From the IMG/VR virus record IMGVR_UViG_2904156775_000002, positions 1-64,000 of that record: a DNA stretch of 64,000 bases. One strand, written 5' to 3'. The stretch comes from a virus. Lineage: Duplodnaviria > Caudoviricetes. Of the stretch, positions 1 through 64,000 are shown one piece after another. Position 1 is the stretch's first letter; every line of letters starts with the position of its first letter. The translations under genes were made by a program, and so were the position numbers. Under the pieces are notes generated by a model. The model worked only from the letters and a program-made list of their open reading frames with translations, had not been told where the DNA came from and searched no databases.

Positions 1-582
1 TTAGAGAGTTGGCGCGCCCCACAATCTTTCGATGCCCGTTAGTTCCTGACCACTAAATTCCATTTTGTAAATATCCGGCTTGGAGGCTTGCAGCAAGAAA
101 TTCAAACCATATCGCTTGTCGTAATACCCCATGATTAAAGCCATGATGGCTCCATGCGTACCTATCGCGATCCTCTGTCCTGGATGGGTGGTTAATACAT
201 GACGAATAACTGCGATGGCTCGATTCTGACAGGCTTGATTGGATTCGCCACCTTCTAATGCAAATGAAGGATCGGCATAAGATTGCTCCAGCAGAGGCAT
301 TAGCGTCTCATCAGGCAGTCGAATGTCTTTGCCGTCAAAACTTCTCTCCCTTAAATCCTCTATCTGGATGATGTCTTTCCCCATACGCTGCGCCAAATCC
401 TGAATCGTCAGGATCGCTCGTTGAAAGGGACTGGATACGAATACCTCAATTCCTTCCGCCTCGAGCAGTTCCGTTACTCTGCGCGCATCCGCTATCCCCT
501 TTGGAGTTAGCCCTCTCAATCTTTCTGTACCTTCCATTAAGGGCGAATCCCCGTGCCTGACCATGTAGATATAGGTTATCAT
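1..582 (-). CDS. Histidine phosphatase (phosphoglycerate mutase) family protein
   Basis: RHG motif (MVRHGDS), SSPFQRAILT, LRER, GTHG. GGAGG RBS supports a start at ATG 582 rather than 627. Confidence 0.9.
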   Translation of the reverse strand: MITYIYMVRHGDSPLMEGTERLRGLTPKGIADARRVTELLEAEGIEVFVSSPFQRAILTIQDLAQRMGKDIIQIEDLRERSFDGKDIRLPDETLMPLLEQSYADPSFALEGGESNQACQNRAIAVIRHVLTTHPGQRIAIGTHGAIMALIMGYYDKRYGLNFLLQASKPDIYKMEFSGQELTGIERLWGAPTL

Positions 583-783
583 TGGGCCTCCAACTTTTAT
601 GCTAGATTGATATTGATCAACAGTCACAATAAGTGAACAACAAATGGCGTATCACTATTCAACCGTCTTAATGACTAAATCAAATAACTATAGCAGTACT
701 GCATCATTAATGCTTTACTATTGATGGAAAATAATTTATTAAATAGATTTTTATGATAATATATGTTGAAGGGGTGAGTTTGA

Positions 784-1158
784 ATGACAAAATTTCCAAC
801 GAGACTTTTGGAAGCACGTATGAAGAGCACACTGACTCTTAATCAGGTCAGTGAAGCAACGGGGGTAGACGTATCCATAATTAATCGATTAGAGACTGGC
901 GAGTACAATGCTGAACCAATCATTCTCTGCACATTGGCAAGCCTCTATGGAGTTTCTGCAGACTGGCTGATCGGTAGCATTAATAATCCCGACAGAACCC
1001 TTTCTGAAAACGAAAAAGCAGCAGCAGCAGCTATCCGTTCGTACGATTTAACAGCGTTTCTTGAGCAGCCATTCGTGCACAACGGGAAACCATTAAACCG
1101 CGAAGCAAAAAAGAAGTTGTACGTGATGGCCCAGCTTCTTCTTGATCAAGATGAGTAA
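784..1158 (+). CDS. XRE-family helix-turn-helix transcriptional regulator
   Basis: RL..AR....LTL.QVSEATGV..S.I.RLETG....P..LASLYGVSADWLIG is a typical HTH_3 pattern. Confidence 0.9.
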   Translation: MTKFPTRLLEARMKSTLTLNQVSEATGVDVSIINRLETGEYNAEPIILCTLASLYGVSADWLIGSINNPDRTLSENEKAAAAAIRSYDLTAFLEQPFVHNGKPLNREAKKKLYVMAQLLLDQDE

Positions 1159-1438
1159 GGAAGGAATCAATTAATTTACGATTCCTATCAGTCGGAGCTG
1201 CTATTTTATTCAAAAAATCTATTATTGAAACTGTATTCAATTTATCCATTATTATAATCACCCAATTTCTACTATTGAATTAATCGCTATATCATTTCCA
1301 TTTAAACCCACTCCTTCTAAATACACCAGTATTATTCGTGGCCCCAATCTTTTGAACCAATCGACACAAAGCGACACTTCTCGTATAATTCATGTGCTAT
1401 ACTATGTCATTTACAAAAATGAGGCTCGACCATTTAGG

Positions 1439-1834
1439 TCAAGCCTCATTCATGCAATTATATCCTGGCTGTATCTGACGATTTTTTAAATTCAATTCCT
1501 CCATAATCGCCTCGTACTTTGGCCGTGACATATTGCACCATTTTGTATCAGGCCCTACATCATTATCAAAGCAGGCTCTGGAGAAAACTGGATCGAGATA
1601 CGTAATATTGTTCATATTTATCGCTGCTGTTCGATCGCATAATTTAAAAGTAAAACCCTGCTGATTCAACACTTCTATCCAGTAGCTTAATGTACCTTTG
1701 AAATGATAACTTTCATTTGTAGTATGAAACAGCACATTTTTCTTACGCTTATCGCACTCAATAAAATGAATATCCTTGATTTTCACAAGTACAAGTCCAT
1801 TCTCTCCATTAACGGATATGACCACTAACACCAA
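1439..1834 (-). CDS. Stand-alone LytTR DNA-binding domain protein (no receiver domain)
   Basis: VKIKDIHFIE...VLFHT...TL...F..CDRTAAINMNNI matches LytTR. Only 131 aa. Last gene of the agr-like operon. Confidence 0.85.
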   Translation of the reverse strand: MVLVVISVNGENGLVLVKIKDIHFIECDKRKKNVLFHTTNESYHFKGTLSYWIEVLNQQGFTFKLCDRTAAINMNNITYLDPVFSRACFDNDVGPDTKWCNMSRPKYEAIMEELNLKNRQIQPGYNCMNEA

Positions 1835-1842
1835 CTCCAGTT

Positions 1843-1974
1843 TTAGTTCTTTATTAGCAACTCATCTGGCAAGTCTTCTTGATGTACGAATAACCAGCAC
1901 GGACCGACCGCGATGACAACGGCAAGCGATGAGAGCGCTTTTGCCAATACGGAGAATAGAGCTGTTTTAAGCAT
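1843..1974 (-). CDS. agrD: AgrD-like cyclic (thio)lactone autoinducer precursor, 43 aa (absent from ORF track)
   Basis: My translation: MLKTALFSVLAKALSSLAVVIAVGPCWLFVHQEDLPDELLIKN. Amphipathic leader, C-W-L-F-V ring, HQ..LP.EL tail. GGAGG RBS; overlaps the agrB stop. Confidence 0.9.
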   Translation of the reverse strand: MLKTALFSVLAKALSSLAVVIAVGPCWLFVHQEDLPDELLIKN

Positions 1975-2476
1975 GTCTAACCTTACCTCCTTTCAAATGG
2001 AATAACATAATGGACTGAGCCAAAAATGCCGCTGCAATGATTGGAGACTGCACAATAAAATTAATGCTTACGATTCCCGTTGAAATAACACGGAGATAAC
2101 GAAAATATCGTTTTGGAAATAGCGTTCTGCCTTCTATTCTGGATGGCGCGAATACAAGCACAATTAGGACGCTTATCGCTGTCATAGTATGAACTACAGG
2201 CAAGCTGAAATCGGAAAATGAAAGAAGGGTCGCTCCGACTGTTGTCACTATAATACACATTTCAGATGAACCGAGATGAATGCCGCCTGATGTCTGTCTT
2301 AGCAATCCAAATGCGGCCAATGCGATCCACATTTCCGATAACCGCCCTGTGACCAATCCAATAACAGTTGTAATTAAAATAATCGGGATGACATTTAACA
2401 AAAAAGCTAACGTATGCCTGATTCGGCCTACTCGGTCTGAATACTCAGGAACAACTGCCACAATTCTCTCGGCCAT
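1967..2476 (-). CDS. agrB: AgrB-family peptide-processing membrane protease
   Basis: LRQTSGGIH....MC carries the catalytic His/Cys motif; FAP motif; multiple TM segments. The reading frame is open about 9 codons further upstream to a CTG, so the start may be earlier. Confidence 0.9.
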   Translation of the reverse strand: MAERIVAVVPEYSDRVGRIRHTLAFLLNVIPIILITTVIGLVTGRLSEMWIALAAFGLLRQTSGGIHLGSSEMCIIVTTVGATLLSFSDFSLPVVHTMTAISVLIVLVFAPSRIEGRTLFPKRYFRYLRVISTGIVSINFIVQSPIIAAAFLAQSIMLFHLKGGKVRHA

Positions 2477-2499
2477 TTTAGTAGCCAGTCCCTTAATTC

Positions 2500-3120
2500 T
2501 CAGTGCTCTCTCTCCTTTTTTATCGCATAATATAAAAATAGAGCCATGGATCCAATGAAAAACATGCCGGCTAGCAATAGGTTTTCACTGTACATTATGA
2601 AAATAAACGCACCCAAAAACAGTAACGATATTCCGTATATAAGTGGTCTCTCAAATTTAAATTCAAGCCTCTCGAATTCATTAGTAAATCCGATACCGAA
2701 TTTGTAAAGCAACTTTCCAATTACTAAACCCAATACACCTGTTAATAATTGTATCTGATAGCGCGTAAAATTTTGGTCGTTAAGACCATCCAATGATCCG
2801 AATAACGTCGAAACAATCAAGAACTGCAGCAATGAAAACGAAAGGAAGCCAATGGCACCTGATGCTAGGGCACCAATTATCGGCAGACCGGCTATGTATT
2901 TCATAAATAATATCGAAAACAAAATATTAATAACTGGAACGACATACGATATATCCGTTGATTTCAATATCAAGTAGCTTTGCAGATTTGTGAGTGTGAT
3001 AATGATTAGTACCGGTATTATGAATTTTCGAAGATCGAACCTAAATATGTAAAGCATCAATGCGTAAACTGCAAGACCTTCGATTGTAGCAAAAATCATG
3101 GAAACTAGAACATTCCACAT
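2500..3120 (-). CDS. Polytopic membrane protein resembling an AgrC-type sensor region without kinase domain
   Basis: About 6-7 hydrophobic segments, first gene of the agr operon, no H-box or HATPase motif. Confidence 0.65.
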   Translation of the reverse strand: MWNVLVSMIFATIEGLAVYALMLYIFRFDLRKFIIPVLIIITLTNLQSYLILKSTDISYVVPVINILFSILFMKYIAGLPIIGALASGAIGFLSFSLLQFLIVSTLFGSLDGLNDQNFTRYQIQLLTGVLGLVIGKLLYKFGIGFTNEFERLEFKFERPLIYGISLLFLGAFIFIMYSENLLLAGMFFIGSMALFLYYAIKKEREH

Positions 3121-3224
3121 GGCAAATCATCCCTTCGGGCTTTGATTAAAGCTGTACCATCGCCCCTCCCGTTATGAAATGGCAGACTAGATTCAACAAG
3201 TTAATTTTTAGTGATGATAATTGA

Positions 3225-3252
3225 ATTATATGGCATAACCACATAAATACAA
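3225..3252 (-). promoter_or_regulatory. sigmaA-type promoter of the agr-like operon
   Basis: Minus strand TTGTAT-16 nt-TATAAT. Confidence 0.55.
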
Positions 3253-3443
3253 GACTTTATTGTATTTTTTTGTTTCTTTTGCTCGAAGTAATGCTATTAG
3301 AAGATATCATCTGTTGCTTTACGCAAAAACACCTCTACATTTACTCCCATATCTGAAGTTATGGTTTCAAATTATTGAGGTGTTCTGCCCAGGTCTACAG
3401 AGAAAGGAATAACTAGACTGCTCCTTTTTTCTATCATATGATT

Positions 3444-3659
3444 TTAGCTAATGCCTGCCTTTTTTAGTGCGCGACTATAGATAGGTGCACTTCTCATCAT
3501 TTTTTTTACTTCCTCAAATCCGAATAATTCTTCATAGGTTTTTCTGTATGTAAAATATTTTGATTCAAACTTTCGCAAATCTGTTTTAGAACGAAAGATC
3601 AAGGGGACTTCATTCCCATCAGGTAGTACAAAACGTGTATAAATTTTGCTATGGTTCAT
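3444..3659 (-). CDS. Small hypothetical phage-type protein
   Basis: ORF with RBS, overlapping the stop of the upstream ORF (ATGA). Confidence 0.6.
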   Translation of the reverse strand: MNHSKIYTRFVLPDGNEVPLIFRSKTDLRKFESKYFTYRKTYEELFGFEEVKKMMRSAPIYSRALKKAGIS

Positions 3660-3997
3660 GATTTCCTCCCTAGTTCTACAACATTAGTATTCCGAAAATA
3701 AAATAATTCATCGCAATAAAGATCCAATAATTCTTTTAGATGTCTGTTTCCGTTTGTGCAAAAAGCGAGTGACCACGATAATAAATCTTGGTCGAACCAC
3801 TCAAACCTATACATTAACTTATGACCTCTTCTATGGATGGAGCTGCATCTAATTATAGTTGTAAAAATGTTATGTTTTAAATTATATTTGGAACCTACTG
3901 TTATCATAGGCGCATCCACTTCCCGACTGCTGCAAGCTGCCGCATCTGACTGATCTAAATACTCTGTTCCACATTTCATACACTGATGCATAATCAT
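3656..3997 (-). CDS. Hypothetical protein with N-terminal CxxC (possible Zn finger)
   Basis: HQCMKCG...C; GGAG RBS. Confidence 0.6.
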   Translation of the reverse strand: MIMHQCMKCGTEYLDQSDAAACSSREVDAPMITVGSKYNLKHNIFTTIIRCSSIHRRGHKLMYRFEWFDQDLLSWSLAFCTNGNRHLKELLDLYCDELFYFRNTNVVELGRKS

Positions 3998-4073
3998 TCA
4001 CTCCTGCCTCATTTTAATGTAACAAATTAAATAAAAAAATTATTAACTCTCAAAATAGTTAAATCAAGCACAT

Positions 4074-4274
4074 CTAAAGCATCATTTCCTTATGTCTCTG
4101 AATCCATTCCATATAGCTATTATATGTACTTGCCTCTAATTCAGCTTTGATGAATGGAAGAGCCTGTTCTACAGCCATAATTTCAAATGCTGATGGGCTG
4201 TCTTTTTCTTTTGTACTGTAGCTAAACAATAAATTAATAATGATTTCTCTAGAACCTGCTTCAGTAATCTCCAT
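4074..4274 (-). CDS. Small hypothetical protein
   Basis: ORF with AAGGA RBS in a co-oriented cluster. Confidence 0.55.
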   Translation of the reverse strand: MEITEAGSREIIINLLFSYSTKEKDSPSAFEIMAVEQALPFIKAELEASTYNSYMEWIQRHKEMML

Positions 4275-4350
4275 GATTGCTTTCCTTCTTTCCTAAATAT
4301 ATTAAACATTCAATATCATTAACTCTTATATGAGTAGAGGGTAACTCCCC

Positions 4351-4584
4351 CTAATAGGCTATAGATAAGGATGCGCTAAACTTTATCTTTTTTAGTGTAA
4401 TATCCAGCGCGTACATGTTCCCATCATATAAATCTATAAACCGGTCTAAATCATCCATGGTTTTAATATATTTCATCAATTCCACATACAAAAAAGAGTC
4501 CTGCTTCACGCCACAACAATGCTCCACCCACTCAAAAAAATGTTCAACTGAATCCTCCCAATTATAAAGCAATGAAACATTCAA
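4351..4584 (-). CDS. Small hypothetical protein
   Basis: TTG start with strong AAGGAGG RBS. Confidence 0.6.
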   Translation of the reverse strand: MNVSLLYNWEDSVEHFFEWVEHCCGVKQDSFLYVELMKYIKTMDDLDRFIDLYDGNMYALDITLKKIKFSASLSIAY

Positions 4585-4703
4585 CTAATTATCCTCCTTA
4601 TCATATTTTTTCCTCTTTTCCACATTAGCACGTAAGCTTGTAATTAAAAAGATAAAAATTTGATCTTTATTTTTTTCTTTACATTCAAATCGTATTATGC
4701 ATC

Positions 4704-5183
4704 TTAGTATTCGAATTTTCCAATAAATGAGTCATGATGTGTATCTTTTTCTTTACCTAATGCCTTTATAAGAATTTTAATAGCTTCTCCTGTTACTCTA
4801 ACCTCTTCTCCATTTATAAAAATCACTCTTCTATAATAAGAATTGAAATTCATAATTTTATCTTTATTAATTACAAATCCTTTATTCAAATAGCAATAGT
4901 TTTTATTCTTCTCTACCAGATACTCTAATAAGCTGTACGCCGAATTATGAAATGGGATTTCGGAAGTTAAGGTATGTATATACACTTTCCCTTTTTGTGG
5001 TGTACTGACATATAGAACTTCATTGGGATCCAGCAACCGCATTGTGTTGTTTTCCAGGGGTAAAAATAATAGACCCGTTTCACTTACATTATTTGATATG
5101 ATTTCTATAATTTTATTCTTATAGTTAAATGAATAATGACTGATTTCATTTCTTAACATCTTCAGTAAACGATCACTGTTCAT
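4704..5183 (-). CDS. Second stand-alone LytTR-domain regulator
   Basis: LLDPNEVLYV....GKVYIHT...L...YLNKGFVINKDKI..F...V.F.NGE.V.V. Confidence 0.75.
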   Translation of the reverse strand: MNSDRLLKMLRNEISHYSFNYKNKIIEIISNNVSETGLLFLPLENNTMRLLDPNEVLYVSTPQKGKVYIHTLTSEIPFHNSAYSLLEYLVEKNKNYCYLNKGFVINKDKIMNFNSYYRRVIFINGEEVRVTGEAIKILIKALGKEKDTHHDSFIGKFEY

Positions 5184-5443
5184 GACATGGATCTCCTCCC
5201 TTCCGTTAACAGTCCATTAGTCACTATTCTATATATTCAATATGATAATATATGACAAACCTATTATCATTTAATGGGACAATAGCACTACAAGTATAGC
5301 AAATGCTGTTATTACGAAGCAAGTTTCTGGAACGTATCAACAGCTATCATAGAGATGCAGCTTTAACTTATCAATTTATAGTATGGATTCTCCTTTTTTA
5401 TGAAATATAGCATTTTTCATTTTAAAAAATCAAGCCAACGAAA

Positions 5444-5475
5444 AAATATCCTAAAAGTTTCCCTTTAGGATATTT
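5444..5475 (-). terminator. Hairpin terminator after the mrpR-like gene
   Basis: AAATATCCTAAA-8 nt-TTTAGGATATTT inverted repeat with a T-run on the minus strand. Confidence 0.55.
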
Positions 5476-6436
5476 CATAGAGTTCCCGTATGGTTCTTTC
5501 ATTCAAAAAATCATCTTTGTAGCGTCTTAATGTCGTTTCATTAAAATTAAATTGCAGAGCGATTTCTTTGTAGCCCACTTTATCCAAATTGCCGTTCATC
5601 AATAATTGCTTTGCCTTCGCCAGCATCCCTGAATACATGATCGATGTAGGGTTTAGCTTTGGCTCATTAAAGTATTCAGCTACTGTGGAGTATCTTCGAT
5701 AAACAACCATTCCATCGGCCTCTTGAGTGTTTTTCACACCAATGTCTACAGACCGAACTATAAATTCATTGCTTATCAGATGCGCCGTTTCCGATTTTAT
5801 CCCCTTCTCCGGATTGCCGTTGCTTTTAATGAATTCTTCTTCCTTCATAGCCTGATGGCATAATCTAATAAATTCATGATCCACTTGTACCGTTCTTACA
5901 CTTTTGTCCAGGTCGACTAATCTGGCTGTCATAGTTTCATCATCGATATCTGATTTTTTCAGGTTTACGATTTCAGAATTTTCCGTCCCCTTAATGCCTA
6001 TAAACGGTGCATAAAAGACGATTGCAACCTGTGCAGATACAATGCCATTCACCATTTCTTTAATCTCTGAATCTGTCCAATAGTTTTTTTCAGGCTTGAC
6101 CACAAACTGCTCTTTCCAGCGAACATCCACAGTCTCAAGCGGATTAATCCCATTATAATATTCTTCATCAATGGCCCAATCAATATATCCAGAGACGTAT
6201 TGAACGGTTGACTTTGATGCACTTGGGGTGGACGCCATGAAAGTAAAAAACAGCTTTCGCAATTCTTCTCGCGTAAAGGTAAATAGCTCTTTATCCATAT
6301 CTGACTCAAAGACCTGTGTAATTTTAAAAATTCGCTCCAAGTTTTTTTGAGTGCCTTTTTTGTGGGAACTGATATATTCTCTTTTCACTTCAGCATTATA
6401 CATTTTATCTTCATAAACAATGTTAGACATTCGCAT
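5465..6436 (-). CDS. mrpR: MrpR/YopR-like phage lytic-cycle repressor (degenerate tyrosine-recombinase fold)
   Basis: MYNAEVK..YI start, SAM-like N-domain, GIKG.E.SEI.NLK, SIMYSGM. Lies downstream of a YopQ-like gene as in SPbeta. Catalytic R/HxxR residues not evident. RBS favours a start at 6436 or 6430. Confidence 0.75.
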   Translation of the reverse strand: MRMSNIVYEDKMYNAEVKREYISSHKKGTQKNLERIFKITQVFESDMDKELFTFTREELRKLFFTFMASTPSASKSTVQYVSGYIDWAIDEEYYNGINPLETVDVRWKEQFVVKPEKNYWTDSEIKEMVNGIVSAQVAIVFYAPFIGIKGTENSEIVNLKKSDIDDETMTARLVDLDKSVRTVQVDHEFIRLCHQAMKEEEFIKSNGNPEKGIKSETAHLISNEFIVRSVDIGVKNTQEADGMVVYRRYSTVAEYFNEPKLNPTSIMYSGMLAKAKQLLMNGNLDKVGYKEIALQFNFNETTLRRYKDDFLNERTIRELYEIS

Positions 6437-6446
6437 CAATCCCCTC

Positions 6447-7775
6447 TTAATCCAGGATATTATCCACTTGGGATTCAATAAATTCTCTAATTTGCGATTT
6501 CACCTTGTTGCTATTCGTTTTTCCTTGTCCTCCCATGATATCATTAAGCGGAGAGCTAACTTTGTTAAAGTTAATATGATCTATAACCGCTACAATCTTA
6601 TCGACTGGAAAGTCTTTGCCGTACCTGTCGTATAGTTTCTTGGCAATGGCAATAAAACCAACATGCATATTATGATGGCTAATCCAAGATGATTCGAGGT
6701 TTTTAATTCTATTCTTTACTAGCTCAGATTCATAAGAAGGAATCAAATATTCATAAAACTTTTTCAGAACATCTTGTATGTCGTACCTATCCTTTGTATT
6801 TTCAGGCTCGAATATGTCTTGAATAGCTTCTGACAGGATCGCAAAATTAGTAATTGATATTTTTTTGTCTACTGCCGTTTTAATTTCAATCCGATTGTGG
6901 AGCACAGGGATTGTCATCAAATATTTCGCGATTTCTTGTCCATATTGTTCTCCGCCATAATATTTAGTTAATGTTTTATCAAATGGATTAACCGTATTCG
7001 TTATGGCTAATAGCTTTTGAGCTTTTTCTAAAGGGTAATGCTTAAGATCAATATTCATATATCCTTCGAATTCAGGATCCTCTTCTATAATTCGAATGAC
7101 CGCTTCCAAGCGATGAGCTCCATCAATAATATTGAGTGTTGATTCTTTATGAATGGTCAACTCGCCGCTATTAAAGCTGATACTGCTATTTCCATCTACA
7201 AGCACATTAAACAATAAAGTAGAAGGGTTATATTTTCCTTCCTTCATGAGCTTTACGATATTACTTACACTTGCATTTTTTATATTTCTTTTTTTAATGA
7301 TTTTACCTGTTTTTGAAATGGTTTTTTTGGCTAGTCGCTGAGTGTCAAAATTGTAAGTGAGCAAACCGCTATTGGCTAGAGCAGCCAAATCCTTAAATGA
7401 TATAGCAGTCAAGTAATCCTCATTCGTTACTCTGATAACAGGACTAAATGTATATGGAAAGGCGATTTCCTCAGGCTTAGAAAACGCAAAGTATTTAATA
7501 GCTTTTATCGTGTTAAGATCAAAATAATTTTTGACAAATAAAGTTTCGTTTTGAGTAACCGTATGTATTCCGTTTGTAATGACTGCTAATTCCTCTGTAG
7601 AAAGAAATCCAACCTTTTCAGGATTAGCAACTAACTCAATAAATGTTCCCCTCATCATTTCATGATGCTCGACTAGATACTCTTCTATCATTCGTTGCTG
7701 ATTTCTATGTTTCGCAATAGAAGAAAGTTCTTCTGAAAGCACCTCATAAATATTTTTCTCTTCTGTTTTCATCAT
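6447..7775 (-). CDS. DGQHR/DndB-domain protein (SPbeta YopQ-like)
   Basis: YNFDTQR and IIDGAHRL motifs; about 440 aa; coupled to the mrpR-like gene. Confidence 0.8.
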   Translation of the reverse strand: MMKTEEKNIYEVLSEELSSIAKHRNQQRMIEEYLVEHHEMMRGTFIELVANPEKVGFLSTEELAVITNGIHTVTQNETLFVKNYFDLNTIKAIKYFAFSKPEEIAFPYTFSPVIRVTNEDYLTAISFKDLAALANSGLLTYNFDTQRLAKKTISKTGKIIKKRNIKNASVSNIVKLMKEGKYNPSTLLFNVLVDGNSSISFNSGELTIHKESTLNIIDGAHRLEAVIRIIEEDPEFEGYMNIDLKHYPLEKAQKLLAITNTVNPFDKTLTKYYGGEQYGQEIAKYLMTIPVLHNRIEIKTAVDKKISITNFAILSEAIQDIFEPENTKDRYDIQDVLKKFYEYLIPSYESELVKNRIKNLESSWISHHNMHVGFIAIAKKLYDRYGKDFPVDKIVAVIDHINFNKVSSPLNDIMGGQGKTNSNKVKSQIREFIESQVDNILD

Positions 7776-7814
7776 TCTCAACTCCTTTAAATACAAATTT
7801 TCATTCCATTGATG

Positions 7815-7823
7815 ATTATAGCA
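7815..7823 (-). promoter_or_regulatory. Extended -10 promoter for the yopQ-mrpR-like operon
   Basis: TGcTATAAT on the minus strand about 40 nt upstream of the start codon. Confidence 0.55.
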
Positions 7824-7888
7824 CAACAATATGTAAAAAAAAATACATCCTCCTGCAACCTAATTTGTTTATTCCTACGAATAAATAG

Positions 7889-7927
7889 GAACATATGTTT
7901 GCTTAATCTAATAGATCATGCTATGAT
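7889..7927 (+). promoter_or_regulatory. LexA (Cheo) box overlapping a rightward sigmaA promoter
   Basis: GAACATATGTTT (7889-7900) overlaps -35 TTGCTT (7899-7904); 17-nt spacer; TGcTATGAT. Confidence 0.7.
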
Positions 7928-7969
7928 TGCCGTATACAAGACTCGTTTACTTTCATAGACCGTAAGGAG

Positions 7970-8209
7970 ATGATTTCAATGAATTCCAACTTTTATGTAG
8001 CTGGCCGGCTTATCGTTCCTATTTATCTTGAGGTACAAGAATCTTGTACAAAATATGCAATTCAAGCAGCTTCCAAAGCGCTTAGTACGAATACAATCTC
8101 CGTACTTCATGGCAATATCCACACCTGGAATGGCAAAGAATACCCGATTATCGCCAATAGAATTCATGTTGACTGGTATGAAACAGTTAAAAAAGAAGAG
8201 ATGATTTAG
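7970..8209 (+). CDS. Small hypothetical protein
   Basis: AAGGAG RBS; first ORF after the LexA-box promoter. Confidence 0.6.
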   Translation: MISMNSNFYVAGRLIVPIYLEVQESCTKYAIQAASKALSTNTISVLHGNIHTWNGKEYPIIANRIHVDWYETVKKEEMI

Positions 8210-8247
8210 CCGTACTGACATTTTTGTCTTTACTAAAAGGTCATACA

Positions 8248-8277
8248 TTGACTTTTATTTTTTCAAAATGATAGATT
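8248..8277 (+). promoter_or_regulatory. Second putative sigmaA promoter upstream of the RNA polymerase gene
   Basis: TTGACT-18 nt-TAGATT with a TG extension. Confidence 0.45.
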
Positions 8278-8338
8278 ATCAATGGAATTATAAAAACATA
8301 TTCTTCATTCTTAATAATGAAGCTAACTACATGAAGGA

Positions 8339-8575
8339 GTGAACCAATCACCATGCACAACTATTCTAAGGAGAAAAACGATGAAAACGTATATCAAAAC
8401 AGGACTATCCAAACTTAGCTATCAGGATCTCTATTACGACGGTTTTCTTGGATATGGGGAAAGTTTCGATGAAGACACATCAGAAATTATACCCATACAA
8501 GATTACTGGACTCTTGTCTATAATTCCGTACAGCAGCAGCGGGAATCCTATAACTACACTCATACTAATAAATGA
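8339..8575 (+). CDS. Small hypothetical protein preceding the RNA polymerase
   Basis: AAGGAG RBS before the internal ATG at 8381 (MKTYIKT), the likelier start. Confidence 0.6.
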   Translation: MNQSPCTTILRRKTMKTYIKTGLSKLSYQDLYYDGFLGYGESFDEDTSEIIPIQDYWTLVYNSVQQQRESYNYTHTNK

Positions 8576-8596
8576 CAGCAGACTGGAGCGAGCGTT

Positions 8597-11170
8597 TTGG
8601 ACCATTTCATACATTCCGTATACATACCTTCGATTGAAGGATCCGATATTTATAATCATATGGTTAGAGAGAAAGCAATCGATCTGAAATATATCGGGAT
8701 GCTTCCTCCCAGTCTCGAGCTTAATCAACTCATTAAATCAGGATTAAAATATTCCGTAAAAAAGGAAAATGGGAAATGTCTCTCTACAGATATCATCAAT
8801 GTCAAATTCAATCAAAAGGTCGCCTCTGGGAAAACAATATTAAAACATATTTCAAATAAACTGCTCGGAGAGCTGGACGAAGGATACAAAAACAAGCTGA
8901 ACGATTTTATGAGTACCATTGAAGCTGAAGCTTCTCTACCAAAGTGGGATGAAATCAGCAGCGAGCAATTGAGGATAAAGCTATATACCGATGGATTTGT
9001 TTTGAATGGCACCCACTATAAAGTATATAAGCGATCCAGCTCCAAATCCCGAGTAGGCCAATGTTTGTTTATCAAAGAAAAATTATACGATCGTATGATG
9101 AGATGGAGCCGTTTGGGATTAAATTTCGATGTTCAAAAACAAATCGATTATCCTTCTCTGCTCGCCTATGAAAGCCTGGTAGGTTCAGCTATTGAAAAAA
9201 CGATTAAAATCGATCCGAAAAACATTCTAATTGTCAATGATGTAGAGAGCAGATTTGTCCAACGGTCGAACGTAATCCGTACAAGCAAAAACGGCTTCCT
9301 TAATAGTTTTGAGGAGGATGCTTGGATCACCAACAGTCTTTTTGATGGCGAGTCGCTGTTAGACAGCTCCTATTTTGACGAGGGCAAAAGCATGCTGCTC
9401 CTTCGCAATCATATGTTCAAAAGCGCAGCATTCAACTGCAACATTCAATTATTTCTAAAGGAGCATTGCCCTCCTTATATCAACTATGAGGAATGGGAAA
9501 TCCCAAGCATGTTTGATGGAATAAAGCTGCTTGCAAAAGACGTTCATTTCATCATTACTCCCAGCAGTCTAAAAGCATTAAAGTTCAGCTCATTGATCGG
9601 TACTGAGCAATCCCTATGGGAGCATTGGAAAAAAGTCATTTATGCCGACGATTGCATCTTTGGGATATGCAAAAACGAAAAAAAATCCAAACAAGGGTAT
9701 GATGAATCCGGCCATATTCTGCAGCAAACCAGCTATCAAATGATTAACTCTCTCCCCATCTCCCAGACGGACATGAGCGACTTATGCCAATATGAAAAAG
9801 ACGTTATTACCCGTCTTAAAAACAATGATGATGATTTCATCTCCCATATCCGAAATAGCGCGAATGAGATGAATAGCCATTCTATGTTTGCAGATCTGTT
9901 TCTACATAACAAAGACCTGGCCAAAACCAAGCTATTCAGGAGATTTAGAAAAGATGTCATTCACAGCCATGTTAATCATATCAAAAATGGCAAGATTCGC
10001 TTACGAGGCGATTATTGTGTATTGCTAGGCAATCCTATTGAATTTTTGTTTCATAGTATCGGTCGATTGATTACGGATCAGCAGCAGCCTGAAAGCTTAT
10101 CCTTAAAGAATAACGAAGTACATACAAAGCTGTTCGATTATAAAGAACTAACCGCCTTCCGCAATCCGCATACAAGTCCCAGCAATGTTCTGATCGTGCA
10201 AAATACGCCTAATCTGGATATCGAAAAATATTTCAATTTAAGTCCGAATATCGTCTGTGTAAATGCGATTCAATTCCCGCTACAGGATATCTTGTCTGGC
10301 TGCGATTACGATTCCGATACCGTACTATTGATAGATAATGAGCGCTTATTGTCAATAAGCCAACGTGTATTCGGAAAATATCGGGTTTGTGTTAATCTTG
10401 TAGCCAGCAATAAGAAAAAATATCAGATTACAAGCTATGATATGGCTGTCATTGACAATGAATTGTCCAAGAGCCAACGTTATATTGGGCGAACCGTTAA
10501 TATTGGACAGCTATGCATGTCAACCTATTGGCATCTCTTGAATATTGGGGCTCCCAACGAACAACTAATCAGTCTACTGAAAAAAATCGATGTGGTGACC
10601 GTGTTATCCGGTATATGTATAGACTTGGCTAAAAAAATGTTCACTATTAATATTGGACAGGAAATTAGATATATAAGTGAAACTAGAGAATTAATCAAAG
10701 AAAAACCGCTGTTCTGGAAATATGTATCTCAGAATGATTCCATTCAGTCCGTTGCCTATCAATGTCCTATGGATTACTTGTATAACGAAATGACTGCTCT
10801 GAAAATGGCTGACTATCGTAAAAGTACAGAGCTCAGTTCCCTGCTGCTTCATCAGGAGCTAAGAAAAGCCGACAGAAAGCAGCTAGCCAAAATAGTTGAA
10901 TATATTGAAACGATGTGTATGAGTATTAATCAAGCTTTTGCGGCTTCTCTGCCTGCCGACGAACGAGATCGAATCATCGATGACTTCATTCGTTATTATC
11001 AATTCTATATCGGCAAATTGAAAATCAATCCAAACACCATGTATTCCTTACTAGAGAAAATAGCTCGCGATGAGCAAAGAGCAAAAATCGCAACCAAGCT
11101 TATGAATGTTCTATATCGTACCCATAAGGAAATGTTTATTGCCGCTTTTAAATCAAAAGTTCCACACTAA
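8597..11170 (+). CDS. yonO: YonO-like single-subunit DNA-dependent RNA polymerase (double-psi beta-barrel, RdRP-related)
   Basis: 857 aa. YKRSSSKSRVGQCLFI, LFDGESLLD, LLRNHMFK, FRNPH and catalytic LSGCDYDSD (DxDxD). Lies upstream of late genes as in SPbeta. Confidence 0.92.
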   Translation: MDHFIHSVYIPSIEGSDIYNHMVREKAIDLKYIGMLPPSLELNQLIKSGLKYSVKKENGKCLSTDIINVKFNQKVASGKTILKHISNKLLGELDEGYKNKLNDFMSTIEAEASLPKWDEISSEQLRIKLYTDGFVLNGTHYKVYKRSSSKSRVGQCLFIKEKLYDRMMRWSRLGLNFDVQKQIDYPSLLAYESLVGSAIEKTIKIDPKNILIVNDVESRFVQRSNVIRTSKNGFLNSFEEDAWITNSLFDGESLLDSSYFDEGKSMLLLRNHMFKSAAFNCNIQLFLKEHCPPYINYEEWEIPSMFDGIKLLAKDVHFIITPSSLKALKFSSLIGTEQSLWEHWKKVIYADDCIFGICKNEKKSKQGYDESGHILQQTSYQMINSLPISQTDMSDLCQYEKDVITRLKNNDDDFISHIRNSANEMNSHSMFADLFLHNKDLAKTKLFRRFRKDVIHSHVNHIKNGKIRLRGDYCVLLGNPIEFLFHSIGRLITDQQQPESLSLKNNEVHTKLFDYKELTAFRNPHTSPSNVLIVQNTPNLDIEKYFNLSPNIVCVNAIQFPLQDILSGCDYDSDTVLLIDNERLLSISQRVFGKYRVCVNLVASNKKKYQITSYDMAVIDNELSKSQRYIGRTVNIGQLCMSTYWHLLNIGAPNEQLISLLKKIDVVTVLSGICIDLAKKMFTINIGQEIRYISETRELIKEKPLFWKYVSQNDSIQSVAYQCPMDYLYNEMTALKMADYRKSTELSSLLLHQELRKADRKQLAKIVEYIETMCMSINQAFAASLPADERDRIIDDFIRYYQFYIGKLKINPNTMYSLLEKIARDEQRAKIATKLMNVLYRTHKEMFIAAFKSKVPH

Positions 11171-11186
11171 TAAGAGTTAAAAATAC

Positions 11187-11219
11187 GAAAAACCCTTTTA
11201 TACAATGGGTTTTTCTTTT
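11187..11219 (+). terminator. Hairpin/terminator after the RNA polymerase gene
   Basis: GAAAAACCC-11 nt-GGGTTTTTC followed by TTTT. Confidence 0.55.
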
Positions 11220-11290
11220 GTTAAAAGTGTCGCCATATGATAGGTGAATAAACCTAGCCCAAAGCTATTACGAAGGAAGGAGGTTCTCAG

Positions 11291-11383
11291 ATGAAAAAGA
11301 AAAAGCGCCTGCAAAGAGCTGAGCCGTTCCGAGCTATTAAAGAGGACATGGCACTGCTATCGATAAGTTGTTGGTATAGCTAG
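11291..11383 (+). CDS. 30-aa basic mini-ORF (possible remnant at the head-gene deletion junction)
   Basis: MKKKKRLQRAEPFRAIKEDMALLSISCWYS with a very strong AAGGAGG RBS. Confidence 0.4.
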   Translation: MKKKKRLQRAEPFRAIKEDMALLSISCWYS

Positions 11384-11448
11384 ACCAAGAATCTTCCGCA
11401 AGTGAAATGGAGTGCTTAAACGGTATATGAAAACGATGTTAATGATTT

Positions 11449-12177
11449 ATGATCCAATACAATAACCTTGTAAAGATATTCGAGGACAGCATAAGTCTGG
11501 ATCAAGTGGGGACTCTTACATTCCCAACTGTCGAAGACTTCGTGCAATTAGGGGAAGAACAATATAATACATACTTATATCCATATCGGCTCTCCTTGGA
11601 CATGTTCGATATCAATTCAGAGTATAAGGAAATGCTCTCCCTATTCGATTTATTTTTCACTCCTACCCTTACCGTAACCATTGGCTCTCGCAAGCTTACC
11701 TATCTAGAGCTGCTCACCGAGTCCCTGCAATTTTTCTTCAAGGAAGAAGTAAAGTGCTTAATGGAATCATCCAGTCTCAGAATTGGAAAATCAGGCAGCA
11801 TTGACCGCAACAACTTTGATGAAGTAGCTGCCGCCATACTTCAAGTCACGAATATGGAAAAGATTAAGATCGAACCGCTGCCTGAATTCAAATCGGATCG
11901 CCATAAAGATATCTATCTAAAAATTATGGAAGGCCGGTCTCGAAACTCAGCAAAAGATGAACTGAATATGGCTACAGTCATTAATACTGTCATCCATGGA
12001 GGCAAATCCTTTATCCCATACGAGACAGTCAAAAAGATGACCTTAAACCAATTGCTTAACAGCTACAAGGCTATTCTGGAAATTGATTCATTCTTTATTA
12101 ACTTTAATCAAGCCTTAGCGGGAGCAGATTCGAAAAAAATCGATCTCACTCATTGGGCCAACAAAATTAAAATATAA
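11449..12177 (+). CDS. SPbeta-like phage protein preceding the tail tube gene
   Basis: Position before the tube gene; C-terminal AGADSKKIDLTHW resembles SPbeta-like tail-region proteins. Confidence 0.6.
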   Translation: MIQYNNLVKIFEDSISLDQVGTLTFPTVEDFVQLGEEQYNTYLYPYRLSLDMFDINSEYKEMLSLFDLFFTPTLTVTIGSRKLTYLELLTESLQFFFKEEVKCLMESSSLRIGKSGSIDRNNFDEVAAAILQVTNMEKIKIEPLPEFKSDRHKDIYLKIMEGRSRNSAKDELNMATVINTVIHGGKSFIPYETVKKMTLNQLLNSYKAILEIDSFFINFNQALAGADSKKIDLTHWANKIKI

Positions 12178-12198
12178 CCTTAAAGGAGATTTAAACCT

Positions 12199-12951
12199 AT
12201 GAACTATGGAATTAAAGACGCCGCAAATCTAACGATCCGCAAGAAAGCTGATAAAAGCATTTTCCTCTATACTCCATACGCGAATGTAACAACAAATGAA
12301 TGGACTAGTGATCAAGTATATGCCAATGTGAAAGGCTCCCGTGCCATCCGTTGGGATAATAATAAACAAGGTAAGCTTACCGTCTCGTTGGAAGTATTTG
12401 ATCTCAAATGGCTTGCTATGCTGGCAGGCGCCGACTGGAGCAAAGGCAAGACGGATATGTTCGTTCGCAAAGAGCTAACTGCGGATGCCGCTAACAGCAT
12501 TACCCTGCCTTCGACACCGAAAGTCGGCTCCCTCTCTGTCTTCCAACTGCTGGACGATAAGGTATCGCATGGCGAGGAGCAGCTGGTCGGCGATCCAGCG
12601 CAAAATGAAAATGAATATACGCTGGCAGGCCAAAAGGTTACTTTGAACGCTGCAACAGCTCCTGAGAACGCTGTGTTTGTTGTTTACTACCAGGCGGAAA
12701 CAGAAGTAACAGCGAAAACACTGGAGTTCAAAGCGAACAAACATCCAGAGGCTTTCGAAATTATTGGCGATACCTTCATTCGTCCAAAAGACGGCGGCGA
12801 AGACGAGTTTGTACAAATGTTTTATCCGAATGCACGTCCAGTATCCAACTTCACGATTACGATGGATTCCGGCAATGTGACGAATTTGGAAATCGTATTC
12901 GATCTATTCCCTGATGCCGATCAAAATCTTGCCGTCTACACACTGCTCTAA
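12199..12951 (+). CDS. Major tail tube protein (SPbeta-like)
   Basis: YGIKDAAN start, beta-rich, SNFTITM...VFDLF end, strong RBS, followed by a terminator as expected for an abundant structural gene. Confidence 0.75.
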   Translation: MNYGIKDAANLTIRKKADKSIFLYTPYANVTTNEWTSDQVYANVKGSRAIRWDNNKQGKLTVSLEVFDLKWLAMLAGADWSKGKTDMFVRKELTADAANSITLPSTPKVGSLSVFQLLDDKVSHGEEQLVGDPAQNENEYTLAGQKVTLNAATAPENAVFVVYYQAETEVTAKTLEFKANKHPEAFEIIGDTFIRPKDGGEDEFVQMFYPNARPVSNFTITMDSGNVTNLEIVFDLFPDADQNLAVYTLL

Positions 12952-12980
12952 TCATACCTTCTTCGTTTAAGTTTAATCCT

Positions 12981-13021
12981 AAGAAGATGGCAGAGGATCC
13001 CCTCCCCTGCTATCTTCTTTA
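12981..13021 (+). terminator. Intrinsic terminator after the tail tube gene
   Basis: AAGAAGATGGCAG...CTGCTATCTTCTT. Confidence 0.7.
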
Positions 13022-13033
13022 TTATTTGAGGAG

Positions 13034-13582
13034 TTGAAATTCATGAAGCGAAAATCCAAAAAAATGACGGTTGATCATTTGATTCAAGAAGCCAAAACCT
13101 ATGATGTACTTAAAAAAGTAACGTTTGAAGATGGCTTATATGCGGAAGTTTATACAAATTTTTCGATTGTCCGAATGGATGATGCCCTGGAGGACTATAG
13201 CAAATTCATTGCAGAATACAGCCAGCATCACCCCATAAAAGAAAGAAAAATGATCGACTACATCAACCTTCATATTCTGTTATGGTTCACAACACTTGCT
13301 GATCCCGAGCCTTATTCATACGAAGAAAAGGTGCAGCTTTTCGAAATCATTCTAAAAAGCAAGTATGCGGAAACGATCTTCCTGGCCTTGGATCCCCAAG
13401 ACATTCAAAAAGTCTATCAGCGTATGTTCAAGAAGCTTGAGACGCTTCAGGAGTTGGCCCAATCCAATGCGGAAGTTCGCACCCAATTTCTTGAGAGCCT
13501 ACAAAGCTTGGATATAGAAAACAAAGATGAAATTATGAATTTGCTGTTAAAGCCGCATTCTGAACCCACAACATCTAAATAG
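13034..13582 (+). CDS. Probable tail assembly chaperone
   Basis: Helical protein between tube and tape measure genes (positional inference). Confidence 0.5.
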   Translation: MKFMKRKSKKMTVDHLIQEAKTYDVLKKVTFEDGLYAEVYTNFSIVRMDDALEDYSKFIAEYSQHHPIKERKMIDYINLHILLWFTTLADPEPYSYEEKVQLFEIILKSKYAETIFLALDPQDIQKVYQRMFKKLETLQELAQSNAEVRTQFLESLQSLDIENKDEIMNLLLKPHSEPTTSK

Positions 13583-13592
13583 GAGCTCGATT

Positions 13593-14045
13593 ATGAAGAA
13601 AATCAAGTTTTATATTCATGAATTAGAGTATGCTATTCTTTTTCTCTATGAACTCAAATTAATCGATTACCATTCCCGGATGAAAACCCGATTCATCAAG
13701 CTTCTGACTGAACGTTTCCAGCAATACAAGGACGAGTATTTTGAGCTGGTCAAGGAACATGCTCATTTGGATGAAGACGGAGAACCGCTCCTCATTGAAG
13801 ACAGCACCCAACCACGATATGACATCAAAGATATGGATAAATTTAAATTGGCCCTTATCCCCCTCCTTGAAGAAGAATTTATCATTGATGTCAACGAACA
13901 TAATGAAAACATGATGAAAAGCGTTACGAAGTCTATCCTTCATTGCGGCCTATCCTTCGGAGGGCAGGATCAGTTCCTATATGAATCGTTATGCAGCAAA
14001 TTTGAAGAGTTGTCGGAAGATGATGGCTCTAACTATACGAAATAA
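13593..14045 (+). CDS. Phage protein, DUF1617-like
   Basis: SRM.TRFIKLL...LVKEHA..DEDGEP pattern typical of Firmicute phage tail-region proteins. Confidence 0.5.
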   Translation: MKKIKFYIHELEYAILFLYELKLIDYHSRMKTRFIKLLTERFQQYKDEYFELVKEHAHLDEDGEPLLIEDSTQPRYDIKDMDKFKLALIPLLEEEFIIDVNEHNENMMKSVTKSILHCGLSFGGQDQFLYESLCSKFEELSEDDGSNYTK

Positions 14046-14129
14046 AAAATATTAGAATTCGGAGTGGAGAGGAATCGTTCATATTTGACTGCTCCACTTT
14101 TTTGAGTCACGAAAGAGGTGTAATCAAAT

Positions 14130-17100
14130 ATGTCAGAATCAGATCAAGTTAGGCTAAGTGCCGATTTAAATCGCGATGTATCCGTGCAAAATATTAATAA
14201 GAGCATTAAGGCTGTTGAAAGTAATCCCTTACTCAAACAATTTCGAGTGAAAATTGATGTCAACCAAGATGAACTGAATCAATTAATGAACTTTATGAAT
14301 CCTACAGCTAATCAAGCTGTTATAAAAGATGCGCCTGCAACGGAAACGAAGAAAAAAACGTTGAGTAGTATTAATAAGGGCATCCAGCACATTCCTGCCT
14401 GGTTTGAAACTGCACGTTTTCTGCTGGATCCATTAGTAGCTGGAATGAAAGCAGCCATTCAAACTATCGTTCAAGTCGACAATCAGATCATCGAGCTGAA
14501 GCGAAGCATGAATGAAGAAACAAACTTCGACAACCTGCTTCTCAAAAGCACCGAACTGGCAAAGGAGCTTGGCCGTTCGCTTACGGATGTTAATCAGGTG
14601 ATGATCGAGCTTGCTCAGCAGGGCTTTAACGAAGATCAAATGTTAAGCCTTGCGAACTCCGTAACCGTTGCCCAGAATGTCAGCAAGCTTGACTCCAAGG
14701 AAGCTATTGATACCATTGCGATCGCAATGTCGGCTTTCAATATTGAAGCTGATAAATCCATAGGAATTGTTGATAAGCTCGTTGCCATTAACTCCAGCTT
14801 TTCCGTAGCATCCAATGAACTTGCACAAGCACTGCAGCTTACATCTAGCACGGGAGACGCCTTTGGTGTAACTCTTGAAAACCTGCTTGGGGATGCGACA
14901 GCTATCATGCAAGTGACCAAGGAGTCCGGCAACGTCACAGGCGACGCTCTGAATACGATTTACTCCCGGCTGACCACAGTTGAGCCCGCTGTAGATACAC
15001 TTAAACAACTAGGTATTAACATTACCCAAGCCAATGGCTTGTTTAAATCTTCCACACAAATCTTGGATGAGGTAGCACGTAAATTCGGAACATTGAATGA
15101 TGAAGCAAAGTTAAATGCTTCTATCACGCTGGCAGGGCAAGACTATCATAGACAATTTCTCGCATTGATGGATAACCGCAATGTTGCACATGAAGCGGCA
15201 GCTAAAGCGATGTATTCTGAAGGCAGCGCTATGAATGAACAAGCCTCATATATGCAGTCCTACGAGGGACGAATTGTCCAAATGAAGGCCGCTTGGCAAG
15301 AATTTTCGCTTGCAATGGGCAATGCTATCTTAAGTGATTCATTAATTATGATAACTTCCGCGTTAACTGAAATGGCTAACATATTTAGCTCGGTTGTTAG
15401 ACATATAGGTTTCCTTCCTCCTGTTTTAGGTACAGTCGCAACCGCGCTCGCAGTATTGAGCCCAAATTTCAGAACAGCTACTATTGCAGTTATAACTTTT
15501 GGCAACGGCATAAAAGCATTAGGAGTCTCGGCAAAAAGTGCAACGGTGGCTCTCCGTTCATTAGGAGCTGCAACGGTAGTCGGCGCTGTATTTGTTGCAA
15601 TTGGCTTTGCTCTTGAGGGCCTTATGAAGCTATTCAGCAAGTCAAAGGAATCGCAAGAGGATTACTTTGATTCACTGAAGCAGAATATGAACGAGACGAG
15701 CCAAAAGATAGCCAGTTTAAAAGAATTGCAACGGCAATTGCATGACAGCAACAGCTCACAAGAGGAACTACAAAACACTTATAAGCAGCTTGGTTCCATC
15801 ATGCCTGAAGTGATTAGTCATTATGATAAACATGGCAATATCGTCTATAAGAGCAAAGAAGCGATTGACGAATTAATCAAATCTCAAAGAGAACTTTATG
15901 CGCTTCAACAGAAAAATGCAGCTTTTAAAATGAAGGACTCTGTCCCTGGCATAACTGAAGAGATGGAGAAAAGCAACAAAAATAAAAATAAGTTATCCAA
16001 ACAAGCCAATGAGCAGTTGGCCCGAGAGGAATCTTATACGTTTCTCAAAAAGTTTGGCGATGAAACGAATGTATTCGATTTTACTTCCAATTACCAAGAA
16101 GATTTAAAAACGTTAAAAGAAGAATTAAAAAACATTTATAGCAAACACGGATTAGAAGGCTCCATTTTATCTGGCACACTAAGCGAAAATTTTGATTTAA
16201 GAAACTTGTATGGAGCAATTGATGAGGACACTTTTAAAAGTATTCAATCTAGACTCTCAAAAATCAATGGCGAAATCGCTGTAGAAACAGAAAACATTAA
16301 GAAAAGCACCCATGAGTATAATTACATTCTTAAAACTATTGGCCAAGCAGAAACTATTGATGGCGACCAAAATTTATCTCTATTTTTCAACCAATTGGCT
16401 GATGCCTTTACGAAGCATGAATCCTTTGCTACGAAAACTGAAGAAGAGCTCAATGCTTTTGCCAATAGCTATCAATCCACAATAAGCAACGTTGCTGCCT
16501 ACATTAAAGATAATAAAATAGACATTTCGCAAATGCTACAAACCGGGAATATGGATGAACTTGTAAATGCCTTCCCACAACTATCTGAACATTTCGGTCT
16601 GCTCTCAACATCCATACAACAATCTGCCAATACCAGTAAAACTTTATTTCCTGTCTATGACGAACTTAAGAGACATATTGGTAATGTAAGCAGCAAATCA
16701 GATGCCGCAGCCAAAGGAATTAGGATTCTCGATGCTCAGATGGACTCTGCCACAGGTGCAGTCAAGTATGTAGGGAAAGTGGTTGATTCCAAGGAAGCAA
16801 TGGAGGATCATAACCGAAAGCTTCAGGAAACCGTAAATTCGATTTCTAAACTGGAATCTGCTTACAATACGTTACAAAGCGGACAAGAACTCTCACTAAG
16901 CTCTACATTAAGTCTTCTTGAAGAATTCCCTGAACTTCTGTCATACGTCGACCAACATACGGGTGCATTAAAATTAGAAGGAAATGTAATAGAGGAAATT
17001 GCAAACCAACGCAGAAAAGCACGACTTGAGGAAATTAAAGATCGCCTTGAAGATCTTAAAAGTACCCATAGTGAATTGGAAACCAAGCGTGACATGTATT

Positions 17101-19382
17101 TGCAGTTTTATCAAGCCATGGCTGGCCATATGCCTGAAAATGTACTCCAATCTACCAAAGATAAAATGTTTACTGCTGAAGAAAAGGCAAAATTCGATGA
17201 TTATCAAAAAAAAGTGGATCTATTAAATGGGCAAATTGCGGCACTTTCAAAACCAATCGTTTTCAAAAGTCCCTCCGGCAAAGGCGGCTCCTCTTCAACT
17301 TCTTCGGTTTCCGATGACCCGAAGAGCAAGGATATTACAGACGCCAAGATAAACTCTATTAACAATCTTGCTCTCACGCAACAGAAGGTAAATGATCTGC
17401 TGGAACAAAGCATCTCCAAAGAAGAAGCTTACTCCAATCAAATTCAGAAAACGAGCAAATTAATATCCGGCAAGACAGAAGAAATGAAGCTTCTTCAAGA
17501 TGCCAATAAAGAGTTGCTTAATGAGCAGAAGCTGCTTGAAAAGGAGAACACCTATAACAAGCCTATCTCCACCTGGTATGATCAGAATGGCAATGCCAGC
17601 GAAGAGTTTATTAAACTATACAATAAACTAACCTCAGGAAAAGCCCAAGAAAGCCTTCAGGAACTATTCGATAAATACAAAAAATTTGATGATGCCATTA
17701 AATCCAATAAATCCAGTATTGGAGACTTAACCAAAGAGAACGCAAACTTATTAGCCTCTCTGGATGAGCTAAAGCTTGCTTATACGCAAAACTATTTGAA
17801 CACACGCAATGCTGAGGTCGATACCTATAACCAGAAGCTTAAGAAATCACGCCAGGTTCAGTCCACATATGAGGAGAATTCGCCGCTCTGGATTAAAGAA
17901 CAAGAAAAACAAATTAAGTTATTGAATGAAAAGAAACAAGCGCTTCATGAAGAAAACAACTGGATACGCGCAAGACAGGAAGCCAATAATTCAGCCAAAA
18001 ATTCCGAGAAATTAACCACAGAGCAAATCGAACTGCTTAACAAGCAATTGGAAGCAAACTCTGACGCCTGGTACGAAACAGTAACTGCGATTACGTCCGC
18101 TACTAAGTCCCTGGATAACTATCGGGAGAAAAGTGCGGACAAAGTGATTGCCGATTACAAAAAAATGCTGGAACAGCAACGCGATCTTGAGCTAAGCGTA
18201 ATCGACTCACGCATGAATGACGAGGATCAACGTCATAAGCGTGTGATGGACAACTACAAAAATGAACGCGATAGTCTGAAAGAAACTATTGATGCGCAAT
18301 TAAAAGCATTCAACCGCACCAACGCAACAGAAGATTATGACAGAGAAATTAATAAGCTTCTTGAAGAAGAATCGCAAATTCAAAAGAAAATAAATGAGAT
18401 TAGCCACAATAATTCTTATGAAGACAAGGCGAAGAGAAACGATCTAGAGGAACAACTAGCCAACGTTCAGGAACAGATTGAGGGTAAGCAACGCGAACGA
18501 GGCAGAACGCTCCAAAAGGAAGCTTTGGATGATTTGTTGGAAGACCGGGAACAGCATATCAGTAACCTAGAGCAAACCGAGGATACCCTCTATCAGAAAA
18601 CAAAAGATAAGCTTAATGATGAAAAGGAACTGCGGCAGATCCATTGGAAATCTGTGCTGGGAAATGAAAGCGAGTTTTATAATCTTAAGCAACAGTTAAT
18701 GAGTAACGATGTATTGCAAGTGGAATCCGCCTTAACTACCATTCGTGGAAAATATGATGAATTCTTCTCTTACTTACGTTCTAATTCAGGTTTTCTAGGA
18801 GAAATGTTCGGCACAATCAATTCCAATACGCAAACGGATTACAAAGATCTTGATAAGATGCCCCTCCCTTCCGCCAATCAAAAGAGCGAAAAGGAAAAAG
18901 CTTGGGAAGAATATCTAAACAATAAGAAGAAAGCGGAAGCCATTAAAAATTCATCCGATCCCGAATTCCAGAGACTTAAGGCGATCAATACAGCGCTTCG
19001 GGAAAAATGGGGATTCGAAGATGGAAGCTATGAAAAGCTTAAAAATGTTAAAACCTATCATCAAGGCGGCGAAGTTGGCGTTGAAGGTACTACCACGCAG
19101 AAATGGTGGGAAGACACGCTGCAATCGAATGAAGAGTTCGCTGTTTTGAAAAAAGGTGAAGTTGTGCTGCATAACCCGCTTTCCTTCATTAAAGATTTAC
19201 CAATTCGATTAATGAATACCGTAACAGGGCTAGCTTCAAAAACGCAAACCATTGCAGCATCTTCTGGAACCGTCATTGAAAATATAAGCGTGGTGCTGCA
19301 AGGCACAGTCCAGGACGGCTCGAACTTCTCCGACCTATTCGTAGATGGTCTGAACCGCAAAGGCATTCGAATTGGTCGTTAA
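14130..19382 (+). CDS. Phage tail tape measure protein (TP901-type core), 1750 aa
   Basis: TP901 core (ESGNVTGDALNTIYSRL), hydrophobic TM stretch, long coiled coils, C-terminal YHQGG..EE.AVL.KGEVVL. Confidence 0.93.
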   Translation: MSESDQVRLSADLNRDVSVQNINKSIKAVESNPLLKQFRVKIDVNQDELNQLMNFMNPTANQAVIKDAPATETKKKTLSSINKGIQHIPAWFETARFLLDPLVAGMKAAIQTIVQVDNQIIELKRSMNEETNFDNLLLKSTELAKELGRSLTDVNQVMIELAQQGFNEDQMLSLANSVTVAQNVSKLDSKEAIDTIAIAMSAFNIEADKSIGIVDKLVAINSSFSVASNELAQALQLTSSTGDAFGVTLENLLGDATAIMQVTKESGNVTGDALNTIYSRLTTVEPAVDTLKQLGINITQANGLFKSSTQILDEVARKFGTLNDEAKLNASITLAGQDYHRQFLALMDNRNVAHEAAAKAMYSEGSAMNEQASYMQSYEGRIVQMKAAWQEFSLAMGNAILSDSLIMITSALTEMANIFSSVVRHIGFLPPVLGTVATALAVLSPNFRTATIAVITFGNGIKALGVSAKSATVALRSLGAATVVGAVFVAIGFALEGLMKLFSKSKESQEDYFDSLKQNMNETSQKIASLKELQRQLHDSNSSQEELQNTYKQLGSIMPEVISHYDKHGNIVYKSKEAIDELIKSQRELYALQQKNAAFKMKDSVPGITEEMEKSNKNKNKLSKQANEQLAREESYTFLKKFGDETNVFDFTSNYQEDLKTLKEELKNIYSKHGLEGSILSGTLSENFDLRNLYGAIDEDTFKSIQSRLSKINGEIAVETENIKKSTHEYNYILKTIGQAETIDGDQNLSLFFNQLADAFTKHESFATKTEEELNAFANSYQSTISNVAAYIKDNKIDISQMLQTGNMDELVNAFPQLSEHFGLLSTSIQQSANTSKTLFPVYDELKRHIGNVSSKSDAAAKGIRILDAQMDSATGAVKYVGKVVDSKEAMEDHNRKLQETVNSISKLESAYNTLQSGQELSLSSTLSLLEEFPELLSYVDQHTGALKLEGNVIEEIANQRRKARLEEIKDRLEDLKSTHSELETKRDMYLQFYQAMAGHMPENVLQSTKDKMFTAEEKAKFDDYQKKVDLLNGQIAALSKPIVFKSPSGKGGSSSTSSVSDDPKSKDITDAKINSINNLALTQQKVNDLLEQSISKEEAYSNQIQKTSKLISGKTEEMKLLQDANKELLNEQKLLEKENTYNKPISTWYDQNGNASEEFIKLYNKLTSGKAQESLQELFDKYKKFDDAIKSNKSSIGDLTKENANLLASLDELKLAYTQNYLNTRNAEVDTYNQKLKKSRQVQSTYEENSPLWIKEQEKQIKLLNEKKQALHEENNWIRARQEANNSAKNSEKLTTEQIELLNKQLEANSDAWYETVTAITSATKSLDNYREKSADKVIADYKKMLEQQRDLELSVIDSRMNDEDQRHKRVMDNYKNERDSLKETIDAQLKAFNRTNATEDYDREINKLLEEESQIQKKINEISHNNSYEDKAKRNDLEEQLANVQEQIEGKQRERGRTLQKEALDDLLEDREQHISNLEQTEDTLYQKTKDKLNDEKELRQIHWKSVLGNESEFYNLKQQLMSNDVLQVESALTTIRGKYDEFFSYLRSNSGFLGEMFGTINSNTQTDYKDLDKMPLPSANQKSEKEKAWEEYLNNKKKAEAIKNSSDPEFQRLKAINTALREKWGFEDGSYEKLKNVKTYHQGGEVGVEGTTTQKWWEDTLQSNEEFAVLKKGEVVLHNPLSFIKDLPIRLMNTVTGLASKTQTIAASSGTVIENISVVLQGTVQDGSNFSDLFVDGLNRKGIRIGR

Positions 19383-19402
19383 TAAATATATGAAATACAA
19401 AT

Positions 19403-20023
19403 TTGTTTGTTGGATGTGATGAATTGACGATTTATGATTCAGCTTACTTCACCTTTAATTCTGTACGTTCAAAAGACTTGAGCATGCTTAATGTTACACT
19501 TGACGGAAGTATGCAGGAAGAGTATTTGGGAGCTTCGCAATCCATCTTGGAGGACAAAATTAAAGGCAGGCATAAGCCATACTTTCAAGGTATTGAGAAG
19601 AAACCGCTTGAATTAACCGTACATTTTGCCTTCGAGAATGGCTGGACTACAGAAGAATTGCGATCTATTAGAAGATGGCTGACGGAGCCAACCTACTATG
19701 TTCCGCTCACCTTCTCTAATGATCCGGAAAAAATCTATTATGTTTTATATATTGATGATCCCTACTTGCTTCACAACTCGGCTTCTCAAGGATATGTGAC
19801 ATTACGCTTTCGATGCAATGATTCCTATGCTTACTCCCCTCTTATGACTTCCCCGATCTATGATTGGGCAGAAAATGTGCAGACCATCCGCCATCAAGAT
19901 TTTTCAGCTGGAGAATTATTGGGGATTGTTCAGGATGCTTCCGGACGTCTCTCTCTCACTCCGGATGTATTTAAGTGGAGTGACCTCCCAGCTAGTGCGG
20001 TATGGAGTGACATTTTCAAATAA
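19403..20023 (+). CDS. Distal tail protein (Dit), N-terminal part
   Basis: YFTFN..RS.DL, KIKGRHKPYFQG, I.RWL...YY.PL.FS..P.K.YY, F.C.DSYAYSP; directly after the tape measure gene. Confidence 0.8.
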   Translation: MFVGCDELTIYDSAYFTFNSVRSKDLSMLNVTLDGSMQEEYLGASQSILEDKIKGRHKPYFQGIEKKPLELTVHFAFENGWTTEELRSIRRWLTEPTYYVPLTFSNDPEKIYYVLYIDDPYLLHNSASQGYVTLRFRCNDSYAYSPLMTSPIYDWAENVQTIRHQDFSAGELLGIVQDASGRLSLTPDVFKWSDLPASAVWSDIFK

Positions 20024-20047
20024 CTTAGAAAGGCAGGTAAATAATCG

Positions 20048-20683
20048 ATGTCAACACTAACGCAAAATCTAAAATTAATTAAACCGGAACTAAGCGATAA
20101 TGGCCGACAGACTATCTTGGATCTTGCCTCCAACATGGACAAGCTGGATGAAGCCTCTGAGGTATCCTCCCTATCTATTCCGGAATCCGGTTACTGGAAC
20201 AAGCAAAAGAAAATCTATTACAGCAATCCTCAGATTGGCGGATATGTAGGTGCCGTAAATATTCGTTCTGGTCAAGCCGCGCCAAAATGGTCCTCGCTGC
20301 GCCGTGTTGTTGTAGGTGATCCTATTGTTCCGTCGCAAGATAACGGTCATTACTATGTGTGCACCCAATCCGGGCATAGCGCGCCTTATGAGCCAACATG
20401 GCAGATCGCAGCCGGTTCCGTGACAGAAGATACAAAAAACAAAGCGGTATGGAGGCCGCAGCAGGTCTATCGCGAAAATGATATCGTCGTGCCGACTTTC
20501 CCAAGCGATCGCTTCTATGTATGTACGATAGCCGGCACTTCGGGAGCAAGCGAGCCGAATTGGTCTACCACAGATGGAAATGCAACTAGGGATGCCGGCA
20601 TCATCTGGATGGCCTATCGGATCGTAAAATGGAAAGAATCCGGTACTGCCGCCCATTTCCGTCCTTTTGGAAAGATTGAGTAG
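20048..20683 (+). CDS. Tail-associated protein with two W...Y.C..AGTS...EP.W repeats (CBM5/12-like)
   Basis: Two internal repeats; N-terminal TQNLKLIKPEL typical of phage tail fibre adaptors. Confidence 0.6.
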   Translation: MSTLTQNLKLIKPELSDNGRQTILDLASNMDKLDEASEVSSLSIPESGYWNKQKKIYYSNPQIGGYVGAVNIRSGQAAPKWSSLRRVVVGDPIVPSQDNGHYYVCTQSGHSAPYEPTWQIAAGSVTEDTKNKAVWRPQQVYRENDIVVPTFPSDRFYVCTIAGTSGASEPNWSTTDGNATRDAGIIWMAYRIVKWKESGTAAHFRPFGKIE

Positions 20684-20691
20684 GTGGTCTT

Positions 20692-21330
20692 ATGTTAACC
20701 TGGATAGATCTACTCGGTATGAAAGGATATTACCAATCCGAACCCATCATGCTTGCTGTTGATGGTGATGGCGCAATCAATCATATGCACTGGAACGCTA
20801 GCGCACCGCCAGATACATCCGTTGTTGTATTCACCTCGATTTCCTATGACGGAGGATATGAGTGGACAGAATGGCTTCAAGCTGTTAATGGAAGCTCCAT
20901 TCCAGGTATTCTGCCTCACTCGCCAATCGGAGGCTTGATGCTCAGATATCGAATACTTTTAAGTACAGATCATCCTACAGTGACTCCTGTCTTCGGGGAT
21001 ATCACCTTTACGTTTGAGCCTGTTATTGTAGTGGACAATAAAGGAGATACAGAGTGCAAACCAGAGGTTTGGATCACCAAAACAGGTGCTGGTGACTTTG
21101 CGCTTACGAACACCAGTCATATGAATAAAGAATTTAAATTCAGACAACTGAATAATAAAGAAACCGTATATGTGAACAACGAGCTGGAGTATATCGAGTC
21201 AGACCTCCCCATGGTCTACCGTTACTCTAATTTTAACGATCAATACTTAACGCTCTCGCAGGGAAAAAATGTATTCCGTGTAAAAGGAAATGCGAAGATT
21301 CAATTCCGCTATCAATTTAAGCTCATCTAG
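20692..21330 (+). CDS. Distal tail protein (Dit), C-terminal part
   Basis: N.GD...KPEVWI...G....N...YRYSNFND.YL.L..GKN...V.G..I.FRY. Confidence 0.75.
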   Translation: MLTWIDLLGMKGYYQSEPIMLAVDGDGAINHMHWNASAPPDTSVVVFTSISYDGGYEWTEWLQAVNGSSIPGILPHSPIGGLMLRYRILLSTDHPTVTPVFGDITFTFEPVIVVDNKGDTECKPEVWITKTGAGDFALTNTSHMNKEFKFRQLNNKETVYVNNELEYIESDLPMVYRYSNFNDQYLTLSQGKNVFRVKGNAKIQFRYQFKLI

Positions 21331-21350
21331 ATTAGAAAGGAGGTGATAAC

Positions 21351-24300
21351 ATGCTAAGCCAGCTAGGAACGCTGGATTTATCTCTTAAGCCGGCAAGACC
21401 AAGACTCTTTCTAGCCAAACCTAACCGTGAAATCATAGCCAAGCTATCCGAAGTCAGCGGTATCAAGCGAGAGGTTTCCTTGACGGAGCTCTCTACCCTC
21501 TCCTTTCAACTTCCGTACTACGTCGATCAAAACAACGAGCTCGTAAGAAACCGGAATGTGGATCTGCTGCGAGAGAGATATCATTTGAAGGTTGTGACGG
21601 AGCATGCAACGGATTGGTATATCATTACAAAGGTCAATGAGAGTACGGGAGATCGGGGAGATTCTAAAAGCGTTCAGTGCATCCATCTCCCCCAGGAATT
21701 GAATGACAAAATAATCGGCGGCTACAAAAAAGATTCTCGAAACGCTAGACAAGTGCTGGAAGATGTGCTTTCACTCACCACCTCCTGGAGTATTGGTTAT
21801 ATGGATGCGGATTATGAATTGTCCTATCGCTCTTGGGAGTTCCCGGATAATACGCTGCTGGATGCCGTCTTTACAATAATGGAGAAATACAATGCCATTG
21901 TGGAATGGGATACCGAGCAGCGTAAGATCAATATGATTAAGCCTGAGCTGCATGGAACCAATAAGCTTGGCGTATTCTCCCATCAGAAATACTTAAAATC
22001 CGTTGACAAAGAATCCAACGCCGAGATCGTCGTCACGAGATTGCGGCCAATCGGAAAAGAAGGTATGGGCATTGAGCGGCTTACGCCGAGCGGAAGCCCT
22101 TATCTGGAAGATTTCAGCTACTGGATGTATCCATTCGAGCGCGACTCTAAGGGCACTACGGTCCAGCCAAGCTACTTTATGAGTGACGAGCTATGCCATG
22201 CTTTGTTAGATTATCAGCAGTTGCAAGAAAGCTATAAAGGCCAATTCGGTGCTCTAATTGAAATGGGAGATGAATATGCCCGGACGCAAGCCTCAAGAAG
22301 AACGGAATTGAATGTGCTCAAAAATGAACTGGCCGCCATTACTCAGATTCAGCTTGGGCAGCAATTCAATGACAAGATGTTATTTGATCAGTCTACATTC
22401 AACGGCGGTGTGAAGACTGTAAAATTCCAGATTGATCCCAAACATCATTATGCAGTACTGATCAAGTTGTCCGACAGTTCGAACAAGACCGTTTCGGTGA
22501 ATAACATACCGGTCGCTCTTTCGGGAGGCAAGTGGGAGCTTACTCGGAAGCTATTGGGAACCGGGGATGTCAGCGTCTCCCTCTCCGGATCAGGACAAGC
22601 TGAATTATTTATCCAGGTAGCCAACATCACCAATGCCGAATATAGTGCTTCCAATAATGGCCCTGCCATCATCAACAGATATAATTTTGATCATAAGAAA
22701 AGTGAAATCGCAGATAAAGAAACTGTGATTCAGCAAATTCAAAACCAGCTAAACATCATTGATTCGGAAAAAAGTCAAATTCAAGAAGCTCTTTCCTTGC
22801 AGCAAAATTTCAGCCCTGAACTGATTCGAGAGCTTGATACTTTTATTTTTGAGCAAAAGTATGTCAACGAATCTCTTATTGAGGCCAAGGACATTTTAGA
22901 AGAAGGAAAAAAGAAATTTGAAGAATTCCGCATGCCACAGCTTCACTTGAAAATGGATATCGTCAACTTCCTGGAATATCTGGAGGAACAGCGGAACTGG
23001 TCCAAGCTTCTGCTCGGAGATAAAGTAATCGTAAAATACGACGTCTTCAACATGCTGATCGAAGCAAAAATCGTCAAAATCGACTTCGATTACGAAAGCT
23101 CCAATATCAGTCTTACTATAGCCAACTTTAAGGACTTGTCTACCAATCGATCTATGTTGGAGAAGTATATATACAACTCCAACAAAACAACCACAATTGT
23201 CAATGATCATAAGGACAAGTGGAACCAAGCCATTGTCGATAACAGCGATTTCAGCCGTATATTCGATCAATTCTGGGACAAGGTTACGAATCAGATTAAT
23301 ATGGCTGTTAATCAAACGGTCCATATTGGCGACAACGGCATTACCGTCTATGATACGCATGATCCTTTACGATTTCTGCGAATGACGAATGGAGCCATTG
23401 GACTCACCCGAAGCGGCGGATTGCGTTATGAAACCGCGCTTACTCCAGACGGTATTATTGCTGAGATGGTACTAGGGAAATTAATTTTAGGCCAACGGGT
23501 GACGATCGGGGATGAGAACGGCATCTGGCTGACAGAAGGCCCTAAGACTACCATTACCGATCGATGCGGCCGTGTGGCTATGAAGCTGGGATTGTATGAA
23601 GAAAACCCGGACAAATTCGGCATGGTCATTCATCGCTATGACGATGTGACCCCATGCTCCTCCACCCTGCTCAACCGAATTATCACCAATTCTGAGGAAG
23701 GGTTTAAAATACAACAATGGGACGGCCGAGAGTTTAAGGATAAGTTCTATGCCGATTTGAATGGTCTTCTCTTCGCTGAAGACATGACTGCCAAACGGTT
23801 ACGAATCGTATCTGGGTCGGACGAGCTTATACTGGATAGCTATACCAAATATATGAACATCGGCAAGTTTGACGAGATTATTCTTGACGGCAAGCTTACC
23901 GCAATTGAAAAGCTGCAGGTTCTGGGAGAACGTACTCGCATCATCTCCGAGTATCAGAAGCTGCTCGATCAAGCTAATACCTATAAGCAAACCACTCGCG
24001 ACACCAGTATTCGGATCAATACCGACGCCTTTACAAGCAGCTATCAAGCATTGCTGCTCTACCTGGCTCCCCTGCTCACGAATATGGATGAGACCTCTGA
24101 GATTGATCGGGATGAATTCATAGCCAAATTCAAAGCGTACTATGATGAAGTAACTGCAATCATCAATGCCATTAATGACTCCATCAAGTACTCTTCCGTT
24201 CAATTTGGATCAATGTTCAACAATGTGCTGATCGACTACGCTACTGGAATTACGGTAACCCGCAGTGACAACTTGTATCGATCCGTGATGAGCGGCACCC

Positions 24301-25274
24301 GAGGATTTGCTATACAGCGAAACACAGCTTCAGCTGATAAACCTCAATGGTCGGATGTCTTCTGGGCTGACTTAAACGGTATTGTCCATGCTCAGGGAAT
24401 TAGAATTAAAGATTCATTTATAACGGATGGCGGTATCGAAGGCTCATATATCATATTACGTGACGGCTCTAATGGAGTTATGAAGCTTTATCCTTCTGAA
24501 GGTCTATGGGCAGGAGCGGAACAGGCTGCTGATGCTCCCTTCTGGGTTTCCCCGAAAGGAAAGCTCAAGATCGCAGGTAACGGCGGCTCTGTTCTTATTG
24601 ATACGGAAGCAGGAATTATGAACCTGAACAATATCAATGTCATTGGCACGGGCCGAATTGAAGCCGATTCCATTATTGTGAATACGGCTATCGCAGGTAT
24701 GGGGGTTATATCGAACCTATCCGTGAACAAGCTGATTACATTTGATAAAGCAGATACCGTGGGAACGGTAGCCGATTATATTCATATTGAAAAGAATAAG
24801 TTAATGCTCAAGACCGGTATAATTGATAGTCGTACGCAACTAAGCTCCAATGAGAAGCTATTGTTTTGGACAGATTCAAGCAAATCAAAAGCCACCACAG
24901 ATCCCACTCCCTTTCCGATATGGCAGTTAGAGGTTAAAGACAAAGATAAGTTTATACTGGGATTTGAAGGCAGCGGCAACGATGGCATTCCATACATCCA
25001 TATGGGACTAGGCGATGGAGTCAATGGCGACAGTGGTAAAGGTATCATCCGAAAGCCCAACGGCCAATGGAACTTTGTCTACCAGAACAACAATTACGCA
25101 AGAGAACGAAGATTGCTGTTTCTGAATGATGGAATGGAAATCTCTGTCGAAACGGGATTTCTTGAGATCAAGCATGACAGCGGAAGTATGATCAAGCTCA
25201 ATAGCAATGGCTCGATCGATATTAACGCGAATGGCGCGATTAATTTCTCAGGCACTCAGTATAATTTTAAGTAG
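21351..25274 (+). CDS. Baseplate hub/Tal-type tail spike protein with C-terminal gp5-like beta repeats
   Basis: LFLAKPNR..IAKL start, prophage tail domain (KYLKSV....IVVTRL...GK.G..I), coiled coils, C-terminal HDSGSMIKLNSNGSIDINANGAINF. Confidence 0.8.
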   Translation: MLSQLGTLDLSLKPARPRLFLAKPNREIIAKLSEVSGIKREVSLTELSTLSFQLPYYVDQNNELVRNRNVDLLRERYHLKVVTEHATDWYIITKVNESTGDRGDSKSVQCIHLPQELNDKIIGGYKKDSRNARQVLEDVLSLTTSWSIGYMDADYELSYRSWEFPDNTLLDAVFTIMEKYNAIVEWDTEQRKINMIKPELHGTNKLGVFSHQKYLKSVDKESNAEIVVTRLRPIGKEGMGIERLTPSGSPYLEDFSYWMYPFERDSKGTTVQPSYFMSDELCHALLDYQQLQESYKGQFGALIEMGDEYARTQASRRTELNVLKNELAAITQIQLGQQFNDKMLFDQSTFNGGVKTVKFQIDPKHHYAVLIKLSDSSNKTVSVNNIPVALSGGKWELTRKLLGTGDVSVSLSGSGQAELFIQVANITNAEYSASNNGPAIINRYNFDHKKSEIADKETVIQQIQNQLNIIDSEKSQIQEALSLQQNFSPELIRELDTFIFEQKYVNESLIEAKDILEEGKKKFEEFRMPQLHLKMDIVNFLEYLEEQRNWSKLLLGDKVIVKYDVFNMLIEAKIVKIDFDYESSNISLTIANFKDLSTNRSMLEKYIYNSNKTTTIVNDHKDKWNQAIVDNSDFSRIFDQFWDKVTNQINMAVNQTVHIGDNGITVYDTHDPLRFLRMTNGAIGLTRSGGLRYETALTPDGIIAEMVLGKLILGQRVTIGDENGIWLTEGPKTTITDRCGRVAMKLGLYEENPDKFGMVIHRYDDVTPCSSTLLNRIITNSEEGFKIQQWDGREFKDKFYADLNGLLFAEDMTAKRLRIVSGSDELILDSYTKYMNIGKFDEIILDGKLTAIEKLQVLGERTRIISEYQKLLDQANTYKQTTRDTSIRINTDAFTSSYQALLLYLAPLLTNMDETSEIDRDEFIAKFKAYYDEVTAIINAINDSIKYSSVQFGSMFNNVLIDYATGITVTRSDNLYRSVMSGTRGFAIQRNTASADKPQWSDVFWADLNGIVHAQGIRIKDSFITDGGIEGSYIILRDGSNGVMKLYPSEGLWAGAEQAADAPFWVSPKGKLKIAGNGGSVLIDTEAGIMNLNNINVIGTGRIEADSIIVNTAIAGMGVISNLSVNKLITFDKADTVGTVADYIHIEKNKLMLKTGIIDSRTQLSSNEKLLFWTDSSKSKATTDPTPFPIWQLEVKDKDKFILGFEGSGNDGIPYIHMGLGDGVNGDSGKGIIRKPNGQWNFVYQNNNYARERRLLFLNDGMEISVETGFLEIKHDSGSMIKLNSNGSIDINANGAINFSGTQYNFK

Positions 25275-25309
25275 TCTAATAGATAGTTTTATCTTAAAGG
25301 GGTGATCGA

Positions 25310-25813
25310 ATGGCTGGTGCAGCAATACATGGCTCAACAATAACGCCAGTAATTAAACCTAATCATGTGACTTATGATATTGAGGAATATCAGGAAACAC
25401 GACCAAGATATTGTGCTGAGCAAGATCCAGAGCAACCCGATAAGTGCCTCGAATGGGTTCCTGCAGAATATGGATGGGTAAAAACAGGCTCAGGATCTAC
25501 TGGCGCCAAAATTACAGGATCGGTTTCTTGCCCTGCATCCAAACTTAAAATACAAAGCAACAATGTTGCCAAAGTTGGTGACTTCACGATTGAGACTTGG
25601 GTTGCTGAGCCTCCTATTCCCTCAGATACTTCCTCCAAAAAATATGTGAATGTTAAGCCATTCCCACCGGGCAATGGACAAGGAACTATCACTGGCAGCA
25701 ATAACAAGGCCTATTTATCTTCATCGAACATTGCAATGGTTGGTTCGCAAGTCACGACACACCTAGGTGTTACGACCACCATTGCAGACGGCAACACCAA
25801 ATTGAATTTCTAG
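25310..25813 (+). CDS. PAAR-like spike tip protein
   Basis: Three degenerate PAAR repeats: GAAIHGS, I.SNNVAKVGD, SSNIAMVGS..TH; G.ITGS turns. Confidence 0.6.
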   Translation: MAGAAIHGSTITPVIKPNHVTYDIEEYQETRPRYCAEQDPEQPDKCLEWVPAEYGWVKTGSGSTGAKITGSVSCPASKLKIQSNNVAKVGDFTIETWVAEPPIPSDTSSKKYVNVKPFPPGNGQGTITGSNNKAYLSSSNIAMVGSQVTTHLGVTTTIADGNTKLNF

Positions 25814-25829
25814 CTAAGGAGGTGATACA

Positions 25830-26999
25830 TTGCCAACATTGCAAACATATTTAGAATATATCGACCCCACGGTGGGTACATGGAGAAGCGGCCGTCCAGG
25901 GGATGAATACAAATCTCGAATTGATTCACTTCCTGTCATCAATAGCAAAATTACGCTGCTTGAAATGCCCTCTGAATCACATAAAGTGATGATTTCAGGA
26001 TTCAGTGAGCTTTCTCTGGACCAATTCCGGAGAAAAAAAACGATTGCGGAAAAAGAATTTTTCGTTGACTATACTACGGGAATTGTACAATTCCATCGGA
26101 ACAATGAGGGTAAAACATTTACTTTGTCCTATCATGGAAAGGGCCTTATTGTCATTCCCGCTTCTCGTATTTATACGATGATTCAAAAAAATCCAGATGT
26201 CATTATTACTCTGCAAGACTACATAGATGAGCTTAAGATCTATATTCAGCAACTGGATCTCAAAATGGATGAAACGATTAAAGCCATTCAAGATGCAATT
26301 CAAGCTACAGCTCATGCTAATTTGGCAGCTGATCATGCCGTCTTAGCTACAGAAGAAGCTATCAAGGCTACTGATGACGCGAGAAAAGCAGCTGAATCCA
26401 CTCTAGTTATCAGAAAAGAACCTGTTGATACCTTTGATGATCTCATTAAAGCCTATCCTTCTCCTGAAAACGGATGGCAAGTTACCCTTAACTCCACCGC
26501 TGATATTTACCGTTTTAATTCCCAGTCTGGATTATGGGAGCTAGTTGGAAATTTCTTGGGCGGCTCTATTCCTAATGCAACAGACCAACAGGATGGATTG
26601 TTATCAAAAGAAGATTTCTCCAAATTGAGAAGAATTGATGAGAAAACATACTCCAAAAGAGTCCTAGTGTTTGTATTACCCACAATTGAAGTTGGCATAC
26701 AACCCATTATAGCTAGGCTTCCATTCAAAGGAAGGGTTATTGGTGCGAGAGCATTGTGCGGAACAAGAGGTGGAGGCAACACAGTAATTTCTATTGAAAC
26801 TTCATCGGATATGATGAACTGGCAAAGTATATTAGCCTCCAATATTGTGATTTTGGATAACCAGTATTTTGACGATGGAACAGGAAGCTTATCTAACGTA
26901 GAAGTGCCTGAAAACACTTTGTTTAGGTTGGATGTGTTGGAAGTGGGAACTAATGTTCAGAATATTACTTTAGAAGTGATGATAGAAACAACTATTTGA
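25830..26999 (+). CDS. Baseplate/tail fibre adaptor protein
   Basis: FFVDYTTGIVQF, coiled coil, YPSPENGW, AT...DGLLSKEDFSKL phage-fibre motif. Confidence 0.65.
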   Translation: MPTLQTYLEYIDPTVGTWRSGRPGDEYKSRIDSLPVINSKITLLEMPSESHKVMISGFSELSLDQFRRKKTIAEKEFFVDYTTGIVQFHRNNEGKTFTLSYHGKGLIVIPASRIYTMIQKNPDVIITLQDYIDELKIYIQQLDLKMDETIKAIQDAIQATAHANLAADHAVLATEEAIKATDDARKAAESTLVIRKEPVDTFDDLIKAYPSPENGWQVTLNSTADIYRFNSQSGLWELVGNFLGGSIPNATDQQDGLLSKEDFSKLRRIDEKTYSKRVLVFVLPTIEVGIQPIIARLPFKGRVIGARALCGTRGGGNTVISIETSSDMMNWQSILASNIVILDNQYFDDGTGSLSNVEVPENTLFRLDVLEVGTNVQNITLEVMIETTI

Positions 27000-27009
27000 T
27001 TAGAGAGGG

Positions 27010-27747
27010 ATGGTATACATGACTAAACCAGTAATTTATTGGTACGACTCAGCACACAGCGCACAAATTAAAGAACCGTTTGATTTTGGAGTAATTGACG
27101 CAGGAGATGAAAGTAATGTGTTTACTTTTAACATTTGGAATAATAGATATGAAGCATCCAAGGACAATTACTCTGACGTATCGAAAATGGAAGATTGCAC
27201 AATTACAACTAGAGATATGTCTGGTGGGACAGGTTCTATTAATGGCAACATAGTCGAATCTGTGCGAGACAATTGGTTCCATGCACAAGTGGATTCCCTT
27301 GGTGAGACAGATTTAACGGAGTCCTCTTCTCGTATTGGTGCATCATATTCCAAGGTTGTAGGAACAACTGGCACTACAAAGCATAGAAAGAGCTTAACCG
27401 CAACTACTTGGATGGCATCGACTGCTTATACTGTTGGTCAAGCTGTTGTTCCTGCCACAGCTAACGGATTTGTTTACGTCTGCAAGACTGCGGGAACATC
27501 TAACGCTTTTGCACCTACTTGGAGTACGATATCAGGTGAAACTGTAAATGACGGTTCTGTGGCTTGGGATGTAATTGCAATTAATCACACACCAAAGGCA
27601 GGCGAAATTTTGGGTGTGCAAAACAATGGTGTTGCCGCAAATTCTGGCGGCAATTTTATCACTGTAACCATCCAAGCACAAGTACCACTTACTGCTTCGG
27701 CGGGAAGACAAAATATGAAATTACGTCTTTCCTATCGTTATGTGTAA
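27010..27747 (+). CDS. Phage structural protein with inserted CBM5/12-like repeat
   Basis: DFGVIDAG...IWNNR; W.ASTAY.VG..V.P...NGFVYVC..AGTS...PTW. Confidence 0.6.
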   Translation: MVYMTKPVIYWYDSAHSAQIKEPFDFGVIDAGDESNVFTFNIWNNRYEASKDNYSDVSKMEDCTITTRDMSGGTGSINGNIVESVRDNWFHAQVDSLGETDLTESSSRIGASYSKVVGTTGTTKHRKSLTATTWMASTAYTVGQAVVPATANGFVYVCKTAGTSNAFAPTWSTISGETVNDGSVAWDVIAINHTPKAGEILGVQNNGVAANSGGNFITVTIQAQVPLTASAGRQNMKLRLSYRYV

Positions 27748-27782
27748 ACTAATAAAGGAAAATAGTATCTAACAAAAACATT

Positions 27783-27820
27783 AAGGGTGAGGGGTGAAAT
27801 ATATCTCTCACCCTTTTTTT
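27783..27820 (+). terminator. Intrinsic terminator
   Basis: AAGGGTGAG...CTCACCCTT followed by a T-run. Confidence 0.7.
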
Positions 27821-27860
27821 CTTTATATAAAAATATATCCAATACAATGGAGATGAAAAT

Positions 27861-28478
27861 ATGTTTATTTTAGGAAACAGAAGCATGACGAATTCACCAG
27901 TTGATTTTCAAGACTTTTCGTGGATAGTTGAATATTCGGATGGTACACATCTAGCGGAATTTGACTTTGAATCAAAAAAACCAAATAACTTTTATGCGAT
28001 AGATAAATCAAAAGCGATTCGATTCGGCCTAATCGGGAACAATTCGCAAGCTTATTTCGATATAGGCAATGGAATATTTACGGTCAACAATCATCGTTTC
28101 ACAGTCTCCTATGAAGCTAATAATATAGAGTACCCATTGACAGGCAGATCATTGATTTATAATGATTTAATCACATATAAGGATGCTGTATCAGATGCAT
28201 CTGTATTTAGCAGGAAAAACAGAGGTAGATTCAACGACACCATTACTCAATACAATTTTGGTTATAAGAAGAAGATGGAACTCTTAGATGTGAACATCTA
28301 CTATCAGTGTGTCTTGAGTCTTCCCATCAATGGGACTGCATTCTTTCAAATCAAAATTTCTTCTGACAAAGACCTAAATGGTAAATTGATTTTCAGGAGA
28401 AATGGTAAAATAGTTGACGCTATAGAAGCACCATTACTTCAAGACATGTCTGGAAATATGAATTGGACTTTAAAATAA
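27861..28478 (+). CDS. Hypothetical phage tail-region protein
   Basis: Intact ORF with RBS in the structural operon. Confidence 0.6.
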   Translation: MFILGNRSMTNSPVDFQDFSWIVEYSDGTHLAEFDFESKKPNNFYAIDKSKAIRFGLIGNNSQAYFDIGNGIFTVNNHRFTVSYEANNIEYPLTGRSLIYNDLITYKDAVSDASVFSRKNRGRFNDTITQYNFGYKKKMELLDVNIYYQCVLSLPINGTAFFQIKISSDKDLNGKLIFRRNGKIVDAIEAPLLQDMSGNMNWTLK

Positions 28479-28490
28479 GGAAGTGATTTT

Positions 28491-29069
28491 GTGAGTATAC
28501 AAGAGATTGGTTTTGTTATTGATTTGACAAAGGGTACATTTGTAAACACCATGAACAAAGATGGAAAGCTACAATTAGCCGAAATAGGATTAGACGCCAA
28601 TAACAAGGTTATCTATGCCGAGCAAGGATATTGGGAATCCACACCTATTGTGATACAAGATAAAATCAAAGCTTTTAGTAAATTAGTTAAATCCGTTTCA
28701 ATCGCTGGTAATGCTTCATTTAAAAACTATGTAAGAATTTCCGACGATGGGTACGTATGGGGCGACTACATTGAGGTTGGTGCAAATAACACTGTAACAA
28801 ATGACTCCACTAAAAAATACGCAATGATTAAGATTGAAATATTTGGTGGAGAAGGGGATGTTGAAATATTAATCGATGACTTCCTTCAAGCGGGAGTTTA
28901 TGACACTGATTTTGTCGATGGTAGCAATGGATTAAGCTTAATAAAAGATAAAAAGAATATTATGGTGGAAGATACTTCTCATATGGGAAACGGAAAGATA
29001 TTTACTCATTCAGTAGTAAAAGCAGACTTTAAAAAAATTAATAGGATTAGAGTAAATGCAAAAAAATAA
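28491..29069 (+). CDS. Hypothetical tail-region protein with C-terminal GNGKIF motif
   Basis: Shares its terminal motif with downstream adhesin genes. Confidence 0.6.
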   Translation: MSIQEIGFVIDLTKGTFVNTMNKDGKLQLAEIGLDANNKVIYAEQGYWESTPIVIQDKIKAFSKLVKSVSIAGNASFKNYVRISDDGYVWGDYIEVGANNTVTNDSTKKYAMIKIEIFGGEGDVEILIDDFLQAGVYDTDFVDGSNGLSLIKDKKNIMVEDTSHMGNGKIFTHSVVKADFKKINRIRVNAKK

Positions 29070-29086
29070 TTTGAGGTGATGCTAAT

Positions 29087-29767
29087 ATGACAGTTCCAGC
29101 TACTACAGGGCAATTGAGAGATAATATTCATGAAATGGAAATCGGTGATTTCATAGCAATGTGTATTAACCCTGATTATGAATTTGGCACAGGAGGAAAG
29201 ACAGAATGCCCAATAATAGGCGTTCCCCACAATGCATCAGTTGGCAATTATTTTTGGTACATGATAAAGGTTGACAAGGGGCTACTTATAAGCGACAGAG
29301 TGTGGATTCATACATTCGCTTGGAATGTTATCAATAATAATAAATGCATAGAAGGAATATTTATTCCCGCTTTAAACGGATATATCCGTTCTTTGACTGG
29401 CGGTGTTGGTTATGTTGGTGTTAATGGTAATTTATCCATGACACAAATCGATTTATCATATGGTGCTTTTCCTGTAAATAATGAATATGACACCTATATT
29501 AAACGATCTGATTTAGATGGGAAAATAACTCCTGATGACGATAATGTATGGCATCATAAACACATTCAAACAGTTGTTCAGGATACCCCTGTTGCGGGTA
29601 CGCATGTAAGTATTGGTGGACAAACAAAAATTGTAACCACCTCGTTGAGAGTATTAAGAGGGTATGATAATAGAATGGACAGTACCTTCAAAGACTTCTC
29701 TACTGCAACAACAAATGAAGGTTGGTCTACTACTGGATTTCGTCCAGTTTTTGAATATAAAGAATGA
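29087..29767 (+). CDS. Putative adhesin/receptor-binding protein (possible C-type-lectin-like fold)
   Basis: LISDR...W, IRSLTGG, NNEYD, RVLRG...GFRPVF; paralogous to the middle of the next ORF. Confidence 0.55.
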   Translation: MTVPATTGQLRDNIHEMEIGDFIAMCINPDYEFGTGGKTECPIIGVPHNASVGNYFWYMIKVDKGLLISDRVWIHTFAWNVINNNKCIEGIFIPALNGYIRSLTGGVGYVGVNGNLSMTQIDLSYGAFPVNNEYDTYIKRSDLDGKITPDDDNVWHHKHIQTVVQDTPVAGTHVSIGGQTKIVTTSLRVLRGYDNRMDSTFKDFSTATTNEGWSTTGFRPVFEYKE

Positions 29768-29785
29768 GAAAGGAGTGATTAGTAT

Positions 29786-31609
29786 ATGGCTACAGTAGGA
29801 CAGCAATTGCCTATACCAGAAGTAGGATGGAAAAGAATTGACGATATCAATCCTAGTATTAAATATGCTGGAACAGGATGGACTTCGGTGGCGCGTGACC
29901 CAAATACATACGCTGGTACAGGTACTTACACGACGCTATCTGGTGCTACTAACAATTCTATTCGATTTAGTTTTTATGGAACCAAGATTAGGATTATTGA
30001 CTTGTATTGGACGAATAGGGTTATCAATGTAAACATAAGCATTGATGGTATAATTTCATCTTGGAACCCAAATAATTCTATAAATCTATATAAGATGCTT
30101 GTGTTTGAGTCATTGAATTTACCTTTAGCAACACATGAAGTTGTAATAACAACAAATAGTACAAGCGGTATTTTTTCAATAGATGCTATTGACATTGATT
30201 CAGATGGTCGTTTAATCCATCCTGACGAAGTATTTAAATTAAATGATTTAACTGTAGGCAAACGTATCAGATGCAACTATAAGGCTTCCTCTAATGCTGT
30301 AGGCTCTTTCAGTGGAATAGGAGTGGAAACTAAGGACTTCATACCTGTAGCTTCTTCCGCTACACCAGATGGAGATTTTTATTTCATTATGGTGGAAGAT
30401 TGGAATAGAAGGAAGAGATTGATTGCTGACAGAAACATTCAACACAGTATATCTTGGGACACATTGAATATGTTTGGTCTTACGACTGGAAATAGGGTTG
30501 AAATTACATTAGATGATGGCACAAGGGTTGATCCAAACATTCGTCTTTTAACAGGTGGCACAACTGCTACGGATAAAGATAATGAGTGGGACAAATATAT
30601 TGTCAACTCCACATTAAACAATACGATCATTGCAGGAGATAATAATGTATGGAACTGGAATGTGGGAATTACATCTTGGACTACAACAACTCCGGCAAAC
30701 AATCCTTCTCTTAGAGTCAGAAGAGGGTATAACTCTTCGGTAAACACTTGGCTAGGAGATGCGCCAAGTAGTGGTGGGAACTATCTGTCATATAGTGCAT
30801 TTCGACCAATGATGATAATTGAAATTCCCTTATCATACACATTATTTTATAATAATGGAGAATATAAGAGGTGGATAGAAGGGAATAAAGAGGTTAAAAG
30901 TTCATATACAGATGATTTAGTTCCTAAAATGATATCAAATAACTCTCCATATGGTGTAGTTAGAGCGAGTTCAACTTATGCATCAGTATCCCCATATTTA
31001 GCGTTTGACGATTCAAACACTACCGAAGCAAGCGCTTGGATAACAAATGCTACAAAGGCTGGATGGCTTGAATATGAATTTATTTCGCCAAAAATTATCA
31101 CTAAATACACATTAGCAAGTCAAAAATTTAGTGGTGGCTCTACTGTTTCTGAATTGTTTGCGAGAGCACCTAAATCATGGACTTTCGAAGGCTCCAATGA
31201 TGGTGTTATGTGGGACATTTTAGACACACAAACAAATGTTAGTGTATGGAGAGATGGTGTGAAAAGTGAGTTCGCAATAACCAACACGCAGTCATACCTA
31301 AAATATAGAATTAATATTACTGAAAATAATGGTTCTACATTTACTGCAATTGGTGAGTTTGAAATGCTTGGCACGATTCCTGCCGTTCCTGCAACACCAT
31401 CTTATTGGAAAACAGTTTCGAGAACATTGCCTAGCGTAGACACTTTTATAAGTGACGGAATGGATTCATACCTATCGTCTCTCGTTAGAAAGATAAAAAA
31501 AACTGAGCAGACCATGACTGGTGGTAGCGCATTGGGTTCTGGTAAAATGTTCAGATCAACTATTGACTTGAAAAAATGGATTGATATTAGAGGCATAAAG
31601 GTGAAGTAG
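29786..31609 (+). CDS. Multidomain adhesin with F5/8 type C (discoidin) domain
   Basis: GWKRIDD jelly-roll domain, LIADRNIQ domain, WLEYEF...APKSWTFEGSNDG..W.ILD discoidin motif. Confidence 0.75.
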   Translation: MATVGQQLPIPEVGWKRIDDINPSIKYAGTGWTSVARDPNTYAGTGTYTTLSGATNNSIRFSFYGTKIRIIDLYWTNRVINVNISIDGIISSWNPNNSINLYKMLVFESLNLPLATHEVVITTNSTSGIFSIDAIDIDSDGRLIHPDEVFKLNDLTVGKRIRCNYKASSNAVGSFSGIGVETKDFIPVASSATPDGDFYFIMVEDWNRRKRLIADRNIQHSISWDTLNMFGLTTGNRVEITLDDGTRVDPNIRLLTGGTTATDKDNEWDKYIVNSTLNNTIIAGDNNVWNWNVGITSWTTTTPANNPSLRVRRGYNSSVNTWLGDAPSSGGNYLSYSAFRPMMIIEIPLSYTLFYNNGEYKRWIEGNKEVKSSYTDDLVPKMISNNSPYGVVRASSTYASVSPYLAFDDSNTTEASAWITNATKAGWLEYEFISPKIITKYTLASQKFSGGSTVSELFARAPKSWTFEGSNDGVMWDILDTQTNVSVWRDGVKSEFAITNTQSYLKYRINITENNGSTFTAIGEFEMLGTIPAVPATPSYWKTVSRTLPSVDTFISDGMDSYLSSLVRKIKKTEQTMTGGSALGSGKMFRSTIDLKKWIDIRGIKVK

Positions 31610-31630
31610 GGCTACTGCTCTACTTCTTTT
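31603..31630 (+). terminator. Intrinsic terminator
   Basis: GAAGTAGGGC-TACT-GCTCTACTTC followed by a T-run. Confidence 0.6.
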
Positions 31631-31660
31631 CTTTTTTATGACAATAAGATTGGATGTGGG

Positions 31661-32803
31661 ATGATGGCAACATTAGGTTCTTCTTTAACTGCTCCTGAGA
31701 GTGGATGGCAAAGATTTGATGATGATGATGGTAATATTGTATACGACAGCACTTGGGTAAGCTGGTCTGGTGCAAATTTTTATAAAGCAATGTCCTATTA
31801 TACTAGAAATGCAAATGGAATGGTTACAATACCCTTTTATGGAAGTGGATTTCGCTTAATATCTGCAACAAATCATGATTGTGCTTCAAATGTTAGGATT
31901 GAAATTGATGGTGTAGCTGAAACAATTAGCACAGCGTCCACTCTTGTATACCAAGCCTTGGTTTATGAGAAAACAGGGCTTTCAATTGGAAATCATACAG
32001 CAATTATAACAAATGTCAGTGGCGGTGTTCTCTATATAGACGCGATTGATGTAGATGTGAATGGTGGTTTAGGAATCGGATTTGACCATAATATACTATT
32101 TTTTTCTGAACCTAACACAGCATTTTCAATTGAATCAAATCCTAATCAGACAGTTAATGCAATACCAAAAATGACTAGCAACACAGTTCCAAGTGGCGTG
32201 GTAAGCGCAAGCACTACTAGGGTTGGATGGGAGCCATACATGTCATTTGACAGGATAGACACAGATGGAAATGGCTGGACTACGAACGAAGGTGTTAAAA
32301 CAGGTTGGTTAGCATATGAATTCCCCGAATCCATATGTATTGACACATATACAATTACCGCACATTATAGCGCATCCTGGGTGAATCTAGCACCAAGAGA
32401 TTGGACTTTTGAAGGTTCTTTGGATGGAATTAATTGGAAAGTACTGGAAACAAGAGTGAATGAGATAGCGTGGGGTCCAAAAGAGAAAAGAACATTCTCT
32501 GTTAGAAACACAAGAAAGTTCAAGAAATATCGAATCAATATAACTGCTATAAATGGTGGAAATTACTTAAACATAAATGAAGTGGAAATGTTTAAAGGTG
32601 GAGCAACACTGATTTCTATCAGGGATAGTGTAGTAGAAAGTGATTTTTTAAACTATGGTTTAAACCTTCAAACACAGAAAACGGATGTAATGTTTATAGA
32701 TATTTTACAGAAAAAGAGAAATAGCACAACGTTAGGTTCTGGAAAAACATTCACACATACTGTTGACTTAAATAAATTTAGAATCAATTCAATCAAACTG
32801 TAA
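31661..32803 (+). CDS. Adhesin with F5/8 type C (discoidin) domain
   Basis: GWQRFDD domain plus WLAYEF...APRDWTFEGSLDGINW. Confidence 0.75.
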   Translation: MMATLGSSLTAPESGWQRFDDDDGNIVYDSTWVSWSGANFYKAMSYYTRNANGMVTIPFYGSGFRLISATNHDCASNVRIEIDGVAETISTASTLVYQALVYEKTGLSIGNHTAIITNVSGGVLYIDAIDVDVNGGLGIGFDHNILFFSEPNTAFSIESNPNQTVNAIPKMTSNTVPSGVVSASTTRVGWEPYMSFDRIDTDGNGWTTNEGVKTGWLAYEFPESICIDTYTITAHYSASWVNLAPRDWTFEGSLDGINWKVLETRVNEIAWGPKEKRTFSVRNTRKFKKYRINITAINGGNYLNINEVEMFKGGATLISIRDSVVESDFLNYGLNLQTQKTDVMFIDILQKKRNSTTLGSGKTFTHTVDLNKFRINSIKL

Positions 32804-32841
32804 ATGGAAGAGACATTTTATTGAGATAGGGGAGTGAGAGT

Positions 32842-33954
32842 GTGGCTACAATAGGACAACCATTAACCTCACCAGAAACAGGATGGAAGAGGTATGACAA
32901 TACTAACGCTAATTTTAAGTATATAGGAACTTGGACGCACGATACAGGGTCATTTTACAATTCAACAAGAAGTTGGACTAGCTCTAATGATAGTAAGTTA
33001 GTTTTGAAGTTCCGAGGAACAAGTATAAGGATTTTATCCTATATGAACCAAGACAGAGGGGATGCTTCTATAACGATAGATGGTGTAGGATATACTTACT
33101 CAGGTTATAGTTTAGCGGCAGGCACAGGAGGGACGTATCAAGGACTAGTGTACGAAAATACAAGCCTTTCTGAAAGCGAACATACAGTTGTAATTCAAAA
33201 GAAGAGTGGTTCTTTTTTGGATATTGATGCTTTTGATTTCAGTGAAAGCAGCGAACTCCTAGCCCCTCCGAGAGTAATAGGTGAGCAATTAACTGCGCCA
33301 GAAGCAGGATGGAAAAGGTATGACAATAAGGACTCTAACATTAAATTCACTGGAACTTGGAATAGTTATGCCAATGTTGGTTACAGTAGCGGCGAGTTGA
33401 CAGGAGCAAATGTAGTGGGAAATAAGATTGAGTTTTCGTTTAAAGGAACTATGATTCGTATAATAGATGAGGGATTTACCAATAGGTCATCTGTGATCTC
33501 TATTACTATAGATGGCGTAACTGAAACCTATAGTGCCTATCGGTCTTCATCACAAAACCAAACACTTGTATATGAGAAGACAGGTCTATCGAATAAATTC
33601 CATACTGTAACTATTGAACTAAAGGAAGCGAGTAAATGGATAGGCTTAGATGCTATAGATATAGATGCTACAGGAGAACTGAGAGAACCATACAATAAAT
33701 TCTTGATTTCTTCTAATAGTAGTATATACTCCCTAAGTGAAGAGAATGGGAAGAATGTTCTGATCAATGTCTCTAGCGCATCCGAAAATAACTTTATTAA
33801 ACATGGATTCATTGCAACGAGTATTAATTTTATTGGTTTTTTTAAAGATAAAAGTTTTGTTTCTCAAACGAATATCGAAATAGGTGCAGGACGAGTTTTT
33901 AAACAATCTATAAACACTGAACCTATACCCATAAAAAATATGAGTATAGAATGA
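32842..33954 (+). CDS. Adhesin with tandem GWKRYDN jelly-roll domains
   Basis: Internal duplication IGQPLTSPETGWKRYDN / IGEQLTAPEAGWKRYDN. Confidence 0.7.
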   Translation: MATIGQPLTSPETGWKRYDNTNANFKYIGTWTHDTGSFYNSTRSWTSSNDSKLVLKFRGTSIRILSYMNQDRGDASITIDGVGYTYSGYSLAAGTGGTYQGLVYENTSLSESEHTVVIQKKSGSFLDIDAFDFSESSELLAPPRVIGEQLTAPEAGWKRYDNKDSNIKFTGTWNSYANVGYSSGELTGANVVGNKIEFSFKGTMIRIIDEGFTNRSSVISITIDGVTETYSAYRSSSQNQTLVYEKTGLSNKFHTVTIELKEASKWIGLDAIDIDATGELREPYNKFLISSNSSIYSLSEENGKNVLINVSSASENNFIKHGFIATSINFIGFFKDKSFVSQTNIEIGAGRVFKQSINTEPIPIKNMSIE

Positions 33955-33988
33955 TCGTTTCATTTAGATAAGAAAAGGAGTTGGGGGA

Positions 33989-36112
33989 ATGGCTAACTGG
34001 AATCCCAATAAAAAAGGTGCTAATGTTACACTTTCCAATGGCAACATAACAGCAACTATATCTGGAAGAGAGGGGGTGTTTGCAACTAGTGGAAAGACAA
34101 CTGGAAAATATTACTTTGAAGTTATTCATGATAGTGGCCCCCGAATTCTATCGATCGGAATCGCTAACGAGATAGCGCCAACAAATGCTACTTGGGTTTT
34201 TCAACAGTCGGGAGTATATTATGGAAATGAAGGTCGACTTTATGGGTTCACTGGCAGTTCTACTAGTGGCACTCCATATGGAAGTACATTTACAGTAGGA
34301 GATGTAATTGGAGTTGCCTTTGATGTTGACGCGAAAACTATCGAGTACTTCAAAAATGGAGTTTCACAGGGTCAAATTACTCATTTATTAACAGGTTCGC
34401 AGTTTTATGCATTTATAAGCAGAGGTAGTACTAGTGGAACTATAACTGCTACAGGTAGATTTTCTATTAATTCTTTTCAGTATCCTATCCCTGCGGGATT
34501 CAGTCCATATGATGAATATCGGGTACTTGTTTACAATAATGGTTGGAAGAAGTGGAACTCAAACCTTTTAAGTTGGGTAACTGTTACAATTTCCAACCCC
34601 ACTGAAACTGACTTTAATTCTGGAATGTCTGATTATGAGTTGTCTTTGATTCCAGAGACAGCTTGGAGTCAATTGATTGGCGAAATTGAAATTAATGCAT
34701 TCACATCAAATCAGGATAAAACAGAGGTATTATTTAATGTTGAAACTGAACCATTTACATTGTCACAAGAATGGGATGGAAAGCAGATTCAAATTATCGA
34801 ATTTACTGATGATGCTAACAAAACAGAATCGAGTATTTTGTTAGAGACAGAGCCATTTATGCTTGAAGACTACCTGTCAGGCATTGATAAGTTAGATGTA
34901 TTATATTACACCGATGATACTGAGGTAAGTTCTCCAACTTTGGAGATTGAAGCTAACTATAGTCCTTTAGATGAACTTGGCGATTTCGACATTGTAACGT
35001 GGGTGGAAGATGACAAGGTTAAACCAACAGTTGGAATCAACGCGTTACCTATAGGACAAGTTTTATTTAATGAAAATACTATTGAGAGATATATTGACAT
35101 TGAATCTTTTGTCGCAACTATCGAATCTTCTAATGCAGATGCCAGTTTGATTAGATTCTTCCTATCATTTGATGGAGGATTGTCGTGGAAATCATTTAGG
35201 AACAACTATTGGAAGGAGGGGAAAGATGCTGACTTGACCAATAAATCATTAGTTAGAAGATATGGCATGAGTGCAAATGACTTGATGAGCATTCCTGAGT
35301 CCGAAATTAATCGTATGGTTGATGGCGAATTCAGGATTGGCTACTACATCGAAGAAAGAGCATGGACTGATGAAAATGAGAAGATTACAGAGGTAAGTTA
35401 CAAAGGTACTGCCTATGTTGATGATGTGAAATTCTCAGACTTAGCCTTCTATATCTTAAACACAAAAGCAACAATCAATATTATATTCGCCGGAAATAAA
35501 GTGCAAGGTGTTCTTGATGACGAAGATAAAGGTAAAGTTCAATATCGAATCCTTCTTAATGGCGACCCCTATTTCCCTGTGAATGGTGAGTTCACTAGGC
35601 TTCTACCTTCCCCATTCCAACTGAATGTTGTAGTTGATGATAAGCGAATCAAATTTGGGGAGCAAAATTCCATAATCGTAGAATTTAAAGACTATTGGGG
35701 AGAAGTTGATTCATGGAGTTCGACCTTTATAGGTACACACTCAGGATTGGTGTTTACAGATGAAATGGGCAACTTCTTTACCACAGCTTTTGGTGAAGTG
35801 TTGAAATATCTTGATTTTGGTGAAATTATTGCTGGACAGACAACATTAGACCAAAAGGTTATCTTAAAAAATAATATTGGTTATCCAGTAAAAAATGTTC
35901 AACTGACAGCAAGTTATGCTGATAGTGATGTAGCAATTGAAATGTCAAAAGAGCACTCTCCGTTTGAATCACATTCCGAATTGCTATATCCAGACGTTTT
36001 GGATATAAACGAAGAGATTCCTTTTTACGTAAGGATTAGCACCAAACTGACTGCATCACCAAATGCTAATGGAGAGTTTGAAATAAGATTGAATGCAGAC
36101 AGGGTGATTTAG
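33989..36112 (+). CDS. SPRY-domain tail-associated protein with acidic C-terminal region
   Basis: WNPNKKG....LSNGN, GKYYFEV, YGSTFTVGDVIGVAFD......YFKNGVSQG. Confidence 0.8.
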   Translation: MANWNPNKKGANVTLSNGNITATISGREGVFATSGKTTGKYYFEVIHDSGPRILSIGIANEIAPTNATWVFQQSGVYYGNEGRLYGFTGSSTSGTPYGSTFTVGDVIGVAFDVDAKTIEYFKNGVSQGQITHLLTGSQFYAFISRGSTSGTITATGRFSINSFQYPIPAGFSPYDEYRVLVYNNGWKKWNSNLLSWVTVTISNPTETDFNSGMSDYELSLIPETAWSQLIGEIEINAFTSNQDKTEVLFNVETEPFTLSQEWDGKQIQIIEFTDDANKTESSILLETEPFMLEDYLSGIDKLDVLYYTDDTEVSSPTLEIEANYSPLDELGDFDIVTWVEDDKVKPTVGINALPIGQVLFNENTIERYIDIESFVATIESSNADASLIRFFLSFDGGLSWKSFRNNYWKEGKDADLTNKSLVRRYGMSANDLMSIPESEINRMVDGEFRIGYYIEERAWTDENEKITEVSYKGTAYVDDVKFSDLAFYILNTKATINIIFAGNKVQGVLDDEDKGKVQYRILLNGDPYFPVNGEFTRLLPSPFQLNVVVDDKRIKFGEQNSIIVEFKDYWGEVDSWSSTFIGTHSGLVFTDEMGNFFTTAFGEVLKYLDFGEIIAGQTTLDQKVILKNNIGYPVKNVQLTASYADSDVAIEMSKEHSPFESHSELLYPDVLDINEEIPFYVRISTKLTASPNANGEFEIRLNADRVI

Positions 36113-36144
36113 TCTCAATACAATGAGATTGGAAGTGGACAACC

Positions 36145-37860
36145 ATGGACGATGAATATGAGTACGACTTAGAAGCTATTTTTGCGGTCAGGACACTCTC
36201 AAATAAAATTGAGGGTGTTTTTAAGCTATATGCGGTTGATGATTCAGATATAGAAACGTCATTCGTTGTTGCAACAAGAGACAACAGTGATTTGGACATG
36301 GAGTTATCTGTAAAGGTACGCAGAGAAGCAGATTTGAATAGCACCTTCGATGTAAAGTACAGAGATAGCGACGATATTGAAGCTACATTTGAAGTTGTTG
36401 GCTCTTCTTATTTGGAGTCCACGTTGGAAATCAGACCCAATAACAGAATGTTCGGCAGATTTGAACTGCTGCCAGCACCAAGAGTAAATCAATTGATTTC
36501 GAGCGTTGAAGATTCAACAACTCGTAGCAGAGAAGACTTGAGAACACTGAACTATGGCGATTCTCAAAAAATGATGATTGGCAGAATTTTTGATGCTGAC
36601 CTTGGAGAAGACTATCTCGAATCCTTTGTTAAATTCGGAGATGTTTCCAAAAACCTAATGGACTTGGCTATACTTGAAGAAGCGAGTCTGAGGTTATATT
36701 ACACAGGCGACTTTTATGACACTGTTAATATAGAGCTTTGTTTGCCAAATCAAAATTGGCAGGAGCGTGGCATTACACATGCGAATAAACCACTTCCAAG
36801 TGAGCTAATAACAGACAAATTTACAATCAACAAAGATAAGCGTTATATTGAATTTGACATTAAAGAGACTTTCATGCATTGGTTCAATGGGGATATTAAA
36901 AACTTTGGTTTCCTGATAAGGTCGAACAACGGTTATTCTACTAGCTTCTATACAAGAGAAAGTAGTCGTCCTCCTGTATTAAACATTAATTATATATCAG
37001 ATCAAGTCTACAGTGCAGGCAGAAGTGAAATTGAATCTACAATGTTCATTATTGGTAAAGGTTACTCTGACATAAACGCAACGTTTGAAGTTCATAGTGA
37101 TTATGGATTTGATGAGCGTGAGGCAACGTTGTATGTTCACAGAGCAGAGGTTCCATTGGAAGAAGATTTGGATTCCTTGATTGCGATTAGCAAACCAGAC
37201 CAAAACGTAACGTTTAGGATAGCACTTCGAGACGAAGATGATAAAGATATAACCATTGCAGTTATTGCAAAGAAGAATGAAGAGTTTAAGTCTTATATTA
37301 GCGTAAGCAGACCAGAAATTGATGGTATGATTGCGGTTGACCCTAACATTTCAATGCCTATCACCATTGAAGTTAAAGGCGAAGAAAAAGAGGATTTTGT
37401 TTCATTCCTTACTGTCACAAGAGGGAAGATTGAGCTTGGATTCAAAGTTAGGGCGATTGACCATGGTGATTTGAGTTCGACAATTGAAGTTCCTAACTAC
37501 GATTATCTTGACTCTGTAATTACTGTATCGAATCCAGACTTAGAAATGACTTTTGACATCCATACGATTGACCTAAAAGACGTAACATTTGTAGTCAAAG
37601 AGAAAGAATATCTTGATGCTACATTCTTGGTTTACCAGCATAGCAATTTGGATATGTCCTTTGATATTAAATACGCTAACGAGATTGATGCAACGTTCGT
37701 GGTTAGCAAACCAGAACTGTCAGGCTACTTCTATCCTAGGGCAATCGGTGAAGATGAACTTGAATTGACATATCAAATTAGACAATTGGATGCAAGTGAC
37801 TTAGATATATTCCTTACAGTTAAAGGAGAAGACAGCGGAGCGTACTACTTCATACTGTAA
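36145..37860 (+). CDS. DNRLRE/CBM96-like domain protein with acidic beta repeats
   Basis: LNYG, ASLRLY, W.E.GIT..NKP, FYTRES..PP.L.I.Y flanked by many DL.STF.V-type repeats. Confidence 0.7.
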   Translation: MDDEYEYDLEAIFAVRTLSNKIEGVFKLYAVDDSDIETSFVVATRDNSDLDMELSVKVRREADLNSTFDVKYRDSDDIEATFEVVGSSYLESTLEIRPNNRMFGRFELLPAPRVNQLISSVEDSTTRSREDLRTLNYGDSQKMMIGRIFDADLGEDYLESFVKFGDVSKNLMDLAILEEASLRLYYTGDFYDTVNIELCLPNQNWQERGITHANKPLPSELITDKFTINKDKRYIEFDIKETFMHWFNGDIKNFGFLIRSNNGYSTSFYTRESSRPPVLNINYISDQVYSAGRSEIESTMFIIGKGYSDINATFEVHSDYGFDEREATLYVHRAEVPLEEDLDSLIAISKPDQNVTFRIALRDEDDKDITIAVIAKKNEEFKSYISVSRPEIDGMIAVDPNISMPITIEVKGEEKEDFVSFLTVTRGKIELGFKVRAIDHGDLSSTIEVPNYDYLDSVITVSNPDLEMTFDIHTIDLKDVTFVVKEKEYLDATFLVYQHSNLDMSFDIKYANEIDATFVVSKPELSGYFYPRAIGEDELELTYQIRQLDASDLDIFLTVKGEDSGAYYFIL

Positions 37861-37948
37861 TCTATAACTTCAGGAGCTTCTGAATTTTATTGAGAGTCAA
37901 GATAGGTGTTTACAGCAATATCCTGCAATTTATAAGAAATGCGGGATA

Positions 37949-38329
37949 TTGCTTATTTATATTGAAAAAATTAAAGGAGCGGATATTATGTCATTCTACA
38001 CCGATACATATCTGAGGATTTGGGGAAATAAAGATGTGAAAACTGCCACCGTTACTTCGGCCAATAATGGCATTGTAATAAACCTTGAAGATTCAACATC
38101 TTATACAATCGCACTTCCATCTAAACCCTACAAGTGGGACGATGTGCGACGAAAATCCGAATTAGTGGATGAGATTAATGCTCGGCTAAGATTATCTAAT
38201 GCCAAAGTAGAATGTTACATTGGCGGAGTCTCTAAGGATACGAAATACGATTGCTTAGTTTTCAGGGCAACAGGTAACTATAAAGTTTCAAGTGTTGCCG
38301 GTACATTTACCGATGAGTTTTTCAAGTAA
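37949..38329 (+). CDS. Hypothetical protein
   Basis: AAGGAG RBS before ATG 37988 (MSFYTD). Confidence 0.6.
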   Translation: MLIYIEKIKGADIMSFYTDTYLRIWGNKDVKTATVTSANNGIVINLEDSTSYTIALPSKPYKWDDVRRKSELVDEINARLRLSNAKVECYIGGVSKDTKYDCLVFRATGNYKVSSVAGTFTDEFFK

Positions 38330-38361
38330 TTCTATCAAAATCAAGCGTTGTATGAAAATGT

Positions 38362-38391
38362 AAGAGTGTCTATAGAGGCACTCTTTTTTTT
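38362..38391 (+). terminator. Intrinsic terminator before the lysis cassette
   Basis: AAGAGTGTCT/AGGCACTCTT hairpin followed by a T-run. Confidence 0.65.
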
Positions 38392-38395
38392 CTAA

Positions 38396-38863
38396 ATGCT
38401 AGGAGGAGAAAATTTGCAACTAGGAGCCTATATAAACTTTTGGACAACTAAAGAGATCACATTTTACGGCGTTGTGGGAGGGATTGGAACTTATATGTTT
38501 GGAACATTTACAGGCATTTTAGAAGTTCTATTTCTTGCCATGGCATTTGACTGGATTACAGGGGTGACCGCTTCAGTCATTGAAAAGAAAACACTAACAG
38601 CGATTAATAGTAAAAAGAATTTCATTGGTGGAGTGAAGAAATTCTTTATGATCATGATCGTCTTTCTTTCTCATCGTATAGATTTGGCTTTCGATCTAAA
38701 TTGGGTAATGACAGGTGTAATTTATTTTTGGTTAATTAATGAGTTTATCTCTATCTCTGAAAACTTTTCAAGAATGGAAATTCCATTTCCTGCACAATTA
38801 AAGAAGTTTATCGCTATCTTAAAAGATAGATCATCTTACGACGAAAAGAAAAGCAATGAATAA
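38396..38863 (+). CDS. Phage holin (phi29/Cph1, Phage_holin_4-type)
   Basis: DWITG, S.K...G..KK, NE..SI.EN...M.IP.P..L. Likely TTG start at 38414. Confidence 0.9.
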   Translation: MLGGENLQLGAYINFWTTKEITFYGVVGGIGTYMFGTFTGILEVLFLAMAFDWITGVTASVIEKKTLTAINSKKNFIGGVKKFFMIMIVFLSHRIDLAFDLNWVMTGVIYFWLINEFISISENFSRMEIPFPAQLKKFIAILKDRSSYDEKKSNE

Positions 38864-38905
38864 AAGAGAGAAAACAAATTAGTAAATTGAAATGAAGGTG
38901 AACCA

Positions 38906-39745
38906 ATGGCTTTTTTGATGAAGTACGAAGTTAAGCAAAAACTTTTAACAAAAAAAACAAAAAGACGATCTGGTATCTGTATGCCTTCTGTTAAATTCAT
39001 AGTGTCGCATGATACTGGTAATGATGGAAGTACGGCCTTAGGGAACGTGACATACTATGAAAGGTCTAATAATGAAAAAGAAGCATCCGCACATACCTTT
39101 ATTGATGATAAAGATATTATTGAATGCATCCCACTTACAACTGGACAACCAGAAAAAGCGTGGCATGTTTTGTATAATATAACTGAAGATAACAGGCTAT
39201 TTGGCGGAAATGCAAATGATATTGCTGCCGGTGTTGAGCTTTGTTATTCATATACAAAAGGCTCAATAAATAATAAAGAATCGTATAAGAGATATGTTTG
39301 GTATCATGCATATTTATGTTTTAAATATAATATCGATCCTAAAAAGAATATATGCGGTCACAATGAATTGGATCCATCACGTAAAACTGATCCATTTAAA
39401 AATGCATTAAAGATAATGAATATCAGTAAAGCTCAATTTATTGAGGATGTAATAAATGAGTATGATGAATGTACAATTAAGGAGAGTCAACCGATGACAA
39501 TAGAAGAGAAAACAGCTTTCAATAATCTAAAAGATATTGTTGAGAAACAAACAAAAATCATTACTACACTACATTCAACCATTAAATCCCTTCAAGAAAG
39601 AGATAAAATGCCGCAGATCCCTGAGTTCGCTAAGGAAGCAGTTGAAACAGCGGTTAAAGCTGGCTTGGTGGATACACCTGAAGGTGGCTCATATGATTTT
39701 TATCGATTAATTACTGTTCTGCATCGCAATAAATTGATATTTTAG
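38906..39745 (+). CDS. Endolysin, N-acetylmuramoyl-L-alanine amidase (Amidase_2)
   Basis: HDTGN, SAH.FIDD, E.AWH, ELC, GH..LDP.RK.DP. Confidence 0.92.
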   Translation: MAFLMKYEVKQKLLTKKTKRRSGICMPSVKFIVSHDTGNDGSTALGNVTYYERSNNEKEASAHTFIDDKDIIECIPLTTGQPEKAWHVLYNITEDNRLFGGNANDIAAGVELCYSYTKGSINNKESYKRYVWYHAYLCFKYNIDPKKNICGHNELDPSRKTDPFKNALKIMNISKAQFIEDVINEYDECTIKESQPMTIEEKTAFNNLKDIVEKQTKIITTLHSTIKSLQERDKMPQIPEFAKEAVETAVKAGLVDTPEGGSYDFYRLITVLHRNKLIF

Positions 39746-39861
39746 TTTTCTGTTCCAATTTATAATTTAGTGTTTTTTATGATCAGCTTAGCATAAATAG
39801 TTATAAACGAGATACTAATATGGCTAGGAAAGCATGTGGATTTAAAGGAAAAACACTGAAA

Positions 39862-39961
39862 AATGTCATCCTAAACAAGTGAAATAACTAATCTTAGCCT
39901 CCCTCAAGAGAAAATAATGTCATCCTAAATTGATATTTTTTCAGATCTTACTTGAGAGAGG
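39862..39961. repeat. 14-bp direct repeat pair interleaved with an 11-bp inverted repeat
   Basis: AATGTCATCCTAAA at 39862 and 39916; CCTCCCTCAAG (39898) / CTTGAGAGAGG (39951), 1 mismatch. Confidence 0.6.
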
Positions 39962-39967
39962 ATTTTT

Positions 39968-40345
39968 TTATTCATCAGTCCAATATGTTTGTCTGTTTTT
40001 CGACATAAATGTTTTTGTACCGTCTTTAAAGTAGATGGTCAACTCTTCATATACGGGACTAACCCTAATACTCTCTATCCTATCTATCAGCTCTTCTGCT
40101 ACAACTGTATCTTTGTTATCTTTACTGCTTCCTCTACCACCGATAATCCCTATATCCTTATACATATCAATTATAAAATGATTATGAATAAGTTCTAGCA
40201 GCCATTCCTCTTCCACTTTCCATCTAACGCAGCTACGGTAATTATGATACCCAGAACAAATGTACTTGCGCTTCCCTCTTTCGTTAACACCTCGAAAATT
40301 TTGATTGCAGTTGAGACATTTAATTTTCTTTGAAAAAAGATACAT
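39968..40345 (-). CDS. Stand-alone recombinase zinc-beta-ribbon protein
   Basis: LFSKKIKC..C.....Y.CS.Y....C....V.E and I..I.V....L.IYF, as in large serine recombinase C-termini. No catalytic domain. Confidence 0.75.
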   Translation of the reverse strand: MYLFSKKIKCLNCNQNFRGVNERGKRKYICSGYHNYRSCVRWKVEEEWLLELIHNHFIIDMYKDIGIIGGRGSSKDNKDTVVAEELIDRIESIRVSPVYEELTIYFKDGTKTFMSKNRQTYWTDE

Positions 40346-40441
40346 AGCTTACCTCCCATATAGTTTATTTTATAGCCTTAACAAATGTTATACAAACACT
40401 TGATTTTAAGTTAAGTTGTATGATATGATAATTTTCGTTGA

Positions 40442-40516
40442 AGGACGGTAGCTCAGAGGGAGAGCATTATCTTGACAGGGTAAGGGTCATGGGTTCGATC
40501 CCCATCCGTCCTACCA
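40442..40516 (+). tRNA. tRNA-Val(GAC)
   Basis: Cloverleaf: AGGACGG/CCGTCCT acceptor stem, GCTC/GAGC D-stem, TT-GAC-AG loop, TTCGATC T-loop, encoded CCA. Promoter-like TTGATT..TGaTATGAT upstream. Confidence 0.95.
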
Positions 40517-40855
40517 TAAACAATCAATGCGAGAAGACAATGGTCTTCTCTTTTTTTATTTTCCATTGAAAAGTTAAGAAAGACACTCGTTTTGCGAATG
40601 TCTTTTTTGGTTTTATATTCATTATGGATAATTTTTTCTTGAAAAATAAACTTAGCAGGTGAAACCAGATGTAGTGCTCTCGCTGAGCTAATCACGTTAG
40701 CGAAAAGATATTATATAACAAATATACGGGCGAAGGTCAACATTTTGGGCATCTGATTTTCAAAAAAATTTACCTGTAGAGGAATACCTTGCAACCTATT
40801 GGTCAAAGCTTCCGTCAAAGAATATGCAGCTGCAAATACAAAACGAGGTGAGCAC

Positions 40856-41809
40856 ATGAAGAAGAAACCGTTGTTAATCATGGCCCTTACAGTCATCCTG
40901 ATCTTTACGCTAGGACAAACCGTGATGGCATTCTCCGATGTAGCCAATAATCCTTATGGAGACAAAATCAAGGCGCTAAAGGAGAAAGGAATCTTAAGCG
41001 GGGTTGCCAACGACCAATTCAAACCCGGCGACAAGCTTACTTACGCATCCGGTATTTCCATGCTGGTAAAAGGCTTGGATCTCAATCTCGACCTTTTTGA
41101 TTTTATTAAGGAACCAAAAGCAAGCGACTTTTTCTCGAATTTGAGCGACGATGCTTGGTACTCCCATGCATTCATTGTTGCACAGGCCCATGGACTTGAG
41201 ATACCAAAAGATGTGAAGGCCAACGATCCGATTACCAAAGAGCAATTCGCCCATCACCTGTTCCAAGCGATGATGACGAAAGGCGACTACGCCTTCATCG
41301 AAATCTTCATGCTCATTAATGACGAAGCCGATGTGAACGGCGCTTATATGAACAGTATCCAAAAGCTGCTCATCAGTAAAATCGCATCCGTCGACAAAGA
41401 CAACAACTTCTACCCGACACAGCCGATTACACGCGGCGAAGCTGCTGCTTGGCTGCATGACGGCTTGAAATTCGTTGCTGAAACCAAGCCAATCGAGCCA
41501 CAGCCTGAGCTTCCTGAATTTGAACAAAAGCTTTCGGTTGAAGCTGTCAATGATTCCATTAATAAAGTAACCATCACGGCTCAAATGCCGCATCCGGGCT
41601 ACGGCCTGCGTATTGCTTCGATCCAATTCGATGGTGAGCAAGCGATTATCCACACAGAGCCTATCCTTCCGGACCCGGACAAAATGTATCCGCAAGTGAT
41701 TACCGAAGTGAAAGTATCGACTTATGTTGATGCAGCATTCAAGCCCGTCCTTCCCGCACAATCAGAAGGAAGCTCTTCGTCTAGCAGCGAAGCCATTGTG
41801 AACAAATAG
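40856..41809 (+). CDS. Secreted SLH-domain protein with PrcB-C-like domain
   Basis: Signal peptide, FSDV..GILSG..FKP, ITRGEAA, PHPGYGLRI..YPQVIT. Confidence 0.85.
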   Translation: MKKKPLLIMALTVILIFTLGQTVMAFSDVANNPYGDKIKALKEKGILSGVANDQFKPGDKLTYASGISMLVKGLDLNLDLFDFIKEPKASDFFSNLSDDAWYSHAFIVAQAHGLEIPKDVKANDPITKEQFAHHLFQAMMTKGDYAFIEIFMLINDEADVNGAYMNSIQKLLISKIASVDKDNNFYPTQPITRGEAAAWLHDGLKFVAETKPIEPQPELPEFEQKLSVEAVNDSINKVTITAQMPHPGYGLRIASIQFDGEQAIIHTEPILPDPDKMYPQVITEVKVSTYVDAAFKPVLPAQSEGSSSSSSEAIVNK

Positions 41810-41820
41810 TTTAACACATT

Positions 41821-41863
41821 AAAGTGCCGCTCCCTAAACCTGGTTTAGAGAGCGGCACTTTTT
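41821..41863. terminator. Bidirectional terminator
   Basis: AAAGTGCCGCTC...GAGCGGCACTTT between convergent genes. Confidence 0.8.
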
Positions 41864-41864
41864 G

Positions 41865-42542
41865 TCATTCATCCGGTATTTGCCAATCTACAGGCTGGAT
41901 GCCTCTTTCCGCAAGAAACACATTTGCTTTAGAAAACGGCTTGCTTCCAAAGAAACCATTTCGCGCTGCCAACGGGCTCGGATGTACGGAAGAAATAATG
42001 CCATGTTTATTCGTATCAATCGATTTTGCCTTATCCTGTGCATGCTTGCCCCATAATACGAATAAGGTCGGCTGCTCCCGCTCATTGAGCAACTCGATGA
42101 TTTTGTCCGTGAACGTCTCCCATCCCAGCTTCTTATGGGAAGCCGGCTTCCCGTCCTGTACTGTTAGTACAGTATTCAGCAGCAACACGCCTTGGCGTGC
42201 CCAAGACTCCAGATTGCCATGGATCGGTATGGCGCAGCCCAAATCCTCAGCCAGTTCCTTATAAATATTGCGCAGCGAAGGCGGCAGCTTCACACCCTTC
42301 TGGACGGAGAAGCTTAAGCCATGGGCCTGTCCAGGGCCATGATAAGGATCTTGTCCCAGAATGACAACCTTCGTATTCGCAAGCGGTGTAAACTGGAGTG
42401 CAGCAAATAAATGTTCTTTTGGCGGATAAATCGCTTCTTCCTGGTACTGAGCTTCTATCTTCTCTAGCAGTTTCTGCATATAGGGTTTGGACAGCTCATC
42501 GCTCAAATGTCCTTGCCAATCGTTGTCCGGTAGCATAATCAA
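41865..42542 (-). CDS. ung: Uracil-DNA glycosylase (family 1)
   Basis: VVILGQDPYHG..QAHGLSFSV, GVLLLNTVLTV, HPSPL. Confidence 0.97.
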   Translation of the reverse strand: MIMLPDNDWQGHLSDELSKPYMQKLLEKIEAQYQEEAIYPPKEHLFAALQFTPLANTKVVILGQDPYHGPGQAHGLSFSVQKGVKLPPSLRNIYKELAEDLGCAIPIHGNLESWARQGVLLLNTVLTVQDGKPASHKKLGWETFTDKIIELLNEREQPTLFVLWGKHAQDKAKSIDTNKHGIISSVHPSPLAARNGFFGSKPFSKANVFLAERGIQPVDWQIPDE

Positions 42543-42578
42543 TGTCTTCCAGCCTCCATCCCTTAACTCTCACTTCTA

Positions 42579-45185
42579 TTATAACTGGATATGGAATGGA
42601 AGCCTATCTCCCCATACGACAGATGTACCATCCTTCTTGAGCACATAGGTTGCACCTTTCAGCGCAAAGATACGATCGACATTTTGGATTTTGGCCGGGT
42701 GGTAGAAGCGGTCCACTCCCGTTCTCGTGTCAAAGTCGATAATCGCGCCATCTGAGCTATAAATGACGAAATGTCCATCGGCTCCCGTAACCGACATGGC
42801 ATTTTTGATATTGGCCGGTGTTTTGCAATCATCGCCCCAGCAGGCTACTGTCCCGTCCTTTTTCAATGCCATCGTATTTTGACCGGCAATGGCAATCGCT
42901 TTTACATTTTTAAGGCCTTTTGGCATTGCTGTACGCCCCGCAAGATCTCCCCATTCAACAACCGTGCCGTCCTTGCGAAGCGCTGCTGCATAGGATTGGC
43001 CGGCTGCAATCGCTGTGGCATTTTTGACAGTGGCAGGAACTTTGAGCACGGACGATCCGCTCCATCCCCATGCTTTTAGCGTACCGTCCTTCTTCAAAGC
43101 AAGCGAGAAGTCTGGGCCAGCAGCAATATCAATAACGTCTTTTAATCCGTTAGGCACTGTTGCTTCAGGATTTTTTATACGATTGCCTGCCATATCAGTG
43201 CCAGAATAACCTCCCCAAGCTTCAACCGTACCGTTATCCTTCAACACCAATGCATGCATGCTCGAAAATACATATTTCTTCAAGCCTTCTGCCCGCTCGG
43301 GAGCATCAGCCATGATGTAGCTGTTTCCTTGAACGGAAATCCGCTTATCTTTGCTAACTATAAAGCTTAGCTCATTATTTTTGTACAGGAATGTCGCGCT
43401 CTTTACATTCTTCAATTGGGTATTGTCATTGCGTTCATACGGATCAAGTACGATGACGTCCCCGTTCGCTAACACCCCGATATCGCCTGAAACTTGACGG
43501 AATGCCGTCTGGTCGTATCTGTTCAATTCCTTGCCTGTGTATGCGTCGAAAGCAATAGCAGTTCCATTGTCCATCAGTACCCATAACGCTTCGGAATGAG
43601 CGCCGAAGCTGATGGCCGCTGGCTTCACTTTTTCATTCTTTAATGAATCAATTCGTACAGAATGTCCAAACTCATCCCAAACCGTAACGGACACATCCTC
43701 ATTTAGAATTGCCGCATACGATCCACCGCTCGCAATAGCAGTTGCTTTTGCTGTTTGGGCAGGCATCATATTAGCTTTATACCCCCAAGCAACGACCGTT
43801 CCGTCCTTCTTCAAGGCCAGATTAGGAACTCCAGCAGCTATCGCAACAACATCATCAAGATCTTCTGGCACTTCGATAAAGCCTAGACGATTGCTTCCCC
43901 AACCCGTAACTTTCCCATCCTGGCTGAGCGCTAAGGAATACTCATACCCTGCAGCTACTGCCGTTACATTCCGAAGTCCAGACGGAACGGTCGCTTCCCC
44001 ATTATTGTTGTTGCCCCAGGCTATTACCGTTCCATCCTTTTTCATTGCAAGCGCATGTTGGCTTCTGGACACGGAGACGGACACCATATCCTTTGCAGCA
44101 GCAGGGATCTTTTTCAACTGGGGCGAACTGAACTTTGACCATTGCGTTAGCGTCCCATCATTACGAACCGCTACATACTCCGTATCATTCATGGCAACGG
44201 ATGAGATCGAAGAAGCCGCTTGTGCCGGGACAAAACCGCCATAAGAAGCAGAAGGCCATTGGACCAATTGACCTTCCTTCGTCAAGCCAAGGGCACCCGC
44301 TTCCCCGTCGGCTACCATAGCAGCGAGCTTTGGCATATCCGGAAGCAGTGAAACTTTGCCCTCTTTCCAAACGGCAATAGAGCCATCAGCCCGCAGCAGG
44401 TAAATCTCGTCAAATCCCGCTTCAATACCAACGATATCCCGGTAAGGCGCTGTTTGAAGCTCTGTCTTCTCGAAGCCGCTGCCCCAGGCAATTGCCCTTC
44501 CGTCTTTGGTTAGCGCCGCAGACACCTGCGAACCAGCTGCAATAGCAATGGCGTTCGAGACTTCTTTCGGAACCTTGGTATTGCCTCTGTAATCCTTGCC
44601 CCAGGCGATCACGGTTCCGTTCTTCTTCAGCGCCAGTGCATGATAAGCGCCGCCAGAAATATCTGCCACGCCCGCCAAACCCTTCGGGATTGCCGTCAGC
44701 GGGCTGCCCCCATCATTGCGGTAGCGGTGATAGGATACTTTTCCGTTCTTATGTACGATTAGCAGCGTGCCGGCACTTGCAGATATGGCTGCAGCATCCT
44801 TCACCTTCGCTGGATCGATTCCTGCGTGTATGCTTTGCAGAATATCCCCGCTGCCCCATTGGACAATCGAGCCGTTCTTCTTCAAGGCAAAAGCCATCTT
44901 GCCAGATGAGGTTAACGCCACCGCCTCACGCACGTTAGCAGGCGTCTTTGGCTCACCATTAAACGAATCACCCCACACGACAACAGAACCGTTATTTTTG
45001 ATTGTCATATAATGATATTGGTTTGAAGACAGCTTTTTTTGATTGGCAAGAACCTCAGCTGCTGTCAGTTTTGTGGCCTGTCCAGCGGAAACTGGCTGCA
45101 CGGCCGCCGCTGTTAGCGGCAAAACAGATAACAATACCAGGAATGCGATCATGATCGCTAGACTCTTCATCGACTTGCTTCGCAT
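42579..45185 (-). CDS. Secreted RCC1/BLIP-II beta-propeller repeat protein
   Basis: Signal peptide; many IAAG..hsLALKKDGTV.AWG repeats. Confidence 0.88.
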   Translation of the reverse strand: MRSKSMKSLAIMIAFLVLLSVLPLTAAAVQPVSAGQATKLTAAEVLANQKKLSSNQYHYMTIKNNGSVVVWGDSFNGEPKTPANVREAVALTSSGKMAFALKKNGSIVQWGSGDILQSIHAGIDPAKVKDAAAISASAGTLLIVHKNGKVSYHRYRNDGGSPLTAIPKGLAGVADISGGAYHALALKKNGTVIAWGKDYRGNTKVPKEVSNAIAIAAGSQVSAALTKDGRAIAWGSGFEKTELQTAPYRDIVGIEAGFDEIYLLRADGSIAVWKEGKVSLLPDMPKLAAMVADGEAGALGLTKEGQLVQWPSASYGGFVPAQAASSISSVAMNDTEYVAVRNDGTLTQWSKFSSPQLKKIPAAAKDMVSVSVSRSQHALAMKKDGTVIAWGNNNNGEATVPSGLRNVTAVAAGYEYSLALSQDGKVTGWGSNRLGFIEVPEDLDDVVAIAAGVPNLALKKDGTVVAWGYKANMMPAQTAKATAIASGGSYAAILNEDVSVTVWDEFGHSVRIDSLKNEKVKPAAISFGAHSEALWVLMDNGTAIAFDAYTGKELNRYDQTAFRQVSGDIGVLANGDVIVLDPYERNDNTQLKNVKSATFLYKNNELSFIVSKDKRISVQGNSYIMADAPERAEGLKKYVFSSMHALVLKDNGTVEAWGGYSGTDMAGNRIKNPEATVPNGLKDVIDIAAGPDFSLALKKDGTLKAWGWSGSSVLKVPATVKNATAIAAGQSYAAALRKDGTVVEWGDLAGRTAMPKGLKNVKAIAIAGQNTMALKKDGTVACWGDDCKTPANIKNAMSVTGADGHFVIYSSDGAIIDFDTRTGVDRFYHPAKIQNVDRIFALKGATYVLKKDGTSVVWGDRLPFHIQL

Positions 45186-45400
45186 TGTACACTCTCCTCC
45201 AGCAATTGGATAAATGGACATCCTATTATTATATGGCAAATAGGTATATTTGTCTCTTTTTGTCTGAACAGGGAGAAGAGAAGCGTATTTTCATAGGATA
45301 AAAGAATGATAAGCGGAGTGACCTATTTTCAAATATCGCCAATTTGCGATTTATGAGGTAAGCTAAAAGCTGATTACTTTGAAAGGGGCTAGTCGAAGTT

Positions 45401-46039
45401 TTGAAAAAAATCATCATATTCTCATTCATCATGGTCCTGTTGCTTACTTCTTGCGGAGGGTATGAAACCAAGACGCTTCTATCAACGGAGTATGAATACG
45501 AGTTGGTATTCCCTAGCGACAAATATCCGGAGACTGCTCTCCATATTCATGGGGCGATCGAGCAAGGCTACTCCAGCATTTGTACGATTGATCGGGACGG
45601 GGCTGAAGCCAATCGCAAGCTATCGCTTGCCGGGATTGATACAAGAGATGGCTATGACAGGGACGAGTGGCCGATGGCCATGTGCGAGGAAGGCGGAAAA
45701 GGAGCTAGTGTCGCGTACATAGATTCAAGCGATAACCGCGGGGCCGGGAGCTGGGTTGGACACCAGCTGTCAAGCTATCCGAACGGAGCAAAAGTGTTGT
45801 TTATCGTGGATAAGCCGAAGGTGCTGTTCCCTAATCATCCCGTGACTGCTAAGCCGTCGGATGCTCCAGTGGAGACACCTATAATAGAGGAGCTTCAAGT
45901 TGAAGAAATAATGGATGAGGTTATTGTATACGCCAACTGTGCCGCTGTCAGAGCAGCCGGCAAAGCTCCGCTACATGAAGGCGAACCCGGCTACAGCCGG
46001 AAGCTGGATCGGGATGACGATGGGGTTGCTTGTGAGTAG
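45401..46039 (+). CDS. NucA/NucB-family DNase lipoprotein with excalibur Ca-binding domain
   Basis: Lipobox LTSC; [30 protein letters not shown]; [12 protein letters not shown]....PGY..KLDRD.DG.ACE. Confidence 0.92.
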
Positions 46040-46040
46040 G

Positions 46041-46076
46041 AAGAGTGCTGCGAAGGGGATTCGCAGCACTCTTTTT
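46041..46076. terminator. Bidirectional terminator between the nuclease gene and element 2
   Basis: AAGAGTGCTGCGAA/TTCGCAGCACTCTT. Confidence 0.8.
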
Positions 46077-46105
46077 AGTATCGAGGTACATTTCAAGAGG
46101 ATTAG

Positions 46106-48739
46106 TTATAAAGCATGCCAATTTAGTTTTAAGTTAAAGCTTTCTGTCACGCTGCTATGATAATTATAGAATGTCAATTTTAAAGCTATTACACTACCAT
46201 CGTTAGGGTCAGGCATGAGGTCAGCATCATAGAGCATCGTATAGCTTCGTGCCCATACTCTCGGCGATAATACATGAATACCGTAAGGAGGCGTATTCCT
46301 TTGTCCAGATACATGTCCCCGCACGTTATCTACATCTACATATGTAGCCCATAGGGAACGACCAAGCCCGTCAGCATTATTGGCTGCCTTGCGCCCTACA
46401 GTTAATTGTGCGCCATAGTTGAAATTATCGTATTCCGTATTACCCTCTAACGAGATGGATAGATTGAGACTGCGGCGACCTTTGCCTATTGGGATATAAT
46501 AGGTTTGATATTCTTTGGGTCCAACAGAGACGCTTAAGGGTCTGGCTCCATATGGAGTGCCTCCAAATGCGACATCTCCTCCCTCCGTCCGGATTGATCG
46601 CTCATCTCGGTACCGAGGATCGTGGTATATTCGCTCTTTGAATAAAGGAAAACCGTTAGGATCAAAATGTTTATTAATATTTAGATTTCCTCCAGGGTCT
46701 TCACCGCCATATCCAATTAATATATAGCCTATTCGAAGACTACCGTCCGGCGGATTAGGAGGATATGCAATTCTTCCCCCTTCTGTACCAGCACTCAAGT
46801 AATGTATAGTACTGTTCTTATCAATGTATAGATATCTATATTCCCAGCCGTCTAGATCGCTTTCGGATACAATTAATGAACGGTTACTAAACCTAGTCTC
46901 AGGTATTAGCTTATACGACCCATCCGGCATAATAACCTCAGAAGCTGAAACTACGATGTCAGCTGTCAATTTGGGCCATAAAAAAACAGACCCTGATTTC
47001 AAGTAATTATCACTTACCCCATTTACTCCAGTGAAGGAGTTTGCAGTTTTACCTGTGTATTCAAATTCATAAACAAATCCAAATAAGTTAGGGTTAGTTA
47101 TATCGTTAATATAGGCAGTCCCGCTTTCCGGAAATTGCTCCGTCGATTCCACATAAATCGTAGAAGCATTGATTGCGACAGCTGATGTCAACAACGTTTT
47201 AACTACCTCTTGCTTTCGATTCTCTATTCTAATAATACCACCGCTATGAATTCCTTTTCCCGCGATATCGTCAAGTCCTTTTTGTGTAATAGAACTCCAA
47301 GCATCTTGTAAGGCTTGCCTCAGGTAGGCTAGTTTCCCGGATAAAGCTGCGAATTTAGAGTTGACCTCTGCTCGTTCGTCCGGAGTAATTCCGGAGTCTG
47401 CAATTGCTGTCTCAATTGCGGTTAGCAGATCGTTAAAAGAAATATCATACTGCCGTTTAGCGTTTCCAAGGGCACTTTTCAACGTTACATTAGTCAAATA
47501 TAAACTGGAATAAATCCGTTCGTATTCTGCATCCACATCCGCTTTTTCCTTGGCCAACTGGAGCTTATGCTCAGCTATGATTTGCTTTTCAGCTTCACTA
47601 ATCAGACCGTCAGCAAACGAAGTCTCTATATAGTCTTCAAAATCATATTGTGCACGCTCAAGCTCCAATTGCTGCTGCTCCAGCTCAGCAGTACGCTTCT
47701 CCACCAGCATTTGGTACTCCCTTTGTTTACGACGGTATTGGAGCAAATAGTCAGAAACGTACAGCTCGCGATAATTGCCTAATACAAATCTAGGCGAGAC
47801 TCGCTTTTCAAACGGATTGCGTTCATGCTCATAAATTCTGGCTGATAAATGATACCCCATCTTCTCATTGATAACCAGTACGTCATCTCCAACGTTTACT
47901 TCACTGAGCTCAATCGATTCAATATCATAGCTTTCACGCGGTAGTTCGTAATTCTTCAAATATCGCTCCATTACAGCTAACAACTTTGATTGTTCATCGA
48001 TGTCGGACCATTCCATCTTTCCTTCATATGGGCGCTGTGAATCGTAGTAAGGAGAGTCTAAATATTTTTTTGTATGCCCCAAATAACCCTCAATCGTCAA
48101 CCCATCTTTTCCGTATCCATATAACCGCGTAATTCGCTCCGTATCTTGAACAGTACGACGAATGGATTTCAGATTTTTGCGGTAACGAATTTGTTTACCT
48201 GAATTAACTCCCTTTCGAGTTGTGAAGGTAACCGTATAGTTGTCGTATGATAAATCCGCATTAAACACTTCACGCAGCTCATGAAGAAGAGCAAGCTTGC
48301 TCTTCTCACCCCATTCAAATATATCTTGGGCAATGAAAGTACCATTAATATTAAACATGAACGGCGTTCCCGCAAAAAGTCGAGTAAGCATTGTCTCAAT
48401 GGTTTGCGCAGCTGCAAAATCAATATAGTCTTCATGATAGTAACGGCCCAAATCAAAGAAGATATGATGAGCTTCAATCTCCATATATGCATTTGACACA
48501 TCATGTTTCTCATCTGACTTCCAAATCAGAAAACGCTGGTCTTTTTCAATCTCATTTGGAAATCTGATTTCATAACCCGTTTCAATCATTTCGTAACGTT
48601 CATCGTCCCCTGGCAGTTTAGGATAACGAAATGTAATATAATATTCGCCGTTTAATACTTCGCGAACACGAACGGAAGAGGCGGCTGGCAAATAGGCCAA
48701 CCGCCCCTCGTTACTCCATAACTCTAATTTGGAAATCAT
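46106..48739 (-). CDS. Tal-type phage tail spike protein (prophage tail/endopeptidase family) with C-terminal putative binding region
   Basis: E.LNGEY...F.YP, AHHIFFDL, IRYRKNLK.I......ITRLYGYGKDGL. Confidence 0.85.
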   Translation of the reverse strand: MISKLELWSNEGRLAYLPAASSVRVREVLNGEYYITFRYPKLPGDDERYEMIETGYEIRFPNEIEKDQRFLIWKSDEKHDVSNAYMEIEAHHIFFDLGRYYHEDYIDFAAAQTIETMLTRLFAGTPFMFNINGTFIAQDIFEWGEKSKLALLHELREVFNADLSYDNYTVTFTTRKGVNSGKQIRYRKNLKSIRRTVQDTERITRLYGYGKDGLTIEGYLGHTKKYLDSPYYDSQRPYEGKMEWSDIDEQSKLLAVMERYLKNYELPRESYDIESIELSEVNVGDDVLVINEKMGYHLSARIYEHERNPFEKRVSPRFVLGNYRELYVSDYLLQYRRKQREYQMLVEKRTAELEQQQLELERAQYDFEDYIETSFADGLISEAEKQIIAEHKLQLAKEKADVDAEYERIYSSLYLTNVTLKSALGNAKRQYDISFNDLLTAIETAIADSGITPDERAEVNSKFAALSGKLAYLRQALQDAWSSITQKGLDDIAGKGIHSGGIIRIENRKQEVVKTLLTSAVAINASTIYVESTEQFPESGTAYINDITNPNLFGFVYEFEYTGKTANSFTGVNGVSDNYLKSGSVFLWPKLTADIVVSASEVIMPDGSYKLIPETRFSNRSLIVSESDLDGWEYRYLYIDKNSTIHYLSAGTEGGRIAYPPNPPDGSLRIGYILIGYGGEDPGGNLNINKHFDPNGFPLFKERIYHDPRYRDERSIRTEGGDVAFGGTPYGARPLSVSVGPKEYQTYYIPIGKGRRSLNLSISLEGNTEYDNFNYGAQLTVGRKAANNADGLGRSLWATYVDVDNVRGHVSGQRNTPPYGIHVLSPRVWARSYTMLYDADLMPDPNDGSVIALKLTFYNYHSSVTESFNLKLNWHAL

Positions 48740-48885
48740 TCCAACTCGCCGCCTTCAACTCCAGGTGAGCTTGTCTCTATCATCAACATTGTTCGATATG
48801 GCTCAGGAACATAATCAATTGGGAGCCGCCCTGATTGGACTGCTGTACGGTACATTCCAAGGTAGATTTCGTTTACATTATTCAT
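48736..48885 (-). CDS. Small CD1375-like fibre-associated protein, 49 aa (absent from ORF track)
   Basis: MNNVNEIYLGMYRTAVQSGRLPIDYVPEPYRTML...; GGAGG RBS; ATGA overlap with the Tal gene. Confidence 0.65.
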   Translation of the reverse strand: MNNVNEIYLGMYRTAVQSGRLPIDYVPEPYRTMLMIETSSPGVEGGELE

Positions 48886-49063
48886 CTGCATTTCCTCCCT
48901 CCAATATTTCAATTCTATTTCTTAAATAATCGACTTCTGACATAAGAACTGTAAGTAGCATAGTCGCCATCTCCATGTTCAGCTGAAATGTACTTTTATG
49001 AGGAGCCACCTCTATCCCCTTTGACTTGAGATAATCCACCGCATTTTGCAATGATGGTTCCAT
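48878..49063 (-). CDS. Small coiled-coil fibre chaperone-like protein
   Basis: Translationally coupled between the fibre gene and the CD1375-like gene. Confidence 0.6.
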   Translation of the reverse strand: MEPSLQNAVDYLKSKGIEVAPHKSTFQLNMEMATMLLTVLMSEVDYLRNRIEILEGGNADE

Positions 49064-49064
49064 A

Positions 49065-51593
49065 TTATGCCTCCTCCAGCGCTAATAGTCTTGCGGTATG
49101 CTGTGCCAATATCCAATCTTGTACGCCATCATGCGTCTTAATTGATGCGATATCTTGAGCAGATTGTGCCACAACACTGCTAAGAGTAGTTTGATAAGAT
49201 ATTGAAGCTTCCAATGCGTTTGATGTATATAAATGCTTATCTAATACAATATAGTCAACATAGACATTGTTGAGATCATTCAGCTCAGATACAGGTATTG
49301 ATGCTCTACTGGTTCCATAAGCATTATTGGATACTACAACCTTCCATTTTTCATTTCGATTGCCACCATCATAAACAGCAGTAATCAATGCTGCCCTGCG
49401 ATTTAACTGAGAGCCAGAGGGAATCTCGTAGCTAGGCGTCGTCACGTTCTGCATATTAATGAAGTATTCGTTGTTCGTATTAACTCCAACGCCTCTAACC
49501 GGGTTGACCTTCTCACGAATGACCATTCCTTCAAGTAGTTCAATCATATTTCCGCCAGATTCCAATGATAATCCGCCTTGGTCATCTGCAATTTGTTCAA
49601 TAACTGGAGTCGATAACACATAATCCAGTGTTGCCCAGGCTTCCCAGCCCGGAGCTTTATTGTTTGCGACAAAAGCCTCGGTATTGGTGACTGGCGCTGC
49701 TCCTGTCAGAATCGAAACCCAATTTGTATACGAATTACCGTTATTTCCACTGGCGCGCCAACCATTGCTTAACGCTGCAACTGCGTTATTATTGGGATTA
49801 ACGTTATCTATCCAACCACTATCCTCGTTTGTTACCGATAACACCACACCACCATATGCGGTGTTTAATCTAAATTCATTTGGGGCATTTTGAGCATTGT
49901 TTATGATATCTTGTCTGAGAATCGAACCATCGTACTTTACGGCAACAGCGCTATCATTAACATAGTCAGCTATTACATTACGCACAATTCTCTTGTATCC
50001 GCTAAAGTTTGAATGGAACACCCACCCCATTGTCCGGTCCAGTTTAACCCCCGTCCGCCAACGTCTAAACACTTTCCCCGTAGCGCTATCATAATTGTCC
50101 GTAATGCTTCGGTCAGCGTTACTCGCGAGTGGTACGGGACAATGAGCATATTGGTCGACCCGAGGTTCAAATAAGGCTGGGAGTTGATCTGCGTCGCCGA
50201 GAACAAGCATCCAATCCTTAAACTCAAATGTCCCAGTCGTGCCAGCATACATTGTGATTCGTATTCTAACAACATCGGATTGCGTCACAAAGGTCCCGTA
50301 TGACGAATTTCCAGCAGGTAAAATTATTCGTTCTGTATACTTGCTTCCATCCGCCCTTTCCTCAAGTACTGAAGCATAATTACTTGTCGAATATCTAAAC
50401 CATGCAAATGTATATGTTGTCTGGGGTGTGACGTTTGGATTTATCAGACAACCATAATCTGTTGCGGCAGAAGCATTAAGCGACACGTTATACTGGTTGA
50501 TTAATACGGCATTATTATGAATGTAATCTGGCACGCCTAGCAACAGGTTTTTACCCCTCTTCCGTACATTCACGCCCTGCAAATGTTTTACTCCGTCTAT
50601 ATACGGCAAGTAGGCGTCAAGAGCGTCGCCTTTTAAAGTAGTACCAATGGTTGCAAAGTCGGCATCTGACACTTCATAAATACGAAAAGAATCAATAAAA
50701 GCAGTGCCTGTCGTCGAAGTAACACCACTTGTTCCTACATACAACCTAAAGCCATCTGTTGTAATTACATTATTTTTAGGTATTTTCACATAGACAAGTT
50801 GCCAAGTCCCTGTAATCGTCGATGATGCAGCGGCGCTATATCTTTGGTTAACTCCATTATTTTTATCGTATATCCGGATGGCAAAATTACCTTGAGTAAT
50901 GGAGTCAATATAAATCCATCCAATAAGTAAATACTGTTTACTCCATTCGAGTTTATATGAATAATCCTTGTAGAGTAAGCTATTCTCGTTTGATACAAAC
51001 TTAAATGATTTACTACCTGTCTTAAACCGTTCTGTGGATAACACAACAGGCGATCCGTACGAACTAAATGAATCTAACCTCTCACACCCTCCATCGCTAC
51101 CAGTTATATTAACCAATGTCCGACCCTTAACCTGTACGGTCGCCCCGCTCGCTTGTGTTGTATTAACAACATTCATACCCCGATTAAGCATCGTTGTCTG
51201 ATCGCGATCCTCCATCTGGCGCCTTTCCATTCGATCCAATCTCGCCTTCAGCACTGGATGAACTGTACCGTCTGATCCGGCTCTCGCGTCCACAATTTCG
51301 GAATTGCTATTTCCAGCTTGTCCAACAATGCCATTAATCCTCTGGTTTTGACTGTCAATCGCTTCCTTAACATTTCTAGCTCCGCTGACTGGGCCGCTAT
51401 ACGTAATGCGATCCGCAGGGTGAGCTGTGGTACTGGAAGTGTGAGCGTTGTCTGCGGTCATGCGGGCTTGTTGCTCCGCGCTCACTTGCTGTTGAAGTGA
51501 GCTCAAATCGGCATGGGCACGATCAAAATTTCGATTGTGTTTAGCTAAGTTATCAAGATCAAGCATCTTGTCTATTTTTTCAAATCGACTCAT
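49065..51593 (-). CDS. Upper baseplate/tail fibre (receptor-binding) protein
   Basis: AH.A..ITY, EIVDAR...L.ARLD, V.GRTLVN, GKNLL, carbohydrate-binding-like beta domains. Confidence 0.8.
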   Translation of the reverse strand: MSRFEKIDKMLDLDNLAKHNRNFDRAHADLSSLQQQVSAEQQARMTADNAHTSSTTAHPADRITYSGPVSGARNVKEAIDSQNQRINGIVGQAGNSNSEIVDARAGSDGTVHPVLKARLDRMERRQMEDRDQTTMLNRGMNVVNTTQASGATVQVKGRTLVNITGSDGGCERLDSFSSYGSPVVLSTERFKTGSKSFKFVSNENSLLYKDYSYKLEWSKQYLLIGWIYIDSITQGNFAIRIYDKNNGVNQRYSAAASSTITGTWQLVYVKIPKNNVITTDGFRLYVGTSGVTSTTGTAFIDSFRIYEVSDADFATIGTTLKGDALDAYLPYIDGVKHLQGVNVRKRGKNLLLGVPDYIHNNAVLINQYNVSLNASAATDYGCLINPNVTPQTTYTFAWFRYSTSNYASVLEERADGSKYTERIILPAGNSSYGTFVTQSDVVRIRITMYAGTTGTFEFKDWMLVLGDADQLPALFEPRVDQYAHCPVPLASNADRSITDNYDSATGKVFRRWRTGVKLDRTMGWVFHSNFSGYKRIVRNVIADYVNDSAVAVKYDGSILRQDIINNAQNAPNEFRLNTAYGGVVLSVTNEDSGWIDNVNPNNNAVAALSNGWRASGNNGNSYTNWVSILTGAAPVTNTEAFVANNKAPGWEAWATLDYVLSTPVIEQIADDQGGLSLESGGNMIELLEGMVIREKVNPVRGVGVNTNNEYFINMQNVTTPSYEIPSGSQLNRRAALITAVYDGGNRNEKWKVVVSNNAYGTSRASIPVSELNDLNNVYVDYIVLDKHLYTSNALEASISYQTTLSSVVAQSAQDIASIKTHDGVQDWILAQHTARLLALEEA

Positions 51594-51613
51594 ATTCTTA
51601 CGCTCCTTTCGAA

Positions 51614-52435
51614 TTAATAAAGATAAGTGTGTCTGAAAATAAAATCGACCGTGAGATTGGCTCCGGTCGCTGAAATCGTAATTTTATTTTCCCCTTCAAT
51701 AAGTCGAGGAAACTTGCCCGTTGCACCGCTCACTGCACTAATTCCATTCTTGAGGATCGTTTGCTCAAGCGGAGCACAATTGATCTCGACTACATCATTA
51801 GCTGTCATCACGGTGTTTATCGTTAGTGATTCTGATGTCGCCGTATTGGTGATCTTAATGTTGGACCCGCTTCCTCTCATTCGAATGACAGGAAATGCTT
51901 CATGTGTTCCAGCGTGATATATGAGTTGAGACTTAGGCGATGTTGTAACTCCGAAGGAATAAGTATCGCCGTAACGTAAACCCATTCCAAACAAATAATT
52001 TTGCCCATATTCAAGCATTTGATGGGATTCCAATACACTTTCGGAGAAAGGATAGAAAGCCTTAAAGGGCAGAGTAAAGGATCCAAGAGACGCTATTTTT
52101 TCGATGGAGATTGTGCCATTGTACTTAGCCATCCACCGTTTACCCGGCATGCGGTCCAATACAAGCGGCTTGCTGCCCAGGCGAGCGTTGAACACTTTGG
52201 CTAATCGTTGCAAGGCTGCCTGATACTCAGACTCATCCTTTGTCAGCAATTCCACCGTTACTTCAATCATGCGTGGGCCATACCTCATCTCCATATCAAG
52301 AGAACCATCTAGTCCTGGCAAAGACTCTTCCTCTTGAATAGTTTCCGGAAGCAATGGAAGATTCACACCTGTTACAAGCAATCCAAGAGACGCAAAAGAG
52401 ACGCCGCCATAACTAGCCCCGCCATTATCGGTCAT
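51614..52435 (-). CDS. Distal tail protein (Dit)
   Basis: PG.DG......YGPR.I, L..D..PGK...AKY.G, FTLPF.A..PF, FP.L..GEN.I. Confidence 0.88.
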   Translation of the reverse strand: MTDNGGASYGGVSFASLGLLVTGVNLPLLPETIQEEESLPGLDGSLDMEMRYGPRMIEVTVELLTKDESEYQAALQRLAKVFNARLGSKPLVLDRMPGKRWMAKYNGTISIEKIASLGSFTLPFKAFYPFSESVLESHQMLEYGQNYLFGMGLRYGDTYSFGVTTSPKSQLIYHAGTHEAFPVIRMRGSGSNIKITNTATSESLTINTVMTANDVVEINCAPLEQTILKNGISAVSGATGKFPRLIEGENKITISATGANLTVDFIFRHTYLY

Positions 52436-55400
52436 ACGGGTCTCTCTCCTCTCGCTATCATTTGCCGTACAAGATGATCCTGCTCGCGATGATAGCTGTT
52501 GATATCAGCCTGGTCTTCTAAGCGAACATCTCCGTTGTTTTCAATAAGCGGCCCATAATAATTGTGATGAACGATCCTCTCTTCGCCAGCTTCTCTTTTC
52601 ATTACTAGATCGGTAATCTGTTGCGGCGTCAGTATGACTTCGCCAGCACGCAGAATTGCAGCTATTTCATCCGGCATGAGCATATTGCCCGCTGAGAAGT
52701 TGCTCACCCCCGCGATTCCCCCGGTATGGAAAAGCTTAACACCGTCTTTATACCATTTGCCTTCCTTACTGTTGTAATGTGCACCCAGTTTTTCGCCGAG
52801 TTCCTTATTGGAATCCGACAGTTTTTGCTTCTGATCCTTGCCTTCGGTATGCCAAGCTTTACTGTTCGCTTCCATCTGAGCAATATCCGCCAATTCACTT
52901 GGCGAAGGTCCGGATTGCGCCTGTACTACTGCCCCATACTTGGCTGACAGATCCTTCTGGAACTGATCAGCTTCAGCCAAAAGCGTTTTATTGGTGTTCC
53001 TAAAAGCAGATAGTCTATTATCTTCCATCAATTGATAGATTGGGCCAATATCACCGCTAAATGTTTCTGCAGCTATCTTGAGATCTGCATACCAGGACTC
53101 AATATCCTTCTTCTGCTTCTCGAATTCTGCCAGCTTGTTGTCTCGTTCTTCCTGCAGTGCGCGTTTACTGTCTTCAATATTCATCTTGCGCAGCTGCTCT
53201 TGCAGTTCTTTATACCGTTTTTGTCCTTTTTCAGAGGAAGCAAACTTGTATTTCTCCGCTTCTTCTTCTATGGATTGGCGTTCACGGCCTCGTTCTGACT
53301 CATCAATACCTCTTAGCAGATTATCGTAATGTTCTTCGGTTTTTCTTCTCTGTTCATCCAAGGCATCGAGTTCGGCTTTCCGCCTCTTGTCAATCTGATC
53401 CAGAAAGCTTTTGGTTAGCTCGCTCTGCTCTTTTTTAGCAGCTTCCACTGCATCTTTTGCTGCTGCTTCATCAAGTCTGCGCAACGCCATTCGGGCCTCA
53501 TACAAGGCTCTGTCGGCTTGCTTGTAGTATTCCGTATCAGATGCATAGCGCGAACGAATCCTCGTCCAAGCCTCAAGCTGCATGATGACAATATCGCGTT
53601 CTGAATCACCGCGTTCAGTCATAAGCCGCTTTTCCTTCTCAATCCATTCCGATGACTTATCGAATGACCGCCTGTGTGCTGCTTCCTCTTCCCGTGCCTG
53701 TTCTTCTGCCAATTCCTTGGCATTGGCAGCTATTTGTTCGGCTACTCTTTGTCGGCGAGACTCCGCATCCATCCATATATCATCATACTTTTTATTTACC
53801 TCAGCTAGTTTCTCAAGCTTATCATGTTCTTGTTGTAGGGTAAGTGTACCTAGCAGGCGTTTCTTTTCCAATAAGTTGAGTTCCGCATCGTAATGTTGTT
53901 TCGCAATTTCTTCTGCTCTAAGCTTTTTGCCGCCTTTTCCAGTTCCCTTGTCGGTACCCTTCTCATCATTTGATGAGATATCGGGTAGATCAAACAATTT
54001 AACCCATGTACCGTTTTCAATCGCAGATAATTCGATTTTATATTGAGATAGATTTGCTTTTAGCGAATCAAGTTGGGTAGTAGCTTTATCAACCAATTTA
54101 CTTACGGAATTTTGGTTTACATTATGAATGAAGAGGTCGTTATCCGTTAATTCCTCTGCCCATGGCGCTTTCTGCGGCTCTATATCCATCACTGCAGTAA
54201 GTGCTGCAAGATGTGTCTCAGCAGTGGTAATCGAAGCCTCTGTCGTGCGAATTAACGATTGGCGTTTTGCAGCTTCGGCAGTAAGCGTATACCGCAACGA
54301 GTCCTCTTCTGCCTTAATAATATTCCGGATTAGCTCCTCATTCGTTATCAACAGTTTCCCTTGAGCATCCATTTCGGCATGCAAAGAAGGGTACGTACTT
54401 GTCAGTTGTCTGACTATGCTAGTGAGTTGACCGTTTTCTTCAGCAGTTAATCCCGTTTTATTGCGTAGCGATTCATATTGATCCGCCAGCTTTTTAGTTT
54501 CTGTAATCTGGTTTTGCTTGGCTGCCGCTTCCTGCAACCCCTCCATACGCATCTCACGTATAGCAGGTCCGGATTCATCGATAGCTTTGTTCATCTCTTG
54601 TACAGCAAATTTTGCATCTGTAGCTGTATATCCCATAGCCTTTAGCTCTTTATCGACGGCTTTCACTTCATCTACCAAATTCATGAGAGCATGCGTGTTT
54701 TCGATTGAACCACGGCCCTCTTCGGCATCAAGCATGCGTTGATTATACTCATCCATAAGTCTGCTGCGCCGGTCCAATACTTCATTCAATACTTCAATAT
54801 CTGCCTGCATCGCCTTAATGTCTTCAACGGTTCGATCAGTTGGAGACTGAGATAGCTTATCATTCAATTCACCTTGCGCAATAGCCAGCTTGTTGACAGA
54901 TTCAGCCGCAACATTGGAAGCAGAGATATAACCAGCAAGTCCAATGCCAGCTAAAGATAACGCCGCAACAACCCATCCAATCGGGCCGAAACTAATACTC
55001 AGTGCAGTAGCAGCTGCTCTTACAGCACCTAATATGGTAATCAGAGACGTAAAACCGGCGATTAACCCAACAATACCAATACCTGCAGCGCTCAGACCGG
55101 CAACCAGCTCTTTATTGGATTCAACCCACTGCGTGAATCGAACAATGATAGGCATGACCAGCTCCATAAGTTCTTGCAATGCTGGCATAAAAGCTTCGCC
55201 AAGTTCCATACGAGCCATTTCTAATGTATTGTTAAAGATCATCTGCGTGCCTGCGTAGCTGTCAAGCGCCTCTTCTGCATTACCTGCAAATTGAGCAGCA
55301 TTCTCCAATACGCCTGTAAAAGCGGCTTGTACCTTCTCGCCTTCTGTTAGTCGGTCAGCTGTGATACCTATTTTTGTTGCATATCGTTCATGCATTGCGG

Positions 55401-55947
55401 ATAAGTTTGTTGTTATACCGGCTGATTCGATCATACCGGAATTACCTGATTTTATGCCGGATACAACCTGCCCTATCGCTTCTCCCCATCCGAGATGGGC
55501 ATCACGATTATAAGCAGCGGCATTTGCGGTAGCATAGATCAGTTCTCGAGTTTGCTCCAAGTTGAGACCCGACGATAACGCTGTTTGTATAGCAGTCGAA
55601 GCCTCCGATAAAGAAATAAATCCTTTTTTTGCCAATTCCTCAGCAAGGCCTGTCGTTTCCTTAACGCTTATCCCAAGTGTCCTGGCTACTTCTGACATTC
55701 CATTCATCGAGAATGCTAATTGATTGGCTTCTTCCGTTAATGATTTTACAGTATTGATAAGACCAGAAAACGCTGCTCCTGCTCCCAAAGCTGAAAAGCT
55801 CTTTTCAAGCTCAGCCCATTTATCCTTAGTCTCGCCTGATTCATTCTTTACGCTCTCCAGGAGCTCGCGTACCCGTTCCATTCCTTCCTTGAACTGGTTC
55901 ATCTCCAGTTCCATACGAACTTTAATTGCTTTTATTTCAGTCGTCAA
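52432..55947 (-). CDS. Tail tape measure protein, 1171 aa
   Basis: Ala/Gly-rich N-region, TM stretch (GPIGWVVAAL), coiled coils, FHTGG..E..AIL..GEVIL. Confidence 0.92.
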   Translation of the reverse strand: MTTEIKAIKVRMELEMNQFKEGMERVRELLESVKNESGETKDKWAELEKSFSALGAGAAFSGLINTVKSLTEEANQLAFSMNGMSEVARTLGISVKETTGLAEELAKKGFISLSEASTAIQTALSSGLNLEQTRELIYATANAAAYNRDAHLGWGEAIGQVVSGIKSGNSGMIESAGITTNLSAMHERYATKIGITADRLTEGEKVQAAFTGVLENAAQFAGNAEEALDSYAGTQMIFNNTLEMARMELGEAFMPALQELMELVMPIIVRFTQWVESNKELVAGLSAAGIGIVGLIAGFTSLITILGAVRAAATALSISFGPIGWVVAALSLAGIGLAGYISASNVAAESVNKLAIAQGELNDKLSQSPTDRTVEDIKAMQADIEVLNEVLDRRSRLMDEYNQRMLDAEEGRGSIENTHALMNLVDEVKAVDKELKAMGYTATDAKFAVQEMNKAIDESGPAIREMRMEGLQEAAAKQNQITETKKLADQYESLRNKTGLTAEENGQLTSIVRQLTSTYPSLHAEMDAQGKLLITNEELIRNIIKAEEDSLRYTLTAEAAKRQSLIRTTEASITTAETHLAALTAVMDIEPQKAPWAEELTDNDLFIHNVNQNSVSKLVDKATTQLDSLKANLSQYKIELSAIENGTWVKLFDLPDISSNDEKGTDKGTGKGGKKLRAEEIAKQHYDAELNLLEKKRLLGTLTLQQEHDKLEKLAEVNKKYDDIWMDAESRRQRVAEQIAANAKELAEEQAREEEAAHRRSFDKSSEWIEKEKRLMTERGDSERDIVIMQLEAWTRIRSRYASDTEYYKQADRALYEARMALRRLDEAAAKDAVEAAKKEQSELTKSFLDQIDKRRKAELDALDEQRRKTEEHYDNLLRGIDESERGRERQSIEEEAEKYKFASSEKGQKRYKELQEQLRKMNIEDSKRALQEERDNKLAEFEKQKKDIESWYADLKIAAETFSGDIGPIYQLMEDNRLSAFRNTNKTLLAEADQFQKDLSAKYGAVVQAQSGPSPSELADIAQMEANSKAWHTEGKDQKQKLSDSNKELGEKLGAHYNSKEGKWYKDGVKLFHTGGIAGVSNFSAGNMLMPDEIAAILRAGEVILTPQQITDLVMKREAGEERIVHHNYYGPLIENNGDVRLEDQADINSYHREQDHLVRQMIARGERPV

Positions 55948-55952
55948 CTTCG

Positions 55953-56330
55953 TTACCTCCTTCCTACTTGACCACGCAACTGTTCAAATGCACTGCGGTC
56001 AAATTCATCTTCTGGCATTTTTTCTGCCGGGTTCGCAATAAACTCAGCCTGCAGACTCTTAGCCAGCCGTTCATATGCTTGTTGATCAGCACTCTGGCTG
56101 ACGATAGCGATATTTAGTGCTATAAGCCGGTCCTCCGCCTTTGCCTGGGCTATGTACCATAGAATCATAGGCAAATCAATGAGGTAATACTCCGTTTCGA
56201 GCGATCGCTGGCTTACCCCCAGGCTGACTGAAGCTTGTAGAAGAAAATCATCAAGCGTTACACCATTTTGCCGTCGCCCGGTGCCTTCATGCCGAGTCCC
56301 AACTGTCCGAGGACGGCCCGGAAGTTTTTT
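55953..56330 (-). CDS. Frameshift extension of the tail assembly chaperone (gpGT-like)
   Basis: The -1 frame is open from slippery A AAA AAC (56330-56324) through to the stop at 55953. No good independent start. Confidence 0.7.
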   Translation of the reverse strand, partial: KKLPGRPRTVGTRHEGTGRRQNGVTLDDFLLQASVSLGVSQRSLETEYYLIDLPMILWYIAQAKAEDRLIALNIAIVSQSADQQAYERLAKSLQAEFIANPAEKMPEDEFDRSAFEQLRGQVGRR

Positions 56331-56668
56331 AATGTGCGCTGCAAATCATTTTTCTCGAGCGTCAAACGAATGAAATCTGTAATTTCGTTCAAATCTGCAT
56401 GTGACGAAATATACTCTGCATCCATATCCGCCAGCACAGCAACCAGCTGGACCATTTCATCCAATGCCAAATTAGCGCCAGCCAGAACCGTTGCAACGAA
56501 ATCATCCGTATCCCGATCTGCCAACACACGAATAACGATGGCCGGAAGCGTCTCAATACGTTCAAACAAAGCCTTGTACTTCTCTGGAGTTAATTTTGGA
56601 ATCTGAACCGTTTTATCCCCTAGCTGGACACTATCTTGTTGCGATTGACCAAATAATTTTCCTATCAC
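56258..56668 (-). CDS. Tail assembly chaperone (gpG-like)
   Basis: Between tube and tape measure genes; LKN slippery codons near the C-terminus. Confidence 0.8.
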   Translation of the reverse strand: MIGKLFGQSQQDSVQLGDKTVQIPKLTPEKYKALFERIETLPAIVIRVLADRDTDDFVATVLAGANLALDEMVQLVAVLADMDAEYISSHADLNEITDFIRLTLEKNDLQRTLKNFRAVLGQLGLGMKAPGDGKMV

Positions 56669-56700
56669 AGCAATCTCCCTTTCCTTTTGTAAAATAGAAT

Positions 56701-56722
56701 AGACGGCTCATATGAGCCGTCT
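56701..56722 (-). terminator. Hairpin after the tail tube gene
   Basis: AGACGGCTCATATGAGCCGTCT, a perfect palindrome. Confidence 0.6.
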
Positions 56723-56731
56723 GCGTGCCTA

Positions 56732-57271
56732 TTAAACCGATTTTGCGTTCGGATCACCGATACCAAGCAGCAGTCCATTTGTATCTGGGTAGCCTTTGAA
56801 CGTCACATTCGTAACGAGCTCATTGTCATAGGAATACGTGTAGTTCAAAGTTGTTGTTGGCGCTGCTTTATACAAAGTGATCGTATCGTTGGCCGTAGCT
56901 GTGGAAGACAGCGGCTCAATTCTCACTTCTTTAGCATAATCGATCAAATCCACAATTTTGGAAGCATCCACGTCGACGCGTTGCTTAGTAGGATCCGTCT
57001 TATCCGTTACCAGGGTCGAACCCGGAATGACTTTAGCAAGCTTGACCAGATCGTATTCAGCGAACGGCACGGCAAGCGATGCCTTTCTACCTGTAATTAT
57101 TTCCCGAACTGGCGTAGTGCCGAATTGGTCGACGACGACTTCACGCATCGTCATCTCGTACGTAAGTACCACGCCGCCTTTCGTTGTTTCAAAAACGACC
57201 GGAGTCGTACCGCCTACGTCAAACGTTACCTTGCATGGACCTAGCTTAACTTTTGTTGTATCAGTTGCCAT
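56732..57271 (-). CDS. Major tail tube protein
   Basis: MATDTTKVKLGPC.V.....TKGGV...Y.......DQFG.TP; AGGAGG RBS places the start at 57271. Confidence 0.85.
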   Translation of the reverse strand: MATDTTKVKLGPCKVTFDVGGTTPVVFETTKGGVVLTYEMTMREVVVDQFGTTPVREIITGRKASLAVPFAEYDLVKLAKVIPGSTLVTDKTDPTKQRVDVDASKIVDLIDYAKEVRIEPLSSTATANDTITLYKAAPTTTLNYTYSYDNELVTNVTFKGYPDTNGLLLGIGDPNAKSV

Positions 57272-57320
57272 AATAAAATTCCTCCTAAATGTTGTTTGTG
57301 ATTTTATCGTATAAAAAATC

Positions 57321-57698
57321 TTAAAAACGGCTAAGCATAATAGCTGTGAAATTAATGGAATACAACACTCTATGATAATCGTCGAGTCCAAGATAGAGAG
57401 GCGCGGATTGGTCAGCAAATATAGCCAAAATATGTTCATCACCGATCTGACAATCATGGCGGCGATGAAATTCCTCATATATGGTGTTGGCTAGCTTCTC
57501 TGCAGCGGGGCCGTTATCTCCGCGCACTACAATTTGAATGGAAGGTCGACGCTGGCTTGTCCATTGGCTGGGGACAGTACCGCTATGAATTCGTACATAA
57601 CCGGAATTATCTTCAGCCGATACCGGAAATTCATTCGGATAATACGTATAAGGCACGACAGACTGTACGAACGCAACTAGTTCAGTTATGGCAAACAC
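57321..57698 (-). CDS. Tail terminator / 'minor capsid' family protein
   Basis: PSIQIVVRG...A..IY, QS.P.YLG.D...R..YSINF. Confidence 0.8.
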   Translation of the reverse strand: MFAITELVAFVQSVVPYTYYPNEFPVSAEDNSGYVRIHSGTVPSQWTSQRRPSIQIVVRGDNGPAAEKLANTIYEEFHRRHDCQIGDEHILAIFADQSAPLYLGLDDYHRVLYSINFTAIMLSRF

Positions 57699-57701
57699 AT
57701 C

Positions 57702-58103
57702 CTATCTCCACTCCTTTCCGATTTCTTTTGCAAGATTGTTCACAAAGTCCTGATAGTTTTCCTGAAAGGGACGCTCCAGAAACTTCAGATGTTGTGTTGT
57801 GTTTGGATCGCCGCCAACTTCATGCAAGTAGATGGCACTCTTCTCATCCTGTGCATCCTCGCTACGAATAGCGGCAAAATATACCTCGCCTACTATATTG
57901 GAGCCTTCCGATTTTATATCAATCCAGGACTCAAGGAGAGGCTGGTCTCCGTTGACTGGCGCCAGCTGCTTAGCTTGCTTGTGCAGCTTTTCCATAGATC
58001 TTCCGATTTCGCTTTCAGCAGCGGTTAGCGTAGACCCTAGCATTGAATTCAGAAAATTCTCAACTGCAGAATCGTCATATGTTATTTGGAAAGATTGTGT
58101 CAT
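57702..58103 (-). CDS. HK97 gp10-like neck protein
   Basis: AKQLAPV....L..S, AIYLHE, KFLERP. Confidence 0.75.
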   Translation of the reverse strand: MTQSFQITYDDSAVENFLNSMLGSTLTAAESEIGRSMEKLHKQAKQLAPVNGDQPLLESWIDIKSEGSNIVGEVYFAAIRSEDAQDEKSAIYLHEVGGDPNTTQHLKFLERPFQENYQDFVNNLAKEIGKEWR

Positions 58104-58420
58104 TTTGCGTGCACCACCGTATAGACCGCACTTCCATTCAGCCAGCGTTTGCGTTGGATCTGAACAACATGGTATACACGTTCGTTTTCTAATTCATCCG
58201 TATACTTAAATGTATGGGAAGCTGAAATGGCAGCAAATCCCTTCAGCCATATTTGGACTGTCGACACAGCTTGTTTTCCGTGCGGGTCTGTTATGACTTC
58301 CGTCTGCACTTGAATACGGCATTTCAGCATAACAGGATTATCCCAGGACTGTGAATTCCATGGATGATTGCTGCCAGGTGGGCATAACATAATGTTTTGT
58401 TTAAGTGGAATCAATCCCAT
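58100..58420 (-). CDS. Head-tail adaptor/closure protein
   Basis: IPLKQ, KCRI.......G...VS; positional. Confidence 0.7.
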   Translation of the reverse strand: MGLIPLKQNIMLCPPGSNHPWNSQSWDNPVMLKCRIQVQTEVITDPHGKQAVSTVQIWLKGFAAISASHTFKYTDELENERVYHVVQIQRKRWLNGSAVYTVVHAK

Positions 58421-58831
58421 TTACAGCACCGTCCATTTCAATGCTCGACGAGAGAAAGATGCTTCTGGATTAGCATCTGTAATTAGCCTTAGAACCTTAT
58501 CGGTTATTAAGCCGTCAAGTCCTGTCTTAGTTGACTCCTTGTACGTCACTTCTGCAACACCGGTTAATGAGTACGATTGGATCCCATGCTGGCGCAGCCG
58601 ATTCACATCATTAAAAGCGATCGCCAATTCGTTCGCATATTCGTAAACTGCTGAATCCGGAATCGTAAAGCCTCGGTAGGATCCGAGAAGCATTTGCTTT
58701 GCTGTCAGCAGCAGCCTTTGCTTCCTTACTTCTTCTGAGTCAAACCAGTCCTCAGAATCAATACATTGCATACGGATATAATCATCCGCATCCAATACTG
58801 CAATTGCCAAAATTATCGCCTCCCTCCGCAT
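58421..58831 (-). CDS. Head-tail connector protein
   Basis: DADDYI.....D.EDW...KQRLL..A...L, G..SYSL.G. Confidence 0.7.
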   Translation of the reverse strand: MRREAIILAIAVLDADDYIRMQCIDSEDWFDSEEVRKQRLLLTAKQMLLGSYRGFTIPDSAVYEYANELAIAFNDVNRLRQHGIQSYSLTGVAEVTYKESTKTGLDGLITDKVLRLITDANPEASFSRRALKWTVL

Positions 58832-58837
58832 CCTCGT

Positions 58838-59335
58838 TTATATGCTGTTTTGTTTAAGCCTATTTTGCGAGGAGGTAGTCAACACAAAAATGTGCTTCTT
58901 TTTCAGCAAGGCTTCAAGCGCCTTCCTCATTCCGACAACTTGCCCGTTTGCATCTACCGAGATTCCCGATTTATCCAACAGCCTATAAGCTTCATCAATC
59001 GCCTCTAAACGCAGATTAGCATGGGCTGCCGCTCGCTTATATTCAGCCTTCTTCACTCTTTCGACAGCCAATTTAACCATGGATGAGGCAATCGCCTCCG
59101 CACGTGTGGCAATTTCTTTCGAGGCTTTTAGCTCGGCTTGAATACGTATCAATTCTCTCAACGATGCCTTCTCTTGCTCGCATTCAACAGTCAGTTGATC
59201 CAACAATGCCGTTTTTAATGACTCTATCTCGCCGTATTTTTTACGTTCCCGAGCAATTCGTTTTGCAATAATGGCATCAAACTCTTCCTGCGTCAGATTA
59301 ATGGTATCCTCTGTAGATTGATTGTGTAAGTTCAT
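58838..59335 (-). CDS. Capsid scaffolding protein, apparently C-terminally shortened
   Basis: TQEE.DAIIAKRIARERKKY, coiled coil, A..LLD.S.I.VD..G.V.G...ALEAL. Confidence 0.75.
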   Translation of the reverse strand: MNLHNQSTEDTINLTQEEFDAIIAKRIARERKKYGEIESLKTALLDQLTVECEQEKASLRELIRIQAELKASKEIATRAEAIASSMVKLAVERVKKAEYKRAAAHANLRLEAIDEAYRLLDKSGISVDANGQVVGMRKALEALLKKKHIFVLTTSSQNRLKQNSI

Positions 59336-59411
59336 CGTATTATCCTCCGTGATTTGCAGCGCCGTCGCGCTTTTCTCCGTCAGTTTAAGGACATGCCGTA
59401 GGTCCGGTCGA

Positions 59412-60728
59412 TTATTTTATCTGCATGTGTCCCCATTGAATATCGGGGTACTGGGGAGTATAGGATACAAAGCCTGCCGCTCCTTCATTAGCTGTATTAT
59501 CGAGCACCATTGCGGTATACAGAGCTTCCTGAAGTGCCCGCTCCAGATGCATACAGATTCGATTAAGCTTAGAGTACCAAGGAAGAAGCAGCGTTTTCAG
59601 CGCATCGCCATCTGTGGCCGCATGATTACCAAGAAATTTGCTATACAACCATTCAGGAAAATCTGATTGCATAAATAGGAGTGAGAGCATGGTATCCAGT
59701 TCTTCAAAAGCGTCCTTCAGCTGTGATTCCCACTTCATATACCCTGGCAAGGGATCATCCTTGCCAACTGGAATATATTTACTGGAAATCCGAAGCTCTT
59801 TGGTCCCTATACCGTCCTCCAGATCGTTTGGTCCGTAGGCTATTGGATCTGCATGTTTCCATAAGATGTAGTCGATATGGGATAATCGGTCATGTATGGC
59901 TGCTAATATAGACTCCGACTTCTCAATGCCGCCAATGCCTCTCCAATCATCATCTACTGTTTTGTAAGGAATGTGAAAAACCAGCAGCCCATCTGCTCCA
60001 GTAGGAACGATATCCTCTTCCCTGCCTGTCGGCACTTGCTCAGTTATAGAGTAAACAGGCCTGCTTACACCATAGCTATCCTCTTTCCCGATTAGTTCCA
60101 GCTTGAATTTTTCATACTGAATATAACCTGGTAGATGACGTTCAACGTGCAAGTAATTGACTTGCTCATTACCGGAACCTACTGATTCTATGCATGTGAG
60201 ATTTATAGCTCTGAACCTGTTCTTGTTACGCTGTCCCCCTTCAGGATAAACTGAAGACGCTTGGGCAATTTCCATAATGGCATCTGCCTTTGTGTTAGGT
60301 TGAGCCAACGCTTCCTCTACTAGGCCTCCTAGTTCCTCAGTTACACCATAACTAATCTTGAGCCAGGAGTCGCCGCGAATGCCGCTTCCGGTTACCAGTT
60401 CATGAATAAGCCGCTTCAAATGATTCTTTCGTATCATTCGGTCTAGAGCAGTTTGTGCCGTTGATTCATTGACTCCCTCTACCTTGAATGATATTGTGCT
60501 TCCCGCAATCATATCCGCTGGCTTTGAGATTAAGGTATCCATTACATTTATGGCTACGTTCAGCTTTGCAAGCTGCGGTTCCAACGGGGTATCGCGCAGC
60601 AATTCTGAAATACGGCTGTACATGAGACGTCGGCCTTCATAAACTGCTTTGCTTCGTTCATATTTAGCAAGCCGTTCAATATCCTCAGCTGGCGGGAATA
60701 AACCGCCGACTTGAAATTTTTTTGCCAC
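59412..60728 (-). CDS. Phage portal protein (SPP1 gp6-like), apparently lacking the C-terminal region
   Basis: FPP..DIERLAKY, KPAD, RGDSW.K, HIPYK..DDDWRG, IDYIL.KH.DP..YGP; ends at YPDIQW. Confidence 0.85.
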   Translation of the reverse strand: MAKKFQVGGLFPPAEDIERLAKYERSKAVYEGRRLMYSRISELLRDTPLEPQLAKLNVAINVMDTLISKPADMIAGSTISFKVEGVNESTAQTALDRMIRKNHLKRLIHELVTGSGIRGDSWLKISYGVTEELGGLVEEALAQPNTKADAIMEIAQASSVYPEGGQRNKNRFRAINLTCIESVGSGNEQVNYLHVERHLPGYIQYEKFKLELIGKEDSYGVSRPVYSITEQVPTGREEDIVPTGADGLLVFHIPYKTVDDDWRGIGGIEKSESILAAIHDRLSHIDYILWKHADPIAYGPNDLEDGIGTKELRISSKYIPVGKDDPLPGYMKWESQLKDAFEELDTMLSLLFMQSDFPEWLYSKFLGNHAATDGDALKTLLLPWYSKLNRICMHLERALQEALYTAMVLDNTANEGAAGFVSYTPQYPDIQWGHMQIK

Positions 60729-60831
60729 CTTTCTGCCTCCTGTCGTTAGGAATTCGAATTATTTCGTGAATGGGATAAATGACCTTCATAACGTATAGGT
60801 TTGAGAGCAATCAAAAAAGGGGGATGAATTA

Positions 60832-60843
60832 GAACAAATGTTC
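60832..60843. promoter_or_regulatory. LexA (Cheo) box upstream of the portal operon
   Basis: aGAACAAATGTTCt, a perfect GAAC-N4-GTTC. Confidence 0.75.
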
Positions 60844-60873
60844 TCTTTTTCTATAATTAATATAGTTATAGGG

Positions 60874-60899
60874 AAAATAAAAACGCCAACAATGGCGTT
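60874..60899 (-). terminator. Terminator after the regulatory gene pair
   Basis: AACGCCA-4 nt-TGGCGTT with a T-run on the minus strand. Confidence 0.55.
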
Positions 60900-60906
60900 C
60901 AGAGTG

Positions 60907-61302
60907 TTACTGATGCATTAACTCGAAATGCGAACGGCGTCTCTTTGTAGGCTTCCGATAATTCCGTCCGTCAGCTCCCGTTTCCTCTACTGCTTTAAGC
61001 CCTGTTTCACGGTCATGCCGCAGTTTCATTTGCCATTCACTCAGAAAGGGATATTCGTTATGTGCGATTTTATACACATCCGGATCCGACAATTCTTCTT
61101 TTAATATATAATTGCTTAACCGATTGAGCTGGTTAGAGTCAGGGGTATTTCCGGTCAGAGAAACAAAACTATCAATGAGTGCAGCAATTGTGGCAATACG
61201 CTTTTTTCTCTCAGGAGTATGGTATGCAATTATTTGCGTCACAGCATCTTCAAAGCTCGCCTCGGCAACGCCCAGTTTTGATTCCCACTCTGTTAGTATC
61301 AT
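60907..61302 (-). CDS. Hypothetical phage protein coupled to the sigma-like activator
   Basis: PD..QL.RL.NYIL.EEL.DP...K....EYPFLS..Q; ATGA overlap. Confidence 0.7.
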   Translation of the reverse strand: MILTEWESKLGVAEASFEDAVTQIIAYHTPERKKRIATIAALIDSFVSLTGNTPDSNQLNRLSNYILKEELSDPDVYKIAHNEYPFLSEWQMKLRHDRETGLKAVEETGADGRNYRKPTKRRRSHFELMHQ

Positions 61303-61688
61303 GAATGTTCCTCCCCCTCATACTCGACAATCACATGTGCATAATTCCATTGAACAAAGATTGCTGTAATACGTTCTACTCCAGCTGCGACCAGATCCTT
61401 TACGCTATCTTTGCGTATCCCCATCATCTCTGCCGCTGCTTGTTGCGTTGCATCATTTTCATATATCCAGGCGACTGCTTCTCTCTGGCGGTTCGTAAGT
61501 CCAGCTATTTGTATTGCTGTATTCAAATCGATCAGAATATCTGATGCCGACATATCGCCTCTTCCTCTACGAGCTGAGATTCTATGCTGATCACGAAGCA
61601 ATTGCTTGACTCCAGTGGAAGTATTAAGGGCATATTCTTGAGCATATCTTCTTGCGTTTTTCATCATATCCAAGTTGTTCATCCGCAT
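61299..61688 (-). CDS. Sigma-70 region-4-like HTH late-gene activator
   Basis: IDL..AI..AGLT.RQREAV..IY..D.TQ..AAE.MGI....V. Confidence 0.8.
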   Translation of the reverse strand: MRMNNLDMMKNARRYAQEYALNTSTGVKQLLRDQHRISARRGRGDMSASDILIDLNTAIQIAGLTNRQREAVAWIYENDATQQAAAEMMGIRKDSVKDLVAAGVERITAIFVQWNYAHVIVEYEGEEHS

Positions 61689-61739
61689 TTAGTTGTCCCC
61701 CGTTTTTTTTAATGATTGAACCCACCAACAATAAAAAAC

Positions 61740-61782
61740 GAACTTATGTTCTTATTTTATCTATGAAAAGTACAAGAGTCAA
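61740..61782 (-). promoter_or_regulatory. sigmaA promoter with a LexA box over the transcription start
   Basis: Minus strand TTGACT (61782-61777)-17 nt-TAAAAT (61759-61754), followed immediately by GAACATAAGTTCG (61751-61739). Confidence 0.85.
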
Positions 61783-62390
61783 CCTCTTTTATTGAATATC
61801 GCCAAGTATGTATTACTTTCTTGTACAAAAATTGTTGTACTTCACATCGATTTGTTCAGGTCAGAGTGCAAAAAAAGGATAGCTATCATGATAGCTATCC
61901 TTATCTGACACTTTTTAATTTTGATCGTAACATCCCTTGGCTCCAATCTACTTTTCCCGACCTTCTCCATTCGGAAATTCTTCAATAGGTAATAGTTCAA
62001 ATAATGTTCGATTGCTGCAAACATCTTTTCCTTGAACGTCTATACTAGTCGAGGGTATACGAGTACTTCATTTCTTCAAATATTCGAACTTCTAAATCTA
62101 TAGAATGGTTAATAAAAGGCTAAAAAATTTAGTATCCTACATCTTTAGGAATGGCATCCGGCCATGTCCACATAGAAAGATATACATATTCTTCGATGTC
62201 ATTTGAGCAGTTTCAATCATATAAATTTCTGGAAGGATAACTGTATTTACTCCATCGAGCGCGCGACAGTTGTATCATGTTTCAGCTCCCAGCCGAAATC
62301 CAAACACACCAAAACGGCGTCCGGACCTTTAATGGTTCGGACGCCGTTTCTTTTTGTCGCTTCACTCCGGCTTCGGCCGGCCGGAAGCGT

Positions 62391-64000
62391 CTATTCGTCC
62401 ATCAGCTTCATCTCAAGCAGAACTCGCTTCAGCACAACAACCGCTTCGGCGCGGGTCGCCCGGTCATTTGGCGCAAAGACGACCTCCGTTTTGCCTTGCA
62501 TAATGCCCCGCTTCACGACGTATTCGACCGCATTCCTGGCCCATACGCCGATCCGATCCCGGTCGCCGAACTTGTCGGCTGCCCCGTCCGCCGCGCCGCC
62601 GGCGCCCAGCGCATTCGCCGCCATCACCGCCATCTGCTCACGGGTGATCGTATCGTTCGGCCGGAAGCTTCCATCACCGAAGCCAGAGATTAAGCCGAGC
62701 TCCGCCGCAATCGACACTTCGCGATAGAACCAGTCCGACGCCTTCACATCACTGAAGTCCGCACTGCCGCCGATGCCGGCCCGGAGTCCCAGCGCGCGCA
62801 CTAGCAGCGCCGCAAATTCAGCGCGGGTGATGGCATCCTGCGGTGCGAAGCGATCCTCGGACTTGCCGAATACGATCCGCTTCGAGGAGAGCTGCTCAAT
62901 GCTGGCTCGCGCCCAATGCCCCTCCATGTCGGCGAACGTCTTGGCACCCTGAACCACAACATAGATGCTGTTGCCTGGGCTCATGATCGTCGCTGTCGTG
63001 CTTTCATCCTCCGAAGAGAACAGAGCCGGTACGTAGCGGAACTCCCTTGTGCCCGGATCATAGATCATGGCCGCAGATGTCGCCGGGTTCAACCTTCCGT
63101 CTACCGTAATCGTGCGTGTCATGTATGTCCGCCCGAAGCCGTTCAGCTCCTGCAGGCTGTCGCCACGCTTCAGATACAGACGGAACTGCACCGGCTCTCC
63201 CGCAAGCTCAAGCCCGGCCGCCCGCGCCTGTGACGCGATTTCATCGCGAAGCTGTGCTGTGACGCCTTCCATTTTCAAGATCAGCGTGCCATCCGCTTCT
63301 GTGCCGCCCTCCTTGACGTACGGAGCAATCAGCCTCATGAAGTCGACTGGCAGCACGTAGCTGGCTCTGCCCGACTTCGCAACGACCGATGCGTCCGGAT
63401 TTTGCACCGCCGCTGCCCGAAGTGCCGCAATCGACAGCTCCGCGACGCCTTGCGAATCGACGGACAGCTCGATGACCGGCAGCTTGCCCGCTGCGCCTTC
63501 GCTCAGCCTTCTATCATTATCAGCCGAGCTTCCCGGCAGCTCGGTCGGTCCGCCCGTTCCGGAACCTTGCCCCGGTCCCTCCGGTCTATCCGACAGCCGA
63601 TGGATCCGGAAGGCGTCTCCCGCTGCATTGTTGATTGTCCCGAACTTCGTATGGCGGATGATGACATTTTTGAAATTAATCGCGCCTTTAACCGTCGAGC
63701 CGACCTCTATGCCGGTCAGTCCGGCTCCATCGATGACCATATCCTCTACTGTCACCTTAGCGCGCTCGCTGCTTACGGATCCCAGCGTCTTGGCGCCGCC
63801 GATGGACAAGCCATGGTATGTGCTGTCGAGCGCCGTATTGTGGCGAATGATGACTTCGCTGTCAATATCGCGATCATAGGCGTATATCCAAATTGCACCT
63901 GTGCTGTAGCCCGCGCCGGGGTCGTTGCTGCCTGTGCGGATCAGCGTATTCCGCTCCACAACGAACGTGCCCTCGTACGGCGTAGGCGTGAACTTCGTCG
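62391..64000 (-). CDS. C-terminal part of a large cell-surface enzyme: beta-helix glycoside hydrolase-like domain plus three SLH domains (5'-truncated by window)
   Basis: NTLIRTGS..GAIWIYA..N...DSTY.G resembles alpha-1,3-glucanase/mycodextranase beta-helix; FAD..GHWA, ITRAEFA, ITREQMA, ATRAEA SLH repeats. Confidence 0.8.
   Translation of the reverse strand, partial: TKFTPTPYEGTFVVERNTLIRTGSNDPGAGYSTGAIWIYAYDRDIDSEVIIRHNTALDSTYHGLSIGGAKTLGSVSSERAKVTVEDMVIDGAGLTGIEVGSTVKGAINFKNVIIRHTKFGTINNAAGDAFRIHRLSDRPEGPGQGSGTGGPTELPGSSADNDRRLSEGAAGKLPVIELSVDSQGVAELSIAALRAAAVQNPDASVVAKSGRASYVLPVDFMRLIAPYVKEGGTEADGTLILKMEGVTAQLRDEIASQARAAGLELAGEPVQFRLYLKRGDSLQELNGFGRTYMTRTITVDGRLNPATSAAMIYDPGTREFRYVPALFSSEDESTTATIMSPGNSIYVVVQGAKTFADMEGHWARASIEQLSSKRIVFGKSEDRFAPQDAITRAEFAALLVRALGLRAGIGGSADFSDVKASDWFYREVSIAAELGLISGFGDGSFRPNDTITREQMAVMAANALGAGGAADGAADKFGDRDRIGVWARNAVEYVVKRGIMQGKTEVVFAPNDRATRAEAVVVLKRVLLEMKLMDE

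Follow-up and report, generated by a model that had tools for sequence, protein, structure and literature searches.

To our knowledge, signal transduction in agr, the textbook system of peptide quorum sensing, has always been described as a phosphorelay from kinase to regulator. In Staphylococcus aureus the sensor AgrC is a kinase of the HPK10 type, and the regulator AgrA joins a receiver to a LytTR DNA-binding domain (REC-LytTR). The locus described here, in a Paenibacillus prophage region, raises the question of how an agr-type system could signal when both of these modules are missing. Within the window (the whole stretch of 64,000 nt that was analysed), four minus-strand ORFs running from position 3120 to 1439 encode a membrane protein (MEM), AgrB, AgrD and a LytTR protein (Table 1). 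A sequence-only reading of this DNA had described them as a tight operon lacking both kinase and receiver, and the ORFs, their spacing and the family scores confirm that description. All four ORFs are intact; 23 nt separate MEM from AgrB, the AgrB and AgrD genes overlap by 8 nt, and a further 8 nt lie between AgrD and LytTR, so that the intergenic gaps leave no room for remnants. The composition of the cassette and the homologies of its parts are claims that we make with high confidence.

Table 1. Positions of the cassette genes, the flanking signals and the neighbouring repressor-like gene in the window
Feature	Position	Strand	Basis or remark
Promoter-like site TTGTAT-16 nt-TATAAT upstream of the MEM gene	3225..3252	-	Read from sequence; weak -35, perfect -10
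MEM, 206-aa seven-helix membrane protein, AgrC sensor-domain homologue without DHp/ATPase modules	2500..3120	-	hhalign, AF2 model, phrog_15604
AgrB peptidase, 169 aa	1967..2476	-	PF04647, E 1.4e-13
AgrD precursor, 43 aa, predicted thiolactone ring CWLFV	1843..1974	-	TIGR04223, E 4.5e-8
Receiver-less LytTR DNA-binding protein, 128-131 aa	1439..1834	-	PF04397, E 2.6e-10
Intrinsic-terminator-like hairpin and U-run closing the operon	1411..1457	-	Overlaps LytTR stop codon
Cro/CI-type HTH gene, 124 aa, convergent with the cassette	784..1158	+	HTH_3, E 8.3e-10

The promoter-like site, whose -35 element reaches position 3252 at the end of the region of interest, was missed by a consensus scan because that element matches at just three of six places, and it is kept in P. 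paeoniae (L020). At the other end, the terminator hairpin (-30.9 kcal/mol, z -7.9, with none of 200 shuffles equally stable) is followed by U5, and the cassette is predicted to be one operon between these two signals. A script search upstream of the window promoter found no adjoining LytTR-type direct repeat of at least 8/9, and ten intergenic regions across the window had none of at least 8/9 at 11-13 nt spacing; 8/9 repeats are present in L034, L035 and L037, but within chance for AT-rich DNA (by our own estimate, a 330-nt region compared at five spacings would yield about 0.6 of them). The HTH protein has 124-aa homologues encoded at the equivalent position in L020, L021 and L022, and in L023, L024, L026, L028, L034, L037 and L038 the cassette faces a convergent CI-type HTH gene; by gene order, this gene is a conserved neighbour of the cassette, not a demonstrated part of it.

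The nature of MEM is central to the question. Its AlphaFold2 model (pLDDT 88.1, pTM 0.81) consists of seven long helices, and with these helices as a guide, 12 Lys and Arg residues fall in the predicted inner loops and tail and 2 in the outer loops. It matches phrog_15604 (E 9.7e-11) and no Pfam or NCBIfam family, and has no HisKA, SPOB_a or HATPase domain; nor was any Pfam family found consistently among 91 family members. With its fold, Foldseek returned no solved structure at E <= 0.001, and the best VIA-align score (Z 7.4) is at noise level for helical bundles; a PDB sequence search gave only CorA (E 0.08), and a protein atlas search gave only unnamed Bacillota clusters. A CPBP/Abi-type protease was considered and ruled out, as neither a Glu-Glu nor a His motif is conserved in MEM. 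The residues invariant in MEM are E14, R27, G91, Q99, Q124, G144, F145, E157, Y197, A199 and E203, and its best conserved family-specific motifs are cytoplasmic: one is the loop K-F-G-I-G-F, which joins helices 5 and 6, the other the tail Y-Y-A-I-K-K-E-R-E at the C-terminus.

MEM ends at residue 206, straight after helix 7, at the point where AgrC kinases run on into the DHp helix, and its C-terminus is the conserved tail motif with no ragged end. A profile search of 1.84 billion representatives yielded 453 matches at E <= 1e-3 (214 at E <= 1e-10), of which every one of the best 150 is at most 248 aa long, and all 13 matches from a word index are 193-218 aa. MEM has the features of this family, namely about 200-250 aa, seven helices, both motifs and a gene directly upstream of agrB. 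By these comparisons the absence of a kinase is the conserved state of the family, not a local truncation.

Longer relatives do exist. In a search of Bacilli genomes, 18 of the 59 matched places were the first ~200 residues of frames of 418-487 aa (the word-index search had given a false negative for such longer relatives), and nine of the ten long relatives retrieved stand directly upstream of AgrB. SPOB_a and HATPase_c_5 domains occur in five of the ten, and three of those five match the NCBIfam AgrC family NF046015 nearly over its full length (E 1e-17, 4e-12 and 2e-14). Aligned by hhalign with the N-termini of AgrB-adjacent kinases, MEM scored probabilities of 98.0 % (E 2e-13) and 99.1 % (E 4.5e-19). 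E14 is common to 15 of 16 aligned sequences (all six MEM proteins and nine of ten kinases), and position 99 is Q in all six MEM proteins and Q or E in seven of the ten kinases. By these alignments, MEM and the membrane sensor domain of AgrC-type histidine kinases are homologous, a relationship that is new here and that the sequence-only reading had overlooked. That reading had also allowed that homologues might normally carry a kinase domain; this holds for remote relatives only (E 1e-17 to 1e-6), while the close family is uniformly ~200-250 aa long.

Gene order agrees with the homology. In other Bacillota, AgrC-type kinases hold the slot of MEM directly upstream of agrB, often with a REC-LytTR regulator next, and the order sensor kinase, AgrB, REC-LytTR is found in L074, L076, L090, L092, L094 and L095. 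Since MEM is an AgrC sensor homologue in the slot of the kinase gene, the cassette can be described as agrC-agrB-agrD-agrA minus both phosphorelay modules. Dead-kinase and split-kinase relatives stand between full AgrC and the kinase-less MEM: L075 and L077 have a gene for a soluble kinase of 269/270 aa (HisKA-HATPase) directly upstream of an AgrC-like pseudokinase. L057 and L083 combine a kinase-less MEM with a regulator still bearing its receiver domain, which indicates that kinase loss is not always coupled to receiver loss.

The peptide-producing half of the cassette is more conventional. AgrB scores 51 bits against PF04647 (cut-off 23) and is a single copy in the genome; all 18 orthologues compared share R60, G64, G65, H67 and C74, and the H-x6-C residues H67 and C74 are those we take, from work on S. 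aureus, to be the catalytic pair. AgrD, previously unannotated, scores 33.1 bits against TIGR04223 (cut-off 19), with AGGAGG 10 nt ahead of its ATG. The ring CWLFV is predicted because Cys stands ten residues before the conserved Pro of a P-[ED]-EL tail; a Cys or Ser at this distance from Pro is found in all 22 AgrD ORFs (the window and 21 genome loci), in keeping with the earlier proposal of a 43-aa AgrD with this ring.

The LytTR protein matches PF04397 at 40.8 bits (cut-off 22.6), with the domain spanning residues 13-110 of 131 and no Response_reg match in the protein. Its AlphaFold2 model (pLDDT 82.7) has as its best solved match the LytTR domain of S. aureus AgrA (4g4k_B, E 7.5e-7, TM by target 0.76). 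The 131-aa form starts at TTG 1834; three codons further on, GTG 1825 follows a GGAG at a distance of 9 nt and agrees with the start of the homologue in L021, so that a 128-aa protein is as likely. In staphylococcal agr the sensor is variable and the regulator conserved. Such a pattern is ruled out here by the mean pairwise identities over 153 locus pairs, in which the LytTR protein is the most divergent of the three (32.9 %, compared with 39.2 % for MEM and 42.8 % for AgrB).

A cognate kinase and regulator might be encoded elsewhere in the host genome, which is 99.65 % complete and holds five further LytTR matches. Four of these ORFs were scanned and gave no AgrA-type REC-LytTR, with no Response_reg at E <= 1e-5 (two of the four were rechecked at E <= 0.05; the fifth, at C23, was not scanned whole). 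Histidine kinases are many (22 HATPase_c_5 matches). With a conserved kinase- and receiver-less cassette, no AgrA-type regulator among the scanned LytTR ORFs and a single AgrB, the phosphorylation-independent sensing suggested by the sequence-only reading is the most economical interpretation. No match to the SPbeta AimR was found in the genome at E <= 0.01, with a single-sequence query that is weak for so divergent a family. In the window the cassette lies on the margin of a composite prophage region, and two related species have it at the same host flank without the whole 37.5-kb SPbeta-like block bearing the MrpR/YopQ arm, so that its tie to that arm is not obligatory. The suggestion of the sequence-only reading that the cassette perhaps replaces arbitrium is so far unsupported.

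Beyond the window, MEM and AgrB occur together in all 21 Paenibacillus/Cohnella genome loci, each of which also has an AgrD ORF; a LytTR ORF follows in 20 of the 21 (it is split in L033 and absent from L030). Around 20 of the 21 loci (all but L035, which duplicates L034), the 139 flanking ORFs of at least 100 aa lying no more than 3.5 kb away gave no kinase-domain match, so the neighbourhood survey proposed with the sequence-only reading came out in favour of co-occurrence without a kinase. Of 401 sampled Bacilli genomes, 46 contained a MEM match, and AgrB stands beside MEM in all 30 of the loci listed from them (29 by phmmer, the 30th by Pfam); six of these 30 (L065-L069 and L071) have no recognisable downstream LytTR ORF. 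Most cassette loci are flanked by prophage lysis or lysogeny genes, and on temperate phages the cassette sits beside integrase and repressor genes. It is also present in isolated, plaque-forming phages, as gp44-47 of Abouo and genes 38-41 of Harrison, where the MEM profile matches gp44 and gene 38 at E 1e-35 and 2e-36 and the genes annotated 'peptidase' are LytTR (E ~1e-6). A tblastn search of phages with MEM gave no match, though the profile finds these two, and neither did a megablast of positions 1-8000 of the window against phages.

Compared with the canonical agrBDCA system of S. aureus, the cassette shares an AgrB with the His/Cys pair, an AgrD with Cys or Ser at the position of a five-residue ring and an acidic P-x-EL tail, a sensor homologous to the polytopic domain of AgrC-like kinases, and a LytTR protein whose best structural match is AgrA. 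It differs in that its sensor lacks the DHp/ATPase modules and its regulator the receiver, in its order (sensor-B-D-regulator instead of B-D-C-A), in the absence of recognised P2/P3-type repeats, and in being borne by phages and prophages. The agr3 locus (agrC-agrB-agrD) of the Clostridioides difficile phage phiCDHM1 is likewise an agr cassette borne by a temperate phage, and there too the sensor gene precedes agrB; its AgrC, however, is a full kinase of ~450 aa and, as far as the accessible text goes, the phage has no regulator gene (PMC3901668). The same paper (Hargreaves 2014) mentions phage cassettes of the present kind in one sentence, with no homology test or LytTR gene in the text available, and in the literature accessible to us, supplements aside, we found no other study of kinase-less agr cassettes. 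In the portions available, PMC4909266 and PMC4168068 merely list AgrB in gene tables, and PMC8895600 does not treat kinase-less forms.

Two other systems invite comparison. The LytTR regulatory systems of Streptococcus mutans (HdrRM and BrsRM), to which the sequence-only reading had pointed, also pair a stand-alone soluble LytTR protein with a co-transcribed polytopic membrane protein, without a phosphorelay, and are a fair analogy. The cassette is not a member of this group: as described in the accessible text of PMC6193735, their regulator gene comes first and there are no peptide genes, whereas here the membrane gene comes first with AgrB and AgrD between; their membrane proteins come from different families, among them DUF2154 and DUF3021; and no counterpart was found in the window of their hallmark, 9-bp repeats placed 10 bp ahead of the -35. 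That text names no signal for them, while the cassette operon encodes a putative peptide ligand. Arbitrium (AimR-AimP-AimX) of SPbeta-like phages is, like the cassette, a phage-borne peptide signal in a regulatory arm near yopQ/yopR-type genes (the SPbeta gene layout being taken from the SPbeta record). Its signal is a linear hexapeptide and its TPR receptor is cytoplasmic, in contrast to the predicted cyclic peptide and membrane receptor of the cassette, and the components are unrelated.

We hypothesize, and consider it probable, that the cassette is a self-contained agr-type signalling operon without phosphorelay modules, in which MEM gates the LytTR protein by direct contact. From the 43-aa AgrD, AgrB would make a small cyclic peptide, with a five-residue thiolactone ring, for export; the peptide would bind the outward-facing half of MEM; and MEM would contact the LytTR protein through the K-F-G-I-G-F loop and the Y-Y-A-I-K-K-E-R-E tail. 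The LytTR protein may be held at the membrane and then released, as in LytTR regulatory systems or with anti-sigma factors, and transcription would follow the density of element-carrying cells. Taken for itself, the claim that MEM controls the LytTR protein by direct contact stands, in our judgement, a little short of an even chance. Counting against the hypothesis are the repeat searches, which revealed no LytTR binding site, the receiver kept by the regulator beside a kinase-less MEM in L057 and L083, and the LytTR protein being more divergent than MEM and AgrB.

That MEM is bound more strictly to AgrB than to LytTR means that a role in peptide production fits the distribution equally well, and MEM might be an accessory factor in the making or export of the peptide, or in resistance to it, while the LytTR protein regulates the operon constitutively or under some other control. 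In staphylococci a second membrane protein is required for AgrD maturation, and MEM is beside AgrB at every locus, including those six that lack a LytTR ORF. We nevertheless think this unlikely, given that MEM is homologous to the AgrC-type sensor domain in the same gene position, that its invariant residues include no set of His, Cys, Ser or Asp pointing to catalysis, and that its best-conserved specific motifs are cytoplasmic. Somewhat less probable still is signalling that continues by phosphorylation, through MEM and an unlinked soluble histidine kinase with output through another regulator: the many kinases of the genome, the soluble kinase genes of L075 and L077, and the pairing of a kinase-less MEM with REC-LytTR in L057 and L083 are consistent with it, but the LytTR protein of the window has no receiver to phosphorylate, the 20 surveyed loci have no kinase gene within 3.5 kb, and all four other genomic LytTR ORFs scanned are without a receiver.

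Phage morons often rewire host regulation, and with five other LytTR matches in the genome the bare LytTR protein could be an interference device that competes for host LytTR sites, the peptide and MEM serving, for example, cross-talk with the agr systems of neighbours. This seems improbable, because the LytTR gene is predicted to be co-transcribed with MEM, AgrB and AgrD in 20 of 21 loci, its product diverges along with the cassette instead of being fixed on a host site, and the host itself lacks an agr system. Very improbable is a decaying agrCBDA remnant without present function: loss of the LytTR gene from L030, its splitting in L033, its lack in L065-L069 and the position of the window cassette at the edge of a composite region could be signs of decay, but the intact ORFs, the invariant catalytic His/Cys of AgrB, the hundreds of family members of uniform length, the conserved motif that forms the MEM C-terminus, and the carriage by plaque-forming phages all argue against it.

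If the contact-gated cassette is a signalling system, its position in phages makes the decision between lysogeny and induction, or a trait expressed by lysogens, the likeliest target. A more specific proposal, which we offer as speculative and rather doubtful, is that among the temperate phages of Paenibacillus and Brevibacillus an agr-derived cyclic peptide serves as a signal between phages or lysogens, with a kinase-less AgrC sensor directly gating a bare LytTR protein that feeds a CI/Cro or MrpR-type lysogeny switch; this would be another arbitrium-like system, made of unrelated components. Should that be true, it would be a new system of phage communication, the second and one unrelated to arbitrium; the presence of the cassette on plaque-forming temperate phages makes it a candidate that is testable with existing phages and synthetic peptide. 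More generally, the sensor and output domains of agr here form a large conserved family from which both phosphorelay modules are gone. For LytTR regulatory systems no ligand is known so far. If the sensor contacts the LytTR protein directly, a natural two-component system would have been turned into a contact-based switch whose ligand is encoded in the same operon, and this would be a new, phosphorylation-free signalling route for a two-component sensor domain.

The sequence-only reading had placed a kinase-less agr-like cassette, made up of genes for a membrane protein (hereafter MEM), AgrB, AgrD and a LytTR protein, at positions 1439-3252, and this is confirmed: the region holds four tightly packed minus-strand ORFs, three of which (AgrB, AgrD and LytTR) score over curated cut-offs. 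The MEM and AgrB genes are 23 nt apart, AgrB and AgrD overlap by 8 nt, and AgrD and LytTR are separated by 8 nt; because a promoter-like site lies upstream and a hairpin closes the far end, the cassette looks like a single operon, complete at both ends.

Features of the cassette and of the ~37.5-kb block in the window
Feature	Position	Strand	Evidence or content
MEM, membrane protein, 206 aa	3120..2500	minus	ORF
AgrB	2476..1967	minus	PF04647, E 1.4e-13
AgrD, 43 aa	1974..1843	minus	TIGR04223, E 4.5e-8
LytTR protein, 131 aa	1834..1439	minus	PF04397, E 2.6e-10
Promoter-like TTGTAT-16-TATAAT	3252-3225	minus, 5' of cassette	read from sequence
Hairpin and U-run overlapping LytTR stop codon	3' end of cassette		-30.9 kcal/mol, z -7.9
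~37.5-kb block	about 3150-40650		MrpR-like and DndB/YopQ-like genes, 857-aa phrog_8308 protein, 1750-aa tape measure, tail genes, holin, endolysin
Second stand-alone LytTR-like gene, 159 aa	4704-5183	minus	just downstream of MrpR-like gene

His67 and Cys74 of AgrB, in an H-x6-C arrangement, are invariant in all 18 orthologues. The Cys of AgrD lies ten residues ahead of a conserved Pro in the acidic tail, and Cys or Ser is found at that distance in 22/22 AgrD relatives; by analogy with staphylococcal AgrD, we take the predicted ring of the window's peptide to be the five residues CWLFV. In the AgrD-like peptides of phages Abouo (L041, 4372-4500) and Harrison (L042, 4366-4494), the position ten residues ahead of that Pro is neither Cys nor Ser, and their ring chemistry, if any, may differ from that in the window. 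For the LytTR protein, an AlphaFold model (pLDDT 82.7) has as its top match among solved structures the LytTR domain of S. aureus AgrA (4g4k_B, E 7.5e-7, TM by target 0.76).

MEM has no match in Pfam, NCBIfam or, by sequence, the PDB, and no consistent match to these was found among 91 members of its family; its model is confident, comprises seven long helices (pLDDT 88.1, pTM 0.81) and gives no convincing fold match to solved structures. Searching 401 genomes of the class with the family profile returned 41 matches in frames of 193-270 aa and 18 that form the N-terminal ~200 residues of frames of 418-487 aa. In nine of the ten long-frame loci retrieved from these 18, AgrB lies directly downstream. 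Five of the ten long frames carry SPOB_a and HATPase_c_5 kinase modules, and the NCBIfam AgrC model NF046015 covers three of those five almost end to end (E 1e-17, 4e-12 and 2e-14). The C-terminal half of the other five has no Pfam match, yet hhalign shows it, at 98.7 %, to be a homologue of the first group's kinase half; with the H-box histidine gone, along with the N and G boxes, these five are pseudokinases. Aligned to the N-terminal domains of the two groups, MEM scores 98.0 % (E 2e-13) and 99.1 % (E 4.5e-19) by hhalign. An intramembrane Glu of helix 1 is common to 15 of 16 aligned sequences (six MEM and ten kinases), and helix 4 has Gln at position 99 in 6/6 MEM and Gln or Glu there in 7/10 kinases. 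In a phylum-wide sample, the profile matched in 56 of 401 genomes, and at four of eight retrieved loci it hit the sensor region of an AgrC, with genes for AgrB and for a regulator with receiver and LytTR domains (REC-LytTR) downstream. Given this homology and the shared place before AgrB, the window's operon is agrC-agrB-agrD-agrA in that order, with a sensor lacking its kinase and a regulator lacking its receiver.

The missing kinase is not a local truncation. Of the 453 representatives found at E <= 1e-3 in an exhaustive profile search, the best 150 are all at most 248 aa long; the C-terminal motif Y-Y-A-I-K-K-E-R-E and the cytoplasmic loop K-F-G-I-G-F are conserved in the family and absent from the kinases. 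AgrB and AgrD follow MEM in all 21 Paenibacillus/Cohnella loci, and a LytTR ORF comes next in 20 (it is absent from locus L030 and split in L033). No histidine-kinase domain match was found in 139 flanking ORFs of at least 100 aa within 3.5 kb of 20 of these loci, L035 having been left out as a duplicate of L034. In the window's genome, which is 99.65 % complete, there is a single AgrB, and there are five LytTR matches besides that of the cassette; a receiver domain is absent from the four of these ORFs that were scanned whole. At the level of domain matches, with four of the five other LytTR ORFs covered, the genome lacks an AgrA-type partner. The fifth, at L004 (G000:C23, about 183-186 kb), lies beside a DUF3021 membrane-protein gene, an arrangement typical of a BrsRM-type LytTR regulatory system.

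The same four genes are found in plaque-forming phages, namely Brevibacillus phage Abouo (gp44-47) and Paenibacillus larvae phage Harrison (genes 38-41), whose membrane proteins are hit by the MEM profile (E 1e-35 and 2e-36) and whose genes annotated 'peptidase' are LytTR domains; AgrB matches also occur in phages Davies and Paisley. The usual setting is a lysis module (holin, endolysin) or integrase on one side and a convergent CI-type repressor gene on the other, and a few loci have a chromosomal look (L025, L030, L033 and L039). In the window, the cassette has the MrpR/YopQ-type arm on one side and, on the other, a convergent HTH gene that adjoins a host histidine-phosphatase gene. Loci L021 and L022, from two related species, are collinear with the window over 45.7-40.7 kb and then directly over 3.1-0.7 kb: the ~37.5-kb block, present in P. 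paeoniae (L020), is missing and the cassette and its HTH neighbour are kept. The cassette is thus a separable module with no obligatory tie to the SPbeta-like arm. Since no portal, terminase or capsid PHROG match was found inside it, the block might be a phage-derived element, either nested or tail-only. Its 159-aa LytTR-like gene has no Pfam LytTR match itself, shares 70 % identity with L020:4032-4529, which matches PF04397 at E 8.7e-9, and aligns weakly to the cassette LytTR profile (hhalign 44 %, E 2e-4). On P. ottowii contigs, the cassettes within each of the pairs L027/L028 and L034/L035 are identical, upstream flanks included. Each pair shares a contig, at distances of 60 kb and 38 kb, and may reflect repeated prophages or duplication during assembly.

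Other sensor architectures occur beside AgrB. Loci L073-L077 (G010, G116, G080, G201 and G122) carry, directly 5' of AgrB, AgrC-like pseudokinases of 413-450 aa without the H-box histidine and N/G boxes; these are the long proteins most closely related to MEM. Just upstream, L075 and L077 have a soluble HisKA-HATPase_c gene (269/270 aa), and a REC-LytTR regulator follows at L074 and L076. In other Bacillota (L090, L092, L094 and L095), AgrC is seemingly split into a membrane ORF of 157-170 aa and an overlapping SPOB_a/HATPase_c_5 ORF of 284-304 aa, ahead of AgrB and a REC-LytTR regulator; sequencing error is unlikely, as the split recurs in four genomes. A prophage variant (L057/L083, on G304:C14, and L058/L084) combines a MEM without kinase (214 aa), AgrB and AgrD with a receiver-containing regulator of 253 aa; a large serine recombinase flanks it on one side and a CI/Cro pair on the other, and no kinase gene is found in the nearest 5 kb. 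At L062 (G093:C20), a single AgrB gene is preceded by two MEM genes in tandem (222 and 223 aa).

K/R residues number 12 in the inner loops and tail vs 2 in the outer loops, so MEM is probably oriented N-out, C-in. The peptide would bind its outer half, which holds the conserved polar residues E14, Q47, Q99 and Q124, and MEM would directly contact and control the LytTR protein via the family-specific cytoplasmic loop and tail, much like anti-sigma factors or the membrane inhibitors of the streptococcal LytTR regulatory systems (PMC6193735). Several observations count against this reading: a search for a LytTR binding site found none, MEM is linked more closely to AgrB than to LytTR, six of 30 loci having no LytTR ORF, one prophage variant joins a kinase-less MEM to a REC-LytTR regulator, and LytTR is the part of the cassette that diverges fastest. 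Alternatively, MEM might have a biosynthetic or export role or be served by an unlinked soluble kinase, the LytTR protein might interfere with host LytTR regulators, or the whole cassette might be a decay product.

The production side would work as in agr, whose defining kinase and receiver are missing here, and the sensing side probably as in LytTR regulatory systems, from which gene order and membrane-protein family differ; arbitrium is unrelated. One sentence in Hargreaves et al. 2014 (PMC3901668) mentions AgrB, a putative AgrD and membrane proteins possibly homologous to AgrC without its ATPase domain in phages Davies, Emery and Abouo, and our literature search found no later analysis of such phage cassettes. 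The cassette is a real, conserved, phage-borne agr variant with neither kinase nor receiver, whose composition is solid and whose mode of action is a proposal.

Follow-up and report, generated by a model that had tools for sequence, protein, structure and literature searches.

A YonO-type single-subunit RNA polymerase gene placed just ahead of phage tail and lysis genes, with no head genes recognised, raises the question of what such a locus produces and why it is kept. We addressed this question in a window of 64,000 nucleotides (the whole stretch of DNA that was analysed), for which a first-pass annotation had described an intact polymerase with a DYDSD motif, a complete non-contractile tail operon, an adhesin array, a holin and an amidase, and had recognised no head, packaging, replication or integrase gene. 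Our comparisons point to a streamlined element in a Paenibacillus chromosome, descended from a temperate phage distantly related to SPbeta, that is under selection and most likely makes F-type bacteriocin tail particles (probability roughly 0.6); the product would probably be a tail-shaped bacteriocin of a not-yet-described kind.

The locus lies in a low-GC island (element 1; 724..40672, unstranded), whose bounds were set where synteny with the host flanks of Paenibacillus paeoniae stops and resumes. Both flanks are host DNA, syntenic with P. paeoniae by blastn, and the GC content of the island is 0.33–0.45 versus ~0.51 for the genome. Next to the island, the window contains a second element that has portal and scaffold-like genes and lacks a capsid gene. 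In the left arm, Pfam scans detected regulators only, with no large serine integrase and no early or replication region. A 124-aa Xre-type HTH regulator (784..1158, plus strand; Pfam HTH_3, 8e-10; 68.5% identity to P. paeoniae, dN/dS 0.25) is followed on the minus strand by an Agr-like cassette (1439..3120; dN/dS 0.06–0.14 against P. paeoniae) comprising a LytTR DNA-binding protein (1439–1834; Pfam LytTR, 2.6e-10), AgrB (1967–2476; Pfam AgrB, 1.4e-13), a 206-aa membrane protein (2500–3120) and a 43-aa ORF with an RBS (1843–1974), which was found by reading the sequence and which, from its features, we take to be AgrD-like. Further along the minus strand are a 337-aa MrpR (YopR)-like protein, the candidate master repressor (5465..6478; Pfam MrpR_N_CB, 1.5e-24, and MrpR_C_cat, 1.3e-13; 86.6% identity to P. 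paeoniae, dN/dS 0.030), and a 460-aa DndB-family protein (6447..7829; Pfam DndB, 8e-14; dN/dS 0.037), whose gene presumably occupies the place of a YopQ-like partner of MrpR.

These two repressor genes adjoin the putative LexA-boxed promoter of the polymerase operon, which, like all features described below up to 39745, is on the plus strand. The LexA-type box GAACATATGTTT (7889..7929) overlaps TTGCTT-17-TGcTATGAT, a putative promoter that was called by eye and scores under the threshold of the promoter scan. The box and the -35 and -10 elements are unchanged in P. paeoniae, whereas the spacer between them differs. Upstream of the host's own lexA there are three boxes like GAACATATGTTT, one of them being GAACTTATGTTT. 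Two small conserved ORFs (7970–8209 and 8339–8575; span 7970..8575), neither of which matched a Pfam family, precede the polymerase gene, with a promoter-like site (TTGACT-18-TAGATT) between them. The polymerase itself (8597..11170) is a single ORF of 857 aa, intact as the first-pass annotation had stated. It matched phrog_8308 at 5e-187 and the Pfam family RdRP barely above the cut-off (24.0 against 23.8 bits), and tblastn aligned it with residues 133–555 of SPbeta YonO (21% identity, E = 4e-9). In a five-sequence alignment its DYDSD is in register with the DNDGD of YonO, the Asp triad whose role is described in the YonO report (PMC5467207). By homology and the aligned triad, the enzyme is a YonO-type two-barrel polymerase. 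Its counterpart in P. paeoniae is 78.8% identical and within two residues of the same length (dN 0.127, dS saturated).

The first gene of the tail operon begins at 11449, 278 bp past the polymerase gene (~280 bp in the first-pass annotation). This junction opens with a hairpin followed by a T run (11187..11215), the predicted terminator of the polymerase gene; it folds at -19.6 kcal/mol (z = -2.9), a value reached by 0 of 200 shuffles, and is kept in P. paeoniae. Downstream of this terminator lies the conserved motif CCATATGATA, and the conserved block AAAGTGTCGCCATATGATAG (11224..11243), a candidate promoter for the private polymerase, is unchanged in P. paeoniae inside an otherwise diverged spacer. 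The block occurs once in the genome, and searches with its 20 nt at up to 4 mismatches matched only the window and P. paeoniae. A related C-CATATG-R-W-A motif was found 63–80 nt past the polymerase stop codon in G292, G154 and G132; altogether the motif stands behind the polymerase gene in five of six related loci, G289 being the locus without a clear copy. It is absent from the yonO–yonK region of SPbeta, whose spacer lacks CATATG. The junction also holds a weak sigma-70-like site (TTAAAA-18-TACAAT), so that host transcription of the tail operon, or read-through into it, is possible. Contigs from a silage RNA library, ~97% identical, map to 11275–12581 and to further tail genes, a weak hint of expression from a library that may hold DNA. 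RNA run X11 left some portions of the stretch uncovered, gaps from which we draw no conclusion.

The operon starts with a gene for a 242-aa protein (11449..12177; phrog_4051; dN/dS 0.086) and continues with the tail tube (major tail) protein of 250 aa (12199..12951; phrog_2729, 1.5e-63), which matches the solved tail tube proteins 8k98/9jgh (E = 1.4e-9) and is 94.8% identical to that of P. paeoniae (dN/dS 0.022). Between the tube and tape measure genes are two genes in the position of tail assembly chaperones (182 and 150 aa; 13034..14045), matching phrog_7383 and phrog_1401, two PHROGs without an assigned function (dN/dS 0.14 and 0.04). The YomI-like tape measure protein of 1750 aa (14130..19382; phrog_4211, 6e-203; Pfam PhageMin_Tail) shares 33% identity with YomI (dN/dS 0.17). 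The distal tail protein (Dit), a single 259-aa ORF in G292, is divided here (19403..21330) into an N part (19403–20023; Pfam DUF6558, Sipho_tail), an inserted 211-aa ORF (20048–20683; phrog_20658) and a C part (20692–21330; Pfam DUF6558_C), an arrangement retained in P. paeoniae (dN/dS 0.08–0.14). It is followed by a YomG-like Tal / baseplate hub protein of 1307 aa (21351..25274; Pfam YOMG_N, Prophage_tail; phrog_6211, 5e-259; 88% identity to P. paeoniae, dN/dS 0.075), and by a 167-aa protein and a 389-aa YomF-like protein (25310..26999; phrog_11315). The latter shares 30% identity with YomF (tblastn, E = 2e-26), and both are just 53–55% identical to P. paeoniae. Homologues of YonO, YomI, YomH, YomG and YomF are all present by tblastn against SPbeta and, together with the yonN–yonD genes of the full-length relatives described below, point to a late operon of SPbeta type as the ancestor. 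PHROG and Pfam scans of the 24 ORFs gave no match to a sheath family. The tail, with its tube, tape measure, Dit and Tal and without a sheath, is of the non-contractile siphovirus type.

Whether this tail operon is also complete, as had been claimed, depends on a tail terminator, and none was recognised in the locus; the claim stood for the non-contractile genes and not fully for completeness. The sole candidate is the 242-aa protein. Its gene holds the position of SPbeta yomV, is the last before the tube gene in the full-length relatives too, and shares phrog_4051 with the G292 gene immediately 5' of tube; the G289 equivalent matches YomV weakly, and homologues of the protein are listed under family PF27211. 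Structure models gave no clear match: for the full-length protein (pLDDT 80.3), Foldseek matched nothing in the PDB at E ≤ 0.001 and the best VIA-wide Z was 4.6, limited to C-terminal helices, and a separate model of the N-terminal 140 residues (pLDDT 70.6) reached a best Z of 3.2. These outcomes do not speak for the absence of a terminator.

Beyond the tail core, PHROG and Pfam matches bore out the adhesin array, holin and amidase. A variable end is formed by nine fibre/adhesin genes, whose products carry lectin-type and carbohydrate-binding domains (27010..37860); these genes matched tail-protein PHROGs and Pfam CE2_N, SPRY and CBM96, with an F5/8 type C match below the cut-off of that family. 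Compared with P. paeoniae, which has fewer such genes, they show 28–39% local identity or lack a counterpart; this end has diverged or been swapped, as expected of a targeting module. The holin (38396–38863; Pfam Phage_holin_4_1, 6.6e-29; PHROG holin) and the N-acetylmuramoyl-L-alanine amidase (38906–39745; Pfam Amidase_2, 2.8e-19; PHROG endolysin) follow. In P. paeoniae, an amidase accompanies a holin-like membrane ORF, and the cassettes differ between the species, the amidases being 32% identical and the holin having no match there. Intergenic gaps across the locus are below 300 bp. At the right end, a 125-aa stand-alone recombinase zinc-ribbon protein is encoded on the minus strand (39968..40345; Pfam Zn_ribbon_recom). 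The full prophage of G292 has a 133-aa stand-alone counterpart at the matching place, and no match was found in the P. paeoniae region.

Head genes were sought in the locus and across the genome. Among the 24 large plus-strand ORFs of 8597–39745, no terminase, portal, capsid, replication or integrase family matched in PHROGs or Pfam, in agreement with the first-pass annotation; the only 'head and packaging' PHROGs to match were phrog_2729 (the tube protein) and phrog_20658 (the 211-aa ORF in Dit). The SPbeta record and homology confirmed its further statement that head and packaging genes lie between yonO and the tail genes in SPbeta. In the full-length relatives G292 and G289 (Paenibacillaceae), ~17 kb of genes in SPbeta order separates polymerase from tube; this block, missing here, holds homologues of yonN, yonJ, yonG, yonF, yonE and yonD along with phrog_2739 and phrog_4088, and includes HU, the terminase yonF and the portal yonE. 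Since PF03354 and PF03237 missed the terminase of SPbeta type that the control G292 carries, Pfam negatives for head genes are weak, and we relied on tblastn and on phrog_2739 (the SPbeta-type portal) and phrog_4088. The SPbeta yonB–yonJ proteins and the G292/G289 head proteins had no tblastn match in the genome (26 contigs, 99.65% complete). The two PHROGs matched in two of five genomes, the full-length controls G292 and G289, with no match in G000, G312 or G154; the genome studied here gave no match to either. With these positive controls, the genome-wide searches upheld the view that no matching head genes lie elsewhere. The sole set of terminase, portal and HK97 capsid genes in the genome, and the sole finding of genome-wide Pfam searches for such families, belongs to a separate prophage on contig C20, which has its own tail module as judged by ORF sizes. 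In the P. paeoniae genome (94% complete), PF03354, PF03237 and phrog_9 were unmatched, as was every terminase or portal family searched. Compared with a complete SPbeta-like prophage, the packaging/head module, the integrase and the replication region are absent and the MrpR-family repressor is present. We conclude that the head genes have been lost from the locus.

We asked whether what remains is decaying. P. paeoniae carries the same headless layout, gene order and junction at the orthologous chromosomal site, with 20 core genes full length (dN/dS 0.02–0.25). Of 32 tblastn pairs, 7 were skipped (identity <45% or coverage <80%) and another 2, of 9 and 13 codons, had been extracted wrongly; among the 23 usable pairs, 19 gave dN/dS of 0.02–0.25 and 4, including the polymerase, were dS-saturated, the ratios being rough as NG86 estimates with dS saturated for several genes. 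The aligned P. paeoniae genes contain no stops; when the polymerase, tape measure and Tal genes were randomly substituted at about the observed divergence, 0 of 1000 copies were stop-free. A third assembly (run X8) has a 21.9-kb contig, ~93% identical, that spans 7800–14295 with 438 differences and is unbroken at the junction. The same layout in a second species, the low dN/dS and the third assembly argue against neutral decay; the synteny and dN/dS comparison thus excludes a locus confined to one strain and decaying, an outcome that the first-pass annotation had named as contrary to its proposal. The locus is fixed in the chromosome and under purifying selection. The element is more diverged from P. 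paeoniae (77–83% nucleotide identity) than the host flanks (80–90%), so that recombinational exchange, rather than strict vertical descent, is possible. Runs X1 and X12 gave short matching pieces only, none spanning the junction.

The distribution is narrow. Among 74 species genomes of the genus, 2 carry the lineage and a third has a rearranged variant; it was found in none of 400 other genomes of a class-wide sample (E 1e-80); a contig-database scan for related loci yielded one locus alone. In G154 the polymerase is an intact 864-aa ORF and the headless layout is rearranged, which, under the broader reading given below, would suggest that domestication occurred more than once. G132 has a polymerase homologue beside an apparently ordinary complete prophage of another type, going by ORF sizes alone. 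Homologues of the polymerase as such are numerous (584 at E ≤ 1e-10), and one 85.8-kb contig encodes a 92% match to it and a 98% match to the 242-aa protein. Positions 8000–30000 had no megablast match in the phage collection, in which tblastn with the polymerase found 11 distant records, none of them SPbeta; SPbeta was compared directly after retrieval by accession.

Could selection act on something other than a tail particle? A cryptic prophage remnant might be kept for another benefit, such as SOS-triggered altruistic lysis (releasing DNA, enzymes or matrix) or repressor-based superinfection exclusion, with the tail genes riding along or under weaker selection. The repressor module has some of the lowest dN/dS values (0.030 and 0.037), both species have a lysis cassette though not the same genes in it, no tail terminator was recognised and few species carry the locus, all of which speak for a remnant. 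The tail genes, however, are full length and under strong constraint (dN/dS 0.022 for tube, 0.075 for Tal and 0.17 for the tape measure) and the fibre end is diversified rather than decayed, a combination that is hard to reconcile with useless tails, and we regard a remnant as unlikely, if worth keeping in mind. The narrow distribution and the Dit in three ORFs were counted against the bacteriocin explanation.

Two further explanations would make the tails part of an infectious virion. In one, a phage or satellite that has only heads, or whose tails are defective, receives its tails in trans from the element; the 242-aa gene retained before tube could then be a head-joining part, and the second element, with its portal and scaffold-like gene and no capsid gene, lies next door. 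P. paeoniae, however, has element 1 without element 2 and without a match to any terminase or portal family searched, and the only complete head set of this genome sits in a prophage with tail genes of its own by ORF sizes, which makes tail donation improbable. In the other, the element is still a whole phage with head genes elsewhere or too diverged for detection. The blindness of PF03354 and PF03237 to the G292 terminase and an assembly in 26 contigs leave some room for this, yet the searches that did detect the controls (tblastn with G292/G289, phrog_2739, phrog_4088) came back empty in G000, G312 and G154, and the island lacks replication and integrase genes and has host DNA on both sides in a genome that is 99.65% complete; we consider a whole phage very improbable indeed.

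The preferred reading, a tail-shaped bacteriocin, can be set against known systems. PBSX-type prophages of Bacillus are an SOS-inducible, chromosomally fixed, phage-derived particle with a dedicated transcription factor, as would be the case here; unlike this locus, they are contractile, have heads that package host DNA, and use a sigma-like factor with the host polymerase. Monocin and efagin are likewise chromosomal clusters with a regulatory region, siphovirus-type tail genes and a holin-lysin cassette and without head genes, and share with the locus the tube, chaperones, tape measure, Dit, hub and receptor-binding proteins. The locus differs in being led by a YonO-type polymerase (the efagin text lacks 'RNA polymerase', 'YonO' and 'SPbeta'), in its SPbeta-like rather than TP901-1-like (monocin) ancestry, and in its size of ~40 kb, which includes a long adhesin array; a tail terminator, FtbF, is defined for monocin, and none was recognised here. 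Our literature search found no work joining YonO and tailocins and no such system in print. The locus resembles SPbeta in its two-barrel polymerase with the aligned triad, upstream of same-strand structural and lysis genes, in its YomI/H/G/F-like tail genes and in its MrpR-family repressor. It lacks the yonN–yomW block (HU, terminase, portal, head, connectors), the yomJ–yomT block, the replication genes and the SprA integrase, and its repressor genes, unlike those of SPbeta, directly adjoin the polymerase operon. G292 and G289 share a polymerase 55–59% identical and the order polymerase, phrog_4051 gene, tube, tape measure, Dit, Tal, holin and amidase, G292 also sharing the terminal small zinc-ribbon gene; in addition, ~17 kb of head/packaging genes follow the polymerase in both, the tube and tape measure genes are several kb further apart, and the upstream side holds a long early region of low GC. 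In SPbeta, a single operon of 37 late genes is transcribed by YonO (PMC5467207).

From this arrangement we infer an SOS switch, use of a promoter by the private polymerase, tail transcription, particle assembly and killing. The head, packaging, replication and integration genes would have been lost before the split from P. paeoniae, and the remainder kept by selection. In the resting state, LexA and the MrpR-like repressor would keep the polymerase operon silent, and the Agr-like peptide system of the left arm may also contribute to control. DNA damage would remove LexA, and the host polymerase would read the two small genes and the YonO-type polymerase gene, halting at the hairpin; the private polymerase would initiate at the conserved CCATATGATA block ~60 nt beyond and produce a single late unit of ~28 kb covering tube, tape measure, Dit, Tal, fibres, holin and amidase. 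Lysis of the producer would free the tails, whose fast-changing fibre array would determine the target range. More broadly, and at slightly less than even odds in our judgement, domestication of SPbeta-like phages may have given rise to a separate class of F-type tailocins with their own orthogonal transcription, in which a ~100-kDa polymerase, gated by LexA and MrpR, would serve a promoter core CCATATG-R-W-A 63–80 nt behind its gene and a 28-kb tail-lysis operon.

To our knowledge, the tailocins described so far rely for transcription on the host polymerase, assisted by an activator or a sigma-like factor. If our reading is true, the use of a private single-subunit polymerase by a tailocin would represent a new regulatory design and give YonO-type polymerases a second, non-viral role, a possibility that the YonO authors raised for chromosomal homologues (PMC5467207). 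The locus would then also offer, for the first time, a candidate YonO-family promoter at the level of sequence, a question left open in the 2017 YonO paper (PMC5467207), and the compact order of switch, polymerase, terminator, candidate promoter and operon makes YonO-type recognition directly testable. The conserved tail core and the swapped fibres would constitute a natural map of target-range parts, useful for engineering narrow-spectrum agents against Paenibacillus.

The window (G000:C11:105559-169558, in a Paenibacillus genome of 5.76 Mb with ~51% GC) holds an island with a GC content of 0.33-0.45 that spans ~724 to 40672, the right two thirds of which form a single + strand gene train. 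Its polymerase gene (8597-11170, +; 857 aa) matched phrog_8308 (5e-187) and Pfam RdRP (24.0 bits, cut-off 23.8), and the DYDSD motif aligned in register with DNDGD of YonO, the polymerase of Bacillus phage SPbeta. A 278-bp spacer separates it from the gene for a 242-aa protein (+; phrog_4051), which is followed on the same strand by genes for a tube protein (250 aa; phrog_2729 and solved tail tube proteins at E 1.4e-9), two genes in chaperone position, a tape measure (1750 aa), Dit, Tal and a YomF-like protein, nine fibre/adhesin genes (domains F5/8-C, below its cut-off, CE2_N, SPRY and CBM96) and, at the end of the train, holin and amidase. No terminase, portal, capsid, replication or integrase gene was found among all 24 large ORFs by a PHROGs and Pfam scan. 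The first-pass annotation had described an intact YonO-type RNAP close to a tail operon, adhesins, holin and amidase, in a locus devoid of head, replication and integrase genes, and both parts of that description held. No tail terminator was recognised in the locus, and no fold could be assigned to the 242-aa protein. Dit (19403-21330) is encoded by separate N-terminal and C-terminal ORFs that flank an independent 211-aa ORF (phrog_20658); this three-ORF Dit is kept and constrained in P. paeoniae, and the Dit of G292, a Paenibacillaceae genome with a full-length SPbeta-like prophage, is a single 259-aa ORF. A 125-aa recombinase zinc-ribbon ORF (39968-40345, - strand), without a match in the P. 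paeoniae region, is not a broken integrase; a 133-aa stand-alone counterpart is present at the same end of the full G292 prophage (70258-70659 of an 80-kb stretch).

SPbeta YomI, YomH, YomG, YomF, amidase and YonO each have a counterpart in the window at 21-33% identity. When 300 further genomes of the family were searched, four closer polymerase homologues (56-59% identity) emerged, and in two of these four genomes, G292 and G289, both with full-length SPbeta-like prophages, ~17 kb lie between the polymerase and tube genes. In G292 this stretch contains an HU-like gene, PhoH, an exonuclease, a terminase (weak phrog_9 match), a portal (phrog_2739, 8e-96), phrog_3313 and phrog_4088, with the phrog_4051 gene immediately before the tube gene. 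The head-block proteins of the full relatives match SPbeta YonN, YonJ, YonG, YonF, YonE and YonD, with the genes in the same order as in the SPbeta record; the earlier statement that the SPbeta head and packaging genes lie between yonO and the tail genes is borne out by that record and by homology. Judged from the SPbeta-order genes that G292 and G289 carry at this position, the island (element 1) is an SPbeta-like late operon that has lost all genes from behind the polymerase up to the phrog_4051 gene. The extra tube-to-tape-measure genes of the full relatives and any early region are likewise absent. Element 1 is not a complete SPbeta-like prophage, because a head module, an integrase and early genes were searched for and none was found.

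Matching heads might be encoded elsewhere in the genome. However, tblastn searches (E 1e-3) with SPbeta yonB-yonJ and all G292 and G289 head proteins gave no match in G000 beyond host HU, PhoH and protease genes, and phrog_2739 and phrog_4088 each matched two of five genomes (G292 and G289), with none in G000, in P. paeoniae (G312) or in G154. PF03354 and PF03237 both missed the terminase of the control G292, and negatives with these two families therefore carry little weight. The sole terminase, portal and HK97 capsid set in G000, identified by family searches, is on contig C20 (~375000-413000), in a separate siphovirus-type prophage; no other head module turned up in the genome. An amidase of this prophage was matched by tblastn; by ORF sizes alone it also has its own tail genes, among them one of tape-measure size (868 aa), and a protease.

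The alternative of a locus confined to one strain and in neutral decay was weighed by comparison with its headless counterpart in Paenibacillus paeoniae (L041). The same genes occur there in the same order, running from an HTH regulator through the repressor pair, polymerase and spacer to the phrog_4051 gene, tube, tape measure, three-part Dit and Tal. Host flanks are syntenic (left 79-88%, right 80-90% nt identity), and the element core is 77-83% identical. Among 32 tblastn gene pairs, 7 were dropped (identity <45% or coverage <80%) and 2 further pairs were mis-extracted (9 and 13 codons), leaving 23 in the codon comparison. NG86 dN/dS ranged from 0.022 (tube) to 0.25 in 19 of these pairs; dS was saturated in 4, including the polymerase (dN 0.127). 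The compared P. paeoniae genes have zero stops and lengths within a few residues of those in the window; random substitution at about the observed divergence yielded no stop-free copy of the polymerase, tape measure or Tal gene in 1000. A third assembly (run X8, isolate-like depth) carries a 21.9-kb contig that spans 7800-14295 at ~93% identity, unbroken across the junction, and a protein collection holds the polymerase at 92% and the 242-aa protein at 98% (longest contig of each, 85,826 bases). With synteny, low dN/dS and a third assembly, the locus is not decaying. The spacer is homologous between the window and P. paeoniae; therefore head loss is older than the split of the two copies, and all measured constraint has acted on the headless form. 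We consider it very probable that the locus is headless and kept by selection. Genes at 25310-37860 are only 28-55% identical to those of P. paeoniae, or replaced, with fewer such genes there; a targeting module would be expected to show just such a contrast between a kept core and diverged distal genes.

A 337-aa MrpR-family protein (Pfam MrpR_N_CB, MrpR_C_cat) and a 460-aa DndB-family protein are encoded divergently from the polymerase operon, and their genes are among the most constrained (dN/dS 0.030 and 0.037). The master repressor of SPbeta is reported to be MrpR (YopR) (PMC10516654). Between the repressor pair and the polymerase operon, GAACATATGTTT overlaps TTGCTT-17-TGcTATGAT; the box and promoter hexamers are identical in P. 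paeoniae, and the spacer between the hexamers differs. The GAACATATGTTT box is consistent with the LexA sites of the same organism, since similar boxes (GAACAAATGTTC, GAACTTATGTTT, GAACTGCGGTTC) precede the host's own lexA. The polymerase stop is followed by a hairpin and T run (z -2.9) and then by a 20-nt block identical in the window and P. paeoniae. A related C-CATATG-R-W-A motif occurs 63-80 nt past the polymerase stop in G292 and in two other genomes with polymerase homologues, G154 and G132; G289 is ambiguous, and none was found after the SPbeta polymerase gene. In SPbeta, 37 late genes are transcribed by YonO as one operon, with no promoter defined at its start (PMC5467207). We infer that the 20-nt block is a candidate promoter of the private polymerase. 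A contig from a silage RNA library (~97% identical) begins at 11275 and extends into the tube gene; it is only a weak hint of expression, because where a contig begins does not reveal a transcription start, and DNA may be present in the library. The island also contains an Agr-like cassette (1439-3120, - strand) encoding a 206-aa membrane protein, AgrB, a LytTR-only protein and a 43-aa AgrD-like ORF with a Cys core and acidic tail. It is kept in P. paeoniae (dN/dS 0.06-0.14) and may provide a cell-density input, loosely parallel to the arbitrium of SPbeta phages.

Other elements lie nearby. A second phage-derived cluster (46074-62250, - strand), missing from the syntenic P. paeoniae site, carries genes for a small sigma70_r4/HTH protein, for a 438-aa portal of the SPP1 type and a scaffold-like protein, and for a tail set made up of terminator, tube, 1171-aa tape measure, and Dit and Tal-like proteins; a large terminase and a capsid gene are absent, with no room for either, and LexA-type boxes are at 60832 and 61740. 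Genes for two SLH-domain proteins and for an RCC1-repeat protein of 886 aa (40799-45239 and 62391-63959), between and beside the two elements, occur in P. paeoniae too (79-90% amino-acid identity); they are host genes and belong to neither element. At the left edge (1-724), a histidine phosphatase gene has no counterpart at the syntenic P. paeoniae site.

A second headless relative in the genus (G154:C6 ~141900-162889, L039 and L040) is rearranged, with polymerase, HU, chaperone, tape measure, Dit and Tal on one strand and tube, phrog_4051-like, 169-aa and 930-aa second polymerase-like genes inverted upstream; MrpR-like and DndB-like genes adjoin it. Searches of the G154 genome gave neither an SPbeta-type portal nor phrog_4088, and the contig stops within the element. 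In G132 (C1 ~2144000-2184000, L031-L033), a 56%-identical polymerase homologue opens a 40-kb low-GC island that resembles, in its ORF sizes, a different type of complete prophage; the SPbeta-like head and tail proteins used as queries showed no similarity to it.

In the literature library searched, no paper names both 'YonO' and 'tailocin', and nothing relevant was found on tail-like particles with single-subunit polymerases. As described in their papers, monocin and efagin likewise combine regulators with a non-contractile tail and holin-lysin genes and have no head; those descriptions make no mention of a polymerase, whereas the locus here is led by its own. We regard the locus as a candidate F-type tailocin of SPbeta-like ancestry with its own polymerase, and put at about 0.6 the probability that the whole chain holds, in which it would produce bactericidal tail particles whose expression is driven by that polymerase.

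Follow-up and report, generated by a model that had tools for sequence, protein, structure and literature searches.

What is a phage-derived cluster that encodes only a flexible tail doing in a Paenibacillus chromosome, and how is it switched on? We analysed a 64,000-nt stretch of DNA (the window) in which such a cluster, here element 2, lies near an older tail element, element 1. The chromosome seems to carry element 2 under a switch that responds to DNA damage. The reading we favour, with somewhat better than even confidence, is that element 2 is a tailocin-like element of the F type, under SOS control and only partway through its reduction, whose particles would be released by lysis in trans. 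Tailocins are thought to derive from prophages through loss of head genes, and intermediates are scarce; the authors of the efagin study describe evolutionary intermediates as lacking (bioRxiv 10.64898/2025.12.13.693970).

Element 2 consists of 17 intact open reading frames (ORFs), all on the minus strand between 46106 and 61688, tightly packed and with zero internal stops (Table 1). This agrees with the first-pass annotation, which had described a compact, intact operon running from an activator to Tal. In a syntenic sister species (G073), homology to the window ends at ~46074-46077 and restarts at 62250, with ~1.15 kb of unrelated DNA at the element-2 site. The relatives that carry the element share its flanks and its chromosomal junctions. 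Pfam and PHROGs searches of 46078-62249 returned no integrase, replication, excision or packaging-redirection genes, and no att repeats occur in this interval. Element 2 is best explained as descending from a temperate siphophage and having become fixed in the chromosome. It also appears to be young, narrow in range and compositionally foreign: it occurs in three close lineages, genomes of 73 further species in the genus contained no close relative (portal identity reached 51% at best), and GC3 is 0.40 in element 2 and 0.56 in flanking host genes. The neighbouring element 3 is decayed, with split genes and IS insertions.

Table 1. Positions in the window of element 2, its predicted genes and control signals, and the relevant features of element 1
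Feature	Position	Strand	Evidence or remark
Element-2 block	46078..62249	-	16.2 kb; missing at syntenic site of G073
Terminator-like hairpin (insulator), upstream of element-2 promoter	61875..61902	-	
Sigma-70-type promoter TTGACT-17-TAAAAT	61754..61782	-	10/12 consensus matches
LexA (Cheo) box 1, GAACTTATGTTC	61740..61751	.	Exact GAACN4GTTC core; directly downstream of -10
Sigma-like late activator, 129 aa	61299..61688	-	phrog_3512 3.6e-25; Sigma70_r4 9.8e-6
p131, partner of sigma-like gene	60907..61302	-	phrog_13088 3.1e-30
Intrinsic terminator after regulator pair	60881..60900	-	
LexA box 2, GAACAAATGTTC	60832..60843	.	Exact core; 104 nt upstream of portal start
Truncated portal, 438 aa	59412..60728	-	phrog_533 2.9e-25; C-terminal end missing
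Scaffolding-protein core fragment, 165 aa, own RBS	58838..59335	-	PHROG scaffold families; PF06810 1.2e-6 (under cut-off)
Head-to-tail adaptor, 129 aa from TTG start	58421..58810	-	phrog_10959
Connector / head-closure-like protein, 106 aa	58100..58420	-	phrog_3881, phrog_21832, weak; collinear in G091
Neck / tail-completion position, 133 aa	57702..58103	-	Position only; 31% identity to G091 counterpart
Tail terminator	57321..57698	-	PF12691 1.8e-14
Major tail (tube) protein, 179 aa from internal ATG	56732..57271	-	phrog_2175 3e-45, phrog_885
Tail assembly chaperones G (56258-56668) and T frame (55953-56174)	55953..56668	-	phrog_18210
Tape measure protein, 1171 aa	52432..55947	-	PHROG tape-measure families; TIGR01760
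Distal tail protein Dit	51614..52435	-	PF05709 6.1e-21, PF22768, phrog_33 3.5e-42
p842, candidate receptor-binding protein	49065..51593	-	phrog_13022 4.3e-84; weak CBM_4_9 leads
Two small ORFs, 61 and 58 aa	48736..49063	-	Order conserved in G017, 63% and 60% identity
Tal (tail-associated / baseplate hub protein), 877 aa	46106..48739	-	PF06605 1.9e-35, PF18994
Hairpin shared with convergent host nuclease gene	46041..46073	.	-23.7 kcal/mol, z -7.0
Element 1 holin (38396-38863) and amidase (38906-39745)	38396..39745	+	PF05105 6.6e-29, PF01510 2.8e-19; candidate lysis source in trans
Element 1 LexA-like box, GAACATATGTTT	7889..7900	.	One mismatch; conserved in G073

The set of genes for a non-contractile tail is complete, comprising tube, G/T chaperones, tape measure, Dit, Tal and terminator, and a sheath gene is absent. 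Tail proteins align to phage homologues along their full length; the tube protein is 86% identical to G091 and 68% to L013, and Tal is 68% identical to G017 (full length). The T reading frame continues open from where G ends, in the -1 frame. The central part of p842 has little or no cover by relatives' sequence. By a rule of thumb of ~0.15 nm per tape-measure residue, the tails of elements 2 and 1 would be ~176 and ~262 nm long.

The first-pass annotation had called the cluster capsid-less, which holds for the major capsid, terminase and minor capsid genes: all of these are gone. No major capsid, terminase or head-maturation gene was found among the 17 element-2 proteins, PF17236 (SU10-type major capsid) gave no hit in the genome (G000) against two in G091 and one in G018 as positive controls, and the sole terminase of matching type in the genome is a fragment with a stop, inside a decayed remnant. 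What the label missed is that a truncated portal, a scaffold fragment and neck genes are kept; these retained head genes had been overlooked. Monocin and efagin are described as entirely free of head-related genes, which is not the case in element 2.

An AF2 model of the portal (pLDDT 72) aligned with the SaPI1/80alpha portal (8vde; Z 22.0, rmsd 6.6, 336 aligned) and with SPP1 gp6 (7z4w_A; Z 20.1, rmsd 6.2, 320 aligned), matches to the portal fold (wing, stem and clip). The model's end aligns to gp6 residue 419 and 80alpha residue 434. Relative to G091 and G018, the C-terminal ~85 residues are missing, a part that we take to be the crown domain; portals of relatives measure 466-554 aa. No Pfam family (PF05133) rose above cut-off for the window portal or for P0002, and full-length portal relatives match PF05133 through residues ~373-502 (profile 304-413 of 416), a segment that element 2 has partly lost. 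The scaffold fragment corresponds in alignment to residues ~38-187 of the G091 scaffold (235 aa) and lacks both ends, of which the C-terminal one is presumably the capsid-binding region. For the adaptor, the top 11 structural matches were all phage neck/adaptor chains or YqbG (Z 4.2-6.4), a weak but consistent predicted fold match; its gene comes after the capsid gene in full phages.

Three full phages, G018, G091 and one in Paenibacillus xanthanilyticus (L013), are collinear with element 2, with 44-56% identity across the head-neck genes. In contrast to element 2, they have terminases separating p131 from the portal, a minor capsid gene separating the portal from the scaffold, and an SU10-type major capsid gene separating the scaffold from the adaptor, and their portals (513-527 aa) and scaffolds (230-235 aa), both shortened in element 2, are full length. 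Comparison with these relatives shows that three deletions made the layout of element 2: one took the small and large terminase genes, another the minor capsid gene along with the C-terminus of the portal and the N-terminus of the scaffold, and another the SU10-type major capsid gene along with the C-terminus of the scaffold. The junctions fall inside p131, which lacks 59 C-terminal residues relative to its G018 counterpart, inside portal and inside scaffold. Lysogeny, replication and lysis modules have also been lost, and left are the complete tail, four neck/terminator genes, the C-truncated portal, the scaffold core and the sigma-like activator pair. The locus and its relatives make up a dated series: full phages, a reduced form whose deletion junctions are exact, an empty site in the syntenic species and a decayed remnant.

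Portal, scaffold and neck genes would permit docking to borrowed capsids, and a second intact-looking prophage is present on contig C20, as might be expected of a satellite that depends on a helper phage, or of a complementing element, that continues to spread through the helper's capsid and terminase. We regard this as very improbable, given that 46078-62249 holds none of the mobility and packaging functions or att repeats searched for above, that the chromosomal junctions are unchanged among relatives, that the SU10-type capsid gene is absent from the genome, and that the C20 prophage, with its HK97-type capsid and PF04860 portal, is unrelated to element 2.

The same layout with open frames was found at the same locus in two further diverged lineages on collinear contigs; these relatives are known from contig pieces, in which the truncated portal and scaffold frames read open. 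Three lineages have the truncated portal (438-439 aa) as an open frame with the same new C-terminal end, at pairwise identities of 88.4-89.2%, and six sequences have an open truncated scaffold (161-165 aa), with 82-87% identity across lineages. One relative's 4754-bp contig is collinear over 58893-61723 (2829 vs 2831 nt, 8.1% differences), leaves no room for a capsid gene, and has portal indels that sum to 3 nt. Relatives sharing the truncations differ by 8-15% in nucleotides. In neutral simulations at 8.1% divergence, portal protein identity was 83.1 +/- 1.0%, none of 2000 runs reached 89.2%, and the chance of a stop-free portal was 1.3%; per-gene divergence of the relatives is an approximate figure, and at 5% the portal identity fits neutrality while the stop-free chance is still 8%. 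For the whole operon evolving neutrally at 2% divergence, the mean was 10.9 stops and 0 of 300 runs stayed stop-free. Since drift should break the truncated portal and scaffold, which are still open in diverged lineages, element 2 looks maintained.

These results bear on whether element 2 is an inert prophage remnant, in which accidental deletions left an undecayed tail operon that is useless to the host and LexA boxes inherited from the phage. Such a remnant fits the junctions that cut inside p131, portal and scaffold, the restriction to three close lineages with foreign composition, the want of lysis genes, and a region strewn with phage remnants, element 3 among them. We consider it unlikely all the same: 17 of 17 ORFs are open despite the 8-15% nucleotide difference from relatives with the same truncations, the portal identity exceeds every neutral run at 8.1% divergence, indels preserve the reading frame, the neglected element 3 is visibly decayed, unlike element 2, and the promoter region holding box 2 has no alignable counterpart in five full-phage relatives.

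Both LexA boxes reported as perfect by the first-pass annotation have exact cores. An operator of the form GAACN4GTTC overlaps a promoter in element 2, and box 2 lies between the terminator (60900-60881) and the portal start. The lexA promoter of the same genome carries GAACAAATGTTC, identical to the core at 60832, plus GAACTTATGTTT. The window contains 3 perfect cores against 0.69 expected, a number that 4 of 100 shuffles reach; enrichment in the window alone is modest. The whole genome (5.76 Mb) holds 69 perfect cores, nine of them with an A/T-only spacer, and two of these nine sit in element 2's pair of regulatory gaps (~390 nt), where ~0.005 would be expected. With two exact boxes at two promoter regions and the match to the lexA-promoter core, SOS control of element 2 is well supported at the sequence level, and the locus would represent direct capture by the host SOS repressor. 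At the other end of the operon, the terminator claimed after Tal did not hold up: the hairpin there is strong but has no U-run in the operon direction, is part of the host nuclease gene that converges on the operon, and is also conserved in a species without element 2.

How would particles leave the cell? As first annotated, element 2 has no lysis genes: none of its 17 proteins matched holin or endolysin families in Pfam, PHROGs or NCBIfam. Twenty-three short ORFs have a hydrophobic stretch; by coordinate comparison we judged that 22 lie within larger genes or antisense to them, and the remaining 41-aa ORF (45971-46096) lies just past the Tal stop, where it overlaps the hairpin and is antisense to the nuclease gene's end. 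In the full-phage relative G017, Tal is followed by a 117-aa ORF, an r1t-type holin and an amidase endolysin, which indicates that the loss of a lysis cassette from element 2 is real. The element 1 cassette placed ~6 kb away ends 6.4 kb from the Tal stop, and the two tail types are indeed unrelated, element 1 being an SPbeta-like cluster with a YonO-type polymerase and element 2 of SPP1/SU10-like lineage. Autonomous lysis was lost beside an older tail element that retained its own. The one-mismatch box of element 1 precedes small ORFs and the YonO-like polymerase gene, is conserved in G073 although the flank upstream of it has diverged there, and makes SOS control of element 1 plausible. The proposed SOS co-induction is well supported in sequence for element 2, by its two exact boxes, and plausible for element 1. 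Co-occurrence of the elements, suggested earlier as a check, was answered from the element 1 side: element 1 is present without element 2 in G073. Elsewhere in the genome, contig C20 holds the complete-looking prophage with its own holin and amidase, and contig C19 an orphan holin. Because the C20 prophage also has both genes, dependence of element 2 on element 1 lysis is plausible but unproven.

As a tailocin-like element, element 2 could operate as follows. In an undamaged cell, LexA would occupy box 1, over the start of the activator pair's housekeeping promoter, and also box 2, in front of the structural operon; damage to DNA would remove LexA, and the sigma-like protein would then drive that operon. 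Dit, Tal and p842 would build the tip around the tape measure, the tube would polymerise to ~175 nm, and the terminator would cap it. The adaptor, connector proteins and a truncated portal ring may form an extra proximal cap, and the scaffold core may aid formation of the portal ring. Release would come only through lysis by another element, for which element 1's holin and amidase are the nearest candidate, and the particles would kill related strains through binding by p842 and Tal. A portal role in the particles is speculative because known F-type tailocins have no head genes and a terminator-only cap, as described in PMC11830787 and bioRxiv 10.64898/2025.12.13.693970. The retained head fragments could be tolerated leftovers, because deletion ends inside genes are typical of accidental deletions.

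That truncated portal, scaffold core and neck instead form a selected functional module, in either of two forms, is improbable. The milder form would be a new, portal-capped type of F-type particle. In the boldest, the sigma factor of an infecting phage of the same head lineage would activate the module in trans and procapsid assembly would be poisoned; one LexA-controlled element would then be both tailocin and anti-phage decoy. A functional portal and scaffold core would add a component to F-type particles and could reveal how a portal ring assembles without a capsid. An alternative puts interference first and makes tailocin activity secondary: the truncated portal and scaffold core, perhaps with tails, would be activated by an infecting phage's sigma and poison or hijack its procapsid assembly. 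The kept fragments are parts expected to touch each other, conserved as open frames and stripped of both C-terminal ends; the activator of element 2 has 47-49% identity to the homologous sigma-like gene ahead of the late operon in full phages of the genus (G018, G009); and SPP1 procapsid assembly, according to PMC6316719, most likely begins from a portal-scaffold-capsid interaction. We give this little credence, since a complete and costly tail operon, needless for a decoy, is also retained, and LexA control suggests expression induced by damage rather than infection.

The R- and F-type pyocin loci of Pseudomonas aeruginosa are two unrelated, adjacent tail clusters that respond to DNA damage and have a lysis cassette in common. 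They differ in their Gram-negative host, lambda/P2-like ancestry and PrtR/PrtN control, where element 2 has direct LexA boxes; the pyocin clusters are also contiguous and not known to include portal or scaffold, whereas elements 1 and 2 are convergent, 6.4 kb apart, and element 2 has both genes. Monocin, as presented in PMC6872733 and PMC11830787, resembles element 2 in being a set of siphovirus-type tail genes that lies in the chromosome of a Gram-positive host and lacks capsid genes; it is unable to excise and is induced under SOS conditions, as predicted for element 2. Monocin has its own holin-lysin cassette, where element 2 has none, and no head genes, its FtbF terminator alone capping the proximal end, where element 2 keeps portal and scaffold; its control runs through a CI-like repressor and the MpaR anti-repressor instead of LexA boxes at the structural promoter. 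The efagins of Enterococcus faecalis are likewise chromosomally fixed phage-derived tails of Gram-positive bacteria. A literature search, with subscription journals and preprint supplements outside its scope, returned no portal-bearing tailocin and no pairing of YonO with a tailocin. The SPP1 connector (gp6 portal, gp15 adaptor, gp16 stopper; gp11 scaffold) matches element 2 in portal fold and, weakly, in the adaptor, and its gene order of portal, scaffold, (capsid), adaptor and closure, as set out in PMC6316719, is that of element 2. Compared with SPP1, the element-2 portal ends at gp6 residue ~419, the scaffold lacks both ends, and there is no capsid or terminase partner. Capsid-forming PICIs are mobile phage-derived islands that encode one half of a virion, making capsids and stealing tails; element 2, with no mobility genes, is their mirror image and makes tails.

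The stretch is C11:105559-169558 of a 5.76-Mb Paenibacillus genome (99.65% complete), and its minus-strand tail operon, element 2, comprises 17 same-strand ORFs with 0 internal stops by ORF listing and translation. Their products were identified with Pfam, PHROGs and NCBIfam. Our preferred reading of element 2 is an F-type tailocin-like element under LexA control, maintained and at an intermediate stage; it keeps a truncated portal, a scaffold core and neck genes and has no lysis genes of its own. Its significance lies in the conserved head-gene remnants and in an unusually complete evolutionary series. The first-pass annotation had described a capsid-less tail cluster; the tail set is indeed intact and no SU10 capsid gene is present, but the truncated portal, scaffold core and adaptor had been overlooked.

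Features of elements 1 and 2 and their surroundings (element 2 genes in transcription order)
Feature	Element	Position	Strand	Match or remark
AgrB-like and LytTR genes; DndB-like / MrpR-type recombinase pair		1439-2476, 5465-7829
Tail cluster	1	8597-39745	plus
YonO-like polymerase	1			PF05183; phrog_8308 5e-187
Four small tail genes	1
Tape measure, 1750 aa	1
YomG-like Tal and further distal genes	1
Holin and amidase	1
Third perfect GAACN4GTTC core	1	26947-26958
Terminator hairpin and T-run	1	38362-38385
Serine-recombinase fragment and tRNA		39968-40516
tRNA-Val		40442-40516
RCC1-repeat protein gene		42579-45239
Nuclease gene		45401-46039
41-aa hydrophobic ORF		45971-46096
Tail operon	2	46106-61790	minus
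Box 1	2	61740-61751
Box 2	2	60832-60843
Sigma-like activator	2		minus	phrog_3512 3.6e-25; Sigma70_r4
p131	2		minus	phrog_13088
Portal	2		minus	phrog_533 2.9e-25; no Pfam match
Scaffolding-like protein	2		minus	PF06810 1.2e-6 (below cut-off); PHROG scaffold families
129-136-aa protein (adaptor)	2		minus	phrog_10959
Connector-like protein (c106), 106 aa	2		minus
133-aa protein	2		minus
Tail terminator	2		minus	PF12691 1.8e-14
Tube protein	2		minus	phrog_2175 3e-45
Two chaperone frames	2		minus	T frame open in -1 from end of G
Tape measure, 1171 aa	2		minus
Dit	2		minus	PF05709 + PF22768
p842	2		minus	phrog_13022 4.3e-84
Two small ORFs	2		minus
Tal	2		minus	PF06605 1.9e-35

Full prophages in four other Paenibacillus genomes (G018, G009, G020 and G091) and in P. 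xanthanilyticus are collinear with element 2 and carry extra genes. Terminase genes, small and large, separate the portal from the p131 homologue in these prophages and are gone from element 2; portal and scaffold are separated by a minor capsid protein (PF06152), and scaffold and adaptor by a major capsid protein of the SU10 type (PF17236, 1.9e-88). By alignment, p131 is without 59 C-terminal residues, and the portal, set against those of G091 and G018, has lost ~85 C-terminal residues, presumably the crown, with a short new end instead. The scaffold is a core fragment that corresponds to residues ~38-187 of the G091 scaffold (235 aa) and has an RBS and a start of its own. The missing genes and the shortened p131, portal and scaffold show that three deletions with ends inside genes made element 2. 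An SU10-type capsid gene had 0 matches in the whole genome (controls: two in G091, one in G018), and the sole cognate-type terminase there is a stop-containing fragment. A prophage of a further genome, G017, has the tail-tip module (tape measure, Dit, p842, two small ORFs and Tal) in the same order (42-68% identity), with a 117-aa ORF, an r1t-type holin and a NAGPA + Amidase_2 + SLH endolysin after it; element 2 has therefore lost a lysis cassette. Satellite and gene-transfer-agent readings were rejected, as capsid, packaging and mobility genes are all absent.

Neither the 438-aa portal by itself nor a profile of 23 sequences matched anything in PDB sequence searches, so a fold search was needed. 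The AlphaFold2 model (pLDDT 72, pTM 0.70) matched the phiCD508 portal (Foldseek E 1.5e-10), the SaPI1/80alpha portal (VIA-align Z 22.0) and SPP1 gp6 (Z 20.1), its end aligning to gp6 residue 419. PF05133 matches full-length relatives through the missing C-terminal region and fails on the truncated form; NCBIfam recognised the portal neither in element 2 nor in G091. Among the best 120 listed portal homologues (171 had E <= 1e-20), 118 were 466-554 aa long, and a length of 438 aa was found only in the window protein and one other. For the 129-aa protein, the top 11 structural rows were neck/adaptor chains or B. subtilis YqbG (Z 4.2-6.4), a weak but consistent indication that it has the fold of a head-to-tail adaptor. 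What the portal, scaffold, adaptor and stopper do in SPP1 is described in PMC6316719.

Relatives of element 2 were drawn from metagenome contigs of four runs labelled air and silage, in pieces spanning 46134-61876 that differ from it at 8-15% of nucleotides. One contig of 4754 bp is collinear with 58893-61723 (2829 vs 2831 nt, 230 differences) and runs on through pieces at 58041-58123 and to 57787; a capsid gene therefore does not fit into its first 1535 letters. Its portal indels sum to one codon. Cluster look-up placed the truncated portal (438 and 439 aa) and the adaptor on this contig and on a 46,204-bp JGI contig; five contigs, these two among them, carry the truncated scaffold (161 aa). 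Three portal lineages were 88.4-89.2% identical and had the same new C-terminal end, scaffolds were 82-87% identical between lineages, and the junctions with the SLH gene upstream and the nuclease gene downstream were common to relatives. In neutral simulations at 8.1% divergence, an average over contig blocks and not a per-gene value, the portal was expected to be 83.1 +/- 1.0% identical, with 0 of 2000 runs reaching 89.2%, and was stop-free in 1.3% of runs; at 5% divergence, portal identity alone is compatible with neutrality. The whole operon (5043 codons), simulated at 2% divergence, acquired a mean of 10.9 stops and was stop-free in none of 300 runs.

Central p842 (49672-50839) and the adaptor/c106 region (57848-59015) had little or no coverage at 80% likeness while their flanks were covered, which at 50256-50839 and 57848-59015 means divergence >20% or a gap, not absence. 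The adaptor was 64-70% identical among relatives, versus 89% for the portal. This pattern points to these being fast-evolving or exchanged segments. Some relatives carry 65 extra letters at 61723-61740, between box 1 and the RBS of the sigma-like gene.

Monocin lacks head genes, encodes a holin-lysin of its own and uses the terminator FtbF as its cap (PMC11830787), whereas element 2 has no lysis genes and keeps a truncated portal, scaffold and neck; under SOS, monocin and a cohabiting prophage are regulated together (PMC6872733). Efagins are without any head genes, their authors remarking on a paucity of intermediates (bioRxiv 10.64898/2025.12.13.693970), while element 2 retains portal, scaffold core and neck. 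Our literature search found no paper describing a portal-bearing tailocin.

The genome G073 is syntenic with the window over 54 kb, with 26 of 39 queried window proteins matched at 28-95% identity, and none of seven element 2 queries found a match there. Homology ends at ~46077, just beyond the nuclease-gene hairpin, and restarts at 62250; G073 holds ~1.15 kb of unrelated DNA between these points. Element 2 is thus a block of 16.2 kb that was acquired once the lineage had split from G073. A search for direct repeats at its flanks found none. Portal matches occurred in 6 of 73 other species genomes of the genus, none a close relative (best identity 51%), and a metagenome scan returned one distant, unrelated locus only. 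At the end of element 2 lies a secreted NucA/NucB + Excalibur nuclease gene; a 64% identical gene (L027 5159-6013) is found by the related prophage of G017, ~2 kb away from its endolysin, and the nuclease gene may mark a shared integration hotspot or be phage-associated. The gene for an 886-aa RCC1-repeat protein contains 10 diverged copies of a 35-nt DNA repeat and is kept in G073 at 79%.

The two perfect LexA boxes reported in the first-pass annotation held up. Box 1 lies directly downstream of the -10 in TTGACT-17-TAAAAT, and box 2 between the regulator-pair terminator and the portal gene. The genome as a whole has 69 perfect GAACN4GTTC cores, nine of them with an A/T-only spacer; the lexA promoter contains GAACAAATGTTC, identical to box 2, plus GAACTTATGTTT, and the recA promoter has a box with one mismatch. 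The box-2 promoter region had no alignable counterpart in five full-phage relatives. We read this as probable capture of element 2 by the host repressor; alternatively, it may stem from an unsampled ancestor. The full 14-mer Cheo consensus with <=2 mismatches occurred 21 times in the window against 16.5 expected, which is no enrichment, and 12-mers common to the regulatory regions of elements 1 and 2 were at chance level outside the -10/LexA-box stretch. The third perfect core falls within the 3' end of a gene of element 1, and 51 nt separate it from the start that follows; the collinear G073 position has no perfect core.

That element 2 has no lysis genes was borne out, since none of its 17 proteins matched holin/endolysin families in Pfam, PHROGs or NCBIfam. 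Of 23 short hydrophobic ORFs in 45200-62400, 22 were judged, on their coordinates, to run antisense to larger genes or to lie within them; the remaining 41-aa ORF lies directly past the Tal stop, over a hairpin and antisense to the nuclease gene end. R and F pyocin loci have regulators and a lysis cassette in common, and the earlier proposal was that element 2 may depend on element 1. The latter has no head genes and is an SPbeta-like cluster with tail genes only, its predicted driver being a single-subunit RNA polymerase of the YonO type; we found no paper combining YonO with a tailocin. It is collinear in G073, the core 70-95% and the distal part 28-53% identical, and we regard this strongly diverged part as receptor-binding. 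Ahead of element 1, the LexA-like box GAACATATGTTT (7889-7900) is kept in G073 though the upstream flank differs; after it comes TTGCTT-17-TGcTATGAT, a stretch not called by the promoter scan. The conserved GAACATATGTTT makes SOS co-induction of both elements plausible. A single lysis system could reasonably serve both. Element 1 occurs without element 2 in G073, and lysis might also come from a complete-looking HK97-type prophage on contig C20 (holin and amidase) or from an orphan holin on C19. The first-pass observation was partly confirmed and its interpretation partly supported.

A third, decayed phage remnant, element 3, lies ~11-20 kb past the window end (G000:C11:~180000-189400; L029 10400-19900). 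It carries an amidase, a holin broken across two reading frames, genes of IS (rve) type, a Tal split into 425- and 108-aa ORFs, chaperones 49-67% identical to those of element 2 and, abutting the chaperone genes, a terminase fragment with a stop. Its broken genes and IS contrast with the intact element 2.

The strong terminator in element 1 lies 10 nt before the holin start, with no promoter-like site between the two; expression of the lysis genes of element 1 seems to require read-through, possibly by the YonO-like polymerase. A serine-recombinase fragment of 125 aa (Zn_ribbon_recom) adjoins tRNA-Val where element 1 ends, probably the old integration site. Upstream of element 1 are AgrB-like and LytTR genes and the recombinase pair.
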